A stretch of DNA of 46,131 nucleotides, taken from the NCBI GenBank assembly GCA_964356125.1, contig CAYHHH010000010.1, positions 11,054 through 57,184 on the forward strand, read 5' to 3'. Origin of the DNA: an uncultured Bifidobacteriaceae bacterium. Its GTDB lineage: Bacteria; Acidobacteriota; Vicinamibacteria; Vicinamibacterales; JAMQPK01. This document shows, piece after piece, positions 1-46,131 of the stretch; position 1 is the first letter of the stretch; each line of letters starts with the position of its first letter. The notes under the pieces were generated by a model. The model did no database searches and was not told where the DNA came from. It saw only the letters and a program-made list of their open reading frames with translations. A program made the translations under genes and the position numbers.

Positions 1-257
1 CCGCGGATGTCGACGTCCTTGCCCGTCTTCAGGAACACGCCCTCGGGCCCGGAAAACTCTTCCCACACGCGAATCAGGTCCTTGCGGTCGTACTGAAAAT
101 CGAAATCGCGCGCCAGGCTGTGGCCCAGCATGTAGTACGTCGACTCGTCCCCTTTGAAGCGGCTGCCGTTCGCTTTCGGAAAGTCGACAGACACGGCGAA
201 TGCCAGCAGCAGAATGCCGGCAAGCGCCGACGCGATGATGCCGGGCTTCGTCGTCAT
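1..257 (-). CDS. Partial multi-TM membrane protein, probable GT-C-fold glycosyltransferase (runs off left edge)
   Basis: Not in the ORF track. ATG at 257 overlaps the TGA of the GT4 gene (ATGA). Translates MTTKPGIIASALAGILLLAFAVSVDFPKANGSRFKGDESTYYMLGHSLARDFDF...: one TM helix followed by a DE-x-x-YY loop motif typical of GT-C proteins. Confidence 0.6.
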   Translation of the reverse strand, partial: MTTKPGIIASALAGILLLAFAVSVDFPKANGSRFKGDESTYYMLGHSLARDFDFQYDRKDLIRVWEEFSGPEGVFLKTGKDVDIR

Positions 258-1297
258 GTCGTGAGAAGCCTGCTGACGGCGCGAGACCACGTCATTTCCG
301 AGACCTGCTCCAGTCCCGCCTGCCCCATCCGCTCGGCCGCTTTCGCATCGTCCATCAGCTCGCGCAGCGCCACGGCCAGCGTTTCCGGGCGTGGCGCGCA
401 TAATTTTCCATTGACGTCATCCACGACCAGCTCCGCGGGTCCGCCGCTGTCAGTACACGTGACGACCGCCTTGCGCGACGCGAACGCCTCGACCGTCACG
501 AATCCGTAGTCTTCGTCGAAGGGAGGAAAACAGACGGCGCGGCACTTCGCGAGATGCTCGAGCATCTGGCGGTCGTCGATGCGCCCGATCAGCTTCACGC
601 GCGACGAGAGGCCCCTCGTCACAATCGCGTGCTCGAGCACCTGATGCTCTTCCCCCTCGCCGGCGATGACGCAGCGGATGCCCGCTGCTTCGGGGTTCGC
701 CAGCGCCTCGATCAGTAGAGAGAGGCGCTTCAGCGGCGCCAGCCTCGACACCGCAAAAATATAGTCTCCGTAGCCCTCGCACCGGTAGGCGCGCTGTGGC
801 GGTGGCGGGTACAGCGGCTCGGATGAAATGCCACCCCAGCGCTGGAGCCTCGCGGAGATCGTGCGCGACTGCGTGTACACCTTGCGCACGTGTTTCGTCA
901 GCAGATAGCGATCGGTCGCATGGATGAACTGCCGGCGGGCACCTTCCTTGATGCGCCCCTTCCAGCTCAACGTTTCGCTGAACGTCTCCCACTGGTCGTA
1001 GTACTCGCGCATCGTGTGGTTCAACCAGACGACGTGGTTGGGATGGCGGACCGCGTAGCTCGGGTACCGGAGCGAGATGACCTGATCGACGACTTTATTG
1101 TGGTCCCCCAGGCCGACGTCGGTGAACCAGGTGGCGAGATACGCCCCGCCCTGACGTCCGAAACGGTTCTGTGGCGTCAGCACCATCGTCGCCTCGTGCC
1201 CTTCCTCGCGCAGCGCCTGCACGAGCGAGCGCGCGATGACGAGGTGCCCCCCCTCGATAAACAGCGGCGCCGACGTCACTACCACTACGCGCTTCAT
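254..1297 (-). CDS. Glycosyltransferase family 4 (GT-B)
   Basis: SRLAPLKR and EDYGFVTVEAF (E-x7-E) motifs; coupled to neighbours by ATGA overlaps. Confidence 0.9.
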   Translation of the reverse strand: MKRVVVVTSAPLFIEGGHLVIARSLVQALREEGHEATMVLTPQNRFGRQGGAYLATWFTDVGLGDHNKVVDQVISLRYPSYAVRHPNHVVWLNHTMREYYDQWETFSETLSWKGRIKEGARRQFIHATDRYLLTKHVRKVYTQSRTISARLQRWGGISSEPLYPPPPQRAYRCEGYGDYIFAVSRLAPLKRLSLLIEALANPEAAGIRCVIAGEGEEHQVLEHAIVTRGLSSRVKLIGRIDDRQMLEHLAKCRAVCFPPFDEDYGFVTVEAFASRKAVVTCTDSGGPAELVVDDVNGKLCAPRPETLAVALRELMDDAKAAERMGQAGLEQVSEMTWSRAVSRLLTT

Positions 1298-2568
1298 TGT
1301 TTAGTCGCGGGGGCCCCTCCTGCCCCGCTCCACGGCGCTTCGCTTCCGGGGCCCCGCCGCCCCGCGCCGCTCGCGCCTTCGACCAGAAACGACAAGTCTG
1401 CGCTTAGCGGTTGACGCCGCCGCCCGGCCGTCGTGGCGCGCGAGCTGTCGATGAGGAGGACGTACAACTGCTCCATTTTCCGCACGAAGGCGGTGATGTC
1501 GTAGCGTTGCGCGGTGACGCGCGCCGCCGCCGCAAGCCGCGCGCGTTCGTCCGGGCGATCGATCAGATCGACAATCGCGTTCGCCAGTGCGGACGCGTCG
1601 CGTGTGGGCACGATGCGCGCATCGCGGCCGTCGGTGAGGATGTCGAGCAACCCGTCGGCATCGGTGGCCACGATAGGCTTGGCCGACGCCAGCGCCTCGA
1701 ATGCGGTCAGCGGGGTGCCCTCCCAGAGCGATGGGAAGACGCTGAGATCGAACGCGCTCAGCACGGCGGCCACATCGCGGGCGAACCCGACGAAGACGAA
1801 CCGGTCGCCGAGGCCGAGCTGTCGGGCCTGCGCTTCGAGCGGCTCGCGCAGCGGCCCCTCGCCGACCAGGAAGAACTTCGCACTCGGCTTGCGGTCGATC
1901 ACGAGACGCGCGGCATCGATGAGATATGAATTCCCCTTCGACTCGTGCAGTCGCGTCACGGTGCCGATCGCGAAATCGCCAGGCACGATGCCGAGCTCGC
2001 GGCGCGCGGATGCGATGTCGTCGGCCGCTCGCGCCCGGCTGAACTCCTCGTGCGGCGCGCCCAGGTATACGACCTTCACTTTTTCTGGCTGCACCAGACG
2101 CGCCCTCACGACGAAGTCGGCGGTGCTCTTCGAGACCGCAATGGCGATGTCCGTATAACGCTCGAGCACGCGGTCCGCGACTTTCTGAAACCACGGCGTG
2201 TCGGTCAGGTTCGCGTGCTCGTGCAGAATCGCCGGAATGCCGCGCATCGCGGCCGCCATTCGCCCGAAGGTCGTCGCGCCGTACCCGTGCAGGTGCAGGA
2301 CGTCGATCTTCTTGCGATCGATGATCTTCAGAAGCGCGGGCAGCGTGGCAGGATCGAACTTCGACTTATGAAGGTACGTGATGTCGATGCCGAGCGCGTC
2401 GAGCGTCTCTTCAGAGAGATCCTTCTTGCGCAAGCTGACGAGCGACACCTCGAATCGCGCGGGATCGAACCGCGGGATCATCCACGCGAAGAGCCGTTTG
2501 ACGCCGTGCATCCGCGACCCTTCCCATCCGAGGTGATCGCAGATCTGAAGAACGCGAATCTTATTCAC
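1294..2568 (-). CDS. Glycosyltransferase family 4
   Basis: RLHESKG and EGTPLTAFEAL motifs. Start moved to GTG 2568 (VNKIRVLQ), which overlaps the upstream TGA. Low-complexity GC-rich C-terminal tail. Confidence 0.88.
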   Translation of the reverse strand: MNKIRVLQICDHLGWEGSRMHGVKRLFAWMIPRFDPARFEVSLVSLRKKDLSEETLDALGIDITYLHKSKFDPATLPALLKIIDRKKIDVLHLHGYGATTFGRMAAAMRGIPAILHEHANLTDTPWFQKVADRVLERYTDIAIAVSKSTADFVVRARLVQPEKVKVVYLGAPHEEFSRARAADDIASARRELGIVPGDFAIGTVTRLHESKGNSYLIDAARLVIDRKPSAKFFLVGEGPLREPLEAQARQLGLGDRFVFVGFARDVAAVLSAFDLSVFPSLWEGTPLTAFEALASAKPIVATDADGLLDILTDGRDARIVPTRDASALANAIVDLIDRPDERARLAAAARVTAQRYDITAFVRKMEQLYVLLIDSSRATTAGRRRQPLSADLSFLVEGASGAGRRGPGSEAPWSGAGGAPATKQ

Positions 2569-3293
2569 CGCTGATCCACCACGCGCGCGGGGACGCCGAC
2601 GGCGGTGGCGCGTTCGGGAACCGATGAGCGGACCACCGCGCCGGCGCCGATGACGGCGTGGGCGCCAATGTCGACGCCGTCCAGCACCTTCGCTCCGGCG
2701 CCCAGCCATGCGCCGTCGCCGACGGAGATGCCGGCAGACTTGCGCGCCTGATCCAGCACGGGACGCGACGCATCGCTGAAGTCGTGATCGCCGCCGATCA
2801 GGTAGCCGTAGGCCGCGACCAGTACGTTGCGGCCGATCCGTACGCGGCTTGCCGAGAAGATCTCGCAGTTGAAGCCGATGTTGGCGCCCTCGCCCAGCTC
2901 GATGTCGCCGTTCTTGCACGAAAGAATCGTGTTCCTGCCGATGAACACTCCGCTGGCGATGCGGATGCCGGCGTTCGACTCTCCCTTGGCATCGATCAGG
3001 CAGTTGTCGTCGACGACCACGTTATCGCCGATGTGAATCTTGTGCGGGTGGCGCAGGACGACGTTCTGCCCGAAGACAACGTTGCGCCCGCAGGTCCCGA
3101 GCAGTAATGGGTAGAGACTTCGCCGCAGGACGAGCCCAAGCGCGCCGGGCATGCTCTGCGACAGCAGCACGATCGATTCGTGCTTGATGAGCGCGCCCCA
3201 CCCGGGCTTGCCGACGATCAGCGCAGCGTATTTGTCCCGGGCGGACACGCCGGGCCGGGACAGGTCATCCTGAACGCGGGGAATCTGGTTCAC
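2565..3293 (-). CDS. Hexapeptide-repeat (left-handed beta-helix) O-acyltransferase
   Basis: Repeated [LIV]G-x4 units, DHDF and GVPARVV terminal motif; start GTG 3293 overlaps the upstream TGA. Confidence 0.88.
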   Translation of the reverse strand: MNQIPRVQDDLSRPGVSARDKYAALIVGKPGWGALIKHESIVLLSQSMPGALGLVLRRSLYPLLLGTCGRNVVFGQNVVLRHPHKIHIGDNVVVDDNCLIDAKGESNAGIRIASGVFIGRNTILSCKNGDIELGEGANIGFNCEIFSASRVRIGRNVLVAAYGYLIGGDHDFSDASRPVLDQARKSAGISVGDGAWLGAGAKVLDGVDIGAHAVIGAGAVVRSSVPERATAVGVPARVVDQR

Positions 3294-4270
3294 AGCCACC
3301 CGCGTTCCTTGTACCACGCCAGCGTCTTCCGGATGCCGTCGCGAAGTCCGACCTGCGGGGTGTAGCCGATCTCGGCGCGCGCGCGGCTGATGTCGAAGGC
3401 GCGGCTTTTGGTAAAGAAGTCCACTCTCCGCCGATATATCGGCGGTTCCACGCCGAGCGGCACGCAGAGGGCCTCGCACGCGGCGCCGGCCATCCAGAAC
3501 GGCCACACGGGCAGCTTCCACCTGGGCGGCGCCACGCCCGCTTCCCCCGCAATCAATGCCATCAATTCGTTGAGTGTCGTGACCTCGCCGCCGGCCAGAA
3601 TGTAGGTCCGGTTTGCAGCCGCCGGCGTTTCGCCGCACAGCCGGAACCCCTCGACGAGGTCGTCGATGTACGTCAGATGATAAAAGATGTCGCCCGACCC
3701 CAGCACCACAAATCGCCGGCGCGCGACACCGCGGAAGAGCTTCAGCAGGCGGCGATCGCCGGGGCCATAAATGCCGGACGGGCGCGCGATCGTCACGGGC
3801 ATGCCCGTTCGCTGCGCGGCCTCGCGCGCGATCTGCTCCCCTTCCACTTTTGTGACCTGATAGATGTCACCGGGCCGCAGCGGCGCATCTTCGGTGGCAG
3901 GCGGATGCTCGATGTCGCCGTGCACGCCGACGGTGCTGCAATGCACGACGCGGCGTACGCCGGCGTCAGCAGCGGCCTCGATGACGTAGCCGACGGCGAT
4001 CGCATTGATCGCGCGATAGGTGGCTTTCGGAATGCCCGCGTGCCGGTAGATCGCGGCAATGTTGTAGACGATCTCGACGTCTTTGATCGCGCGCGCCAGC
4101 GACGCGCGATCCTCGAGAGCGCCAACGACGGGCTCGATGCCCGATGCGTCGAGCGCGCGCGCGTCGGCGCGCTGCCGCGCGAGGCCGCGCACCTGGTACC
4201 CGCGCCGCGCGAGCGTCCGCGCCAGGTGGCCGCCAGTGAACCCGGTCGCGCCGGTAACTAGGACGCGCAC
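3290..4270 (-). CDS. NAD-dependent epimerase/dehydratase (extended SDR)
   Basis: VTGATGFTG Rossmann motif, YQVTK (YxxxK), RPSGIYGPGD. Confidence 0.92.
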   Translation of the reverse strand: MRVLVTGATGFTGGHLARTLARRGYQVRGLARQRADARALDASGIEPVVGALEDRASLARAIKDVEIVYNIAAIYRHAGIPKATYRAINAIAVGYVIEAAADAGVRRVVHCSTVGVHGDIEHPPATEDAPLRPGDIYQVTKVEGEQIAREAAQRTGMPVTIARPSGIYGPGDRRLLKLFRGVARRRFVVLGSGDIFYHLTYIDDLVEGFRLCGETPAAANRTYILAGGEVTTLNELMALIAGEAGVAPPRWKLPVWPFWMAGAACEALCVPLGVEPPIYRRRVDFFTKSRAFDISRARAEIGYTPQVGLRDGIRKTLAWYKERGWL

Positions 4271-5061
4271 CGCTCTGCTGCAATCGTGACCGGTGAGCCG
4301 GCGAGCCTGAGAAGGCCGGCGCCGGCGAGCACGCGCTCGAGACCGCGGGTAAATCCGGCGGACCCCACGGCTTTGTGAAGCGCGATGGGCAGCACGAACT
4401 GTTTATGCGTGGAGGTGATTCGAAAACCGTGGCGATCGAGCTCGCGCGCCACGTCACTCGCGCGGAACACGCGGTACGCCTCGACGTTCCGGCCCATGGT
4501 GACGGCGGCCCTGCGCCACATCACCTGAAGCGCGGCCGCGCTGGCGATCGCAGGGTAGTCGAACACCAGCCGATGCCGTGTGACACGGCATAGTTCCGCG
4601 AGCGCCTTCCGCCAGTCCGGCACGTGCATCAGCATGCGAAGGCAGACTGCCGCGTCGAACGATCCGTCGGGAAATGCGAGCGCGTGGGCGTCGCCCTCTG
4701 CAAACTCGATCGAAAGCCCCGCATCGGCCGCTCGCGCGCGCGCCACGCTCAGCATCTCGCGCGACGCATCCACGCCAGTGACGAGCGCACCGCGCTTGGC
4801 CAGCGCAAGCGCCGCGCGTCCGGTACCGGTGGCCATATCGAGCACGCGGAGCCCGGACACGTCGCCGAGAAACCCGGCGAGCACCCGCTCCTGATCGTGG
4901 AGCAGGATGTATCCAATCGGCCCGCCAAACCGCTTCGCGTCGAAGCTCGAGGCCATCGCCGGGTCGGCGTACGCCGAGTAGCTGTAGTGATCTTCGAAAA
5001 GGGGACGGGAATCTTTTTCGGGTGGCGCTGGCGAAAAAGATTCCCGTCCCCTTTTCGCCAT
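4258..5061 (-). CDS. Class I SAM-dependent methyltransferase with palindrome-encoded N-terminus
   Basis: VLDMATGTG, GVDAS and FPDGSFD motifs; ATG 5061 overlaps the upstream TGA (TGATG). Confidence 0.88.
   Translation of the reverse strand: MAKRGRESFSPAPPEKDSRPLFEDHYSYSAYADPAMASSFDAKRFGGPIGYILLHDQERVLAGFLGDVSGLRVLDMATGTGRAALALAKRGALVTGVDASREMLSVARARAADAGLSIEFAEGDAHALAFPDGSFDAAVCLRMLMHVPDWRKALAELCRVTRHRLVFDYPAIASAAALQVMWRRAAVTMGRNVEAYRVFRASDVARELDRHGFRITSTHKQFVLPIALHKAVGSAGFTRGLERVLAGAGLLRLAGSPVTIAAERCAS
4995..5057. repeat. Palindromic element copy 1 (26-bp perfect inverted repeat, 11-nt loop) inside the methyltransferase CDS
   Basis: CGAAAAGGGGACGGGAATCTTTTTCG (4995-5020) and its exact reverse complement (5032-5057). 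Confidence 0.95.
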
Positions 5062-6224
5062 CAGGCGACCAGGGCAGCGCACGCTTCGCGCGTGCGCTGC
5101 AGGTAGGCCTCGTAGGTGTAGCGCGTCTCTGCGAGCCGCTTCGCCGCGTCCCCAATGCGCGTGGCAGCTGCGGGATCGGCGATCGCCTGCAGAATGCCGC
5201 GCGCAAAACCATCAGCGCTGGGCTCGGTGAGAATCGCGACCTCGTCCGAGAGCACCTGCGTGTGGGTCAGGAGCCGCGTCGCCACGATGACGCGCCCCGA
5301 ACGCAGGTACTGATAAATCTTCAGCGGCGTGTTCGTGCCGGTGCTGCGCGGCGACACCAGCACGTCGGCGGCGTCGAGATATGCGGGAATCGTCTCCGAC
5401 GGAAGCTCTCCGGTAAAGATGAGGCCAAGGGCGCCGGCCGCCTCCGCCTGCGCCTTCGCGCGCGTCACTTGATCGGCTTTGCCGCCGGCGAGCACGAATC
5501 GCGCGTCGGGCCGCTTCGCACGAACAGCCTTCGCCGCGTCGAACAGCAGGTCGAGCCCTTGATACGCCTCGAACGTGCCCGTGTAGAGCACCATCGGCGC
5601 TGCCGCGTCGATGCCGAGCGATGCGCGGACAGCCGTGCCGCTTCCTGCCACCGGCACGTCGCCAGAACCGGGCGCGTTTTCGATCAGCACGACCCGCGCG
5701 TCGGGCACCACCTTGCGCGCCGTCACCTCGAGGTGCGGACAGATGACGATGGTGACGCGCGATCGCTTGATGGCGGTGCGCTCGAGCAGCTGAAACATCC
5801 AGCGGAGTATTGACGATCGGCTGAACGCGAAGTTCTCGAGCTGCTGTGGCAGGCTCGAGTGCATGTCGTACAGGTGTGGGATCCCAAGCGCGGCGGAGAT
5901 GACGACCCCGATCGCGGCGCCTTCCTCGTGCGAGTGGACGGCGTCGTACTGACCTTTGCGCGCGCGGTTCAGCGCTGTCAGCGTCAGCGTCATGTCCAGA
6001 AACAGCTTCGCCGGCGAGGGGCCGATCTTGACGCGCGTGATGAACGGCGGCCGCGCCGCACGAAAAATACGCAGGCCCGGCAACGTAACGTCCTTGCCGA
6101 ACGGATAGGTGACGAGGTCCACCGTGTGGCCGAGATCGAGCAGCGCGCGGATGCGGTGATATTCGCTGAACGGCGTGCCCCGAGGCTCGAAAAACGGCTC
6201 GGGCGCGATCATCAGAATCCGCAT
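5061..6224 (-). CDS. Glycosyltransferase family 4
   Basis: Starts MRILMIAPEPFFEPRGTP (ATG 6224); YTGTFEAYQG and NTPLKIYQYL motifs. The upstream extension in the ORF track overlaps the beta-barrel gene and is spurious. Confidence 0.88.
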   Translation of the reverse strand: MRILMIAPEPFFEPRGTPFSEYHRIRALLDLGHTVDLVTYPFGKDVTLPGLRIFRAARPPFITRVKIGPSPAKLFLDMTLTLTALNRARKGQYDAVHSHEEGAAIGVVISAALGIPHLYDMHSSLPQQLENFAFSRSSILRWMFQLLERTAIKRSRVTIVICPHLEVTARKVVPDARVVLIENAPGSGDVPVAGSGTAVRASLGIDAAAPMVLYTGTFEAYQGLDLLFDAAKAVRAKRPDARFVLAGGKADQVTRAKAQAEAAGALGLIFTGELPSETIPAYLDAADVLVSPRSTGTNTPLKIYQYLRSGRVIVATRLLTHTQVLSDEVAILTEPSADGFARGILQAIADPAAATRIGDAAKRLAETRYTYEAYLQRTREACAALVA

Positions 6225-6232
6225 CAATTCAT

Positions 6233-7207
6233 TTAAAACCGAAGGCGCAGGCCGGCGCCCCCCTGCGGTCCGCCCGCCTTCAACTTGGCGTCGCCGGTCG
6301 CCTCGGTCGGCAGGTCGAGTGAGGCGCTGGCGAAGCGCGCGAATCCGCCGACACCGATGCCGACGCCTTTGATGGTGCGCACCACGTACGTGCCGTCGAC
6401 GCCAATGTTGAAGCCGACCGGGCTGTCTTTCACATCGGTCAGGCTCACGGTCCTGATGCTCAGGTTGTTGAACGGCGCGGGGTCGACGATGTCCTGGGGC
6501 GCCGCGACGGTCGCGACCGTCTGTCGCACGGTAAAGAAGGACGGGCCCGCGCTCGCGGTGAGATGAAATCTGCTCCTCAGCGCAAGCGTCCACGTGAACT
6601 GCAGATGGACCACATTCTGCGAGTGTTCGAGGTTTTCGACCGTGGCGGTGGCCGTCCGCGACTGGCCGAAGAGAACCGGATGCGGCACTCTCACGCTGAC
6701 CGACGCGTCGTTGAAGTTCTTCACTGTCGAGTACGCGATGCCGGCACCGAGCCCCTTCCAGACCCGCATCCCGGCGCCGATATCGAACAGTGTTCCGCCG
6801 CCAATCGAGTGTGCAGTCGCAAGGGCACCGCTTTCGTTGTAGATACTGAACGTCGAGCTGTCCGAGAAGCTCTGCTCCTTGTTCTGCCCGCCCCAATTGA
6901 CGCTGAAGAAGAAGCGCGACCCGTCATCATCCCCGTCGCTCGGCGGCTGCGGCTGCGGAGGTGGAGTCTGCGCAGGAGGAGTCTGGACAGGGGGCGTCTG
7001 CTCCGGCGGCGTCTGTGGGGGTGGAATCTGAGCGGGCGGCTCCTGCTCCGGCGGCGTCTGTGGGGGTGGAATCTGAGCGGGCTGCTCCTGCGGCGCCGCG
7101 GGTGGGGCAGCCGCGTCCGGGGCCTGGGCATTCACTGTTGGAACGGTACCAACGACGAAAAGTACCCCCACGGCCAGTAGCTTGAGAGTGCGCATCAGTG
7201 TGTCCAT
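6233..7207 (-). CDS. Probable outer-membrane beta-barrel protein with Pro/Gln/Thr-rich N-terminal linker
   Basis: Signal peptide (...TVNA), PQTPP repeats, amphipathic beta-strands, C-terminal GLRLRF (BAM-type terminal Phe). Confidence 0.75.
   Translation of the reverse strand: MDTLMRTLKLLAVGVLFVVGTVPTVNAQAPDAAAPPAAPQEQPAQIPPPQTPPEQEPPAQIPPPQTPPEQTPPVQTPPAQTPPPQPQPPSDGDDDGSRFFFSVNWGGQNKEQSFSDSSTFSIYNESGALATAHSIGGGTLFDIGAGMRVWKGLGAGIAYSTVKNFNDASVSVRVPHPVLFGQSRTATATVENLEHSQNVVHLQFTWTLALRSRFHLTASAGPSFFTVRQTVATVAAPQDIVDPAPFNNLSIRTVSLTDVKDSPVGFNIGVDGTYVVRTIKGVGIGVGGFARFASASLDLPTEATGDAKLKAGGPQGGAGLRLRF
6998..7082. repeat. Direct repeat, 40 bp x2 with 45-bp period, encoding PAQIPPPQTPPEQ
   Basis: ctgctccggcggcgtctgtgggggtggaatctgagcgggc at 6998 and 7043. 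Confidence 0.9.
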
Positions 7208-7303
7208 CCTTCAATAACGTAAATAAGAGCAAGAAGAGTTCGCAGACGCTGCAGCGTCGCGTGTGGCGCTCCGATAAGGATAAGTACCCGTATCGGGCGC
7301 ACC

Positions 7304-7354
7304 ATCCTAGCATGGCAAAAAGGTGTTGTACACGAATGAGAACTGGGTTATCAT
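7304..7354. promoter_or_regulatory. Putative divergent sigma70 promoters
   Basis: Plus strand: TTGTAC (7326-7331), 17 nt, TATCAT (7349-7354). Minus strand: extended -10 TGcTAGGAT (7312-7304). Both lie in an AT-richer divergent intergenic region. Confidence 0.55.
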
Positions 7355-7419
7355 GATTTACCCTCTAGGCATCTTCCGATGCCCCGACCTGTAGAAAGAT
7401 TTTTGTGGGAGTTCTTGCA

Positions 7420-8304
7420 ATGGATCTAAGGAAGATTGTGGCGTGTACCGTTTGTGCGGCGACCACCGCGCTCGCCGCTGCCGGCTGCGCTGACGGAACC
7501 GGACAGGCGTTGACACCAACTTTGCCCTCAGCCGACGTTAGCTCGTCGAATGCCGACGGAACGAAATTAAAGGCAGGCGTTCCGCAGCCCTTGTCGCCGC
7601 GGTCTTCGGTCCGCGTCTCGAACCTCACGCCGCAGCTCGTTCTTCAGAACGCGTCAGGCACGTTCGATTCGTCGGCGACGCTCGCGTATGTGTTCGAGAT
7701 ATTCGAAGTGGCGGGCTCGGCGCAGACGCTGGTCCTCAAGACCGATCCGATCAACGCGGGAAGCCCTTCGACGATCTTCAACGTTCCGAATAACCTGCTG
7801 AAGCTGAACAAGACGTATGCGTGGCGCGCCTACGCCGTCCACAACGGCGTCCAGGGCTCGACCTCGGATGGCGTGTCGTTCCGCACGCCGCTGCCTCCGC
7901 CCGTCGACGGACCGGTGCCGTGCAGCAGCTCCGCCGGCCCCGTGCTCATCGCGTGCGTCGGCAACGCCTACCCTAAATATCTGGTCTCGACCGCGGCGGG
8001 CTCGGGCAGTCTCGAGCGCCGTAAGCACAACATGGAGTTCATCCGCGATCGCATCATTGAGACTGGCATCTGCAAAGGCCTGGACCTCGGCCGTAACTTC
8101 AAGCGCGGGACGCCGGTCATCAGCCACGACTTCATCGTCTTGCGGCAGCGGGGGCAGAAGGATCGCGGCGTCGATATCGCGAGCGGGTATGACGACGTCG
8201 ACCGGCCGCTGAAGCTGACGTGGCAGGTGTTTGGCCCGGATCGGAGCTACGGCTTCCCGTTCTACGCGAAATACCCGTCGGTCGACTGCTCGGGCGTGAA
8301 CTAA
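7420..8304 (+). CDS. Lipoprotein: Ig/FN3-like domain plus unrecognised Cys-containing C-terminal domain
   Basis: RBS GGGAG then ATG 7420; lipobox AAGC; PQPLSP...YVFEI...YAWRA beta-sandwich pattern; C-terminal domain shared with the next gene. Confidence 0.8.
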   Translation: MDLRKIVACTVCAATTALAAAGCADGTGQALTPTLPSADVSSSNADGTKLKAGVPQPLSPRSSVRVSNLTPQLVLQNASGTFDSSATLAYVFEIFEVAGSAQTLVLKTDPINAGSPSTIFNVPNNLLKLNKTYAWRAYAVHNGVQGSTSDGVSFRTPLPPPVDGPVPCSSSAGPVLIACVGNAYPKYLVSTAAGSGSLERRKHNMEFIRDRIIETGICKGLDLGRNFKRGTPVISHDFIVLRQRGQKDRGVDIASGYDDVDRPLKLTWQVFGPDRSYGFPFYAKYPSVDCSGVN

Positions 8305-8308
8305 TAGA

Positions 8309-8368
8309 AGGGGCGAGGGGCGAGGGGCGGACAAAGCGAATGTCCCTCACCCCTCTTCCCTCACCCCT
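8309..8368. repeat. Inverted heptamer arrays (AGGGGCG x3 / CCCTCAC-type x3)
   Basis: Read directly; same family as 42117-42247. Confidence 0.75.
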
Positions 8369-8375
8369 GGTTTCT

Positions 8376-8384
8376 TGTTACAAT
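8376..8384 (+). promoter_or_regulatory. Extended -10 element TGtTACAAT
   Basis: TGnTAnnnT match about 140 nt upstream of ATG 8525. Confidence 0.5.
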
Positions 8385-8524
8385 AGAGCCATCCCCCGGA
8401 CTGTAAGCCGTTGGCCCCCCAGCCCTTCGGCAACTGACTAATCTCGCTGACAACTCGCTTCGATAAGAAGGCAGTGCCAGGTAATCGTGTGCAGCCTGCC
8501 CAAAGGACTCTGGAGATCTGTGTC

Positions 8525-9721
8525 ATGACCAGACTGCGTACAAAACTCATTGTGGGGGCCGCAGCCGCTGTCTTTTTGTCGGCGTGCCAGGTGCAGAAGA
8601 GCGCCAACCCCCTGAGCCCCCAGGTTGCGGGTCCAATCGCGGGCGTCGAGATTTCGACGCCGGCCCTGCTCGAGCCCGGCCAGGACTGGGAGATGCGAAC
8701 CAGGGACCAGCCGATCAAGCTGCTGTTTCAGAATGCGAACAGCAACGGCGAGCGTCCGCTGAGGTACGCATTCGAGCTTGCAACTGATGCGGCGTTCAAG
8801 AGCATCGTCTTCGCCCGTACCGGCGTCCAGCCCGATGAGGGCCCCGAGACGCGGTTCCAGCTGCCCGACAGACTCGCGGCAGGCACCTACTGGTGGCGCA
8901 CACGCGCCGAAGATGGGGCGAACGCGAGCCCGTATTCGGCGGTCAAGAGCTTCAACGTGCTCGCTGAAGTCGTGCTGGCGCCGCCGATTCCGTCGACGCC
9001 GAAGAACGGCGCGCTGCTCACCGATATCACGCCCGATTTCCGCGTGAAGGCCGGCGAGCGCAGCGGCGTCACCACCGACCTGGAGTACATCGTCCAGATC
9101 TCCAATAACTCTTCATTCACGTCGATTGCGGCGATCTTCACGACCAAAGAGTCGTGGCCCGAGACGCACATCGACAACGGATATTCGTTCCTTCACGACA
9201 GGACGTATTACTGGCGCGTCCGCGCGTGGCACACGGCGGATGGCTCGGAATTCAGCAACTGGTCGGCGACGCAGATGTTCAGCACGCCGAAACAGACGGA
9301 AGGCCCAGGCGGTGGCGGTGGCGGTGGTGGTGGTGGCGGCGGTGGCGGTGGCACCAACCCGAACGCATGCAACAGCAGCAAGGGCAGCGACATCGCCGAC
9401 TGTATCGAGGCACGCTACCCGGCGTATCTGGCCGCGGGCGTCAGCCTCGATGGGCGTAAACGGAACATGCAGTTCCTGCGCGATCGGATGATCGAGCACG
9501 CGAAGTGCAGAGGCCTGGACGTCGGACAGAACCTGAAGCGCGGAGGTCCGGAAATCAGCAACGACTTCATCGCGTGGAAGACCGGCGGCCATCTGGAAGG
9601 CGTCGACATCGCGTCCGGATACGACGATACGAGCACGCGCTTGAACCTCATGTGGCACACATACGGTCCGCCTGACTACGGCTTCCCGTATTACAAGTTC
9701 TACGCGCACAGCTGCAACTGA
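8525..9721 (+). CDS. Lipoprotein: two Ig/FN3-like domains, poly-Gly linker, C-terminal domain paralogous to 7420-8304
   Basis: RBS GGAG, ATG 8525, lipobox LSAC; two YWWR/YYWR-type beta-sandwich repeats; poly-Gly linker near 9308-9352. Confidence 0.82.
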   Translation: MTRLRTKLIVGAAAAVFLSACQVQKSANPLSPQVAGPIAGVEISTPALLEPGQDWEMRTRDQPIKLLFQNANSNGERPLRYAFELATDAAFKSIVFARTGVQPDEGPETRFQLPDRLAAGTYWWRTRAEDGANASPYSAVKSFNVLAEVVLAPPIPSTPKNGALLTDITPDFRVKAGERSGVTTDLEYIVQISNNSSFTSIAAIFTTKESWPETHIDNGYSFLHDRTYYWRVRAWHTADGSEFSNWSATQMFSTPKQTEGPGGGGGGGGGGGGGGGTNPNACNSSKGSDIADCIEARYPAYLAAGVSLDGRKRNMQFLRDRMIEHAKCRGLDVGQNLKRGGPEISNDFIAWKTGGHLEGVDIASGYDDTSTRLNLMWHTYGPPDYGFPYYKFYAHSCN

Positions 9722-9741
9722 TGACTGGGGGTTCGGAACAC

Positions 9742-9774
9742 ACTGGGGCCGGCGAAAGCCGGCCCCAGTCTTGT
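9742..9774 (+). terminator. Hairpin, probable intrinsic terminator
   Basis: ACTGGGGCCGGC-GAAA-GCCGGCCCCAGT, a perfect 12-bp stem with a GNRA loop, just after stop 9721; weak U-tract. Confidence 0.65.
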
Positions 9775-9795
9775 ACTCCGGTATACTTGCCCGAC

Positions 9796-10731
9796 GTGTC
9801 GGATCGGTTCATCGAGAGCGTTCCCTGCAATATCTGCGGCAGCATCGAAGCACACGTCCTGCAGCCGGCGCAGTACGACTTCAATGCCCTGGAACAGACG
9901 GATTTGACGCAGACCTTCAGCAGCTCGAGCGACGAGCGCTTGAACCATCAGCTCGTGGCCTGCGCGCGATGCGGGCTGCAGTACGTCAGCCCGCGGCTGC
10001 GCGCCGATGCGGTGATCGAGGGCTACGCCGGCGGATCCGATGAGCAGTTCGTCTCCCAGGCGCGCGGCCGCGAATTGACCTTCGGAAAATGCCTCGACGC
10101 GATCGAGCGCATCTGGAACCGCAAGCCTGGGCGCCTGCTCGACATCGGCACGGGCGGCGGATCGTTCCCCTACGTCGCCTCGAAGCGCGGCTGGATCGCC
10201 GAAGGCTGCGAGCCGAATCGATGGCTGTGTGAGTGGGCGCTGAAAAACTACGGCCTGCCGATTCGGCCTGGCACGGTATTCGAGCAGCGCTACCCCGCCA
10301 ACTCGTATGACGTGGTAACGCTGTGGGACGTCCTGGAACATACACCCGATCCGAAGACCGAGGTTCGAGAAACCCATCGGCTGCTGAAAGATGAAGGGCT
10401 GCTCGTCATCAACTATCCCGACATCGGCAGCTGGATGGCGCGCGCCATGGGGCGCTCGTGGGTGTTTCTCCTCGACGTGCACCTGTACTACTTCACGCGC
10501 GCGACGATACGGAAGCTTCTCGAAGAGGCGGGTTTCGAGATCGTCCTCATCCGTCCGCACTTTCAACGTCTCGCGCTCGGATACATCATGCACCGCGCGA
10601 CACCGTATGTCGGCGCTCCGGCCCGCATGGCCGAGCGCCTGCTTCGCGCCGCCGGCGTTGCCGACTGGCAGGCGCCCTATTGGATGGGACAGACTCTTGT
10701 CATCGCGCGCAAGCGCGCAACAGTTAACTAG
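9796..10731 (+). CDS. Class I SAM methyltransferase with N-terminal Zn-binding motif
   Basis: CNICG...CARCG, LLDIGTGGG, WDVLEH and HLYYF motifs. GTG 9796 chosen because it follows the hairpin and a TATACT -10. Confidence 0.85.
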   Translation: MSDRFIESVPCNICGSIEAHVLQPAQYDFNALEQTDLTQTFSSSSDERLNHQLVACARCGLQYVSPRLRADAVIEGYAGGSDEQFVSQARGRELTFGKCLDAIERIWNRKPGRLLDIGTGGGSFPYVASKRGWIAEGCEPNRWLCEWALKNYGLPIRPGTVFEQRYPANSYDVVTLWDVLEHTPDPKTEVRETHRLLKDEGLLVINYPDIGSWMARAMGRSWVFLLDVHLYYFTRATIRKLLEEAGFEIVLIRPHFQRLALGYIMHRATPYVGAPARMAERLLRAAGVADWQAPYWMGQTLVIARKRATVN

Positions 10732-10754
10732 GCGATTTTTCTTACGAGACTGAC

Positions 10755-11909
10755 ATGACCACACCTTTTCAGACACGCACGTTGCCGGCGCTCATTCTGT
10801 TGTCCATGGCCGCTTCCGCATGCGGCAGCGGCGTCGGCCCGACGCGATCGGTACCGGTGGGCCCCACGGCGCCTACAGGACCCGGCGGTTCCGGATCCGT
10901 CACCCTGTCGACGCCTTCAGCCGTCTCCCCCGTCAACGGTGAGCAGCTCGGCACGCTGCGGCCGACATTGACCGTGCAGAACGTCACGTCGAGCGGGACC
11001 GGGACGCGCACGTATGAGTTTCAGGTTTCGGATAACACCGGTTTCACGATGACGTCGTCACTGACAACGTCGTTCCTGGTCGCCGTCAACCAGACCGGCG
11101 TTGCCGAAGGCGGGGACGGCCGCACGTCGTTCACGGTGCCTCAGGATCTGCAACCGACCACCCGCATGTATTGGAGGGCGCGAGCCGCCCAGGGCGCATC
11201 GACGTCGTCATGGTCCGAACCGGCCATGTTCCGCACGAAGCTCGTCGGGTACAACCGGTCCGGCGAGTTGTACGACCCACTGATTCACTCGGAGAGCATC
11301 GGCGCGATCACGGGCGCGCACACATGGGTTCCCGGCAAAGGGCTGCGGCTCGATACGGAACGGTCGTTCGTGCAGTATCAGTTGCCGCAGGTGCTCACCA
11401 GTGGAGAATTTTCGGTTGAGGTGGAAGGGCTGGCACCGGACGGGCCGAACCACAAGCTTAAGATTTTTTCGATGAACGACACGACCGGGGATATCACGCA
11501 TAGCGATTATGGGATGAGCACGATGTATCGCGGCAAGGAGGGAAATCCCCCCAATGCGATCTCGTACAAGGCAGTATTCGGCAGCCAGAGCCTGATTGCG
11601 GAACCGGATCGCACAATCCGGAACGCCTCGATCATGAACCTCGATCCGTCCCGAACATACTTCTGGAGGGCCACGTGGGGCAGCGATTTCCGGTTGCTTG
11701 TCGCTGACGGCGGCGTGAATGGCAACGTCATTTACGACCGTGGTCAAGGCGCTCCGGGAGGCGCGACGTACCGGCCGGCGTATGCGTGGCTGGGTTCAAA
11801 CCAAGGTGCGGGCGGGCTCGACGCCGCAACGTTTCCTGGGGCGACATACCGCCACCTCTTCATTGGCAATCGGCCGCGTCCTTCGACGCTAGGTAACGCA
11901 CTGGATTGA
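10755..11909 (+). CDS. Lipoprotein: Ig/FN3-like domain plus possible ConA/LamG-like beta-sandwich
   Basis: Lipobox ASAC, P/T/G-rich tether, STPSAVSP...PTLTVQN...YEFQV...YWRARA shared with the two upstream lipoproteins. The C-terminal fold is an inference. Confidence 0.75.
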   Translation: MTTPFQTRTLPALILLSMAASACGSGVGPTRSVPVGPTAPTGPGGSGSVTLSTPSAVSPVNGEQLGTLRPTLTVQNVTSSGTGTRTYEFQVSDNTGFTMTSSLTTSFLVAVNQTGVAEGGDGRTSFTVPQDLQPTTRMYWRARAAQGASTSSWSEPAMFRTKLVGYNRSGELYDPLIHSESIGAITGAHTWVPGKGLRLDTERSFVQYQLPQVLTSGEFSVEVEGLAPDGPNHKLKIFSMNDTTGDITHSDYGMSTMYRGKEGNPPNAISYKAVFGSQSLIAEPDRTIRNASIMNLDPSRTYFWRATWGSDFRLLVADGGVNGNVIYDRGQGAPGGATYRPAYAWLGSNQGAGGLDAATFPGATYRHLFIGNRPRPSTLGNALD

Positions 11910-11937
11910 TGACCGGCCTGCGGCCGGCGGAGTATCA

Positions 11938-13482
11938 ATGAAAATCCTCTTCATCCAGAACAACGGCATTCAGGAGTCCATTGGCATTGCGAACCTGTCG
12001 GGAATTCTCAAAGCCAATGGACATCACACCGATCTCCTGCTGGTCTCGCATACGCCGGACCTGATCGGCGCAATCAAGCAGTACGATCCGGGCCTCATTG
12101 CCTTTTCTGCGCTGACGGGGGTTCATCACTCCATCCAGCAGCTTGCGGTGTCGATCAAGTCGCAACTGAACATCCCCATCATCGTCGGCGGTCCTCATCC
12201 GACCTATTCGGCTGAGATGATCCTGAGCCCGGGCATCGACATCATCTGCCGCGGCGAAGGTGAGCTGGCGATGCTGGAGCTCGCCGATGCGATGGAACGC
12301 AATACGGATGTCAGCCGCATCCGGAACCTGCACATCAAGACGCGCACCGGAACGATCCATCGCAACGAGCTGGGGCCTGCCGTCCCGCTCGACGAGCTGC
12401 CGCCGCCTGATCGCGAGCTCTATTACAAGTACGGGTTCTTGCGCGACATGCCGATGAAACGTTTCATCTCGAGCATGGGATGCCCGTACCCCTGCACGTT
12501 TTGCCACGAGCCAGTCATCAGAGACCTGTACAAAACAGAGACAAAATCCGATTACCTTAGGCGCAAATCCGTCAAGCGTGCGGTGTCGGAGATCAAGTAC
12601 ATCGCCGATCGCTATCCGTTGAAGCACGTGCACTTCTCCGACGACCTGTTCTTCATCCGCAACAGCTACAAGTGGCTCGAGGAGTTTGCCGACGTGTATC
12701 CCAGGGAAGTCGGACTCCCCTTCAACTGCAATATCCGGTACGACTCGGTGACGCAGCAGGCAGCCGACCTGCTCGAAAAGGCGAACTGTTATGGGGCCGC
12801 CGTCGGCCTCGAGTCCGGGAACGAGCAGATCCGCGAAGTCGTCATCAAGAAGCGGTCGAAGAACAATCAAATCGTCGATGGCGCGCGCTTCCTGCGCGAG
12901 AAGCGCATCAAGGTGCTGACGACCAACATGATTGGGCTGCCGGGCGAAACGCTGGACAACGCGTTCGAAACGGTGGAGCTGAACATGACGCTCAAATCCG
13001 ATTACGTGCGCGCGAACACGTTTCTGCTGTTCCCGGGCCTTCCTCTGGTCGAATACGCCAGAGAGAAAGGCTATATCTCCAAGGACTTCGATATCGAGAA
13101 GCAGGTCGCCGAATCGCAGGAGATTACGCTCAACACGCCGTACGCGCGCGAGTTCCGCAACATCAACTCGCTGTTCTGGCTCATGGTGAAATGCTCGCCG
13201 AAGCGGATTCCGTTCTTCAAGCGGCTCGTGACGCTTCCCGACAACATCGTGTTCCGCATCATCGGTTCGTTCAATATGGTGCAGGAACTGTTGTTCTATC
13301 AGATTCGGCCGATTCCGGCCCTGCGGTACTTCAAGAACACGGTCCTGATGACCGGCAAGTCGCGGCTCAACATGGGGCTTCGGCAATATCCGACGCTGTT
13401 CAGACGGAAAAAGCACGAGGAACAGCCGCCACTGCCACTGAGCCAGAAGGAAATCCACGAAGCGAACCGCGGATATTTCTGA
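11938..13482 (+). CDS. B12-binding domain radical SAM protein
   Basis: N-terminal cobalamin-binding domain (IVGGPHPT, CRGEGE), CPYPCTFC cluster motif, FSDDLF, GLESG, MIGLPGET. Confidence 0.9.
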   Translation: MKILFIQNNGIQESIGIANLSGILKANGHHTDLLLVSHTPDLIGAIKQYDPGLIAFSALTGVHHSIQQLAVSIKSQLNIPIIVGGPHPTYSAEMILSPGIDIICRGEGELAMLELADAMERNTDVSRIRNLHIKTRTGTIHRNELGPAVPLDELPPPDRELYYKYGFLRDMPMKRFISSMGCPYPCTFCHEPVIRDLYKTETKSDYLRRKSVKRAVSEIKYIADRYPLKHVHFSDDLFFIRNSYKWLEEFADVYPREVGLPFNCNIRYDSVTQQAADLLEKANCYGAAVGLESGNEQIREVVIKKRSKNNQIVDGARFLREKRIKVLTTNMIGLPGETLDNAFETVELNMTLKSDYVRANTFLLFPGLPLVEYAREKGYISKDFDIEKQVAESQEITLNTPYAREFRNINSLFWLMVKCSPKRIPFFKRLVTLPDNIVFRIIGSFNMVQELLFYQIRPIPALRYFKNTVLMTGKSRLNMGLRQYPTLFRRKKHEEQPPLPLSQKEIHEANRGYF

Positions 13483-13592
13483 TGTTCACGCTCGAAGAAT
13501 CCGCGCTCTTGAGGCGGATGATTCGGGCGATCTTCCTTGGATTGCTGGTGATCGCCGTCGTTGCCGCATACTTCCTCTTTCGTCAAGACTGA
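13482..13592 (+). CDS. Possible 36-aa single-TM peptide
   Basis: TGATG coupling to the radical SAM stop; MFTLEESALLRRMIRAIFLGLLVIAVVAAYFLFRQD has one hydrophobic helix. Confidence 0.4.
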   Translation: MFTLEESALLRRMIRAIFLGLLVIAVVAAYFLFRQD

Positions 13593-15598
13593 ACCCTGTA
13601 TATCTGCACGTCCGCGTTCTCGAACACCAGAGAAAAACAGCTCCCATCCGCGGAGAACTTATTGAAGGCCTCGGGCGGCATGCCCTCCCGCTCCATGCGG
13701 CCAACGTAGAGGTAGTCGATCCTGCCCCGGGCCCGTCGGCAGGCATCGGCCACATTGCTCGTGACGTAGAGCTGATGCACGTCGGCCGACCGCGTGCTGT
13801 ACGGCGGCATGTCGAGCCACAGCAGCGGTTTCCCCGCCCACATGCGGCGTTGCCCGAAGGTAGGGATGTGCGACCAGCTTTCGCGCCCCCTCGCGATCGG
13901 ATCCATCTGCACGATGTCTTCGAGCGCGGTGTTACGGCGAATCCAGGTGAGCCCCTCCAGTTCGTCACGTGAGAGGCTGACGGTCCACCGGAACCCAGGC
14001 CCCATCCGCCGGTTAGTGATGTCCTGCGCATTGTAGGTGTCGATCAGGGTCGTCGAAATCCCGGCGGCGATAATCAGTGCGACGGCGCCTGCCGCCATCG
14101 ACCAATGGCGCGTGATCAACTGCCCTATGAAGAGCGCGACCAGTGGCGCAAGGCTCACCTGCAGAATCTGCCCGGCTCGGAATCCAATATAGGAACCCTC
14201 AACTGACAGATTGACGAAATACAATAATCCGAGACCCACGAGCAATCCCGCGACCGCGGGCCACGCGCGCAGCGGGGTTTTCCACGCCATGAGCAGCGCC
14301 AACATGCCGGGCACCAGCACCGGACCAAGCGAAAGAAACAGCGTCTTCACCGGCGCATTCCGCGCGTAGCCAAGCAGGCCGAACCGGACGTGCGCTTCGG
14401 AGCTCTCGACCATCTCGTTCCAGATGCACCAGTACACGGCAACGCCCACGAGCATCGCGGGAACAGCGTGGCTGACAATGCCGATCCACGCTTTGCGATC
14501 CACCAGGGCGTGGGCGATGACGATCAAGCCATAGATGAGCGACAGAATTCCGCCGATCAGCGGGTTGAAGATCGTGGAGGCCGCGAGGGCGATGCCCGCG
14601 AGCGTGACGGCGGGCAACGATGCGCGAACCCCCATGTACGCCGCGACCGGGAGCGCCATGAGCCCGGCAGCGCAAGAAACCGAATGCTGGGGGTTGTACC
14701 ACATCGACCGCGCCAGGCTGTCGATGCGCAAGCCGCTGAACGACCACGCAGTGACGGCATCGATGTTGAGGCTCGTTACCGATGACAGCGCACGGCCGCG
14801 CTCGTACAGATCGTAGAGCGCATAGTTGCCTTCCCCGCTGGCCGCGACCGTGACCAGCGCGGTGCCGAGCGCCGCCGCCGTCGCGGACGGCACGATTGAC
14901 CACGCGAACAGCATGACGCTCGCCAAAAACAGCGTTCCGGAAAATGCAGCATTCAGCTTCAGGCAGAGCTCGACGTCGGCCAGGAGCGCCGGGCCTCGAG
15001 CGGCCACGGACGCTGGAATGATGAAGTAGGTCCAGTAATAGTGAAGGTTCTGGTCTCCGACGAACGGGTTCACTGGCGGAACGGCAAACTTCGTCATCTC
15101 GGACGCGAGGGCGGTGTGCCAGACGAAATCGGCCGTAAAGTACGCGCGGTAGTGTTTGGCCCCTTCGCTGTCCGCTGTGCCCAGGTTCTTGTACGGAAAC
15201 ACGATCAACGCCGGCACAAGCAGCAGCACGAAGCACAGCGCCGCTGTGTCCCGCTTCGCCCAGACAGGGAGCGCCACCACCGGAGCCTCGTTGTGCCAGC
15301 CTACACCCCACACGAGGGCCGTCGTCAGGGCCCATGCCGCGACGAACGCCCACATCGTAGGCATCCCGGCGGCCTGCACGCCCCAGAGCGCCAGACACGA
15401 TAGCGCGTATCCGATGAGCGCCCCGGTCACCCAACCCAAGCCATGCGCTCGGCCGAACAACTTGAATCCCAGCGGCCAGCCGGGCAGGGTCACGGCGATG
15501 TAGATGAGGAGATAGACGAGCCCCGCGCCCTTGCCGAGGACCCACGCGAGCGCGATGGTCGCCGTAACGAATGCGGCTACGGCCAGGCGGTAGGACAC
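13583..15598 (-). CDS. Large multi-TM membrane protein, GT-C-like (resembles the DUF2298 / YYY-type family)
   Basis: Many TM segments; ADFVWH, NLHYYWTY loop motif, C-terminal IDYLYVGRMER; probable start GTG 15598. Confidence 0.65.
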   Translation of the reverse strand: MSYRLAVAAFVTATIALAWVLGKGAGLVYLLIYIAVTLPGWPLGFKLFGRAHGLGWVTGALIGYALSCLALWGVQAAGMPTMWAFVAAWALTTALVWGVGWHNEAPVVALPVWAKRDTAALCFVLLLVPALIVFPYKNLGTADSEGAKHYRAYFTADFVWHTALASEMTKFAVPPVNPFVGDQNLHYYWTYFIIPASVAARGPALLADVELCLKLNAAFSGTLFLASVMLFAWSIVPSATAAALGTALVTVAASGEGNYALYDLYERGRALSSVTSLNIDAVTAWSFSGLRIDSLARSMWYNPQHSVSCAAGLMALPVAAYMGVRASLPAVTLAGIALAASTIFNPLIGGILSLIYGLIVIAHALVDRKAWIGIVSHAVPAMLVGVAVYWCIWNEMVESSEAHVRFGLLGYARNAPVKTLFLSLGPVLVPGMLALLMAWKTPLRAWPAVAGLLVGLGLLYFVNLSVEGSYIGFRAGQILQVSLAPLVALFIGQLITRHWSMAAGAVALIIAAGISTTLIDTYNAQDITNRRMGPGFRWTVSLSRDELEGLTWIRRNTALEDIVQMDPIARGRESWSHIPTFGQRRMWAGKPLLWLDMPPYSTRSADVHQLYVTSNVADACRRARGRIDYLYVGRMEREGMPPEAFNKFSADGSCFSLVFENADVQIYRVQS

Positions 15599-15625
15599 GG
15601 CAGGAAGGCTACAATTCCGGTGCAG

Positions 15626-16606
15626 ATGGCAACGGTCGGAACGGGAACAACCACGCGACAACAAAATACCACGACGAAGGGTCTTTTCGCGCGCGTCCTC
15701 CGCGTGATCGTCGCCATCGGCCTCACCGCCCTCCTGCTCTGGCAGAGCGACCCTCGCGCCGTGTGGCAGGCGGCGCGTGACGCCGATTGGCGATTTATTC
15801 TGCTCGCGTGCGCGCTCGTCGTCGTCGATCGCGTGCTGATGGCGTACCGCTGGTGGACGCTCCTGCAGGTCGGCCGGCGCCCGCCGCTTGGCACCGTGAT
15901 GCGGATCTTCTTCGTCAGTACCTTCGTCGGCACGTTTCTGCCCGCGAGCGTCGGTGGCGATGCCGTCCGTGCCTATGGGTTATCAAAGGAAGGGGTCGGC
16001 GGAGTTGACGCGGTCGCGTCGGTATTGATGGATCGCCTGTTGGGAGTCATTTCGATTCTCGTCGTCGGCATCGCGGGCGCCTTCCTCGCGCGCGACCTCA
16101 TCGACATCCGCGCGCTCTTCCCCGCCTTCGCGGTGCTGACGGTCGCCTGTGCCGCAGCGCTTGCCGTGGTCTTCAGCCCGCGCGCGGCGGCTGGGGCGGC
16201 GGGCGTCCTGGCGCTCGTGCCGCGCGGACGCGAGACCGGCGCCAGGCTCGTCGCGGCCATTCAGCGGTACGCGACCCTGCACGTGCCGATGGTGAATGTG
16301 CTGCTCTGCTCTATTGCGGTTCAGGTGCTGCGCGTGCTGCAGACATACTGCCTGGGAGTGGCGCTCGGGCTCGCCGTCCCATTGGGCGTGTATTTCGCGC
16401 TGGTGCCGATCATTCTGCTGATCGTGCTGATGCCGATCACGATCAACGGCATCGGCACCACGCAGGCCGGCTTCATATGGCTCTTCGGCCGCGCAGGCGT
16501 CGCCAGCGCGCCGGCCTTCGCGTTGTCTGTGCTGTTTCTGGGAATTGCGGTTGTGGGAAATTTACCGGGAGGAATTCTCTATCTGTTTGGAGGTAAACGT
16601 ACGTAG
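15626..16606 (+). CDS. Lysylphosphatidylglycerol-synthase TM domain protein (UPF0104-type putative flippase)
   Basis: RWWTLL, FLPASVGGDAVR, DRLLG and PITINGIG motifs; start ATG 15626 or GTG 15620. Confidence 0.85.
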   Translation: MATVGTGTTTRQQNTTTKGLFARVLRVIVAIGLTALLLWQSDPRAVWQAARDADWRFILLACALVVVDRVLMAYRWWTLLQVGRRPPLGTVMRIFFVSTFVGTFLPASVGGDAVRAYGLSKEGVGGVDAVASVLMDRLLGVISILVVGIAGAFLARDLIDIRALFPAFAVLTVACAAALAVVFSPRAAAGAAGVLALVPRGRETGARLVAAIQRYATLHVPMVNVLLCSIAVQVLRVLQTYCLGVALGLAVPLGVYFALVPIILLIVLMPITINGIGTTQAGFIWLFGRAGVASAPAFALSVLFLGIAVVGNLPGGILYLFGGKRT

Positions 16607-16654
16607 TGCCGACCTTCAGGTCGGCCGCGAGGCTGGCCTAAAGGCCAGCACTAC
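16603..16654. repeat. Inverted doublet of GTAG-type REP palindromes between convergent genes
   Basis: GTAGT-GCCGAC-CTTCAG-GTCGGC (+) and GTAGT-GCTGGC-CTTTAG-GCCAGC (-). Confidence 0.85.
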
Positions 16655-17804
16655 TTTGCGCGGCAGCAGCCGCCGCAGCCTTGCTGCGGTGCTTGCGCTT
16701 CTCGTTCGAAGCGCGCACGAGGAACTTCACGTACGGCGTCACCTGCTTCACGGCCGACACGTTCATCTGGCACGGGCTCAGGCAGCTCGGGCACTTCTTT
16801 TCCTTCACCCAGTCGCGATGCTCCTGGCTGCTCGCCTTGAAGTACACGTCCTCGGCGTCCTCGGTGAGGACGTTGCCGACGACTTCGCTGTTCTCGCAGA
16901 AGAACATGCCGCCATCAGGGTTCAGCATGATGCCCTGCGTCTGGAACGGGCACGGGCTGAGCCGGTGATAGCCGTTCGCGATCATGTCGGCGTAGTGCAT
17001 GTAGATGTAGTTCTGCCCGTCAAGCAGCGGGTCAATGCGCACCCGGTCGAGGAAGAACTGCCGCATCTGCTCTTCCTTCGGGCCGAGCGGCTTGCAGGTG
17101 TCGGACAGGTCGCCGTTGCCGAGCATCGCGTCGGTGAAGCGCACCATGTTGAACACGATGTCGAGCTTCTCGTTGCGCGCCCACGACAGGATGTTTTCCG
17201 CGTCGTCCAGGTTCTGCGAAAAGATCGTCGTCGAGATGCCGAAGTTGAAGTTGAATGTCTTCTGCAGTTCGCGCATCGCGCGGATGGTTTCGTTCGCCTT
17301 GTTGAAGCCGTTCTTCACGTGGCGCACGTCGTTGTGCATGTCGCCCACGCCGTCGATCGACACGCGCGTGCTGAAGATGACCCCCTTCTTGTTGCACAAC
17401 TCGACGATCTTCGTGAGCATCGGAATCGCGCGCTGCGGGGTCATGCCGGTCGTGTTGATGCCGAACTTGCGCAGGCGCGGCAGGCGATTCAGCATCACGT
17501 CGCACAACTCGACCAGATCGTTGCGGGTCGTCGGCTCGCCGCCTGAGACGTTGGCGGTCTCGATATTTTTCCAGAGGCCCGACGAAAACACCTTGTCGAT
17601 GTCAGCCAGCGACATCTCGTGCTTGCGATCGGCGCGCTTCCAGTTGTGGCACATCTCGCACTGCGCGTCGCACACCCAGGTGCAGTGGAAAATCAGCACC
17701 GTGGGATGGATGGGGCGCATGGTCGCGACGTAGGCGTTGACCAGATCCCGGGGAGCGCTGAGAGCAGCTTTTGCGAGGTACTTGGCGGCGTAAACCTGAG
17801 CCAT
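16638..17804 (-). CDS. Radical SAM protein with C-terminal SPASM/twitch-like Cys domain
   Basis: CDAQCEMC motif, SGGEP, SIDG; C-terminal CPF...FFCE...CPSCLSPC. Confidence 0.88.
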   Translation of the reverse strand: MAQVYAAKYLAKAALSAPRDLVNAYVATMRPIHPTVLIFHCTWVCDAQCEMCHNWKRADRKHEMSLADIDKVFSSGLWKNIETANVSGGEPTTRNDLVELCDVMLNRLPRLRKFGINTTGMTPQRAIPMLTKIVELCNKKGVIFSTRVSIDGVGDMHNDVRHVKNGFNKANETIRAMRELQKTFNFNFGISTTIFSQNLDDAENILSWARNEKLDIVFNMVRFTDAMLGNGDLSDTCKPLGPKEEQMRQFFLDRVRIDPLLDGQNYIYMHYADMIANGYHRLSPCPFQTQGIMLNPDGGMFFCENSEVVGNVLTEDAEDVYFKASSQEHRDWVKEKKCPSCLSPCQMNVSAVKQVTPYVKFLVRASNEKRKHRSKAAAAAAAQSSAGL

Positions 17805-17843
17805 TCAGTCCTGTGATTGTACGCCGGATCGTTTAGAAGGTAA

Positions 17844-17902
17844 ACCGTTTACCGTTCACCGTTTACCGTCCACTGTGAACGGTGAACGGTCGACGGTGAA
17901 CG
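17844..17902. repeat. Inverted heptamer arrays (ACCGTYY x4 / GTGAACG-type x4)
   Basis: Read directly in the intergenic region; can fold into a long hairpin. Confidence 0.85.
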
Positions 17903-17906
17903 AGGG

Positions 17907-18620
17907 TTATTCGGTCTTGTGCGCCACAAACGCGAGCGTTTCGAACAGATTCTTTCTGACGCGAAACAGCACGTCTTCGGTTCGCGTGTAGCGCGACAGC
18001 GCGTCCAATCCAGGGAGATTGGCCAGGATGGCGCCCGCGGCCAGCGCATCCCGAGCAGGGCCCGTCGCGGCGCCGATGCTCCGCACGACGCGGGTGATGT
18101 CGAAGCCCCCGTCGTAGAGCAGCTGCCGAACGCGCCTCTCGGTGGTGATGAAATTGTGCGTGTAGTCGATGTCCCAGAAGAATTGGCGCTCTTTCAGATA
18201 GTCGGGCACGACGACGAACAGCACGCCTTTCGAGCGGAGTATGCGGCGCGCTTCTGAAACGAACTCGCGCGCGGCGTCGATCCCCGACATGTGCTCGAGC
18301 ACCTGGTCGGCGTACACGACATCGGCGCTCGCGTCCGCGGCGGGAATCGGCGGCGTCCACGCCTGGACAATGTCGAGCCCTTCGCGCGTCAGCTCTTCGG
18401 CCAGCACGCGGCTCGCTTCGACGCCGCGGTATTTCCATCCCGCGGCGACCGCGGCTCTCGCGAGGCTGCCGTGCCCAGGACCGATCTCCAGCATCTCGCC
18501 AGGCGGCTGCGCATATTTCATGACGAGCGCGAGCCGCGACTCCTCGATGCGCTTGCGCCGCGACGCACCGGCACCGGTCAGTTTTCGTTCAGAAAACCAT
18601 CGATAGAAGGTGTCAGCCAT
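17907..18620 (-). CDS. Class I SAM methyltransferase
   Basis: LEIGPGHG, GVEAS, QVLEH and DYTH motifs. Confidence 0.88.
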   Translation of the reverse strand: MADTFYRWFSERKLTGAGASRRKRIEESRLALVMKYAQPPGEMLEIGPGHGSLARAAVAAGWKYRGVEASRVLAEELTREGLDIVQAWTPPIPAADASADVVYADQVLEHMSGIDAAREFVSEARRILRSKGVLFVVVPDYLKERQFFWDIDYTHNFITTERRVRQLLYDGGFDITRVVRSIGAATGPARDALAAGAILANLPGLDALSRYTRTEDVLFRVRKNLFETLAFVAHKTE

Positions 18621-19679
18621 TTAGTGCATGAAATGAAGACCCAGGCTCGAGGCCCCGTCGTAAGAGCTATCGCAGAGCCACCACCGCGAGTCTCTGTAGA
18701 CACCTGAGATTGTGCTGGTCCCCTTCGCAATCTCGATCGCCCCAGATTCTTTTACGGTTGAGTTCCACTCAACGGGCGTGGCTACGCACGCGTCGGCTGC
18801 CTTGGATTTGCAGGAGCCACCAAACGCCACCGATGCGGTCGTCGTGCCATAGACGTGAGAATTGATGAAACGTGTGTCTCGAATGAACGTCACATCCTTC
18901 AACTCGCTCGCCTTTCCAGGGCAGGAATCCGAGAAGTTTCGAACCGTGGTCGCCGCAGGAATCAAATTGTCGGCAAACTCCTCCAGGAACTCCAGCGCGA
19001 GCGCGCTGATTTCCGCTACGGAGTTGTGCAGTCGAACGACGATCGACCGCGTCAGGACGTGCGGGCCATCCATCACTGTCACGTCGATCGTGCACGTGGA
19101 CGGCAACGAGCCGATGGCCGGTGCGGTCCAATCGACTTGCGGGCCCGTTCCGGTGAAGGTGCCGTCGCATGCGCGCCACTGGTAGACGAGCTGCGCCGGC
19201 GCCGTTTCCGCGTCCTGGATCACAAGAGTGAGTTGAATGGTCTCGCCGTAATCAGCGTACGTCGCGGGTTGCCTGGGGCGGCGGCCCTGCGCAGCGATCG
19301 ATGTGATGACTGGAACGGTGTTTGGACCAGTCGGGTCGTAGCGGAACCCGCCGCTGAGCGTCTGCGTCCGACCGCTGAGCGTGACGACGATATCGGAGGG
19401 GCCCGCGGTCGGACTGGCGGGGGTCTTCGCCGTTAACGTATCCGCGCTGTGCACGCTGACATCGGTCGCCGCGCGGCCGCCGATCGTCACAACCGTCCCT
19501 GCCGCGAAGCCCGCCCCGCGGATCGTCACTTCCGTCCCCCCTGTCGCAGGACCGGCAGTCGGACTGACCGATTGAATCACCAACTCGACGACGATGGGGC
19601 CCGGTTTCGTCGGGGTACTACACGTCGCCGTCAGCACCGCGAGCGCGGCGACGATTATTCGTGGGAGTGCAGTCGGCAT
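18621..19679 (-). CDS. Lipoprotein with IPT/TIG domain and Ig/PKD-like domain
   Basis: Signal peptide ending TATC; SVSPTAGPATGGTEVTIRGAGF is an IPT/TIG signature; probable start ATG 19679. Confidence 0.8.
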   Translation of the reverse strand: MPTALPRIIVAALAVLTATCSTPTKPGPIVVELVIQSVSPTAGPATGGTEVTIRGAGFAAGTVVTIGGRAATDVSVHSADTLTAKTPASPTAGPSDIVVTLSGRTQTLSGGFRYDPTGPNTVPVITSIAAQGRRPRQPATYADYGETIQLTLVIQDAETAPAQLVYQWRACDGTFTGTGPQVDWTAPAIGSLPSTCTIDVTVMDGPHVLTRSIVVRLHNSVAEISALALEFLEEFADNLIPAATTVRNFSDSCPGKASELKDVTFIRDTRFINSHVYGTTTASVAFGGSCKSKAADACVATPVEWNSTVKESGAIEIAKGTSTISGVYRDSRWWLCDSSYDGASSLGLHFMH

Positions 19680-19803
19680 TGGAAGTGAGGCACGTCTTGG
19701 GAGCGCCATAAATTATACTGCAAACTGCACACCCGCAACGAGATCGGGGCTGCAACCGGCCGCAGAGAATGGTAGAATGTGCGCGCACGCTCACGGAGAT
19801 TCC

Positions 19804-20022
19804 ATGAAAAAAGCCTCAATTCTTCTCGTGATCTATTTCATCTGGATGTCGCAGGCCCAGGTCGATGCGTATCTCGACCCCGGCAGCGGCAGCATGCTGG
19901 TGCAGTTGCTGCTCGGCGGCGTCGCGGGCGCGGCGGTCATCATGAAGCTCGGGTGGGAGCGATTCAGGGACATGTTCCGCTCATCGAGCACCAAAGAGCA
20001 CGACACCAAGCCTCATGAGTGA
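19804..20022 (+). CDS. Small membrane protein with AYLDPGSGS motif
   Basis: TGgTAGAAT -10, GGAG RBS, ATG 19804; hydrophobic leader, VDA|YLDPGSGS, TM helix, basic tail; overlaps the next start. Confidence 0.75.
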   Translation: MKKASILLVIYFIWMSQAQVDAYLDPGSGSMLVQLLLGGVAGAAVIMKLGWERFRDMFRSSSTKEHDTKPHE

Positions 20023-21409
20023 CATCGCGCTCGAGCCCGGATCCTTCCGGGATCGAACGGCCAGGGTTTTCTATCACGACGGAAAAGTCTTTCGCGGCCT
20101 GAACGAAACCGCCTTCGCGGAATGGCAGGCGCTGTCGGCCACCAGCTTCTTCAAGCGTCTCTCGGGCACGGGCGCCATCGTGCCGACCCAGCAGCGCGAT
20201 CTCGCATCTATTCCCTTCTCATCGTCGGATCAACAGTGGGCCGCCGTACTCGAGCACGAAAAAGTGCCCTTCATCTCGTACCCGTACGAATGGTCGTTCG
20301 AGATGCTGAGGGACGCGGCGCTGCTGCAACTCGACCTCGTCCTCGCGGGGCTCGATGAAGGGATCGGCCTGAAGGACGCCTCGGCCTACAACCTGCAGTG
20401 GAAAGGCGTGTCGCCGGTGTTCGTCGACGTGGCGTCGTTCTACAAGCGCGCCGAAGGCGAGCCGTGGGTGGGCTACCGGCAGTTCTGTCAGATGTTCCTC
20501 TACCCGCTCCTCGTGCAGGCCTACAAGGATGTGCCGTTCCAGCCGTGGATGCGCGGCAACATCGACGGGATGGATGCCGAGGTGTGCCTCAACATGCTCA
20601 GCGCGCGCGACTACATGCGCAGCGGCGTGCTCGCGCACGTCTACCTGCAGGCCAAGGCGCAGAAAGCCTACAACGCGACGACCCGCGACGTGCGCAAGGA
20701 TTTGAGCAAGGCGGGGTTCGACAAGCGCATCATCAAGGCGAACGCACAGGGTCTACGGTCGCTCGTCGCCGGCCTGCAATGGAAGCCGAAGCAGTCGACG
20801 TGGTCCGACTACCTGAAGTGCGGCCATTACGAAGCATCCGACGCTGAGCAGAAGCGCGCGTTCGTGCGCGAGGTCGCCGCCACGCGCGACTGGAACCTGG
20901 CGTGGGACGTCGGCTGCAACGTCGGAGTCTTCTCTCGCATCATCGCGGAGCGGGCGAAGAATGTCGTCGCCATGGACTTCGATCACCAGGCAATCGACAA
21001 GCTCTACCAGGCCCTCAAGACCGAAAAGCTGACGAACATCCTGCCGCTCATCCTCAACGTCACCGATCCGTCGCCCAATCTCGGCTGGCGGAACATGGAG
21101 CGCAAACGCATCGACGAACGCGGCCGCCCGGATCTCGTCCTGACGCTGGCGCTCATCCACCATGTCGTCATTGGTGGGAACATTCCGATGGCCGAGTTCG
21201 TTCAGTGGCTGCGCGATTTGGGCGGCGAGCTGGTGGTCGAGTTCGTGACGCGCAAAGATCCGATGGTCGTCACGCTGCTGCGCAACAAAGACGATCACTA
21301 CGCGGATTACAACGAAGACGTGTTCGAGCGCGAGCTCGCGGCGCGGTTCCGGATTGTGAAGCGGCAGCCGCTCGGCTCAGGGACGCGCATCATGTACCAC
21401 GCCCAATAA
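20015..21409 (+). CDS. NoeA-like two-domain protein: kinase-like N-terminus plus class I SAM methyltransferase
   Basis: PGSFRD, SYPYEW, LKDASAYN, FVDVASF, WVGYRQFC; C-terminal WDVGCNVG and LALIHH. Resembles the rhizobial NoeA family from memory. Confidence 0.72.
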   Translation: MSDIALEPGSFRDRTARVFYHDGKVFRGLNETAFAEWQALSATSFFKRLSGTGAIVPTQQRDLASIPFSSSDQQWAAVLEHEKVPFISYPYEWSFEMLRDAALLQLDLVLAGLDEGIGLKDASAYNLQWKGVSPVFVDVASFYKRAEGEPWVGYRQFCQMFLYPLLVQAYKDVPFQPWMRGNIDGMDAEVCLNMLSARDYMRSGVLAHVYLQAKAQKAYNATTRDVRKDLSKAGFDKRIIKANAQGLRSLVAGLQWKPKQSTWSDYLKCGHYEASDAEQKRAFVREVAATRDWNLAWDVGCNVGVFSRIIAERAKNVVAMDFDHQAIDKLYQALKTEKLTNILPLILNVTDPSPNLGWRNMERKRIDERGRPDLVLTLALIHHVVIGGNIPMAEFVQWLRDLGGELVVEFVTRKDPMVVTLLRNKDDHYADYNEDVFERELAARFRIVKRQPLGSGTRIMYHAQ

Positions 21410-22679
21410 TCACGAGCTCGTCATAGCCGCTGAGGTCGATGCTGTCCCCTGCTGAGACCTTCAGGTGTTTCACGATCTTCCCTGTCGCCAGTTCCCTGAT
21501 TTCGATCGCGGCGTTCACGTGCGCGCGGACCGACACCGGCTGCTTGATTCCGATCGCGAGCGCGACGAAATCCGATCCGTTGGACGCCGAGTACAAGCGG
21601 TCAAACCCCTGAATCGGCGCACCAGGTGAATTCGGTTCATGGCGCGTCCAGTTCGCGAGTCCCGGCGGCAAGTACTTCTTCGCCTCGCCGAGCGCTGTCG
21701 CGATGGTTTTGAACGACGGCAGCTCATCGAAGTGCGCGTGCCGTCCAAGCTTCGGCGCAATGTCGGCCGCGCCGCCGCCGCGAATTCCCGGGCCCGAGTG
21801 CAGCACGTAGCTGGCGTTCCCCGCGAGAAACGTCATGACGTAGCCCGCCGCAATTCGAGACGCCGAGTCGTCTTGCCGCACGGAGCTCTCAGGCCCGATC
21901 GGCTCGTTGTTGAAGATAATCGCCGGCAGCTGTCCGCGGCACGCGCGATCGTACGCGGCGGGAAAGCTCCACGGGCGTCGCAGCGGCTGCAGCGGACCGA
22001 TCTTAATGCTCGCGGGGCCCCACCCGCGCTCGTAGTGGAGCGTCATCGCGTCGACGCCCGAGCCCGCATATGTGGCGCACGCCATTCCATTCCTCGGCGA
22101 GCTGAGCGCGACCAGGACGCTCGTCCTGCCGTTCAACCGCGCGCCGAGCCGCCGCAATTCCGTGAGCCCTTCAGGACCGCTGAAACCGTTCTGCCATGCT
22201 TCGTTGGCAATCTCGAACGCGAAGAGCTTGTGCTCACGCCCCTTCGCGAGGGAGGCGAAGCGATCGACGAGCGCGTCGCGCCCGGTGCCGGCCGGAGTGA
22301 AGGGCGCCCCGCCGAAAATCGTCCACTGCACGCGCAGGCCGTACCGGTCGTACGCCAGGTCTGTCATCCCGGCGATAATGGCGTCATAATCTGGCCATCG
22401 CGGATCGGTCTGTCTGTCTTCCCAGCTCGCGCCGCCAACCGACCCGAGCACGCGCACGTAATCGATGCCCGCGGCGCTCAAGATCTCGAGATTGCGCTCG
22501 AGCCTGGCACGGTCGAACTTGTAAGCCCACGCGCCCCAGAACAACGTGGCGCCAAGCGCGTTGAAGGGGCCGGCTGCGTCTGCGACCGCACGCCCCTCGG
22601 CTCGCACCAGGCCCGTGCGTGCCTCGAGGGGTGAGGCGAGCGTCATAAGACCGATAAGTAGGACAGATACGTATTTCAT
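21390..22679 (-). CDS. Secreted TIM-barrel glycoside-hydrolase-like protein (clan GH-A-like)
   Basis: Signal peptide MKYVSVLL...PLEA from ATG 22679; DYVRV, FEIANE (acid/base-like), TLHY, NNEP. Confidence 0.6.
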   Translation of the reverse strand: MKYVSVLLIGLMTLASPLEARTGLVRAEGRAVADAAGPFNALGATLFWGAWAYKFDRARLERNLEILSAAGIDYVRVLGSVGGASWEDRQTDPRWPDYDAIIAGMTDLAYDRYGLRVQWTIFGGAPFTPAGTGRDALVDRFASLAKGREHKLFAFEIANEAWQNGFSGPEGLTELRRLGARLNGRTSVLVALSSPRNGMACATYAGSGVDAMTLHYERGWGPASIKIGPLQPLRRPWSFPAAYDRACRGQLPAIIFNNEPIGPESSVRQDDSASRIAAGYVMTFLAGNASYVLHSGPGIRGGGAADIAPKLGRHAHFDELPSFKTIATALGEAKKYLPPGLANWTRHEPNSPGAPIQGFDRLYSASNGSDFVALAIGIKQPVSVRAHVNAAIEIRELATGKIVKHLKVSAGDSIDLSGYDELVIIGRGT

Positions 22680-23670
22680 GCGCCTTCTCTCGAATACCAC
22701 GTTTTTGATCGCGTTACTAGTCACCGCCCCCGGCTGCGGTGGAAAGAACCCTAATCCCCTGCCGCCGCCCCCACCTGGGCCGCAGCTCGCGCTCTCATGC
22801 CCGACGGCGATGACGCGTGAAGCGACCAGCCCGCAAGGGACCGACGTCCATTTCGATACGCCTGCACCCACGGGCGGACGCGAGCCGTACAGCGTTCAGT
22901 GCAATCCGGGATCGAGCGGTGTGTTTGCCATCGGTGAGACAACGGTGAGCTGCACCGCGACCGACGTGGACATGGCGCAGGCGTCCTGTGGCTTTGCCGT
23001 GACCGTCCGCGCCTCGCAGACGGTTGCGAAGACGACGTTCACAGCGTTCGGCGACAGCATTACCGACGGCAAGGTGTCTTTGGAGCCGCTGATTTCCCTC
23101 GCCGGCCCCGACACGTACCCATTCAAGCTTGAACAGATGCTTCGCGAGCGGTACCCGTCGCAGAGTTTTCTTGTCAGCAACCAGGGCAACAGTGGTGAGC
23201 ATCTCGGCGACGGCGCCATACGGCTGCCCTCCGTGCTCGCTGCAGAGAAGCCAGAAGTAGTTCTCATTCTAGAAGGCGTCAATGCCGGATGGTTTCGATC
23301 AACCACCTTGCAGGCAGCGAATGTGCGAACCATGCTCACTGCCGCCCGGGAGCAGGGTGTTGCCGTCATCATCGCAACCGTCATGCCGGTACGAGCGGAG
23401 CAATTTCCCAGCCGCCCCGAGTGGAATCCGCGCATAGTCGCGCTCAACGTGCGCATTAAACAGCTGGCCGCTGAGTTCGATGTCGCGCCGGTTGTCGACC
23501 TCTATGCGCTATTTGCCTCCAACATGCACTTGATAGGTATCGATGGCCTGCATCCCACTGCAGAAGGTCAGACGGAAATCGCACAAGCCTTCAGAGACGA
23601 AATCGTGCGGCGTTACGACAACCGGTCGACGATGTCGTTTGGGTTGTCTACGATGAGACGCGCGCGATGA
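22678..23670 (+). CDS. Lipoprotein with HYR domain and SGNH/GDSL hydrolase
   Basis: Lipobox APGC, poly-Pro tether, SGVFAIGETTVSCTATD (HYR), FGDSIT / EGVN / DGLHP (SGNH blocks). Confidence 0.88.
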   Translation: MRLLSNTTFLIALLVTAPGCGGKNPNPLPPPPPGPQLALSCPTAMTREATSPQGTDVHFDTPAPTGGREPYSVQCNPGSSGVFAIGETTVSCTATDVDMAQASCGFAVTVRASQTVAKTTFTAFGDSITDGKVSLEPLISLAGPDTYPFKLEQMLRERYPSQSFLVSNQGNSGEHLGDGAIRLPSVLAAEKPEVVLILEGVNAGWFRSTTLQAANVRTMLTAAREQGVAVIIATVMPVRAEQFPSRPEWNPRIVALNVRIKQLAAEFDVAPVVDLYALFASNMHLIGIDGLHPTAEGQTEIAQAFRDEIVRRYDNRSTMSFGLSTMRRAR

Positions 23671-25733
23671 GAAAGGGTTGGGCACGCCGCTTCAGAGATC
23701 TCATCGCCCCTGCCCTGCTCGTCGTTCTGCCGCTCTGCCTGTTCGGCCCCTACACGATCTTTTCCGGTAACGAGGCGGAGTTCAGTGCGCCGTTCCGCGA
23801 GATCGTTCGTCCGCTGCTCCTTGCTGGTGCGGGCATCGCGCTTGCGGTGATCGTTCTTGGGCTCGCGCTTCGCGGCAAGGTCTTCCGCGCGTACGTCGCG
23901 CTGCTGTTCGGGCTCGGCATCGTCATCTGGATCCAGGGCAATCTGCTGGTCGCCGACTACGGCCCGCTCGACGGGACGGCGATCGACTTCACGCTGCAGT
24001 CATGGCGCAATCCATATGAAATAGCGATGTGGACGCTCGTGCCCCTGTTGTGTGTCGTCGCCGCGAAATACGTCTTTTCCATCGCGCCCTTTGCGAGCGC
24101 GGTGCTCGTCACGCTGCAGATGGCGATGTTGATCGTGTCGGCCTTCGGCGCGGACGGGCGCGCGACACCAGAATGGAAAGGGCCCGCCGCCTCGATGTTC
24201 GAGCTGTCGCGCAAGCAGAACATCATCCACATCGTGCTCGACGCGTTTCAATCGGACTTGTTCGGCGAGATCCTGAACGAGGACCGCCAGGAGCTCGACC
24301 AGAGCTTCTCAGGCGCGGTGTTGTTCGCCGATCACGCGGGCGCATTCCCGACGACGATGGTGAGCATTCCGGCGATGCTCACGGGAACGGTGTACCGCCA
24401 CGAGCGGCCACTGCCCCGTTACGTGCGCGAGCATTTCGACAAGGGATCGCTCTTCAAGTCGCTGCGCGCCAACGGCTACCGCGTCGATAACATCTCCGAC
24501 ATTGTCTACGACACCAGATCGGCATCGAACGTCTACAGAACGCGGCGTCCGTACATCGGGTACGGGGAGTACGTTCAATTTGCGGGCTGGCAGCTCGCCG
24601 ATTTGTCGGCGTTCCGGCATGCCCCTCACATCCTCAGGCCTGCCATCTACAACGACCAGGCGTGGCGTCTTCAGACGCGGCTCGGTCCCGGCGATACCGC
24701 AGGGCGGCGGCACTTGCCCGTCAGCGGCTCGGCCGTTCTCCTCGAGCTCTCACAGCGATTGATCACAACGGTCGACGAGCCGGTCTACAAATTCATTCAC
24801 GTCGGCATTCCGCACCGCCCCGTGACGCTGACTGCGGAGTGCGAATACGTCGAAGGGATGTCGCGCGCGCGCGAGTACTACAAGGGGCAGACGCGATGTG
24901 CCGTGCGGCGCGTCGTTGCGCTCCTGGATCGGTTACGAGAGCTTGGCGTGTACGACAGCTCGCTCATCGTCATCACGTCCGATCATGGAATCGGATACGC
25001 GCCGTTGAATTTCGTGAACGACCGGCAGACCCCCGCAGGCGCACTATCGATTGTCGCGGGAAAGTCGAAAGCCCTGCTCATCGTGAAGGCGCCTGGCAGT
25101 CGCGGCCCGGTGCGGGTGTCGAACGCGCCAACGACGATCAGCGACGTCGCCGCAACGGTACTCGACGCCGCTGGCGCACCGCGCTCGCTGCCGGGCGAGC
25201 CGGCATTGAAGCTTGCGGAAAGCGCGCAGCGCGTCCGCGGCTTCGGCATGTACGACTGGGAGGATGACGGCTGGAAACAGCCGTATTTCGACGCGCTGGA
25301 CGTGCTGGAGCTTCGCGGACCGGCGGTTGACGGAAACAGTTGGACGTTGGTCGATAGCCTCTATCCGCCCGACGCCGGCGACACCAATCGCACGCGCGGC
25401 GTACACGCGGTGCAGCGAAGCCGCTCGGGGTTCGTGTATCGCTGGAGCAGCCCGCACGGGTTCTTTCACGCGCCCCCACAGGCACGCCGGTTCGAGATCG
25501 CGATTCGATCGATCGCACCCAAACCACAGACGGTCACGTTCGTGGCCGCCGGTCGCGTACTGAACACCATCACGCTCAGCGATCAGGCATGGGTGACGGT
25601 GCAGGGGGTGCTGCCGCCTCCGCCCACGCCGGCCACGAACTGGCTCGAGCTCCACGTCGATCTGCCCTGGCGGCCCCGCGGTGAAGCGCGCCTGCTCGGC
25701 GTTCAGACGCGCGACCTCAAGTTCGGCCCCTGA
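23667..25733 (+). CDS. Membrane-anchored alkaline-phosphatase/sulfatase-superfamily protein (LtaS/EptA-like phospho-form transferase architecture)
   Basis: About 5 N-terminal TMs; NIIHIVLDAF, FPTTMVS (Thr nucleophile position), FIHVGIPH, ITSDHG. Confidence 0.8.
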   Translation: MRKGWARRFRDLIAPALLVVLPLCLFGPYTIFSGNEAEFSAPFREIVRPLLLAGAGIALAVIVLGLALRGKVFRAYVALLFGLGIVIWIQGNLLVADYGPLDGTAIDFTLQSWRNPYEIAMWTLVPLLCVVAAKYVFSIAPFASAVLVTLQMAMLIVSAFGADGRATPEWKGPAASMFELSRKQNIIHIVLDAFQSDLFGEILNEDRQELDQSFSGAVLFADHAGAFPTTMVSIPAMLTGTVYRHERPLPRYVREHFDKGSLFKSLRANGYRVDNISDIVYDTRSASNVYRTRRPYIGYGEYVQFAGWQLADLSAFRHAPHILRPAIYNDQAWRLQTRLGPGDTAGRRHLPVSGSAVLLELSQRLITTVDEPVYKFIHVGIPHRPVTLTAECEYVEGMSRAREYYKGQTRCAVRRVVALLDRLRELGVYDSSLIVITSDHGIGYAPLNFVNDRQTPAGALSIVAGKSKALLIVKAPGSRGPVRVSNAPTTISDVAATVLDAAGAPRSLPGEPALKLAESAQRVRGFGMYDWEDDGWKQPYFDALDVLELRGPAVDGNSWTLVDSLYPPDAGDTNRTRGVHAVQRSRSGFVYRWSSPHGFFHAPPQARRFEIAIRSIAPKPQTVTFVAAGRVLNTITLSDQAWVTVQGVLPPPPTPATNWLELHVDLPWRPRGEARLLGVQTRDLKFGP

Positions 25734-25741
25734 ACCTTGGT

Positions 25742-26491
25742 ATGATTGCCGCGTTGAATCCCGAAGCGACACGAGAGGTCGCCGCCCGGCCGGCGCCCGG
25801 CGTGGTCCCTGGCACGGGCGAGCGCGAGCTCAAGTTCACCCTGCCCGCGAGCCGCGCCCATCTCGCCCGGCGGCGGCTCGAAAGCCTCTGCCGCCGCGAT
25901 CCGGAGTTTCCGGCCGCCGTCGTCTGGACGATGTACTACGACACGCCGGCGCTGTCTTCACTCGGGGAGAAGATCAACAGCGACTATCTCAAGCGGAAAA
26001 TCCGCGTGCGCTGGTATTCCGATCTCGAGGGACGCGTCTCCGGCCCGGCATTCGTCGAAGCCAAGCTGCGCCTCGGCACGCAGCGCTCGAAAGTGCGCGC
26101 GCGCCTTCCCTATCCGGCCGAAGACATCGCACAGTGGGATTTGCAGGACCCGCGGTTGCTCACCGCGCCGCTGCTGCTGCGCGACCAGGGTGTGCTGGGA
26201 CACGCCTCGTGGCAGCCGATGCTGCTGCTGCGCTATCGCCGCGATCGGTTCGTCGAGCCGCTCACCCGTTCGCGCGTGAGCCTCGACGCCGATATTGCCG
26301 GCGCGGCGGCAAACCCGCGGTTTCTCTCGGCGCCCAATCTCTCGCCGTTGGCAACGGCTGTGCTCGAGGTGAAGGGAACCGGTGACGAATGGCCCGCCGC
26401 GCTCCGCCCGCTTCTCGCGCTGGGCATGCACAAGGCGTCGTTCTCGAAGTTCCTGGTGGTCTACGCGCATATGACGCGCTGGGTGTTGTAG
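25742..26491 (+). CDS. VTC / CYTH-like (polyphosphate polymerase domain) protein
   Basis: RELKF, MYYDT, KRKIRVRWY, FVEAK, YRRDRF, RVSLD, VLEVK and FSKF motifs; start may be TTG 25754. Confidence 0.85.
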   Translation: MIAALNPEATREVAARPAPGVVPGTGERELKFTLPASRAHLARRRLESLCRRDPEFPAAVVWTMYYDTPALSSLGEKINSDYLKRKIRVRWYSDLEGRVSGPAFVEAKLRLGTQRSKVRARLPYPAEDIAQWDLQDPRLLTAPLLLRDQGVLGHASWQPMLLLRYRRDRFVEPLTRSRVSLDADIAGAAANPRFLSAPNLSPLATAVLEVKGTGDEWPAALRPLLALGMHKASFSKFLVVYAHMTRWVL

Positions 26492-26492
26492 T

Positions 26493-26544
26493 TTGGTTGG
26501 TGGATGGTGGTTCGTGGTTGGTAGGGTCCGCCTTTAGGCGGACC
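26493..26544. repeat. GTGGTTG-type heptamer x4 followed by a GTAG-REP palindrome
   Basis: GTAGG-GTCCGC-CTTTAG-GCGGAC at 26521-26543. Confidence 0.8.
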
Positions 26545-26555
26545 GTGGACAAATA

Positions 26556-27254
26556 ATGCAGCAACAACTGGACAATCTCTTCGGAGCGCTCACGCAGGGA
26601 ACCGGCCCGCAGGTCACGCCGCTGGCGTTCCTGCTGTTGATGGCGGTGTCGCTGCTGTCATCGATGTTCATCGCGTACCTCTACGTGCACTTCTATTCGA
26701 ACCGGGCGACCGGCAGCCAGGTGCACCGCGCCTTTCCGCTGCTCGGCATTTCCATCACGGCGATTTTCGTCACGATCCAGTTTTCACTGCCGCTCTCGCT
26801 CGGTCTGCTGGGCGCGTTGTCTATTGTCCGCTTCAGGACGCCCATCAAAGAGCCCGAGGAGATCGGGTTCATCATGCTCGTCATCTCCACGTCGATCGCG
26901 GTGGCGACGTTCAAGCTGTCGTTCGTCGGGATCATCTTCGTTGTCGCCCTCGTCGCGCTGTTCGGACAGGCACTGATGCGGCGATTAACCGGCGCGGAGT
27001 CCGACGGCACGATCGTGATTTCGCTCCCCACGAGCGGCAAATCGGCCGATCCCGCCGCGATTACCGCGCTGTTGCGCAAGCGGCTTCCCAAGGCCAAGCT
27101 CGAGAGCGTCTCTCAAACGGATCGCGAGACCGTCGTGTCCTATAACTTCCAGGGGATTTCTGACACGGCGTTGACGGGACTGCAGTCAGAGCTGAACGCG
27201 GCGGTCGGACCCTCCACGTATAACGTCTTCCTCAACAGACCGGGCGCGTTGTAG
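26556..27254 (+). CDS. DUF4956 family membrane protein
   Basis: LSLGLLGALSIVRFRTPIKEPEE signature; C-terminal soluble domain. Confidence 0.88.
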   Translation: MQQQLDNLFGALTQGTGPQVTPLAFLLLMAVSLLSSMFIAYLYVHFYSNRATGSQVHRAFPLLGISITAIFVTIQFSLPLSLGLLGALSIVRFRTPIKEPEEIGFIMLVISTSIAVATFKLSFVGIIFVVALVALFGQALMRRLTGAESDGTIVISLPTSGKSADPAAITALLRKRLPKAKLESVSQTDRETVVSYNFQGISDTALTGLQSELNAAVGPSTYNVFLNRPGAL

Positions 27255-29495
27255 ATGCCCGCAGCACGGCGCATCCCCTCGTGGCTGCTCATCGTCGCGA
27301 CGGCGGCAATCTGCGTGGGGACTCTCAAGCTGGAATCGGCCGACCTCTTTCCGCTCTGGCGGTTCGCGGTCCAGTGGAGTCCCGAAGCGCTGCCGAGCTC
27401 GCGCGCCGTGCCGGCCAACGAAATCGCGAGCGGCGTGCCCGTTCTCTCCCTCACCCTGAGCGATGTCGACCTGAACGATCCGGCGAAAGGGCTGCTGTCC
27501 AACAAGCGCGAGCACGGCGAAGAATGGGAGCGCGAAGGCAGCGTGTCGTACTACGAGGCCGGCACGCTCCGCTTCGCGTCTGGCGTCGGCGTCCGCATTC
27601 ATGGCGGGGGCAGCCGCATCACGGCACCGCGTCCGGGATTCAGGCTCTACTTCCGGCGGAAGTACGGCCCGCGGGAGGTACCGCCGGGCGTGTTCTTCAG
27701 TCCTGCCGCACAGCCGGTCCGCCGCATCGTGATTCATGACGACGTGCGGCGCGACGGGAAGATCGACTGGTATTTCGCGAACCCGCTGGCCTACGACATC
27801 GCGCGTGCCATCGGCGCCATTGCGCCGGAGACGAAGCCCGTGCGTTTCTTTCTGAACGGCGAGTATTACGGTCCGTTCGTGGTCACCGAGCGCTTCGACG
27901 AGCGATTCTTTGCGGCACATTGGGGCTACGACGACATCCTGCTCAGCCAGGCAGAAATGAACACGCTGTGGGACTGGGTCAAGACGACCCGCCCACTGAC
28001 GATGGCGAATGTGTCGCGGGATGTGAATATCGAGAACCTGACGCGATGGTTTCTTGCGGTGGCGTTCACGGCAACCAGAGACGCGTATCAGGGCCCCGGC
28101 CAGTTTCTCGACCGCACGAAGACGACCGGTGAATGGTTCTGGGTCAACTGGGACATGGACCAGAGCTTCCGCGACTGGAACCTCGACAGTTATCAATACT
28201 TGCTGGAGCGGGTCGCTGAAGACCGCCGCGGCCGCAACCCCGCAGAACCGCGCTCGGTGATTCTGTCGCAGCTCATGGCGGAAGATCCGCAGTACCGCGA
28301 CTATCTCAAGCGCGCTGTGCAGAAGGCGCTGAATCATCAGCTGACGCAGGCGTTCCTGATGGAGCGATACGAGCACTATCTGACCACTTCGATGGAGCTG
28401 CAGGTGAAGCGCCTGGATTACCTCCCGCGTCTCCGTCAGTTTCTCGAGCGGCGCCGCGCGTTCTTCAGACTGACCAGCGAGCAGTGGTTGAATACGACAC
28501 CGAGCCAGCGCGTGGCCATCGTCGCGCCGGCCAATGTCGATGTCCTTGTCGAAGGCGAACGCGTCAAGGGCGGCTACGACGGGCTGTATTTCCCAGACAT
28601 CGAGCTGACGGCCGATATTCCCGCAGATCAACGCCAGGGCTTTACCGGCTGGAGCGTCAACGGCAGTCTCGTTCCCGGCGTCGCGCCGCTGAAGTTCAAG
28701 GCTGACCGCGATACGCAGATCGAAGCCGTGTTCAACAACAACGTCAGCACTCGCGGCGGCTCGGCTGCGCCGGTCTCTCCGACAGCCGCCCCAGCATCGG
28801 CCGCGCGCGCGGTCTGGAAAGCCATACCAGCCGGCGAATCGTGGATGGGCTGCGTGCCGAGCGACGATCGCTGCGAGGAGGCGGAGAACCCCCGCGTACG
28901 CAGCTCGTTCGCACAACCGTTCGAGATGCTCGATCGGGAAGTGTCGGTGGACGATTTCCGCGCATTCGCGGCAGCCACTTCGCGCCGGATGCCGCGGCAG
29001 CCAGAGTGGTATGCCGACGGCACGCACCCGGCCGTCAACGTGACGTGGACCGAAGCCACGGCGTATTGTGAGTGGGCCGGCGGCCGGTTGCCGACGGAAG
29101 CCGAGTGGGAACACGCCGCGCGCGGCGGGCTCGATGGAAACATATTTCCATGGGGCGACGAGTTCACGGGTCAGGCCAACGGTCGGCATCATCTCAAGGC
29201 CGAACAATTCGATTTCACCGTGCCTGTCGCGACGTTCCCCCCGAATGCGTTCGGCCTGTACGACATGGCCGGCAACGTGTGGGAATGGACGGCAAGCGCC
29301 TTCACGTTGACGCACGCATCGGAGCCCTCTGCCGGCGGCTACGACCTGCGCACGATCAAGGGCGGCGGGTGGGATAACCTGGTTTCACGCCTCCGCGTCT
29401 CCGAACGCGCGGCGTTATCGAGCTCCGGCCGGCACAACCTGTACGTCGGCTTCCGATGCGTTCGCGAAAAAGGGGACGGGAGTCTTTTTCGGTAA
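27255..29495 (+). CDS. CotH-kinase-like protein fused to a C-terminal FGE-sulfatase (SUMF1-like) domain
   Basis: GVRIHGGGSR, FLNGEYYG and WDMDQSF (CotH); RLPTEAEWEHAARGG, PNAFGLYDMAGNVWEW and GFRC (FGE-like); N-terminal signal or TM. Confidence 0.85.
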   Translation: MPAARRIPSWLLIVATAAICVGTLKLESADLFPLWRFAVQWSPEALPSSRAVPANEIASGVPVLSLTLSDVDLNDPAKGLLSNKREHGEEWEREGSVSYYEAGTLRFASGVGVRIHGGGSRITAPRPGFRLYFRRKYGPREVPPGVFFSPAAQPVRRIVIHDDVRRDGKIDWYFANPLAYDIARAIGAIAPETKPVRFFLNGEYYGPFVVTERFDERFFAAHWGYDDILLSQAEMNTLWDWVKTTRPLTMANVSRDVNIENLTRWFLAVAFTATRDAYQGPGQFLDRTKTTGEWFWVNWDMDQSFRDWNLDSYQYLLERVAEDRRGRNPAEPRSVILSQLMAEDPQYRDYLKRAVQKALNHQLTQAFLMERYEHYLTTSMELQVKRLDYLPRLRQFLERRRAFFRLTSEQWLNTTPSQRVAIVAPANVDVLVEGERVKGGYDGLYFPDIELTADIPADQRQGFTGWSVNGSLVPGVAPLKFKADRDTQIEAVFNNNVSTRGGSAAPVSPTAAPASAARAVWKAIPAGESWMGCVPSDDRCEEAENPRVRSSFAQPFEMLDREVSVDDFRAFAAATSRRMPRQPEWYADGTHPAVNVTWTEATAYCEWAGGRLPTEAEWEHAARGGLDGNIFPWGDEFTGQANGRHHLKAEQFDFTVPVATFPPNAFGLYDMAGNVWEWTASAFTLTHASEPSAGGYDLRTIKGGGWDNLVSRLRVSERAALSSSGRHNLYVGFRCVREKGDGSLFR

Positions 29496-29528
29496 TGTCT
29501 GCGAAAAAGACTCCCGTCCCCTTTTTCG
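29465..29528. repeat. Palindromic element copy 2 (27-bp perfect IR, 10-nt loop) spanning a stop/start junction
   Basis: CGAAAAAGGGGACGGGAGTCTTTTTCG (29465-29491) and reverse complement (29502-29528); the loop contains TAATG. Confidence 0.95.
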
Positions 29529-31615
29529 TGCCCATCGGCGCCGCGACCGTCGCGGGCGTCGCGCTCTGGCTGAGCCGCGCGTCGTTCGACGTCGCCGGCA
29601 CCACGCAGGCGCCCATACGTGTGGCGATGCTGCCGTCGCTCGCGGAGCTCATGGGTTTCGTGGCGCTGGCTCTGCTCATCGTGGCCGGCATGGCGGCGGC
29701 CATCCGGGGCAGCCGCGCCTTCTGGGAACCGGCGACTGACATACTGCTTCCGCTCTTGTCGCTGTCGCTTCTCATCCTGCCCTACTTGCCGTGGGTCGCG
29801 GATTGGATACCGGCGCTGCAGCTCTTCGCTGGGCCAGGACGCATTGTGATTTGGATAGTCGTCGCCGGACAGGTGTTGTGGCTGTTTCTTCCCCAACTGT
29901 CACGTCACATCGGCGTGCATGCACCGATCGTCGGCCGCTCAAAAGGCGCCGCGCTGTTTGCCATCGTCGCTGTCGCTTTGAGCGCGCCGTTCGTGCTCAA
30001 CGCGCGCGCATTGCCTTCTGCATTTGTGGATTTGTTCAACTCAGTCAGGGCGCTCTCGTCGGCCACGCTGTCAACGGTGCCGGCGGGCGCGCTCGGCGTA
30101 TTGTTCGATCAGGAGTACGGCGTCGTCTCGTACGCGCCGGTGTTGCTGCTTGGTTTCATCGGCCTCGTTGGCATGCTTCGCGACCGGTCGCATCGACGCC
30201 TCGCCGTCGTATTGAGCGCGGCTTCACTCCTGCTGATCGCGATTCCGGCAACCGTCGATCCGTGGTGGGCCAAGTCAATGATGCCGGGGCGCCCAGTTGT
30301 GCTCCTGCTGCCCGTGCTCATCGTGCCTATCGCATGGCTGTATGCGCGCCTCGAGCCCGACTCACCCGCGCGTGCGGGCGCGCAGGCGCTGCTGCTGCTC
30401 AGTGTCGCCGTGACATTGACGCTCGTGGTCTTTAATCCCCGCGTTCCGGCACTGCAGGAAGGCGATGGCTCGTCGTCGCTGCTTCAGTGGATGTCTCCCA
30501 CGTGGCAATTGTGGCGCGAGGCCCCGACGTTTGTGGCGGGTGCGTCGCGCGCGTCTTCAATACGTCTGCTGTTATGGCTGACCGCTTTCGGCATCGTTTA
30601 CTGGATGCTCGCGCGGCGATCGGCGCTGGCGAACGGCCGGGCGGCGCTTGCCACGACACTGAGCGGAGCGATCGTGTGCGTCGCGGTCGCCACCATCAGC
30701 GCTGCGGTTGTGCCGGACGCGGCGAGGCCGTTCGAAGCCGAGGGACGCGTGATGTTTCCTTTGCTCGAGACCTTCGATCCGATCGCGCGTCCGAACGCGC
30801 TCCGCTTCGACGAACTGTCTCTCGTCGAGCCTGGTGAGCTGCCGCCGCTGTTCGTCGCCTCTGCGGTGCCTGGACAGCGGACCGATCGGCAGCCCGTTCG
30901 TGTGGTGTTGAACGCGCGGTTCCGTTTGCCGGCGGGCCGTTATGTGCTCGATCTGAAAGGATCAGAGGCCGCCGGCTCGATGCCGGCGGCCTCGATGTCG
31001 CTGCAACTTGGCCGCGAAGGCCGGCCGGTCGAAAGCTGGCCGCTGGCCGTGCGCCCGGGTGAGCACAGTCAACACGAGTTCGACGTACCTCTCGATGCCG
31101 AATTCGTCGGGTTCCGCGCGACCAGGCAGGCCGAGCAGGCGATCGCTGAGCTTCGTATCAGCGCCCGCACTATCGTCGAGACGCGCAAACGATTCCCCGC
31201 GGGGACGGTCCTTTCGGCGGCGGCCTTTCCCCCGGCGCGCATCTTCTTTCACGACAGTTCGGCGTACCCCGAAGCCGGGGGATTCTGGGTGAGAGGCCGT
31301 ACGACAGTGCGGATGACGCTATTGAAGGTGAGGGAAAGCGATCCTGCCGTGCTGCTCGCCATTCACAGTGGCGCGCGCCCGAACGTGGTAACGCTCGCGG
31401 CGCCAGGCTGGTCGCAGAAGCTCGAACTGGTGCCAGGCGTCACGCAGCGGGTCATGGTGCCGTCCAACGTTGGCGAGCGGTTCATTCCGCTGACGATCTC
31501 GAGCGCCGATGGATTCGTTCCGGCAGACGTCGAACAGAGACGCGATCGCCGGCTCTTGGGCGCATGGATCGCGTTTATCCCCGACGATATCGCCAGAACG
31601 TCCGCAGCCCCCTGA
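29495..31615 (+). CDS. Multi-TM membrane protein with extracytoplasmic C-terminal domain, GT-C-related
   Basis: ATG 29495 overlaps the upstream TAA; many TMs; [13 protein letters not shown] and WW...PGR motifs. Confidence 0.65.
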
Positions 31616-32276
31616 CCCAGTCTTTCGCACCGATCTTTTTTCCTTCTTCCCGGCTCCGCGGACAATACTGAATCGGCACTTCGACGATATGGCATCCGCG
31701 CGCGAGCACCTTGGATGTGATCTCGTGGTCGAGCTCGAACCCGCTCGTCTCGAGATCGAGCTCGTTCAGCAAAGACCGCGGAAATAATTTCAGCGCGGTC
31801 ACGGTGTCGGTGAGATAGCGCCCGGTGCACATGAGTCCCGCAACGCTCAAGCTTCGTCCACCGAGGTAGGCCGGCCACGACTGTTGTGGATATTTGCTGC
31901 CGAGCAGCCCCTTCGTGTACCGGCTTCCGTACACCACATCGGCCTGCTTCGAGAGCAGCGCCTGTACCATCGGCACGTAGTCCTGCGGCTCGTACTCGAG
32001 ATCGGCGTCCTGAATCATCAGGTAGTCGCCCGTCGCGCGCTCGATGCCCGTGCGCACGGCCCTGCCCTTGCCGCCGTTGCGCTCGTGGCGGCACAAGACA
32101 ACGTCCGGAAATCTCGCGACAACGGCCGCCGTCCCGTCTTTCGAGCAGTCGTCGACGACGATGATTTCCTTATCGAGGCCGTGGGGCGTGAGGTCGACCG
32201 CGCGAATGCGCTCGAGCAGCGTGCCGATGAAGCGCTCTTCGTTGTAGGCCGGAATGACGATCGACAGGCGCTTCAC
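31575..32276 (-). CDS. Glycosyltransferase family 2 (DPM-synthase-like)
   Basis: [34 protein letters not shown]; start GTG 32276. Confidence 0.9.
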
Positions 32277-33043
32277 CGCCGCTCCAGCTCGCGCAGGTAC
32301 GCCTCGAGACGCCGGCGATCGTCGGGCGTGTTGATGCCGACGGCTTCCAGATCGTTTGTCGCGGGACACGTCAACACCGAATGCCCACGCTGCACCAGCC
32401 ACGGGAGAAACGGCAGAAAATTTCTCTCGCGCGTCGCAGCCGCCTGGATCGCCTCGCTGCTGAACGTCGGCAGCAGGTTGAAGTACGCATCCGGCGAGAG
32501 CGAGAACAGACCCATATCGCTTTCGCCCACCTCAGGCATGTCGTCACCCTCACGCCGCTCACGGATGGCCGCGATCCGTCCGGACATGTCGCGCTCAAAG
32601 TGAATGTACGGTGGCGCCTGGCGCGAGGTGGGAAAGATGGCGGACGCATCCGTACGCTCCTGAGACAACCGGCGCAGAGTGGAAATCGTGTCCGGATGCA
32701 CCCCGATTTGATCGCACCACGTAATCCAGACACGCGAGGCGGCGCGCTGATGGACAGCATCCGACGCAAGCAGAATCGCATCGAGCATGCCCGTCGGCTC
32801 AGGCTGCTGCGCGTACTGCACGTCGAGCGCGGGTGCCATCTGCTCCACGTGCCGTCTCACTTGCGCTTCGAACGACGGATGCACGACCAGCACGACGCGC
32901 TGCACGGCGTGCCGGTAGCGATCGAACAAGTGATCGATCATCGCCCTGCCGTTGACCGGTGCGAGAACCTTCGGTGTGGTACTTTGAAGACGGGTGCCGG
33001 CGCCTGCGGCCGGGATGATTAAAACCGTGTCAGGAGTTAGCAC
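32273..33043 (-). CDS. Nucleotidyltransferase (GlmU-N / MobA-like NTP transferase fold)
   Basis: [10 protein letters not shown]...PKVL, QPEPTG, WCDQ, GINTPDD. Confidence 0.85.
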
Positions 33044-34997
33044 GCGGTGAGACTTTCAAATCGGCAGACGCCGGCGCCGTCGGAGCGGCCGCTTTCGGCC
33101 GCATGAGGCGCTGCCACGCGATGAGGGCGAGGGAGCGCAAGCCTTCAAGCGGCGTAGTACGGCGCACGCGCTCCGGCGACAGCGGCAGGAACTGTACCGG
33201 GGTCTCGATCACGTCTGCTCTCTCCGCGAGCAGTGCCGACAGGAGATATTGATTGGCCAGCTTGTCGTCGGGCGCCACAGGCAGGCTCGTCAGGAACGAC
33301 GCGCGAACGCCGCGCACGCCCGACAGCGTGTCGGAGATGTAGCGCCCGAATAAGAGGAGGTACGTCGCGCTGAGCAGGTGGCTTCCGAGCAGGCTCATCG
33401 AGCCAAGCACGGCATTATGCTTGTACCGCAACCGATACGACGTCTCGATATCCTTCAGTGAAAAGCGGCGGCTGCCCCACACTGCATCGAGCCGCGCGCT
33501 CATCATCGGCGAAAGGATGCCCACCAGATCCTCCGCGCGATACATTCCGGATGATTCGAAGAGGACCGCATAATCGAACTCGGCGTCGGCCAGCGCGCGC
33601 ACGAACGCCTTGCCGGGCGGCTCTGTCGCGCCGCGAAGATTGCGCAGGCCGAACGGCAGTGGCTGCATGAACACGTCGTCGAGATCGGCGTCCGCGGTGT
33701 AGAAGACGGTGACGTCGACAGCGAGATCTTGGATCCCACCGCGCAGCATTTCGAGCACCGACTGGCTCAGCTTGTTCAGCGACGCGGCGTCGTACAGCCA
33801 CACGGCGATGCGCTGGCGTCGCCGTTGCGACAGAAACGACTGCAGAAACGGCGTGAGCACCTTCGAGGCATCGTGCCGTCCGCTGACGCCATCCTCGTAA
33901 TGCCCGATGCGCACCAGGCGCGGGTCTTCGAGTGTTTCAAGATGTCCGAGCGGCACGTAGCCGGCATCGGCGTCGGTTTCGAGAATCTGCGGATCGTTGA
34001 TGATGTAATGCGTGATCAGCGTCGGCACGGGAAGCGGCAGCTTCCCCTTCTCTTTCAAGTAGTAGACGGCGCGCTCGACGATGTCGACCGCCGTGCTGCC
34101 GGAAATTTCCGAGTCGGCCTGAATGTTGGTGACGAGCAGCTTGATGGCCGTCAGGTTCGACGCAATCGCCCGGCTGAGGTCTTTGGTCAGGTACGACGGA
34201 AACAGGCTCGAGTGCTGGGTGCCCGGCGCGTAGATGATGAGATCGGCCGCCGCGAGGCGCTCGCGCAGCCGCGGGTTCAAGGGCATCGGCCGCGACCGCT
34301 GTTCCAGCCACGCCGCGCACTGCTCTTGCGACAGACAGCCGAGCGCCGCACGGTCGGCTTCGGACAGCGGCGCATCGATCAGGAACACATCAGAGATGCG
34401 GTTCTGCCGTTTCGCGTCGACAATTTCAGCCTCGCTCACGAGCACGCCGCGATCGCGCTCCAGCGCCACGAGAAACGCGTTCGTGCCGTCGGTCACATTG
34501 TCGATGAGCCCCGGCGTCAACCCGAGGAGCCCGCAGTAGTCGTCGACCGCGTCGTTGAACCGCCGGCCGCGGTGCAGGTAGCAGCCGGCAAACACTAGAT
34601 TACCGATCGCGCAATCGGAAAACTCGAACGGGCGTCCCGTCGCGAGCTCGCGTGTCACCGCGTCGATCCGCTGCCGCATTTGAGGCCCGCCCGCGATTGC
34701 CACCCCTTCGAGCGCCTGCAGCGCCTCTTCGCGGGAACAGGGAACCGGAAGGCGCGTGTCGAACACCTCGACGAGGGCTGTGGGGCACGACTTGGTCTCG
34801 CGCGCGACGCGCGAGGCGTTCTTGCGGAAATCAGACGGGCCGAGGCTGTCGCCGAGAAAGCGCCGCACTTCTCCCGTCGACGCCCCATCGTCGTAGCCGT
34901 TGATGGCGATCGTGAGCGCCACATCGGGATGCCCGATGAGCTGGCGCGACAGCACGTCGGAACCGCGCCCGCCCGAAAAGAGCACTACGCTGACCAC
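33030..34997 (-). CDS. CofD/YvcK (UPF0052)-like protein fused to a degenerate GT2-like C-terminal domain
   Basis: FSGGRG, YDDGASTG, GPSDFRK, IGNL and IYAPGTQHSSL (CofD/YvcK pattern); C-terminal VWGSR, ISDTLSG and ETPVQF (GT2 pattern). Confidence 0.78.
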   Translation of the reverse strand: MVSVVLFSGGRGSDVLSRQLIGHPDVALTIAINGYDDGASTGEVRRFLGDSLGPSDFRKNASRVARETKSCPTALVEVFDTRLPVPCSREEALQALEGVAIAGGPQMRQRIDAVTRELATGRPFEFSDCAIGNLVFAGCYLHRGRRFNDAVDDYCGLLGLTPGLIDNVTDGTNAFLVALERDRGVLVSEAEIVDAKRQNRISDVFLIDAPLSEADRAALGCLSQEQCAAWLEQRSRPMPLNPRLRERLAAADLIIYAPGTQHSSLFPSYLTKDLSRAIASNLTAIKLLVTNIQADSEISGSTAVDIVERAVYYLKEKGKLPLPVPTLITHYIINDPQILETDADAGYVPLGHLETLEDPRLVRIGHYEDGVSGRHDASKVLTPFLQSFLSQRRRQRIAVWLYDAASLNKLSQSVLEMLRGGIQDLAVDVTVFYTADADLDDVFMQPLPFGLRNLRGATEPPGKAFVRALADAEFDYAVLFESSGMYRAEDLVGILSPMMSARLDAVWGSRRFSLKDIETSYRLRYKHNAVLGSMSLLGSHLLSATYLLLFGRYISDTLSGVRGVRASFLTSLPVAPDDKLANQYLLSALLAERADVIETPVQFLPLSPERVRRTTPLEGLRSLALIAWQRLMRPKAAAPTAPASADLKVSPRANS

Positions 34998-35981
34998 TCA
35001 GACGCTCAATGAATGCGGGAGAGTTTCCGGTTGGGGGGATTCGCGGATATCACGAATCACGTAAATAGGCTTGTCCTGCGATTCGTGGTACGTGCGCGAC
35101 ATGATTTCCGCGAGCAACCCCATCGTCACCAGTTGGATGCCCGAGAAGATCAGCAGCACGGCGAGCAGAAGGAGCGGACGGTTCGCAATCGACTCGTGCC
35201 CGAACAGGCGCTCGTACGACAGATATACGGCGATGAGGAATCCGATGAATCCCATCGGTACGCCGATGAGGCCGAACATCTGCAGCGGCCGCGTCGAGTA
35301 GCTCAGCAGAAACTTCACGAGCAGCAGATCGAGGATGACGCGGAAGGTTCTCGACAATCCGTACTTGGATGAGCCGTGTTTCCTCGCGCGATGGTTGACG
35401 ACGACCTCGTCGATCGTGACCCCCATCTCGCTGGCAATCGCCGGAAGAAAGCGGTGCATCTCACCGTACAGCTTCAGCGGCTTCACCACATCGGCGCGGA
35501 ACACTTTCAACGAGCAGCCGTAGTCGTGCAGCTTCACGCCGGTCGACCACGAGATCAGCTTGTTCGCCAGTCCAGACGGCAGCCGCCGCGTGAGCCAGGG
35601 ATCTTTACGATCCTTGCGCCATCCACAGACGATGTCGCTCCCTTCCTCGACGCGCCGGATCATGTCGGGCAAGTCGCGGGGATCGTTCTGGAGATCGCCA
35701 TCGGCGGTCGCAATCAAGCGGCCGCGCGCGTGGCGAAACCCGGCGGAAAACGCCGCGGTTTGTCCGAAGTTTCTGCGGAAGCGGATGATGCGCCAGCGGG
35801 GATCGCGCTGCTGATGCCGCAGCAGCCGCTCGAAGCTGTCGTCGGTGCTGCCATCGTCGATGGCGATGACTTCGTAGGTGCGTCCCCACCGTTCGAGCGC
35901 CTCCGTCATTTCGACGTACAGCACGTCGATGTTCGCCGATTCGTTGCGGATGGGAATGACGACCGAGAGCTCAGGGCTCAT
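34998..35981 (-). CDS. ArnC/GtrB-like polyprenyl-phosphate glycosyltransferase (GT2 plus 2 TM)
   Basis: DDGSTD, RNFGQTAA, DGDLQNDP, HDYGC, GEMHRF, SKYG. Confidence 0.9.
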   Translation of the reverse strand: MSPELSVVIPIRNESANIDVLYVEMTEALERWGRTYEVIAIDDGSTDDSFERLLRHQQRDPRWRIIRFRRNFGQTAAFSAGFRHARGRLIATADGDLQNDPRDLPDMIRRVEEGSDIVCGWRKDRKDPWLTRRLPSGLANKLISWSTGVKLHDYGCSLKVFRADVVKPLKLYGEMHRFLPAIASEMGVTIDEVVVNHRARKHGSSKYGLSRTFRVILDLLLVKFLLSYSTRPLQMFGLIGVPMGFIGFLIAVYLSYERLFGHESIANRPLLLLAVLLIFSGIQLVTMGLLAEIMSRTYHESQDKPIYVIRDIRESPQPETLPHSLSV

Positions 35982-36003
35982 TAAAGCGCCATTATACAGG
36001 CGT

Positions 36004-36597
36004 TTAGGCAGGTTGACGCTTGCGCTTCCACAGGTAATAACCCACCCCGCCGGCGAGGACGAGGAGGCCGAGGACGAGCCCGACCGTGCGGCTATTCTCG
36101 TGGATGTAGTCGAGCGCCTGTTTGCCGTACATCACCGCCAGAATCCCCTCGCCGAAGTACCGCACGCCGCGCCCGAACGCAATCGACAGGATGAACGTCT
36201 TGAGCGGAATATTGGCGACGCCGCCGAGCAGCACGAAGATCTTGAACGGCGCCGGCGGCGGCAGCAGCGCGGGCACGATCAGCGCCATGGCGCCGTACTT
36301 TCGCATCAGATCGGACGCGCGCTCGAGGGTGCCCCCCTTGAACCGTTTCTGCAGCAGTGCATTACCGCCCTTGCGCCCAGCGAAGTACAGCGCGAGACAG
36401 CCGGCCACCGATCCGAGCGTGGCCATCGTGGCGTAAAACACCATGCGCTCCGGATGGTTGATGACCATCAGGACGATGAGCATATCGTTGACTTCGGGAA
36501 AGGACAGGAACGACGAGTCGAGGAAGGCGATGATAAACAGCCCCGGACCGCCCACACTGAGAGCAAATGCCTCAATCCATGCTGTGATTCGCGCCAT
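36004..36597 (-). CDS. DedA/VTT (YqaA-like) membrane protein
   Basis: FLDSSF, GSVAG, PPPAPFKIFVL and GRGVRY motifs. Confidence 0.85.
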   Translation of the reverse strand: MARITAWIEAFALSVGGPGLFIIAFLDSSFLSFPEVNDMLIVLMVINHPERMVFYATMATLGSVAGCLALYFAGRKGGNALLQKRFKGGTLERASDLMRKYGAMALIVPALLPPPAPFKIFVLLGGVANIPLKTFILSIAFGRGVRYFGEGILAVMYGKQALDYIHENSRTVGLVLGLLVLAGGVGYYLWKRKRQPA

Positions 36598-36622
36598 CCG
36601 AGATTACTATTCTATTCGCGAA

Positions 36623-38170
36623 GTGACCGATCGGCTTCCCAAACTGCTCTCTGCGCTCGGCCTGCTCATCGGAGCAGGGGCGGCTCTCATCTACTACCAG
36701 CGTGGTCTCACGCTGAGCCATTACGACGCGAAGGCGCATCTGGTGGTCGCGCGCCGCGTGCTCGACAGCCTGACACCGGAATATTCGCAAATTGGCGCGG
36801 TGTGGCTGCCGCTGCCGCACCTGTTGAATCTGTTGCCCGTCCAAATCGATTGGCTGTACCGCACCGGGTTGTCGGGCGTCGCGATCTCGGTTCTGTCGTT
36901 CGCGCTCGCGTGCTACGCCATCGCGCGCCTGGTGCTGCGCGTCACCCGGTCGCGAGTGGCCGCGACGATCAGCGTCATGATGTTCGCGCTCGACCCCGAC
37001 GTGCTCTATCTGCAGTCGACGCCCATGACAGAGCCGTTGCTGTTCGGTTTGGTGCTGCTGTCGATTTCTCTTGTCTACGATTGGGTTGAGGGCACGAAAA
37101 AGGGGACGGGAATCTTTTTCGCCGGGCCCCACGAAAAAGATTCCCGTCCCCTTTTTCGTGCCCCTGCCTTCGAGAAGCGCGCGCGCGCGAAGGCGGGGTG
37201 GGTACTCGTGCTCGCGTGTCTCACGCGCTACGAAGCGTGGATGGTCACTGCGGCCGTGCTGGTGCTCGCGACTGTTGCGCTCTGGAGGCGCGGCCTCTCA
37301 CCGGTCGCGTCGCTGAAGGCGGGCGCGAACCTCGCCATCTACCCCGTCCTCGCGATCGTCGCGTTCTTTTTCCACAGCTGGTTCACCACTGGCGCGTGGT
37401 TCGTGACCGGCGGTTTCTACGTGCCCGACAACATTGCGACCGGGAGCGTGTACGGCTCGGTCATGGCGGTGGTGTACGGCATGCGCACGCTGATCGGCAC
37501 GCCCCTCGTCCTGCTCGCGCTTGCTGGCGTGCTCGCGGTCCTGGTGCGCGGGTTGTCGCGCGCCGAACACGCGGCGTCGCTTGTCGTCCTGGCACTCGTG
37601 GCGTTGATCGCCCTGCCGGCGTACGCCTTCTTCAACGGTCATCCCTTCCGCATGCGGTACATGGTTGCGCCATCGGTCGGCGCGGCGGTCTTTGCCGGCA
37701 TCGCGCTGGGCATGTTGAGAGGCCGCTGGCGCCACGCCGCGGCCGCTGCCCTCGCTGTGTGGCTGGTCGCGACCGTGAAGCCCATCGACGCACAGGCGCC
37801 GATGGTGCAGGAGGCGCAGTGGGATGTGCCCTTCAGCGTGGGGCGCCGCAACGTGACGGCGTGCCTCGCGCGCGAGTACCGCGGCGAGCGCATTCTGGCG
37901 AGCATGGGCTCGCTCGCGCATTACATGCAGGAGCTCTCGCACGCCGGCATCGACATTCGCGACTTCGTGCACGAGGGGACGCTCCCCTACTGGCACGAGG
38001 CCATCGAGGCGCCGCAGGGGCGCGTCGGGTGGATTCTGATCGAGGAGCGTGCCGAAGGGGGGGACCAGTTGGCGAAACGCGTACGCGAGTCGTCCGCCTT
38101 CACGGCTGGCTTCGCACGCGTGTGCGCCGACGGAGGAGTCGCGCTCTATAAAGCTACAACTAGGGATTAG
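36623..38170 (+). CDS. GT-C (PMT/ArnT-like) membrane glycosyltransferase carrying an internal palindromic insert
   Basis: HYDAKAH, VWLPLPH, PMTEP, TRYEAW and RY motifs; probable start GTG 36623. Confidence 0.75.
   Translation: MTDRLPKLLSALGLLIGAGAALIYYQRGLTLSHYDAKAHLVVARRVLDSLTPEYSQIGAVWLPLPHLLNLLPVQIDWLYRTGLSGVAISVLSFALACYAIARLVLRVTRSRVAATISVMMFALDPDVLYLQSTPMTEPLLFGLVLLSISLVYDWVEGTKKGTGIFFAGPHEKDSRPLFRAPAFEKRARAKAGWVLVLACLTRYEAWMVTAAVLVLATVALWRRGLSPVASLKAGANLAIYPVLAIVAFFFHSWFTTGAWFVTGGFYVPDNIATGSVYGSVMAVVYGMRTLIGTPLVLLALAGVLAVLVRGLSRAEHAASLVVLALVALIALPAYAFFNGHPFRMRYMVAPSVGAAVFAGIALGMLRGRWRHAAAAALAVWLVATVKPIDAQAPMVQEAQWDVPFSVGRRNVTACLAREYRGERILASMGSLAHYMQELSHAGIDIRDFVHEGTLPYWHEAIEAPQGRVGWILIEERAEGGDQLAKRVRESSAFTAGFARVCADGGVALYKATTRD
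37090..37163. repeat. Palindromic element copy 3 (32-bp perfect IR, 10-nt loop) in frame within the GT-C gene
   Basis: GGGCACGAAAAAGGGGACGGGAATCTTTTTCG (37090-37121) and reverse complement (37132-37163). Confidence 0.95.
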
Positions 38171-38259
38171 TGATTCGGGATTAGGGATTAGATCAGCGAC
38201 GGGTATCACGCGTGTACGCGCGTTCAGGCCTAATCCCAAATCCCCAGTCCCCAATCCCT
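38161..38259. repeat. Inverted heptamer arrays (TAGGGAT-type x4 / CCAATCC-type x4) between convergent genes
   Basis: Read directly; the left array supplies the TAG stop at 38168-38170. Confidence 0.85.
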
Positions 38260-38260
38260 G

Positions 38261-39073
38261 CTAGTTCGTGCCCGATCGACTGCGAAGAAATGCGCGGGTA
38301 ATCTCGAGCATGTCGTCGTGAATGCGTCCGTTCGTGGCGAGAAGCTGCGAGCGCCGTGACGAATGCGGCTCGCCGGCAAAGTCGGTCACTCTGCCGCCCG
38401 CCTCTTCGACGATGATCGTGCCCGCCGCAATGTCCCACGGTTTGAGATCCTGCTCCCAGAAGCCGTCCATCCGCCCGGCGGCCACGTAGCAGAGGTCGAG
38501 CGCGGCCGAACCCAGGCGGCGCACAGCGCGGGCTTTGCCGACGAACTCGCCGAACAGGCCGACAATTTCCGGGACGCGGGTGTGGATGTCGTAGGGAAAG
38601 CCTGTGACCAGCATCGAGTCGACCAGCGTCGCCGCGGTGGAGACGTGAATGGGCCGCCCGTTCAGGAACGCGCCGCCTCCGCGCTCCGCAACGAATAGTT
38701 CTTGGCGTGTGGGATCGTAAATGGCGCCAATCTCCCCTCGGCCGTCGATTTCGAGGGCCAATGACGAACAGAAAATCGGCAGGCCATGCGCGTAGTTGTT
38801 CGTGCCGTCGATCGGGTCGAACACCCAGCAGTACGACGCGCCGCGCGTGGCCGCATCCTCGCCGAACTCTTCCGCGAGGATGGTGTGATCGGGAAACCGC
38901 TCCGCAATCATCTGGCGGAACATCGTTTCGACCGCGACATCGGCTTCGGTGACGAGATCGATGGTGCCTTTGTGCGATATCTCGAACCCGCTCTCGATGA
39001 AGCGCATCTGAATCTCGCCGGCTTTGATGACCGCCTCGACGGCCGTCGCGAGCAGCAGCGGGTCGTTCGTCAT
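38261..39073 (-). CDS. suhB: Inositol monophosphatase family protein
   Basis: DLVTEAD, WVFDPIDGTNNY, RRLGSAALDL, WDIAAG. Confidence 0.9.
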   Translation of the reverse strand: MTNDPLLLATAVEAVIKAGEIQMRFIESGFEISHKGTIDLVTEADVAVETMFRQMIAERFPDHTILAEEFGEDAATRGASYCWVFDPIDGTNNYAHGLPIFCSSLALEIDGRGEIGAIYDPTRQELFVAERGGGAFLNGRPIHVSTAATLVDSMLVTGFPYDIHTRVPEIVGLFGEFVGKARAVRRLGSAALDLCYVAAGRMDGFWEQDLKPWDIAAGTIIVEEAGGRVTDFAGEPHSSRRSQLLATNGRIHDDMLEITRAFLRSRSGTN

Positions 39074-39513
39074 TCGCTCGGGCGGATGTGTTTGGTCATC
39101 CGCACCTCCATCCCCCCCTGGGGCGCGCGCCGCATGGAGACGTCGTCCATGAACTGGCGAATCAGGAAGACGCCGCGTCCGCTCGTGCTCAGCATATTCT
39201 CGGGCGTCAGGGGATCCTTGATGGCCTCGGGGTCGAAGCCGGGACCTTCGTCCCGCACCGTGACGATGAAATCGGGAGGGTCTGGCTCGTACGAGACCGA
39301 GTAATCGATGAAGACCCTTTTCGCCGGGTCGCTCGCGTTCCCGTGCGCAATCGCGTTCACGACAGTTTCGCGCACGGCCATCGCCGTCCAGTGCAGCGCT
39401 TCATCGTCGAAGCCCAGATGGCGCGCAATGTGTTCCGTGACGGCCTGGACGAGATCGAGCGCTGCTATCGTGCTGTGGATCTCGAGATGCACATCCTGGT
39501 AGCCGAAGAGCAT
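39070..39513 (-). CDS. RsbW-like anti-sigma factor / HATPase_c Ser kinase
   Basis: ETVVNAIAHG, DEGPGF, GRGVFLI; probable start ATG 39513. Confidence 0.85.
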   Translation of the reverse strand: MLFGYQDVHLEIHSTIAALDLVQAVTEHIARHLGFDDEALHWTAMAVRETVVNAIAHGNASDPAKRVFIDYSVSYEPDPPDFIVTVRDEGPGFDPEAIKDPLTPENMLSTSGRGVFLIRQFMDDVSMRRAPQGGMEVRMTKHIRPSE

Positions 39514-39525
39514 CGTGTCCGAGGT

Positions 39526-39533
39526 AGTATAGT
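39526..39533. promoter_or_regulatory. Overlapping divergent -10 elements (TATAGT on +, TATACT on -)
   Basis: TATAGT ends 6 nt before the aroA ATG; TATACT on the minus strand is 12 nt before ATG 39513. Confidence 0.55.
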
Positions 39534-39539
39534 CTCCCG

Positions 39540-40847
39540 ATGGCTTCAATCGCCGCAACGACGGTGAGGCCTGCCCGTCGCGTCACGGGCACGGTCGGGC
39601 TTGCCGGCGACAAATCCATATCCCATCGGTACGCGCTGCTCGCCGCGCTGGCGACGGGGCGATCCACCATCGCGCAGTACTCGCTGGGCGCCGATTGCGC
39701 CGCGACGCTCGACTGCCTCGCGGCCGCAGGTGTCGACATCAGGCGCACGCATTCCGCCGAGCGCGGGCTCACCGTGGAAATCGAGGGGCGCGGTCTGCGT
39801 GGGCTGCGCGCGCCGGCGTCCCCGCTCGACGCCCGCAATTCCGGCACGACGATGCGGCTGCTCTCCGGCGTCCTCGCGGCGCACCCGTTTGTGTCGGTCC
39901 TGCAGGGGGACGCCTCGCTGACCCAGCGCCCGATGGGGCGCGTCATCGCGCCGCTCGAGCTGATGGGCGCACGCATCGAGTCACACGACAGGAAGCCGCC
40001 GCTTACCATCCATGGCGCCGCGCTCAAGGGCGTCCACTATGGCACCGAGGTGCCGAGCGCGCAGATTAAGAGCGCCGTGCTGCTCGCCGGCCTTCAGTCG
40101 GAAGGCACGACGATCGTCCAGGAGGCGGCCGCGACGCGAAACCACACCGAGCTCGCACTGCAGGCGTTTGGCGCGACTCTGCAGGTCTCCGGCAACACGA
40201 TCGAACTGGAGGGCGGTCAGCCCCTGCGCGGCGGAGAGTTCGTCGTCCCCGGCGATATTTCATCCGCGGCGTTCTGGCTGGCGGCCGCGGCCGCGGTTCC
40301 CGGGTCCGACGTGGAGATTCAGAATGTCGGCCTGAATCCGACACGTATCGCGCTGCTCGACGTGCTGCGCCGCGGCGGCGCCCTCATCGAGGAACATGTC
40401 GAGCGCAAAGCGGGCGGTGAGCCGTCGGGGCGCGTGCGTGTTCGTTATGGGCAGCCTCGTTCGTTAACCCTGGGAGCAGACCAAGTTCCATATCTCATCG
40501 ACGAGATTCCTGCGCTCGCAGCCTGGGCCAGTCTCGGCGGAGAGCTGCACGTCACCGGCGCCGGAGAGCTCCGCGTGAAGGAAAGCGATCGCATCACCGC
40601 GCTGGTGCGCGGATTTCAGTCGTTGGGGGCCGATGTCGAGGAGTTCAGCGACGGATTTCATCTACGCGGGTCGCGGCGGCTGCGTGGCGGGCGGGCGGAT
40701 GCGGCGGGCGATCACCGGTTGGCCATGGCGTTTGCGATTGCGGCGCTCGGCGCCGAGTCCCCTTCGATCATCAGCGGCGCGGATTCGGTCGCGATTTCCT
40801 ATCCAGAATTCTTCTCAACGCTGGAGTCGCTGTGCGACCCGTCGTGA
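39540..40847 (+). CDS. aroA: 3-phosphoshikimate 1-carboxyvinyltransferase (EPSP synthase)
   Basis: GDKSISHR, NSGTTMRL, SAQIKS, PGDISSA, RVKESDR, DHRLAM. Confidence 0.97.
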   Translation: MASIAATTVRPARRVTGTVGLAGDKSISHRYALLAALATGRSTIAQYSLGADCAATLDCLAAAGVDIRRTHSAERGLTVEIEGRGLRGLRAPASPLDARNSGTTMRLLSGVLAAHPFVSVLQGDASLTQRPMGRVIAPLELMGARIESHDRKPPLTIHGAALKGVHYGTEVPSAQIKSAVLLAGLQSEGTTIVQEAAATRNHTELALQAFGATLQVSGNTIELEGGQPLRGGEFVVPGDISSAAFWLAAAAAVPGSDVEIQNVGLNPTRIALLDVLRRGGALIEEHVERKAGGEPSGRVRVRYGQPRSLTLGADQVPYLIDEIPALAAWASLGGELHVTGAGELRVKESDRITALVRGFQSLGADVEEFSDGFHLRGSRRLRGGRADAAGDHRLAMAFAIAALGAESPSIISGADSVAISYPEFFSTLESLCDPS

Positions 40848-40857
40848 CGATCCTGCC

Positions 40858-41355
40858 TTGAAGACGGACAAGATCTATCTGGTCGGATTCATGGCTGCCG
40901 GAAAGACCACGTTGGCGCAGGCGCTCGGGCGCCGGCTCGGCTGGCGCGCCGAGGACGTCGACATGCTCATCGAGGCGCGCGAGCGGCGAACCGTCGCGGA
41001 GATCTTCGCCCGCGAGGGAGAACCGTACTTCCGTTCGGTCGAACGGCAGGTCATCTGGTCGCTCCTGCCGCTGCGGCATGTGGTGGTGGCGACCGGCGGC
41101 GGCACGTTCGTCGATGCCGAGAATCGGGCCGCCATCAACGCCGACGGCGTGTCCGTCTGGATTGACGTACCGCTCGACGTGCTGCTCGCCCGCATTCCCG
41201 CCGACGGGCGCCGGCCGCTTGCCAACGATCGCGTGCAGATGGCGCTGCTCTACGAAACCCGCCGGCTCGCCTACCAGCAGGCGCAGTTGCGCCTCGACGC
41301 CTCGCGCGGGCACTCCGAGGAGCTGGTCGAACAACTCATCGAGCAGCTCGAATAG
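40858..41355 (+). CDS. aroK: Shikimate kinase
   Basis: GFMAAGKTT P-loop, GEPYFR, ATGGG, RPL; probable start TTG 40858. Confidence 0.93.
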   Translation: MKTDKIYLVGFMAAGKTTLAQALGRRLGWRAEDVDMLIEARERRTVAEIFAREGEPYFRSVERQVIWSLLPLRHVVVATGGGTFVDAENRAAINADGVSVWIDVPLDVLLARIPADGRRPLANDRVQMALLYETRRLAYQQAQLRLDASRGHSEELVEQLIEQLE

Positions 41356-41357
41356 CG

Positions 41358-42104
41358 ATGCGGTATCTGGTTCTCAGCGACATTCACAGCAATCTCGAGG
41401 CGCTCGACGCGGTGCTCCGGGCGTCTGCCGCACAGCGATACGACGCGGTGCTGGTGCTCGGCGACCTCGTGGGGTACGGCGCGGATCCGAATGCGGTCGT
41501 CGATCGCGTGCGCGACCTCCACCCCGCGGCGATAGTGCGCGGCAACCACGACAAGGTGGCGGCCGGCCTGGACGATGCGGAAGATTTCAATCCGATGGCG
41601 AAATCGGCGGCGCACTGGACGCGCCAGGCGCTCACGCCGGAGACCCTGCAGTACCTGCGCGACCTGCCGACAGGCCCTCACATCGTCGACGCGATGATCG
41701 AGATCTGTCACGGGTCTCCGCTCGATGAAGATCTGTACGTCGTCGCCGACATCGACGCCGCGCGCTCGATTGCCGTGGCGCGCACGCCGATCTGCTTCTT
41801 CGGCCACACGCACGTGGCGGTCAGCGCGCGCATGGACAACCAGCGCCGGCTCGAGATGGAATCGCCGCAGGGACATCCGGAGTTCCCCACGCCCATCGAA
41901 GCCGATTCGAAGTATTTGATCAATCCGGGCTCGGTCGGCCAGCCCCGCGACGGCGACGCCCGCGCCGCCTATGCGATTGCGGACCTGGAACGGAAGGTTG
42001 TGACGCTCTATCGGGTTGCGTATCCAATAGAAGCAGCGCAGAAAAAGATTCTGGATGCGGGACTGCCGCCGATGCTCGCCTACCGGCTCGGCATGGGACG
42101 ATGA
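41358..42104 (+). CDS. Calcineurin-like metallophosphoesterase
   Basis: SDIHSN, GDLVGYG, RGNHD, HGSP, GHTH, NPGSVGQPRD. Confidence 0.93.
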   Translation: MRYLVLSDIHSNLEALDAVLRASAAQRYDAVLVLGDLVGYGADPNAVVDRVRDLHPAAIVRGNHDKVAAGLDDAEDFNPMAKSAAHWTRQALTPETLQYLRDLPTGPHIVDAMIEICHGSPLDEDLYVVADIDAARSIAVARTPICFFGHTHVAVSARMDNQRRLEMESPQGHPEFPTPIEADSKYLINPGSVGQPRDGDARAAYAIADLERKVVTLYRVAYPIEAAQKKILDAGLPPMLAYRLGMGR

Positions 42105-42116
42105 GCCTCGCGGAAC

Positions 42117-42247
42117 AGGGGTGAGGGGAGAGGGAAGAGGGGAGAGGGAAGAGGGGAGAGGGAAGAGGGGTGAGGGAAGAGGGGTGAGGGAAGAAACACC
42201 TAAGCCTTGTGCCCTTGCGTTTCTGTCTTCCCTCTCCCCTCTTCCCT
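42117..42247. repeat. Polypurine heptamer array (AGGGGAG/AGGGAAG/AGGGGTG x11) plus 3 inverted copies
   Basis: 11 units at 42117-42193; complementary units at 42227-42247 lie inside the small CDS. Confidence 0.92.
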
Positions 42248-42385
42248 CTTCTCTCGCTTGCGCATTTCCATCGCCATCGCGTCCTGCGCTGCCCGGGAGC
42301 CGAGGATCCAGCCGATCGCGACTCCCACAAACAGGACGACGGGGATGAAGATGTAGTGCGCCGACGTCATGTTCGCGAGGTTCAT
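42200..42385 (-). CDS. Small single-TM protein at the end of the ccm operon
   Basis: ATGA coupling to the ccmD-like gene; MTSAHYIFIPVVLFVGVAIGWILG TM helix and charged tail. Confidence 0.65.
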   Translation of the reverse strand: MNLANMTSAHYIFIPVVLFVGVAIGWILGSRAAQDAMAMEMRKREKREEGRGKTETQGHKA

Positions 42386-42636
42386 GGACGCTTCTTTCCG
42401 ATCTGTGCGGACAGGTGCGTCAACTCCCGATCCACCTTGCCGAGCTTCTTCCACATCATCCACACGTAGAACATGAATGCCAGCCATACGAACGCGTACG
42501 CGGCCATCACGAGCGGTGCGGACGGCAGCTGCTCGCTGGCCGGAATCTCGGTGACGGGCTGGAATTCGGACTGACCCGGCTGCGCGGACACGGCCGCGCT
42601 CATCAGCAGGAATACGGTGAGAAAGATGTTTTTCAT
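42382..42636 (-). CDS. ccmD: CcmD-family small membrane protein
   Basis: Follows ccmC with ATGA overlap; AYAFVW...Y TM and charged C-terminus; extra N-terminal signal-like segment. Confidence 0.65.
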   Translation of the reverse strand: MKNIFLTVFLLMSAAVSAQPGQSEFQPVTEIPASEQLPSAPLVMAAYAFVWLAFMFYVWMMWKKLGKVDRELTHLSAQIGKKRP

Positions 42637-43292
42637 TCTTCACTCTCGAGATACAACTGGTCCAGCATCGCGCGCTGCCGCTCGATGCTCATGCGCAGCA
42701 TCAGCAGCGCCACGTACATCAGCAGAAAGCCGGCGAACGAGTACCACAGGGGAAAGGCGAAATCGACTGGCAGCGTCGGGACGACCGACGTCAGCGGATG
42801 AATCGTCCGCCAGATGTTCACCGACAGATAGACGAACGGCGACGCCGCCATTCCAAATACCGCGAGACCGGCCGCCAGCATTTCTGAACCAGAACCGCCG
42901 TAACGCCGCAGAAGAATGTACGAGATGAAAATCATCCACAGCAGGAACGACATCGTCAGGCGCGCATCCCATATCCACCACACACCCCAGGCCTTCCGCG
43001 CCCACAGAGGGCCGGTCACCATCGCCATCGCGCCATAGAGCACGGTCAGCTCGGCGGCGCCGTACGCCATCCAGTCGTAGACAGGCCGTCGCTTGATGAG
43101 GAAGATCCCGCTGACGATGCCGCAGAAAATCGCGGATAGCAGCATCAGCATGGCCGGCGGCATGTGGAAGTAGAAGATTTTCTGCACCAGGCCCATCGTC
43201 GACTCATACGGCGCCCGCGCGACGAGAACCGGCGCGGTCATGAGGATGAGGCCCGCGAGGGCGACAATCGGGACGACAGCTTTATGACGCAT
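42633..43292 (-). CDS. ccmC: Heme exporter / cytochrome c assembly protein C
   Basis: KIFYFH, WGVWWIWDARLT (WWD motif), WRTIHP. Confidence 0.92.
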   Translation of the reverse strand: MRHKAVVPIVALAGLILMTAPVLVARAPYESTMGLVQKIFYFHMPPAMLMLLSAIFCGIVSGIFLIKRRPVYDWMAYGAAELTVLYGAMAMVTGPLWARKAWGVWWIWDARLTMSFLLWMIFISYILLRRYGGSGSEMLAAGLAVFGMAASPFVYLSVNIWRTIHPLTSVVPTLPVDFAFPLWYSFAGFLLMYVALLMLRMSIERQRAMLDQLYLESEE

Positions 43293-43307
43293 GGTTTTCT
43301 GCAGTGG

Positions 43308-44000
43308 TCATTCAGTCATGAGCGGTTCGAACGTCCACAGGGACAACGTGACAAATACTACGTCAAAGCTCAGCAGCAGCATCATCCACAGGCGCGCCAT
43401 CTCGATTTGCGGGTCGGCGGCGAGGAGTGCGCTGGTGCCGCGGACACCGGCGATCATTACCGGGATTGTGACCGGATACAGCAGGATCGGCAAGAGCACG
43501 TCGCGGCTCCGCGCGCGCGCCAGCATCGCGGCGAACAGCGTGCCGACGCTGGCGAAGCCGACGGTCCCGAGCACCAGGAGTGCGGACACCAGCCCGATAT
43601 GGGCGAACAACCTTGCCTGAAACAGCAACGCGACCAGCGGCACCACGATCACCTGCGTCGCCAGGAGCAGCGCGACGATGCCGACGAGCTTGCCGACGTA
43701 GACCGCCGCGCGCGTGCCGGGCGCGAGGAGCAGCGCGCGCAGCGTGTCGCCATATCGCTCCCGCTCGAACGTGCGCCCCAGCGCCAGCGTCCCCGAGAAC
43801 GCGATCGCGATCCACAGGATGCCCGCGGCCGCGTCGCCGATGGCACGGCCGTCTCCGCCCTCTCCCACAAACGACACGGAGAAGACCACCACGCACGACA
43901 CCGCAAAGAAGATGGTCGTGTTCAGCAGCTCGCGGCTGCGCGATTCGATCGCGAGATCTTTGCGCGCGATGATCCAGACCACGCGCCAGAACGCCCTCAC
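43308..44000 (-). CDS. ccmB: Heme exporter permease B
   Basis: KDLAIESR, GILW, GTL, LLPILLYPVTIP; position between ccmA and ccmC. Confidence 0.92.
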   Translation of the reverse strand: MRAFWRVVWIIARKDLAIESRSRELLNTTIFFAVSCVVVFSVSFVGEGGDGRAIGDAAAGILWIAIAFSGTLALGRTFERERYGDTLRALLLAPGTRAAVYVGKLVGIVALLLATQVIVVPLVALLFQARLFAHIGLVSALLVLGTVGFASVGTLFAAMLARARSRDVLLPILLYPVTIPVMIAGVRGTSALLAADPQIEMARLWMMLLLSFDVVFVTLSLWTFEPLMTE

Positions 44001-44713
44001 GACGCCGCTCCCGCCTGAAGGCGATCCTGATACCGCTTGCGCAGGCCTCGCACGTCGGGCTCACTCGCGATGAGGCGTCCATCGTGCAGAATGACCGCGC
44101 GATCGAGCACGGCTTCCCCGACGTCCAGATCGTGCGTCGCCACCAGCATGATGCAGCCGGCCGACCGCAGCTCGCGCAGACGCTCGATCAACGCCATGGT
44201 CGACGCGTCGTCCAGCCCGGTGAAGGGCTCATCGAGCAAGAGCAGCCGCGGATTGTGCAGCAGCGCGCGCTCGAGCGCCAGCCGCTGCCGCATGCCGCGT
44301 GAGAACCCGGACACAAGATCGTTCCCACGATCATCAAGCCGCGCACGGCGCAGCGCATCCGCTGCCACGGTTTCAGGATTGCCGACGCCGTAGAGGCGGC
44401 CGAAGAACACCAGGTTTTCGAGCGCGGTGAGCTCGGAGTACAGGTGGAGATCGTGCGAGAGCACGCCGATGCGCGAGCGCACCGGGGCGCCGATTTGTTT
44501 AGCGGTGCGCCCGCCGTACAGCACGTCGCCCGACGAGGGGATGGCCAGCGTGGAAAGGATGGCGAGCAGGGTTGATTTGCCCGCGCCGTTCGGCCCGAGC
44601 AGGCCGACGATCTCGCCGCTGCGGCAGTCGAGCGACACGCGCGTCAACGCCCGGCGGCGCCCGAAGTTCCGGCTGAGCTCGCGGATGGAAAGGTCGAGGA
44701 AGTCGGCGCTCAC
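43997..44713 (-). CDS. ccmA: Heme ABC exporter ATP-binding subunit
   Basis: GPNGAGKST, FSRGMRQR, LLLDEPF; adjacent to ccmB. Confidence 0.9.
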   Translation of the reverse strand: MSADFLDLSIRELSRNFGRRRALTRVSLDCRSGEIVGLLGPNGAGKSTLLAILSTLAIPSSGDVLYGGRTAKQIGAPVRSRIGVLSHDLHLYSELTALENLVFFGRLYGVGNPETVAADALRRARLDDRGNDLVSGFSRGMRQRLALERALLHNPRLLLLDEPFTGLDDASTMALIERLRELRSAGCIMLVATHDLDVGEAVLDRAVILHDGRLIASEPDVRGLRKRYQDRLQAGAAS

Positions 44714-46131
44714 GCGGCGGCGCTCTGGCCCCCCTCGGCGTCGAGATCGCGGTAGACGCGCTCGAGCTGCGCCATCAGCGCGGGGCGCCGCTCGGCGTAT
44801 TTCGCGGCGTCGACGCTGCCCGCACGGCGCTGCTGCTCGAGGCGCACGAGCTCGGTGTAGATCTTCTCGCGCTTGCCGCTGAGCTGCTTGATGCGCCCTG
44901 CGTTGGACCCTGGTAATGGCCGGCGCCTGGCCGCCCAGAAACCGCCGCCGAGCATGACGATGGCCAGCGTCAGCGCAATGCGCCGCGGCCAGGGGCTGTG
45001 GTGCGGCAGTCCCGACACCGTAATCGCCAGCGGCGCACCCGCTGGTATCGCCGGGCCCTGCGCGAGAATGTAGGTCTCACCCTGAATGGCGCGCTCCTGC
45101 ACGTCTGGAAGCTGCGGGGACGCCAGCGAAATGTCGCCGACCTTTCTCATGAGCACGGCGAGCCCGGGAACCGCCAGCGGAAGCGTTTGCTCGAACGTCA
45201 CATCGCCGCTCGTCACCGGAAGCCGAAAGGCAATCTGCACCTCGGTCTGCCCGGAATCAAACGGACCCGTGATCGTGACGTGATCGCCGAGCGACACCGC
45301 CTGGGGCGCACCGGCGAGCACTGTTGGGCTGATGGCTCCCGAGGGCATGTTTACGACCACCGCGGAGGGAGGATTCACGGGCGTGCGCGCGCTGTTCCGG
45401 ATGTCGAGGAGGTAATACACCTGCAGCCCGTCGTCGGCGTGTTCGATGATGACGCGCGTCTGGTCGCCGAGCACGACATTGCCAGGCTGCGGTTGAAACA
45501 CAGGCGCAGGCGCGTCGCCCCCTTTTGGTGTGGCGACGAGCATCACGCGGATACCGCCGTCGCCGGGCCATGGAAACTCCTGCGATTCGAGCCGCTCGCC
45601 GTCGACGGTTGCAACAGTCTTGACGGCCGTTCCCGGGGTGACGCCGCTGAACTCCGCGCGACCGTTCTCATCGGTCTTCACGGTGCTCACCAGCTTCCCG
45701 CCCGCATGCACCTCGACGGGATGTCCTGAAATGTTGTTGGAGAGTTGCCCGCGGATCAGCCGAACGGAGACGCGGCCTGCCGGCAGATCGGTGACGGGCC
45801 GCGGCATGCCCGACATCGTCTTCGGATCGGGCATCTGAAGCTGCGCGGAGGCGGGGGCGGTGAACGTAAAAAGTGAAAAGTAGAAAGTAGAAAGGCAGAC
45901 GAGGAGCATCGCGAGCAGCTTTGTTCCGCACGATTTGCAGAATTTGGCGTCGCCATCATTCGATGTTCCGCAAGTCGCGCACTTTGCTCGACTAAAGTCG
46001 AGCCCTACCGAAGTTGAGTCGAGCCCTACCGTTGATGAGTCAGGCTCGGGTTCCTCGTAGGGCTCGACTTTTTCTCCGTAGGGCTCGACTTTTTCTCCGT
46101 AGGGCTCGACTTTAGTCGAGCTACCGGCTTT
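44710..46131 (-). CDS. ccm-associated membrane/periplasmic protein; frame stays open to the right edge and includes an upstream zinc ribbon
   Basis: The frame of ATG 45909 has no stop up to 46131: KAGSSTKVEPYGEKVEPYGEKVEPYEEPEPDSSTVGLDSTSVGLDFSRAKCATCGTSNDGDAKFCKSCGTKLLAMLLV..., then an Ig-like domain, a TM and a coiled tail. Confidence 0.7.
   Translation of the reverse strand, partial: KAGSSTKVEPYGEKVEPYGEKVEPYEEPEPDSSTVGLDSTSVGLDFSRAKCATCGTSNDGDAKFCKSCGTKLLAMLLVCLSTFYFSLFTFTAPASAQLQMPDPKTMSGMPRPVTDLPAGRVSVRLIRGQLSNNISGHPVEVHAGGKLVSTVKTDENGRAEFSGVTPGTAVKTVATVDGERLESQEFPWPGDGGIRVMLVATPKGGDAPAPVFQPQPGNVVLGDQTRVIIEHADDGLQVYYLLDIRNSARTPVNPPSAVVVNMPSGAISPTVLAGAPQAVSLGDHVTITGPFDSGQTEVQIAFRLPVTSGDVTFEQTLPLAVPGLAVLMRKVGDISLASPQLPDVQERAIQGETYILAQGPAIPAGAPLAITVSGLPHHSPWPRRIALTLAIVMLGGGFWAARRRPLPGSNAGRIKQLSGKREKIYTELVRLEQQRRAGSVDAAKYAERRPALMAQLERVYRDLDAEGGQSAAA
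45986..46121. repeat. GTAG-REP cluster (2 complete and 3 partial units, 21-bp period, two orientations) inside an open frame
   Basis: GTAGG-GCTCGA-CTTTAG-TCGAGC at 46099-46121 (+) and 45986-46008 (-); partial units start at 46057 and 46078 (+) and 46029 (-). Confidence 0.9.

Follow-up and report, generated by a model that had tools for sequence, protein, structure and literature searches.

Palindromes within and between acidobacterial genes as probable REPIN-like repeats

Three palindromes and the genes that carry them

The window analyzed here, a stretch of 46,131 nucleotides, comes from a soil and freshwater acidobacterium and contains three long palindromes, each of which reaches into protein-coding sequence. 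The relevant features are as follows.

4258..5061, minus strand: class I SAM methyltransferase coding sequence (Methyltransf_25/11)
4995..5057, unstranded: hairpin copy 1, with 26-nt perfect arms and an 11-nt loop
5061..6896, minus strand: GT4 / Glycos_transf_1 open reading frame by its domains, upstream of the methyltransferase gene, with a stop codon that adjoins copy 1
27255..29495, plus strand: CotH + FGE-sulfatase coding sequence, whose final 10 residues derive from the left arm of copy 2
29465..29528, unstranded: hairpin copy 2, with 27-nt perfect arms and a 10-nt loop (GAGTCT sub-family variant)
29495..31615, plus strand: membrane protein coding sequence, with a probable start in the copy 2 loop
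36443..38170, plus strand: polytopic membrane protein of 575 aa that hosts copy 3 (PMT_2/ArnT-like as an ESM Atlas lead only)
37090..37163, unstranded: hairpin copy 3, with 37-nt arms at 95% identity and 0 nt between them (perfect core 37096-37120 / 37133-37157)

An earlier sequence-only reading had described inverted repeats at these positions, and a repeat search recovers them: allowing up to three mismatches, the arm matches the window six times, as three pairs, and 100 dinucleotide-preserving shuffles of the window give no match at all. It is confirmed that none of the three palindromes is expected by chance. Their predicted RNA folds reach -48.3, -57.7 and -68.1 kcal/mol for copies 1, 2 and 3 (z-scores -8.2, -11.2 and -10.2), and none of 200 shuffles folds as stably. 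In a simple terminator scan, copy 3 scores as terminator-like on the minus strand. The arm lacks stop codons in all six frames, as had been read, and translation reproduces the frames and peptides quoted for the arms.

Copy 1 is read on the minus strand as 22 residues, which are residues 2-23 of the methyltransferase when counted from the ATG at 5061. This start codon (5061..5059) overlaps the upstream stop codon TGA (5063..5061) in the sequence TGATG. The coupled start is kept in five of five congeners, all of which lack the insert of about 57 nt, and relative to them the methyltransferase described here has about 19 additional codons directly after codon 2. The initial part of the 5061..6896 reading frame is probably non-coding, because its translation ahead of MRILMIAPEPFF is arginine-rich.

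The claim that every copy lies within coding sequence needs qualification for copy 2, which is not contained in one gene. Its loop holds a TAATG junction formed by the stop codon TAA (29493-29495) of the CotH + FGE-sulfatase gene and an ATG (29495-29497). The former gene terminates with ...GFRCVR in the closest relative (G001). The loop ATG is the probable start of the downstream membrane protein, which has no Pfam or NCBIfam match, so an 18-residue N-terminus would be read from the right arm; the G001 protein has MKKPPISFLAPICAAT at the corresponding position. Contigs of two independent sequencing runs (X2 and X5) bridge copy 2 with 0-1 differences, and no empty-site allele was found among the assembled contigs examined. 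The A-to-G change in its left arm, matched by T-to-C in the right arm, is real, but the same pair occurs elsewhere in the genome (C87:1845-1897) and in the single copy of another species (G005). Judged by these shared occurrences, it is a sub-family marker rather than a private compensatory event.

Copy 3 is read as residues 218-239 (22 residues) of its host protein, for which 21 of 24 congeners have an orthologue. The insertion site is hypervariable; of 11 orthologues aligned, 4 have a homologous hairpin there, in each case of the type found in that species. The label "GT-C" that this host had received has no HMM support; a language-model lead to PMT_2/ArnT-like clusters is what points in that direction.

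Distribution, placement and insertion of the family

The palindromes of the window belong to a much larger set. The source genome (G000, 4.80 Mb) carries 25 paired hairpins and 2 solo arms at no more than one mismatch per 15-nt core. The hairpin unit reads A4-5 GGGGACGGGAATC T4-5, a loop of 10-13 nt, and the reverse complement, and spans 55-65 nt overall. Across the 25 copies the arms are nearly invariant and the loops variable. On average, stems outgrow the conserved core by 1.9 bp outward and by 1.6 bp inward, compared to a chance expectation of 0.37. The arm itself is barely self-complementary and has neither the terminal GTAG nor the CGTC tag of classical REPs, and searches against Rfam return no match for the hairpins at gathering scores.

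A 17-mer of the arm, at no more than one mismatch, has matches in 4 of 41 genomes: 27+25 arms in G000, one pair in G005, and one arm each in G013 and G019. The same search does not find this arm type in G001. Another arm type, that of G008, likewise forms a family (50+54 arms in G008, 25+24 in G021, 27+23 in G016 and 17+15 in G003).

Placement of the 25 copies was judged by open reading frame, Pfam and orthologue checks. Eleven lie within reading frames (more than 200 nt inside), four across gene junctions, and ten between genes. Nine of the 11 internal hosts are confirmed as real genes, one of them (the copy 3 host) through its orthologues and eight via Pfam: a clpA/B-like AAA+ gene, hemC, a MacB/FtsX permease, an ABC ATPase, a GHMP kinase, prmA, dnaE (the replicative DNA polymerase) and Methyltransf_28. 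The intact frames suggest that the inserts are translated. All three reading frames occur among the translated copies, and the KRGRESFS frame, which yields the most hydrophilic peptides, is used by 9 of 15 translated left arms (binomial p = 0.03) and by 7 of the 11 internal copies taken alone (p = 0.04). This modest bias points to an extra, peptide-level filter. Residues encoded by the loops are not conserved, and the homologous hairpins of congeners use a different frame and give unrelated peptides.

Several comparisons identify the translated segments as insertions. In addition to the methyltransferase start noted above, G001 and G006 have an empty site in the ABC ATPase (AQ-NPE-ILLLDEPT), and the G000 gene is 63 nt longer; relative to FhuC (7lb8), residues 170-193 of the G000 protein stand in for three residues of the segment that connects the signature helix to Walker B. 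HemC has 11 residues more than its E. coli counterpart (1ah5), and both solved homologues are gapped at the insert. At most intragenic sites, congeners hold other variable sequence in place of the hairpin, rather than a clean empty site. A clean comparison comes from a metagenome contig of a relative (L202) that is filled at a site that is empty in G000 (C30): GTTAG|55 nt|CTA, with exact A-run to T-run boundaries, no target duplication, and an insertion point precisely between two convergent stop codons. Two further copies (C42:18315 and C77:16923) have their flanks and 14 of 15 loop bases in common. The element goes in as a whole, leaves no target duplication, and passes its loop on to new copies.

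Conservation of the arms is also evident between species. L205, a copy in a relative and orthologous to C42:18315 at 85% identity, shows no differences at 52 arm positions and two at 11 loop positions; by our own arithmetic, the chance of the former at 85% identity is 0.85^52, or about 2e-4. The proposal that selection acts on the hairpin and not on the peptide is supported if "mainly" is added, because identical arms occur in 10 intergenic copies, three frames are used, frames switch in congeners, and all 52 arm bases are kept in a relative with 85% flank identity.

A candidate transposase and competing explanations

A search for an enzyme of the kind that might handle such hairpins leads to one gene outside the window.

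G000:C88:12752-13450, minus strand: Y1/HUH transposase gene, RAYT-like, 232 aa, between purM and purN

Its final codons are a solo family arm, which gives the C-terminus ..PKKDSRPLFSPHT. The protein matches Pfam Y1_Tnp at 36.4 bits (cut-off 23) and NCBIfam REP_Tyr_transpos with E = 1.5e-15, at 57.3 bits and thus below the cut-off of 80. Among 25 aligned homologues, at least 90% conserve the HUH-type H.H and RY.E.N.L.A.LV motifs, and sequence comparison returns no solved relative. No family arm lies between the transposase start and purN, so the arm is on the 3' side only. None of the other five Y1_Tnp matches in the genome shares a contig with a family arm.

Orthologues of this gene are present in 16 of 25 genomes. 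A species-specific hairpin lies 660-706 nt upstream at 8 of the 16 loci, and five of these eight have an arm of the same type at the transposase 3' end. In G001 and G004, purM adjoins purN and the transposase is absent. Contig L203 has a G000-type hairpin after purN, but its transposase shares only 45% identity and lies between GGGGTCAGACCC palindromes, and the G005 hairpin that follows purN is unlike the palindromes that flank the G005 transposase. A hairpin after purN is therefore an unreliable sign of the cognate enzyme. Overall, the purM-purN gene is best regarded as the leading candidate for the family, a link suggested by the one overlapping solo arm.

The palindromes are probably lineage-specific REPIN-like repeats, built as inverted doublets of a 21-27 nt arm and moved by a Y1/HUH transposase of the RAYT/TIRYT type. 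The family, the insertions and the transposase all support the earlier idea of a non-autonomous mobile hairpin that colonizes genes. Such an element would be a substrate in trans for the tyrosine transposase, which would act on it as a single-stranded DNA hairpin. An arm free of stops in six frames would let copies persist within genes, and those that add a multiple of three bases at tolerant places (surface loops, first codons, last codons or stop/start junctions) might survive purifying selection and be translated as an insert of 21-22 residues, most commonly in the most hydrophilic reading, KRGRESFS-x5-EKDSRPLF. At gene ends, the hairpin would have the shape of a bidirectional intrinsic terminator. 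Over the long term, the loops and flanks drift but the arms are preserved. Permissive sites are common to congeners, often within the same genes, and are occupied by each species' own hairpin family; copies therefore appear to be rewritten in place or repeatedly replaced.

That terminator shape raises another explanation, in which the hairpins serve the host mainly as RNA elements, either as bidirectional intrinsic terminators or as stem-loops that stabilize mRNA, are maintained for that role, and spread by recombination without a dedicated transposase. The GC-rich stem between an A-run and a T-run, the very stable RNA folds, and the minus-strand score of copy 3 fit this explanation. So do copies that lie 0-1 nt past a stop codon or between convergent genes (on C3, C11, C53 and C64, both copies in the last case, as well as C88:14136 and the G005 copy), and the L202 insertion between convergent stops. 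It is nonetheless improbable, given that 11 of the 25 copies sit deep in genes such as dnaE, hemC and clp, where termination would be harmful, and that copies 1 and 2 lie within translationally coupled junctions. Terminators would not need identical arms at 25 loci or 52 of 52 arm bases kept across species, and the clean 55-nt presence/absence difference, the arm fused to a Y1 transposase gene, and the lack of Rfam matches at gathering scores also count against them.

The hairpins might instead be immobile now, as old insertions or local quasi-palindromes that template-switch "palindrome correction" and gene conversion keep uniform, with the Y1 gene a bystander. Loops have diverged in nearly all copies, and most copies are therefore old; stems are prolonged by bases that are copy-specific yet paired, to the extent given above. 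Furthermore, the right arm of copy 2 sits where the downstream gene of G001 has its native N-terminal codons, the stretch at that position is of similar length in every congener, and in many species the same sites are filled. This account is equally doubtful in view of the exact boundaries of the filled/empty pair, the loop common to the C42 and C77 copies, and a closest relative that lacks both family and transposase. In addition, RecA-type conversion between dispersed 25-nt repeats is unlikely in light of minimal homology lengths.

Least probable is selection of the unit as a peptide module of 21-22 residues (a tag, linker or binding site) with an incidental palindrome, which draws on the frame bias and the hydrophilicity of the favored frame but conflicts with the intergenic arms, the use of all three frames, the unrelated peptides at the same sites in congeners and the unconserved loop residues, and which requires no palindrome to be encoded.

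Comparison with known systems

Bidirectional Rho-independent terminators share the A-run, GC-rich stem and T-run, and several copies here follow stops or separate convergent genes. They differ in the features already weighed: identical arms at 25 loci, 11 copies deep in genes, presence/absence differences, and the link to a transposase gene.

MITEs such as Correia elements and ERIC are likewise short and non-autonomous elements with inverted repeats; they may be co-transcribed and at times lie in open reading frames. They are described, in the part of the source available, as 70-300 bp long, IS-derived and associated with target-site duplications (PMC3733652), whereas the present units measure 55-65 nt and show no duplication in the sole clean filled/empty pair.

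The original analogy to Rickettsia palindromic elements (RPE) holds for behavior, although the nearest family is that of REP/REPIN-RAYT, or of TIR repeats and their TIRYT transposases. The sequences are unrelated, and RPE-1 is longer than the present element. Intragenic REPs and RPE resemble it in that palindromic repeats lie in frame within genes for known proteins, dnaE among them. Intragenic in-frame REPs and REPtrons are documented, as are intragenic palindromes in known-protein genes whose dimers encode 20-30 residues, many at N-termini, with dnaE a host in R. conorii; CGTC-type RPEs have no associated transposase (all as given in the available text of PMC3733652). What differs here is the coding share of about 60% and the genus-wide occupation of the same sites.

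REPIN-RAYT systems of Pseudomonas and E. coli likewise consist of inverted doublets of a short conserved repeat that form one long hairpin, with arms more conserved than the spacer, tens of dispersed copies, a species-specific sequence, and one Y1/HUH gene that is overlapped by the repeat and syntenic in relatives. At orthologous positions a hairpin is retained, and its type is that of the respective genome. In the portions available, P. chlororaphis REPINs are reported to keep position and change to match the predominant RAYT (preprint 10.1101/2024.10.14.618302), and syntenic RAYTs to be surrounded by differing REP classes (PMC3686654). Unlike these systems, the G000 arm lacks a terminal GTAG and is hardly palindromic itself, the transposase falls below the NCBIfam equivalog cut-off (57.3 vs 80 bits), the gene has an arm on just one side, and 15 of the 25 copies overlap with coding sequence, whereas REPINs are characterized as lying outside genes.

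TIRYTs, in the account as far as it is available (Di Nocera, De Gregorio and Rocco 2013, PMC3733652), are tyrosine transposases flanked by non-GTAG inverted repeats, many with GGGGWSAS; some of these TIRs form moderately abundant dimer families, and Acidobacteria have their own TIRYT group. The available portion makes no mention of intragenic TIR copies. Congener arms (GGGGTCAG) match GGGGWSAS exactly and the G000 arm (GGGGACGG) matches at seven of eight positions; the purM-purN protein is likened to TIRYTs by description. REPs that lie in frame within genes have been published before, as has REPIN turnover at the same sites. Repeats of this kind are known, while the present family is undescribed and is unusually rich in coding copies.

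The hairpin family in the window and across the genome

Three palindromes lie in the window where the sequence-only reading had placed them, and the pattern search and shuffles described below agree on their presence. An inverted-repeat search of the window gave the following arms:

4995-5020 and 5032-5057: copy 1, perfect 26-nt arms
29465-29491 and 29502-29528: copy 2, perfect 27-nt arms
37090-37126 and 37127-37163: copy 3, 37-nt arms at 95%

These six arms are the sole matches in the window to a 25-nt arm pattern at up to three mismatches, and the pattern was matched in none of 100 shuffles of the window. As RNA, copies 1-3 fold at -48.3, -57.7 and -68.1 kcal/mol (z-scores of -8 to -11), and a search of both strands of the whole window returned no Rfam match at the gathering score. 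The claim that the arm carries no stop triplet holds for all six frames, with KKIPVPFF among the six readings.

The family far exceeds the three copies in the window. In the assembly of the genome under study (G000; 4.80 Mb, 260 contigs, 64% GC), of which the window is C10:11054-57184, a 15-nt core matches 25 inverted pairs along with 2 solo arms, a total of 52 arms with 0-1 mismatch per core. Doublets are thus 25 of the 27 occurrences, and arm 16-mers, present 42-47 times, are among the genome's commonest repeats. When up to three substitutions are allowed, the core search yields 158 matches, of which 106 unpaired ones with 1-3 mismatches were set aside as background. One of these (contig C115, position 622; 1 mismatch) might be a decayed solo arm. 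Another solo arm (C129:12182-12196, a 21-nt match) is located inside a 285-aa ORF beside a DVGTGSG-like methyltransferase motif, where it reads VGKDSRPLIV, and it could be a half-deleted hairpin.

The conserved part, A4-5 GGGGACGGGAATC T4-5, is present on both sides of the hairpin. Loops measure 10-13 nt in 21 of the 25 copies, the hairpin centre varies between copies, and the perfect stem averages 25.8 bp. Pairing runs past the conserved part by 1.9 bp outward and 1.6 bp inward, compared with 0.37 expected, and the bases involved differ between copies. The right flank of the copy on contig C3 is unreadable because a run of N, from position 20613, directly follows its right arm.

Among 40 relatives, including 24 from the same genus, a pair of family arms was found only in G005, and G013 and G019 have one near-match each. 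The paired A-to-G and T-to-C changes that had been noticed in copy 2 are real, but they are not private to it. The same pair is seen at C87:1845 and in the one copy of G005, and therefore is a sub-family marker.

The genome is home to other small repeats as well: a second hairpin family (GGGGTCGGGAGGGGTTTT), several kinds of tandem heptamer and three REPs of the GTAG type. No 16-mers are more frequent than those of related GTAG repeats (40-75 copies), which constitute a classical REP family separate from the hairpins; inverted copies of a GTAG-tagged REP of the GTAGGGCTCGACTTTAGTCGAGCCCTAC type occupy window positions 45986-46121. Tandem short units facing an inverted partner occur at 42113-42255, 17844-17902 and 38163-38251, with units GAGGGGAGAGGGAA, ACCGTTT/ACCGTTC, and GGGATTA-type heptamers, the last just past the gene that hosts copy 3. 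The heptamer families GGGATTA, GTCCAGA, GGTTGGT and AGTAGAA are abundant throughout the genome. A hairpin of the second family, AAAAAGGGGTCGGGAGGGGTTTTCG with its reverse complement, lies outside the window on contig C14 at about 21560-21620, and about 30 arms are estimated by 16-mer count. This hairpin type is also present inside the MacB and GHMP genes of the congeners G008 and G024.

Hairpins within genes and the peptides they encode

Open reading frames were called by a codon log-odds score for which long ORFs served as the training set, followed by Pfam and orthologue searches. By these calls, 15 of the 25 copies overlap coding sequence (11 deep inside ORFs and 4 at gene junctions) and the other 10 are intergenic. 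Nine of the 11 deep hosts prove to be real genes, on Pfam evidence for eight and by orthologues for one:

ClpA/B-like AAA+ protein, 767 aa (Pfam)
HemC (Pfam)
MacB/FtsX permease, 1123 aa (Pfam)
ABC ATPase (Pfam)
GHMP kinase (Pfam)
PrmA (Pfam)
DnaE, 1129 aa (Pfam)
Methyltransf_28 protein (Pfam)
36443..38170 of the window, + strand: copy-3 host, a 575-aa membrane protein, possibly PMT_2/ArnT-like by a language-model lead (orthologues in 21 of 24 congeners)

Neither Pfam nor NCBIfam gave a match for the protein downstream of copy 2, the copy-3 host, or the ORFs at C1:31321-32076 and C110:4011-5762. These last two hosts are considered only probable genes because they match no family.

The view that all three window copies are inside coding sequence stands for copies 1 and 3, which are within ORFs, but copy 2 spans a stop/start junction. 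Copy 1 is placed after codon 2 of a methyltransferase gene whose ATG overlaps the upstream stop (TGATG), an arrangement kept in all five congeners compared. The loop of copy 2 carries a TAATG junction; the final 10 residues of a CotH-FGE protein are encoded in the left arm, and a membrane protein begins with residues read from the right arm. The copies at C42:18315 and C87:1845, with starts taken from the G000 ORF calls, are junction copies akin to copy 1. Several intergenic copies sit between convergent genes or 0-1 nt past a stop codon.

One reading frame is modestly favored. The KRGRESFS frame is used by 9 of the 15 translated left arms (binomial p = 0.03) and by 7 of the 11 internal copies (p = 0.04). 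It is usually followed by five variable residues and then EKDSRPLF, and these readings are the most hydrophilic.

Alignment to orthologues bears out the proposal that the peptides are inserts. At the ABC ATPase site, the closest relative (G001) and G006 read ...ALAQ-NPE-ILLLDEPT, and G000 has 63 additional bases there; its residues 170-193 replace three that FhuC (7lb8) has between Walker B and the helix of the signature motif. Compared with E. coli 1ah5, HemC carries 11 additional residues; the methyltransferase that hosts copy 1 has gained approximately 19 codons, and the clp site is 21 nt longer than in four congeners. At the copy 2 site, G001 is missing the left arm and loop, and has MKKPPISFLAPI at the place of the right-arm peptide of G000. 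The right arm of copy 2 has thus taken over the place of native codons.

The same sites were compared in other species through alignments of five congeners per site for nine internal sites; the copy-3 site was aligned in eleven. G008 has hairpins at seven of the nine, some of its own type (AACGGTTCCGGGATCCGTTTT) and the others of the GGGGTCGGGAGGGG type, together with heptamer-type repeats at the dnaE site and ordinary linker sequence at the clp site. At most sites, G005, G024, G006 and G001 have other hairpins, half-hairpins, heptamer repeats or decayed palindromes. The hairpins of G003, G008, G016 and G021 at the copy-3 site match the G000 arm at 15 of 22 bases and are read in a different frame. 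The G008-type arm also represents a family, with 50+54 arms in G008, 25+24 in G021, 27+23 in G016 and 17+15 in G003.

Tandem heptamers (GGGATTA-, GTCCAGA- and CCAATCC-type) are also found inside congener coding sequence exactly at G000 hairpin sites, and therefore these sites accept several unrelated kinds of repeat. The loci concerned are as follows:

dnaE: L040, L041, L043
hemC: L051, L052
Methyltransf_28 gene: L192, L194

G001 and G008 are few-contig assemblies, and at some of their loci (e.g. L041, L047, L053, L174) a single G000 protein matches in pieces that lie in several frames. This suggests indel errors; stops inside these genes should not be taken for pseudogenes.

Movement, persistence and a candidate transposase

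Evidence for movement comes from metagenome contigs, eight of which bear hairpins with exact G000 arms between flanks 68-85% identical to G000. One of them (L202) is filled at a site that is empty on G000 contig C30. The 55-nt insert extends from A-run to T-run between two convergent stop codons, and this filled/empty pair reveals no target duplication (GTTAG-element-CTA). Another (L205) is orthologous to the C42:18315 copy at 85% identity over 293 nt, with 0 of 52 differences in the arms and 2 of 11 in the loop. A third (L200) carries a G000-type hairpin where G000 bears one of the second family. Within the genome, the copies at C42:18315 and C77:16923 agree at 14 of 15 central bases and along part of the flanks, as expected for a fairly recent copy.

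A read-level check was made on assembled Logan contigs. Copy 2 is bridged by contigs from two independent DNA runs, and contigs break at the arms of copy 3 with a pile-up of depth, as expected for a repeat. No Logan contig has a joint that skips copy 2 or copy 3. One 151-nt contig from an RNA library bears a family hairpin between flanks that differ from the copy 3 locus, and so it gives no sign either way regarding transcription of copy 3.

The recurrence of hairpins at the same sites might also be explained if fixed permissive sites in housekeeping genes across this Vicinamibacterales genus hold long-lived 'hairpin cassettes' whose arms are rewritten in place to match the genome-dominant, Y1/HUH-associated family. 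Candidate sites are in hemC, prmA, the genes for the ABC ATPase, MacB-type permease and GHMP kinase, the Methyltransf_28 gene and the PMT_2-like gene. Compatible with this explanation are the seven occupied sites in G008 and the presence of unchanged arms between flanks that are 15% different. Central 19-mer identity is 0.543 at orthologous sites (16 pairs) versus 0.508 at non-orthologous sites (96 pairs; Mann-Whitney p = 0.065), a comparison in which the hairpins of HemC in G008 and Methyltransf_28 in G005 were wrongly picked. This similarity of loops (0.54 versus 0.51) and the other evidence fit in-place rewriting and repeated insertion alike and do not separate them. We regard the cassette explanation as unlikely. 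If true, a domesticated single-strand transposase would edit coding sequence, and many unrelated proteins would gain one lineage-specific tag of 21-22 residues.

Six places in the genome match the Pfam family Y1_Tnp, and only one is on a contig with family arms:

C88:12752-13450, - strand: candidate transposase, a 232-aa Y1/HUH ORF antisense between purM and purN (Pfam Y1_Tnp)

A search for a transposase flanked by the same hairpin had been proposed. The end of the candidate (...GRPKKDSRPLFSPHT*) is encoded by a solo arm at C88:12771, but there is no family arm on its 5' side. A full hairpin lies 3' of purN, approximately 680 nt from the gene. The protein scores 36.4 bits with Y1_Tnp (cut-off 23) and 57.3 bits with NCBIfam REP_Tyr_transpos (cut-off 80). 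The HUH and Y motifs are conserved, with HV.NR, YC.MP.H.H, G..YQ.R and RY.E.N.L.A.LV retained in at least 90% of 25 aligned homologues. A sequence search against solved structures gave no match.

Orthologues (E <= 1e-30; 42-53% identity) are present in 16 of 25 genus genomes. At eight of these 16 loci a species-specific hairpin is located 660-706 nt upstream, and five of the eight have an arm of the same type at the transposase 3' end. Across phyla, proteins of this Y1 group keep a C-terminal GRPKK/GRPRK motif (L070 1253-1300, which is the G000 locus on C88; L090, L105, L145). Within the genus the first bases of the flanking arm (CGACCGAAAAAG...) encode the motif, and thus repeat and gene end overlap as a rule. 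In G001 and G004, purM is directly beside purN, and G001 also is without the G000-type arm. The G001 junction (L195 1470-1500), which lacks the transposase, reads AAAAAAGGACGCAGGGA, a sequence similar to the G000 arm and possibly a scar. The G004 junction has a solo GGGTCTGACCCC-type arm.

A quick tree of 70 rows (SH-aLRT supports, midpoint root; rows with an HSP <150 residues or a stop excluded) divides the genus transposases into two groups that match arm types. These are apart from a Planctomycetota-dominated remainder and are not nested among other phyla. The hairpin after purN was rejected as an indicator of which transposase is cognate because it fails in G005 and in the metagenome contig L203, where the type of this hairpin differs from that of the palindromes flanking the transposase. 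In L203 the transposase shares only 45% identity with the G000 one, yet the post-purN hairpin there has G000 arms. These two cases count against a simple one-to-one link between hairpin and transposase. The purM-purN Y1 gene may encode the enzyme of the family, although this is less certain than the REPIN/RAYT type of the family.

Comparison with known repeat systems

In the literature, REPINs and their RAYTs are treated as replicators that persist over long times by vertical inheritance, with a benefit or cost to the host that is not known. We consider it probable that the family consists of REPIN/RAYT-type (TIRYT-like) hairpins that survive in frame inside genes, and overall the sequence-only interpretation is supported by the genome-wide family, the inserted peptides and the associated Y1 gene. 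The family resembles REPs in being a short palindromic repeat dispersed in many copies (52 arms), and REPINs in its inverted doublets that fold into one long hairpin. In contrast to REPs, the GTAG/CGTC terminal tetranucleotide is absent and the arms end in A- and T-runs; CGTC is present only inside the reverse-complement arm (CCCGTCCCC). Self-pairing of the G000 arm is limited to AAAAAG/CTTTTT, and the arms of congeners (AACGGTTCCGGGATCCGTT, AAAGGGGTCAGACCCCTTT) are good palindromes. REPs and REPINs also differ in being extragenic, whereas 15 of the 25 family copies overlap coding sequence.

Other known systems provide partial parallels. No target-site duplication is evident at the L202/C30 pair, in contrast to MITEs, and no insertion sequence with family termini was seen near any G000 copy. 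The passages of one article drawn on here (PMC3733652) describe TIRYT genes whose flanking inverted repeats are not of the GTAG type but have GGGGWSAS in common and in some cases make up families of dimers, with Acidobacteria as a distinct TIRYT group. The G000 arm (GGGGACGG) fits this motif at 7 of 8 positions and congener arms (GGGGTCAG) at all 8, and the family likewise is dispersed as dimers. The same passages report REPs inside genes for known proteins, many for replication or repair and including R. conorii dnaE, as well as intragenic REP dimers encoding 20-30 residues and REPtrons whose repeats can overlap the transposase 3' end. Likeness to the Rickettsia palindromic elements treated there is one of behavior only, as in-frame palindromic inserts. 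Parts of two further sources describe REPINs that keep their position while their type shifts to match the predominant RAYT (preprint 10.1101/2024.10.14.618302), and syntenic RAYTs surrounded by differing REP classes (PMC3686654).

Because intragenic REPs, TIRYTs and REPIN type change have all been published, each element of this picture is already known. This family stands out by its lineage, its arm sequence, a coding share of 15 in 25, and recurrent occupied sites in the same genes across the genus. A literature search not aimed at Vicinamibacterales found no papers on such repeats in that taxon, which is a weak negative. Since most copies overlap coding sequence, essential genes included, and hairpins of many species occupy matching sites at codon level, hairpin gain, loss and replacement can be scored on a very well-aligned background. 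The family also shows how short in-frame inserts arise naturally in proteins of a soil and freshwater group that is abundant but uncultured. Annotators should be aware that a perfect 25-bp hairpin within dnaE or hemC is neither a misassembly nor a broken gene. These findings leave what is known of REP biology unchanged, but extend it to Acidobacteriota and, on an unusual scale, to coding sequence.

Follow-up and report, generated by a model that had tools for sequence, protein, structure and literature searches.

A cotH gene, a gene for a 'poly-phosphate polymerase' (VTC) and a DUF4956 gene, with or without DUF4832, are described as accessory to the pel loci of Gram-positive bacteria, and the passages of that survey dealing with them assign no function (Whitfield 2020, PMC7112168). 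SIR_1592-1594 of S. intermedius constitute the same accessory set at a pel locus (mBio 2025, PMC12345266; bioRxiv 10.1101/2024.04.20.589940). According to the preprint's sections on this set, deletion of each cassette gene left Pel and aggregation in place under the conditions tested, and the authors could find no instance of the three genes together apart from pel operons (bioRxiv 10.1101/2024.04.20.589940). The VTC-DUF4956-CotH set is therefore already in print as pel accessory genes. An initial annotation of the DNA described here had remarked that these genes co-occur with no demonstrated function, in agreement with the relevant parts of PMC7112168 and PMC12345266. As to single members of the set, Bacillus CotH is a Ser kinase of the spore coat (PDB 5JD9/5JDA; Nguyen 2016, cited in PMC7821199). 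Here we analyze a set from a soil or freshwater acidobacterium whose genome is nearest to MAGs of Vicinamibacterales (Acidobacteriota); the whole stretch of DNA analyzed, 46,131 nucleotides long, is referred to as the window.

Operon layout and accessory genes

A six-gene envelope operon spans 22678-31615 of the window, within a large locus for glycan biosynthesis. Its features are as follows.

22678..23670, + strand: GDSL-family esterase/acyltransferase with an HYR-like domain, probable lipoprotein (Pfam; start re-read)
23667..25733, + strand: Thr-type sulfatase-fold transferase of LtaS/EptA type, membrane-anchored (688 aa; Pfam Sulfatase)
25742..26491, + strand: VTC-domain triphosphate-tunnel enzyme, Vtc4-like, predicted cytoplasmic (249 aa; Pfam VTC)
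26525..26544, + strand: GC-rich hairpin in the VTC-DUF4956 spacer (sequence reading and folding)
26556..27254, + strand: DUF4956 membrane protein, MgtC-like (232 aa; Pfam DUF4956)
27255..28814, + strand: CotH kinase-fold domain, signal-anchored, with a small beta-rich linker domain (residues 1-520 of the 746)
28815..29495, + strand: FGE-sulfatase-like (C-type-lectin-like) domain, fused to CotH (Pfam FGE-sulfatase)
29495..31615, + strand: polytopic membrane protein without a family match (~12 hydrophobic segments)

Four co-oriented, closely spaced genes had been annotated initially; their ORFs lie exactly as annotated, all on the + strand with tight junctions, and Pfam bears out the four family assignments (Sulfatase, VTC, DUF4956 and CotH). 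The stop codon of the GDSL gene overlaps the start of the sulfatase-fold gene as ATGA, gaps of 8 nt and 64 nt precede the VTC and DUF4956 genes, respectively, the TAG of DUF4956 is followed by the ATG of the CotH ORF without a gap (27255-29495, 746 aa, + strand), and the start of the polytopic membrane protein gene overlaps the CotH stop as TAATG. The hairpin within the 64-nt spacer has an 8-bp stem and a 4-nt loop; folding of the 75-nt stretch around it is unexceptional overall (z -1.24). Two genes of the operon, those for the GDSL lipoprotein and the ~12-helix membrane protein, had been missed by the initial annotation.

The GDSL ORF is listed from 22546, and translation probably begins with the ATG at 22678; from this residue, M45, the protein reads MRLLSNTTFLIALLVTAPGC, and by its sequence it is probably a lipoprotein. 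It matches Pfam Lipase_GDSL_2 (E 1.9e-22) and HYR (E 7.8e-5), and a relative is found in 29 of the 80 related loci described below. The sulfatase-fold protein has five hydrophobic segments before residue 165, followed by a match to the full length of the Pfam Sulfatase profile at residues 184-504 (E 1e-14). When it is aligned with phosphonate monoester hydrolase, its FPTTMVSIP faces C-x-P-S-R, with T in place of Cys and I in place of Arg, in a weak stretch of the alignment, and by this alignment it lacks a CxPxR motif. The proposal that it is an LtaS/EptA-type enzyme with a Thr nucleophile is upheld to the extent that this weak stretch places T at the formylglycine-Cys position; with NCBIfam LtaS it scores 18 bits, where the cut-off is 970. 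The gene occurs in 12/80 loci, always immediately upstream of VTC; among the 18 loci that also have the polytopic membrane protein downstream, 12 contain this gene and 6 do not. It is thus a variable part, dispensable to the cassette. The polytopic protein itself, with no Pfam or NCBIfam match, shows fourteen overlapping hydrophobic windows, corresponding to about 12 segments, and a C-terminal soluble part; it directly follows CotH in 18/80 loci. In a protein atlas the nearest family-bearing clusters are PMT_2, Glyco_transf_22 and PMT (0.76-0.78); this is no more than a lead, and the protein is possibly a divergent GT-C-type transferase.

Linkage of VTC, DUF4956 and CotH across genomes

Related loci (80 in all) were gathered with the VTC alignment, selection being by likeness to the window's VTC protein. 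Because of this selection, and because 26 of the 80 carry the label of the same order as the window's host, the loci are not independent. DUF4956 adjoins VTC on the same strand in 75/77 loci with at least 900 bp downstream. Among loci with at least 2.5 kb downstream, CotH is present in all 71, and in 69 of these it lies downstream of VTC on the same strand. An apparent fused VTC-DUF4956 ORF in one locus (L029) was rejected, since it is a frameshift; a search for longer forms, itself weak, gave no fused protein.

A sample of 200 other genomes of the phylum, picked independently of the cassette, contains VTC in 14, DUF4956 in 21 and CotH in 20. The 14 VTC genomes have DUF4956 in 13 cases and CotH in 12. 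When positions were compared by eye for the 15 VTC loci of this sample, DUF4956 was found within 3.5 kb in 12, CotH within 5 kb in 10, and both in 9. CotH occurs without VTC in 8/20 CotH genomes, and in two genomes (G086 and G168) DUF4956 and CotH stand near each other without VTC. Among 14 control genomes, VTC and DUF4956 matches occur in the same three, and CotH in those three and in B. subtilis. We conclude that VTC-DUF4956-CotH is a real and widespread unit whose linkage is far beyond chance; the earlier statement that the three often co-occur holds in both the 80 loci and the 200-genome sample.

A second VTC-DUF4956-CotH trio, overlooked initially, is present in the same genome beside a phosphate-selective porin gene: a Porin_O_P-family gene comes directly after it, and genes for a histidine kinase and an OmpR-type response regulator are also adjacent. 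The third CotH of the genome directly follows a Porin_O_P gene, with an alkaline phosphatase gene ~2 kb downstream. Two of the genome's three Porin_O_P matches thus adjoin CotH.

A gene-neighborhood check of the cassette against glycosyltransferases, suggested with the initial annotation, gave a positive result: glycosyltransferase-family genes (GT2, GT4 or PMT_2) lie within 7 kb in 41/80 loci. For GT2 alone, 30 loci contain 59 ORFs, whereas the 25 GT2 matches in the window's 4.8-Mb genome would lead one to expect ~0.09 per 18 kb. The window's operon and its 18 closest relatives stand among glycosyltransferases, methyltransferases and epimerases, and glycosyltransferase neighbors recur in several phyla. 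The 45 scanned ORFs of the window contain no pel family and no DUF4832, and no Pho-type gene is found in the window. No porin or TolC-type gene occurs in the window's operon or among the neighbor families that recur in three or more of the 80 loci.

Folds, catalytic residues and topology of the cassette proteins

The VTC protein matches Pfam VTC (E 1.8e-18), and a profile of 123 homologues matches yeast Vtc4 (3G3Q) at E 1.3e-11, compared with 0.035 for the YgiF triphosphatase. Its AlphaFold model (pLDDT 91.4) has Vtc4 as best Foldseek match (3G3R, E 4e-12, TM 0.61), versus 3e-9 for YgiF/CYTH enzymes. Invariant residues are E29, R88, R90, E106, K108, K117, R167, R169, D182, E209, K211 and K236. 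By hand count of the alignment, R88, R90, K108 and K117 correspond to Vtc4 R264, R266, K281 and K294; Y165, R167, R178 and E209 to Y359, R361, R373 and E426; and K211, S235 and K236 to K428, S457 and K458, the last of which is named as the catalytic Lys in the portion of PMC4641920 that treats Vtc4. K211 (Vtc4p K428 by hand mapping) is basic where hydrolytic tunnel enzymes carry Glu. The tunnel-enzyme motif ExExK is also kept (E27-x-E29-x-K31), with E29 invariant in 123 sequences. In hydrolytic tunnel enzymes its glutamates are part of an acidic patch binding a second, catalytic metal, and Vtc4p has basic residues at that position, as set out in the sections of Martinez 2015 on these enzymes (PMC4641920). 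The protein is therefore Vtc4-like in fold and tunnel residues yet retains ExExK of the hydrolytic enzymes, so that a hydrolase or other tunnel chemistry could also be at work. The only solved chain aligning with its N-terminal strand is E. coli YgiF triphosphatase, at a non-significant E of 1.2. Hydrophobic segments are absent from all 73 VTC ORFs, including that of the window. Since PPK2 and a PPK1-like match are also present in the genome, the VTC enzyme is not needed for bulk polyphosphate.

DUF4956 (Pfam E 6e-14) is an integral, MgtC-like membrane protein and the most conserved of the three, with 82-96% identity to its top 120 database matches. Residues 50-107, including NRATGSQVHR and SIVRFRTPIKEPEE, are near-invariant across phyla. 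The model (pLDDT 74) contains helices 22-47, 56-73, 78-91, 100-117 and 121-145 and a C-terminal beta-alpha-beta-beta-alpha-beta domain of ferredoxin/ACT-like type, which resembles EF-G domain V (Z 9.2) and the C-domain of MgtC (Z 7.6). DUF4956 ORFs of related loci mostly have 4-5 hydrophobic segments. Paralogues give weak MgtC matches below the Pfam cut-off; the window's protein gives none at E <=0.01. Neither sequence nor fold comparison detected a relation to the membrane channel of the yeast VTC complex. MgtC is summarized in the S. intermedius paper as a regulator that binds other membrane proteins (bioRxiv 10.1101/2024.04.20.589940).

The CotH domain (Pfam E 2.3e-24) follows a single hydrophobic segment at residues 6-26, and of the 75 CotH ORFs that are 380 aa or longer, 61 have such an N-terminal segment. 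B. cereus CotH 5JD9 is matched at E 1.4e-19 by a profile built from 38 CotH proteins of the cassette. Counted by hand, the invariant D276 corresponds to B. cereus D224 and W299-D300 to W246-D247, so that D276 and D300 align with two Asp 23 residues apart. This spacing matches that of B. subtilis D228 and D251, mutation of which inactivates the kinase, as stated in the part of PMC7821199 on CotH. By this alignment, CotH keeps both catalytic aspartates and a complete kinase-type catalytic set. The C-terminus of the protein (residues 524-737), which the initial annotation had not recognized, matches Pfam FGE-sulfatase (E 4.4e-51) and human FGE (E 1e-27). When it is aligned with the wild-type human FGE chain, a gap stands opposite the first catalytic Cys and Val opposite the second; with both missing, the identity of a formylglycine-generating enzyme is ruled out. 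An FGE-like domain, fused or in a neighboring ORF, occurs in 28/80 loci.

Possible function and comparison with described systems

The three-gene core of the operon may phosphorylate surface sugars outside the cytoplasm. To our knowledge the bacterial periplasm holds no ATP, and for that reason another donor is proposed. The analysis establishes the gene set, its linkage, the folds, the conserved catalytic residues and the topology; what the VTC enzyme makes, any passage of it by way of DUF4956, and which donor and acceptor CotH uses are inferred. The cytoplasmic Vtc4-like enzyme would turn a nucleoside triphosphate into a phosphoanhydride, most probably a chain of polyphosphate, and hand it to the five-helix DUF4956 protein, whose near-invariant basic loops (R50, R58, R92, R94 and K98) and ferredoxin-like domain would face the cytoplasm as a docking or entry site. 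On the periplasmic side, the signal-anchored CotH phosphotransferase would take the product as phosphoryl donor, its acceptor being a glycan or glycoprotein built by the surrounding glycosyltransferases and the non-catalytic FGE-like domain serving as a binding module. The three remaining operon products (GDSL lipoprotein, LtaS-like transferase of Thr type, polytopic membrane protein) would be lineage-specific additions decorating the same polymer. A soluble VTC protein, a membrane-embedded DUF4956 and a CotH with an N-terminal hydrophobic segment fit the idea of exported polyphosphate feeding a kinase. The mechanism as a whole is put forward tentatively, as one that may well prove wrong.

The same linkage, folds and topology would serve if polyphosphate itself were the product, made and moved over the inner membrane by VTC and DUF4956 for release or fixing at the surface, with CotH priming, capping or anchoring the chain on a glycan or protein. 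The Porin_O_P gene directly after the second trio, and two of three such genes beside CotH, suggest that phosphate species pass through the outer membrane. PPK-independent extracellular polyphosphate has a precedent in the B. cereus group, where the authors, in the sections concerned, report no VTC4 homologue (PMC13484657). We nevertheless regard this as unlikely: porin or TolC-type genes are missing from the window's operon and from the recurrent neighbor families, CotH keeps a complete kinase-type catalytic set, and the ExExK glutamates count here too.

Those glutamates, with E29 invariant, count in favor of VTC as a hydrolytic or signaling tunnel enzyme (a tripolyphosphatase or NTPase) that, with MgtC-like DUF4956, regulates or energizes the exported CotH or the glycan machinery, CotH obtaining phosphate elsewhere, for example from ATP before export or from a lipid-linked donor. 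The non-significant YgiF alignment, the weak MgtC matches of paralogues and the MgtC-like C-domain, the mode of action summarized for MgtC and the DUF4956-CotH pairs without VTC point the same way. Profile and fold are, however, clearly nearer Vtc4 than YgiF/CYTH enzymes, K211 is basic where hydrolases have a fourth acidic residue, and a regulatory role would scarcely call for three genes so strictly linked, one of them encoding an exported enzyme; we give this possibility little credence. Least probable, in our opinion, is that the cassette serves phosphate acquisition or homeostasis in a Pho-type response, its place in a glycan locus being secondary. The absence of Pho-type genes from the window, the glycan genes around the operon and its 18 closest relatives, the glycosyltransferase neighbors in several phyla and the association of the published set, as described, with pel polysaccharide operons all argue against it, although the porins adjoining two CotH genes, the regulator and histidine kinase beside the second trio and the alkaline phosphatase gene near the third CotH are what it would lead one to expect.

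Like the window's cassette, the pel accessory set, as far as it is described, comprises the same three tightly linked families attached to a polysaccharide locus, with a CotH predicted to be exported with catalytic residues, a VTC protein predicted to be cytoplasmic and a membrane protein with an ACT-like C-domain. It differs in belonging to Gram-positive bacteria, whereas the acidobacterium encodes outer-membrane porins; the window lacks pel families and DUF4832 in its scanned ORFs, has the gene order VTC-DUF4956-CotH, fuses CotH to an FGE-like domain and adds GDSL, LtaS-like and polytopic membrane protein genes. With the yeast VTC complex (Vtc4 tunnel domain and Vtc1/Vtc3/Vtc4 channel; 3G3Q, 3G3R, 7YTJ, 8I6V) the window's VTC shares the tunnel fold, the aligned residues and a genetic tie between a cytoplasmic enzyme and a membrane protein. 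Unlike its yeast counterpart, this enzyme, known here from sequence and model, has no SPX domain or transmembrane part and keeps the ExExK glutamates, and its partner is DUF4956, which has no detected likeness to the VTC channel. DUF4956 shares with the MgtC family a five-helix membrane part and a small ferredoxin/ACT-like cytoplasmic domain, but has its own near-invariant motifs and no MgtC match at the threshold given above. The sulfatase-fold protein resembles LtaS, EptA and OpgB (alkaline-phosphatase superfamily) in its N-terminal membrane domain, outward sulfatase-fold domain and Thr nucleophile position, while falling far under every NCBIfam equivalog cut-off. The window's CotH belongs with Bacillus CotH in kinase-like fold family and both catalytic aspartates; it differs in being signal-anchored and outward-facing and in its extra C-terminal domains, and its substrate is perhaps a glycan, as judged from context. 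We know of no spore formation in the host lineage. Fam20B (a xylose kinase) and POMK (a mannose kinase), animal secretory-pathway enzymes of kinase fold that act on glycans outside the cytosol and use ATP imported into the secretory lumen, may provide an analogy for a glycan role of this CotH.

Operon layout and glycan-rich surroundings

The initial annotation placed four closely spaced, co-oriented genes inside a glycosylation locus, and both their positions and their family assignments were borne out by open reading frames and Pfam matches.

23667–25733, plus strand: sulfatase-fold transferase (Sulfatase, E = 1e-14)
25742–26491, plus strand: VTC protein (VTC, E = 1.8e-18)
26525–26544: GC-rich hairpin with an 8-bp stem, in the VTC–DUF4956 spacer
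26556–27254, plus strand: DUF4956 protein (DUF4956, E = 6e-14)
27255–29495, plus strand: CotH protein (CotH, E = 2.3e-24)

The CotH protein carries an additional and stronger domain absent from that annotation, FGE-sulfatase (Pfam E = 4.4e-51, residues 524–737). The stop of an upstream GDSL lipoprotein gene overlaps the start of the sulfatase-fold gene (ATGA), gaps of 8 nt and 64 nt separate the sulfatase-fold gene from VTC and VTC from DUF4956, the TAG of DUF4956 abuts the ATG of CotH, and the next gene, for a membrane protein, starts with an ATG that shares bases with the stop of CotH (TAATG). Because these junctions are tight and genes on the opposite strand bound the operon at both ends, we treat the six genes as one unit (approximately 22678–31615). 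Two short contigs of a single RNA library match exactly (26525–26780 and 29202–29383), but since such libraries can contain DNA they do not establish transcription. The start of the former coincides with the first base of the hairpin stem, 26525, which may be chance, as contigs cannot show RNA ends.

The operon is surrounded by a glycan locus comprising GT1/GT4 and GT2 transferases, methyltransferases, an epimerase, two radical-SAM proteins, a CofD-like protein, and a nucleotidyltransferase; housekeeping genes start beyond about 38 kb of the window, and the closest relatives are labelled Vicinamibacterales. The radical-SAM proteins are of the B12-binding (11938–13482) and SPASM (16638–17804) types, and each is found again near the cassette in four related loci. 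A 655-aa protein (33030–34997, minus strand) combines a CofD/YvcK-like domain (GAK-system CofD-like, below cut-off) with a weak match to AglJ-type glycosyltransferases; its gene has GT2 and MobA-like nucleotidyltransferase genes as neighbors. Immediately before the operon lie genes for a 464-aa protein with sub-threshold methyltransferase matches only (20015–21409, plus strand) and a 493-aa protein with no family match (21390–22871, minus strand). The two appear to match two neighbor families, each found in 16 of the 80 loci retrieved by likeness to the VTC protein.

The sulfatase-fold protein has five N-terminal hydrophobic segments. In a weak stretch of the alignment, Thr occupies the position of the formylglycine-forming Cys of sulfatases and the CxPxR motif is missing; we therefore assign the protein to the LtaS/EptA-type Thr enzymes. 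Membrane domain, outward sulfatase fold, and Thr are all present, the last as read from that weak stretch, and scores fall far short of every curated equivalog (NCBIfam LtaS, 18.3 bits, cut-off 970). The last protein of the operon (29495–31615), with about 12 membrane segments, had no family match; a protein atlas gave only weak, sub-threshold leads to GT-C families.

The VTC, DUF4956, and CotH proteins

The VTC protein scores 67.4 bits against Pfam VTC (cut-off 23), and Foldseek ranks Vtc4 structures first for its AlphaFold model (pLDDT 91.4), with E = 4e-12 to 3e-11 and TM 0.61 for the top match; Pfam and the model both indicate a closed eight-stranded β-tunnel fold. The single sequence matched no solved structure, and a profile was required. 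Built from 123 homologues of a representative search, it matched yeast Vtc4 (E = 1.3e-11), Vtc2 (1.2e-5), and, at just 0.035, E. coli YgiF. Residue pairs were counted along the HMMER alignment to Vtc4 chain 8i6v_E. Invariant among the 123 sequences are R88, R90, K108, K117, R167, E209, K211, and K236, equivalent to Vtc4 R264, R266, K281, K294, R361, E426, K428, and K458, respectively; Y165, R178, and S235 (Vtc4 Y359, R373, and S457) are near-invariant. The VTC protein has counterparts of the Vtc4 tunnel residues that contact the triphosphate and metal 1, and of the catalytic Lys. Vtc4 K200 falls outside the alignment. Its presumed counterpart is K31, a pairing that stays presumptive because the N-terminal VTC profile did not align to Vtc4 (its sole tunnel-enzyme match was YgiF, E = 1.2).

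In hydrolytic tunnel enzymes, according to Martinez et al., 2015 (PMC4641920), the ExExK glutamates belong to an acidic patch of four Glu residues, where a second, catalytic metal is bound; in Vtc4p, basic residues replace this patch. The first strand of the VTC protein retains the tunnel-enzyme motif, E27-R-E29-L-K31, with E29 invariant, and K211, at +2 after the metal-1 Glu, is basic like Vtc4 K428. Three of the four patch positions could be mapped, two of them acidic (E27, E29) and one basic (K211), so that the protein is a hybrid at these positions. Judged from sequence, the retained E27 and E29 speak against a simple polymerase reading. The initial interpretation is partly supported: it is upheld for the gene families, the Thr-type enzyme, and the co-occurrence of the three genes, and weakened for VTC as a straightforward polyphosphate polymerase.

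The VTC protein is 249 aa long, matches one Pfam domain only, and has neither an SPX domain nor a C-terminal membrane part of the kind that joins a Vtc1-type channel; hydrophobic segments are absent from it and from all 73 VTC ORFs examined. A weak search for fused or longer VTC forms scored none, and the fused VTC ORF of locus L029 was rejected as a frameshift artefact. In the MAG loci L014, L027, L038, L047, and L074 the cassette genes are broken up into numerous short ORFs, and in L029 they are fused across frames; assembly frameshifts are the most likely cause, rather than decay. Complex prediction for VTC and DUF4956, at 1:1 only and in two runs without controls, scored 0.00, which is evidence neither way.

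Of the three proteins, DUF4956 shows the strongest conservation (82–96% identity among the top 120 database matches), and its residues 50–107 hardly vary across Acidobacteriota, Spirochaetota, Verrucomicrobiota, and Gammaproteobacteria. Five helices followed by a ferredoxin/ACT-like C-terminal domain are seen in the model (pLDDT 74). By the positive-inside rule, this domain and both conserved basic loops would lie on the cytoplasmic side. Against solved structures the sequence gave only chance matches (E = 0.45 or worse), and Foldseek gave no match at E = 0.001 or better. In a wide VIA structure search, matches were confined to the ferredoxin-like C-terminal domain; the membrane part had no convincing structural partner, and the 50 matches listed included no VTC channel chain. 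The C-terminal domain matched that of MgtC (Z = 7.6) as one of many ferredoxin-like folds. Pfam MgtC had no match at E = 0.01 or better with the window protein and sub-threshold scores of 22.3 and 27.8 bits (cut-off 31.4) with its paralogues.

The CotH protein scores 86.9 bits against Pfam CotH (cut-off 23.8), and a profile built from the CotH sequences of 38 cassettes matched B. cereus CotH (5JD9) with E = 1.4e-19. Among these 38 sequences D276 and W299 are invariant and D300 is at least 90% conserved. D276 and D300 pair with D224 and D247 of the B. cereus protein. These two are 23 residues apart, as are D228 and D251 of B. subtilis; the catalytic Asp and the metal-binding Asp (B. subtilis D228 and D251) are thus retained. 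The protein carries an N-terminal signal anchor, and the window offered no coat-protein context that would fit a mother-cell kinase of Ser-rich spore-coat proteins.

The FGE-like domain matches Pfam FGE-sulfatase at 174 bits and human FGE at E = 1e-27. Both catalytic cysteines of the human enzyme, C336 and C341, are missing in the alignment to the wild-type chain: the query has a gap at "mch", and Val stands opposite the Cys in "rsyc". The domain is also related to members of the fold that are not FGEs, such as PvdO and PorK/GldK. The idea that this domain matures the neighboring sulfatase-fold protein was rejected, because that protein has Thr rather than Cys or Ser in CxPxR and the domain is without catalytic cysteines. 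We read the domain as a putative binding module, not a maturase.

Linkage of the three genes across and within genomes

Co-occurrence of the three genes in bacteria, mentioned in the initial annotation, was examined in the 80 loci, which come from species-representative genomes and were chosen with a VTC alignment. In 75 of the 77 loci that extend far enough downstream, VTC is followed by DUF4956 on the same strand; CotH lies downstream on the same strand in 69/71 and anywhere in the locus in 71/71. These loci are not independent, since they were picked by likeness to the window VTC and 26 share the label of the same order. Given this bias, the three Pfam families were also searched for in 200 other, unselected Acidobacteriota genomes. 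VTC was found in 14, DUF4956 in 21, and CotH in 20 (the unpublished genome G152 enters only this last count). Among the 14 genomes with VTC, 13 have DUF4956 and 12 have CotH. Near their 15 VTC loci, DUF4956 was present within 3.5 kb in 12, CotH within 5 kb in 10, and both in nine, as judged by eye in genomes several of which are fragmented. Outside the VTC genomes, CotH occurs in eight genomes and DUF4956 in eight. DUF4956 and CotH matches lie no more than 3–6 kb apart in two genomes with no VTC match (G086:C147:14921–18668 and G168:C6:273312–279713).

Gene order differs between lineages. The cassette is widespread: its loci also carry the labels Spirochaetota, Desulfobacterota, Verrucomicrobiota, Planctomycetota, Gammaproteobacteria, and others, and all three families match in tractable species such as B. 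thetaiotaomicron and C. glutamicum. We consider it very probable that the cassette is a functional unit.

Some Desulfobacterota loci have tandem DUF4956 genes between VTC and CotH, and one has two VTC–DUF4956 pairs. Loci with either arrangement are:

L080, 9235–10801
L081, 10697–12264
L041, 2751–4106 and 11592–12951

As to glycosyltransferases, GT2, GT4, or PMT_2 genes lie within 7 kb in 41 of the 80 loci (Vicinamibacterales 21/26, other Acidobacteriota 7/10, Desulfobacterota 5/11, Spirochaetota 5/10, Verrucomicrobiota 0/6), figures that are undercounts because only neighbor families present in at least three loci were named. An FGE-like domain, fused or in a neighboring ORF, was found in 28/80 loci by a single-seed search, and GDSL relatives in 29/80. 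The downstream membrane protein lies directly 3′ of CotH in 18 loci, 12 of which have an LtaS-like gene.

The same genome holds a second trio (locus L010, contig C32:18000–37697) and a third CotH gene (locus L011, contig C1:60000–78000):

L010, 13234–13977, minus strand: second VTC
L010, 12570–13241, minus strand: second DUF4956
L010, 10847–12625, minus strand: second CotH
L010, 9648–10850, minus strand: Porin_O_P gene after the second trio
L010, 8941–9687, minus strand: OmpR-type response regulator after this porin gene
L010, 7736–8944, minus strand: HAMP/HisKA histidine kinase beside the regulator
L011, 8151–9329: third CotH, directly 3′ of a Porin_O_P gene (6951–8141)
L011, 11208–12542: alkaline phosphatase gene on the other strand, about 2 kb downstream of the third CotH

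The genome has only three Porin_O_P matches, and two of these genes adjoin CotH, suggesting a link between CotH and the passage of phosphate species across the outer membrane. Relatives of the second-trio VTC were found in three short loci in a metagenome scan, and one match at E = 1e-25 or better was obtained in the 200 phylum genomes. PPK2 and a PPK1-like match are also present in the genome. A third DUF4956/MgtC-like protein (276 aa; locus L012, contig C17:42000–53827, 7345–9107, minus strand) is encoded next to a PLD-like protein with a weak PP_kinase_C match.

Possible mechanism and relation to known systems

Bacterial phosphorylation outside the cytoplasm would have to proceed where ATP is not known to be available. 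The initial annotation suggested that polyphosphate made by VTC is exported via DUF4956 as donor for an extracytoplasmic CotH kinase acting on surface glycans or glycoproteins. The most coherent reading of our data follows this proposal: a cytoplasmic Vtc4-like enzyme would feed its product into a membrane conduit, DUF4956, through which an outward CotH kinase would be supplied without ATP. We hold this reading tentatively, as plausible but short of probable, because the acidic-patch chemistry of VTC is ambiguous and because conduction by DUF4956 and the donor and acceptor of CotH are inferred. It is possible, if rather doubtful, that the cassette encodes a bacterial, split counterpart of the eukaryotic VTC machine, in which a soluble Vtc4-like polymerase seated on an MgtC-like DUF4956 oligomer would thread polyphosphate across the inner membrane, where it would supply both energy and phosphate to exported CotH kinases that phosphorylate surface glycans.

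Three rival readings were considered. Polyphosphate export may be an end in itself; the Vtc4-type tunnel residues and the porin neighbors have to be set beside the catalytic Asp residues kept by CotH, and we think this reading unlikely. The VTC/MgtC-like pair might be hydrolytic or regulatory. Here E27 and E29 have to be weighed against the Vtc4-like K211, the MgtC resemblance is sub-threshold in Pfam, and the reading is improbable in our estimate. A role of the cassette in phosphate homeostasis, viewed with the alkaline phosphatase and two-component genes on one side and the glycosyltransferase neighborhood on the other, appears very improbable.

If a split VTC machine operates, phosphorylation would be explained in a compartment without ATP, and MgtC-like proteins would gain an ancestral transport role. 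If polyphosphate is indeed the donor, the cassette would define a route of energy supply in the envelope and a class of glycan modification that are both new, and would be one candidate route to extracellular polyphosphate in the bacteria that bear it.

The module is already on record. In the accessible part of Whitfield et al., 2020 (PMC7112168), pel loci of streptococci, clostridia, and bifidobacteria have contiguous accessory genes for cotH, a poly-phosphate polymerase, DUF4956, and DUF4832. VTC and CotH genes are also listed for C. perfringens NELoc-2. According to the available excerpts of the S. intermedius study (PMC12345266), the VTC protein was modelled as Vtc4-like with catalytic residues, the membrane protein was called MgtC-like with an ACT domain, Pel and aggregation were largely unaffected when each gene was deleted, and the authors report having found the trio in no context other than pel operons. 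Full-text searches turned up no published functional test of the CotH/VTC/DUF4956 set. The pel accessory set and the window have the three linked families in common, whereas contiguity with pelDEA(DA)FG is not seen in the window, where a Pfam scan of 45 ORFs found no Pel-named family and no DUF4832. Yeast Vtc4 shares its tunnel fold and residues with the window VTC protein but has in addition an SPX domain and a membrane part. This copy of the module differs from those on record in lying outside a pel context, in a host with genes for outer-membrane porins, and in the fusion of CotH to an FGE-like putative binding module; also new are the added envelope enzymes and a sister copy in the same genome linked to phosphate-selective porins.
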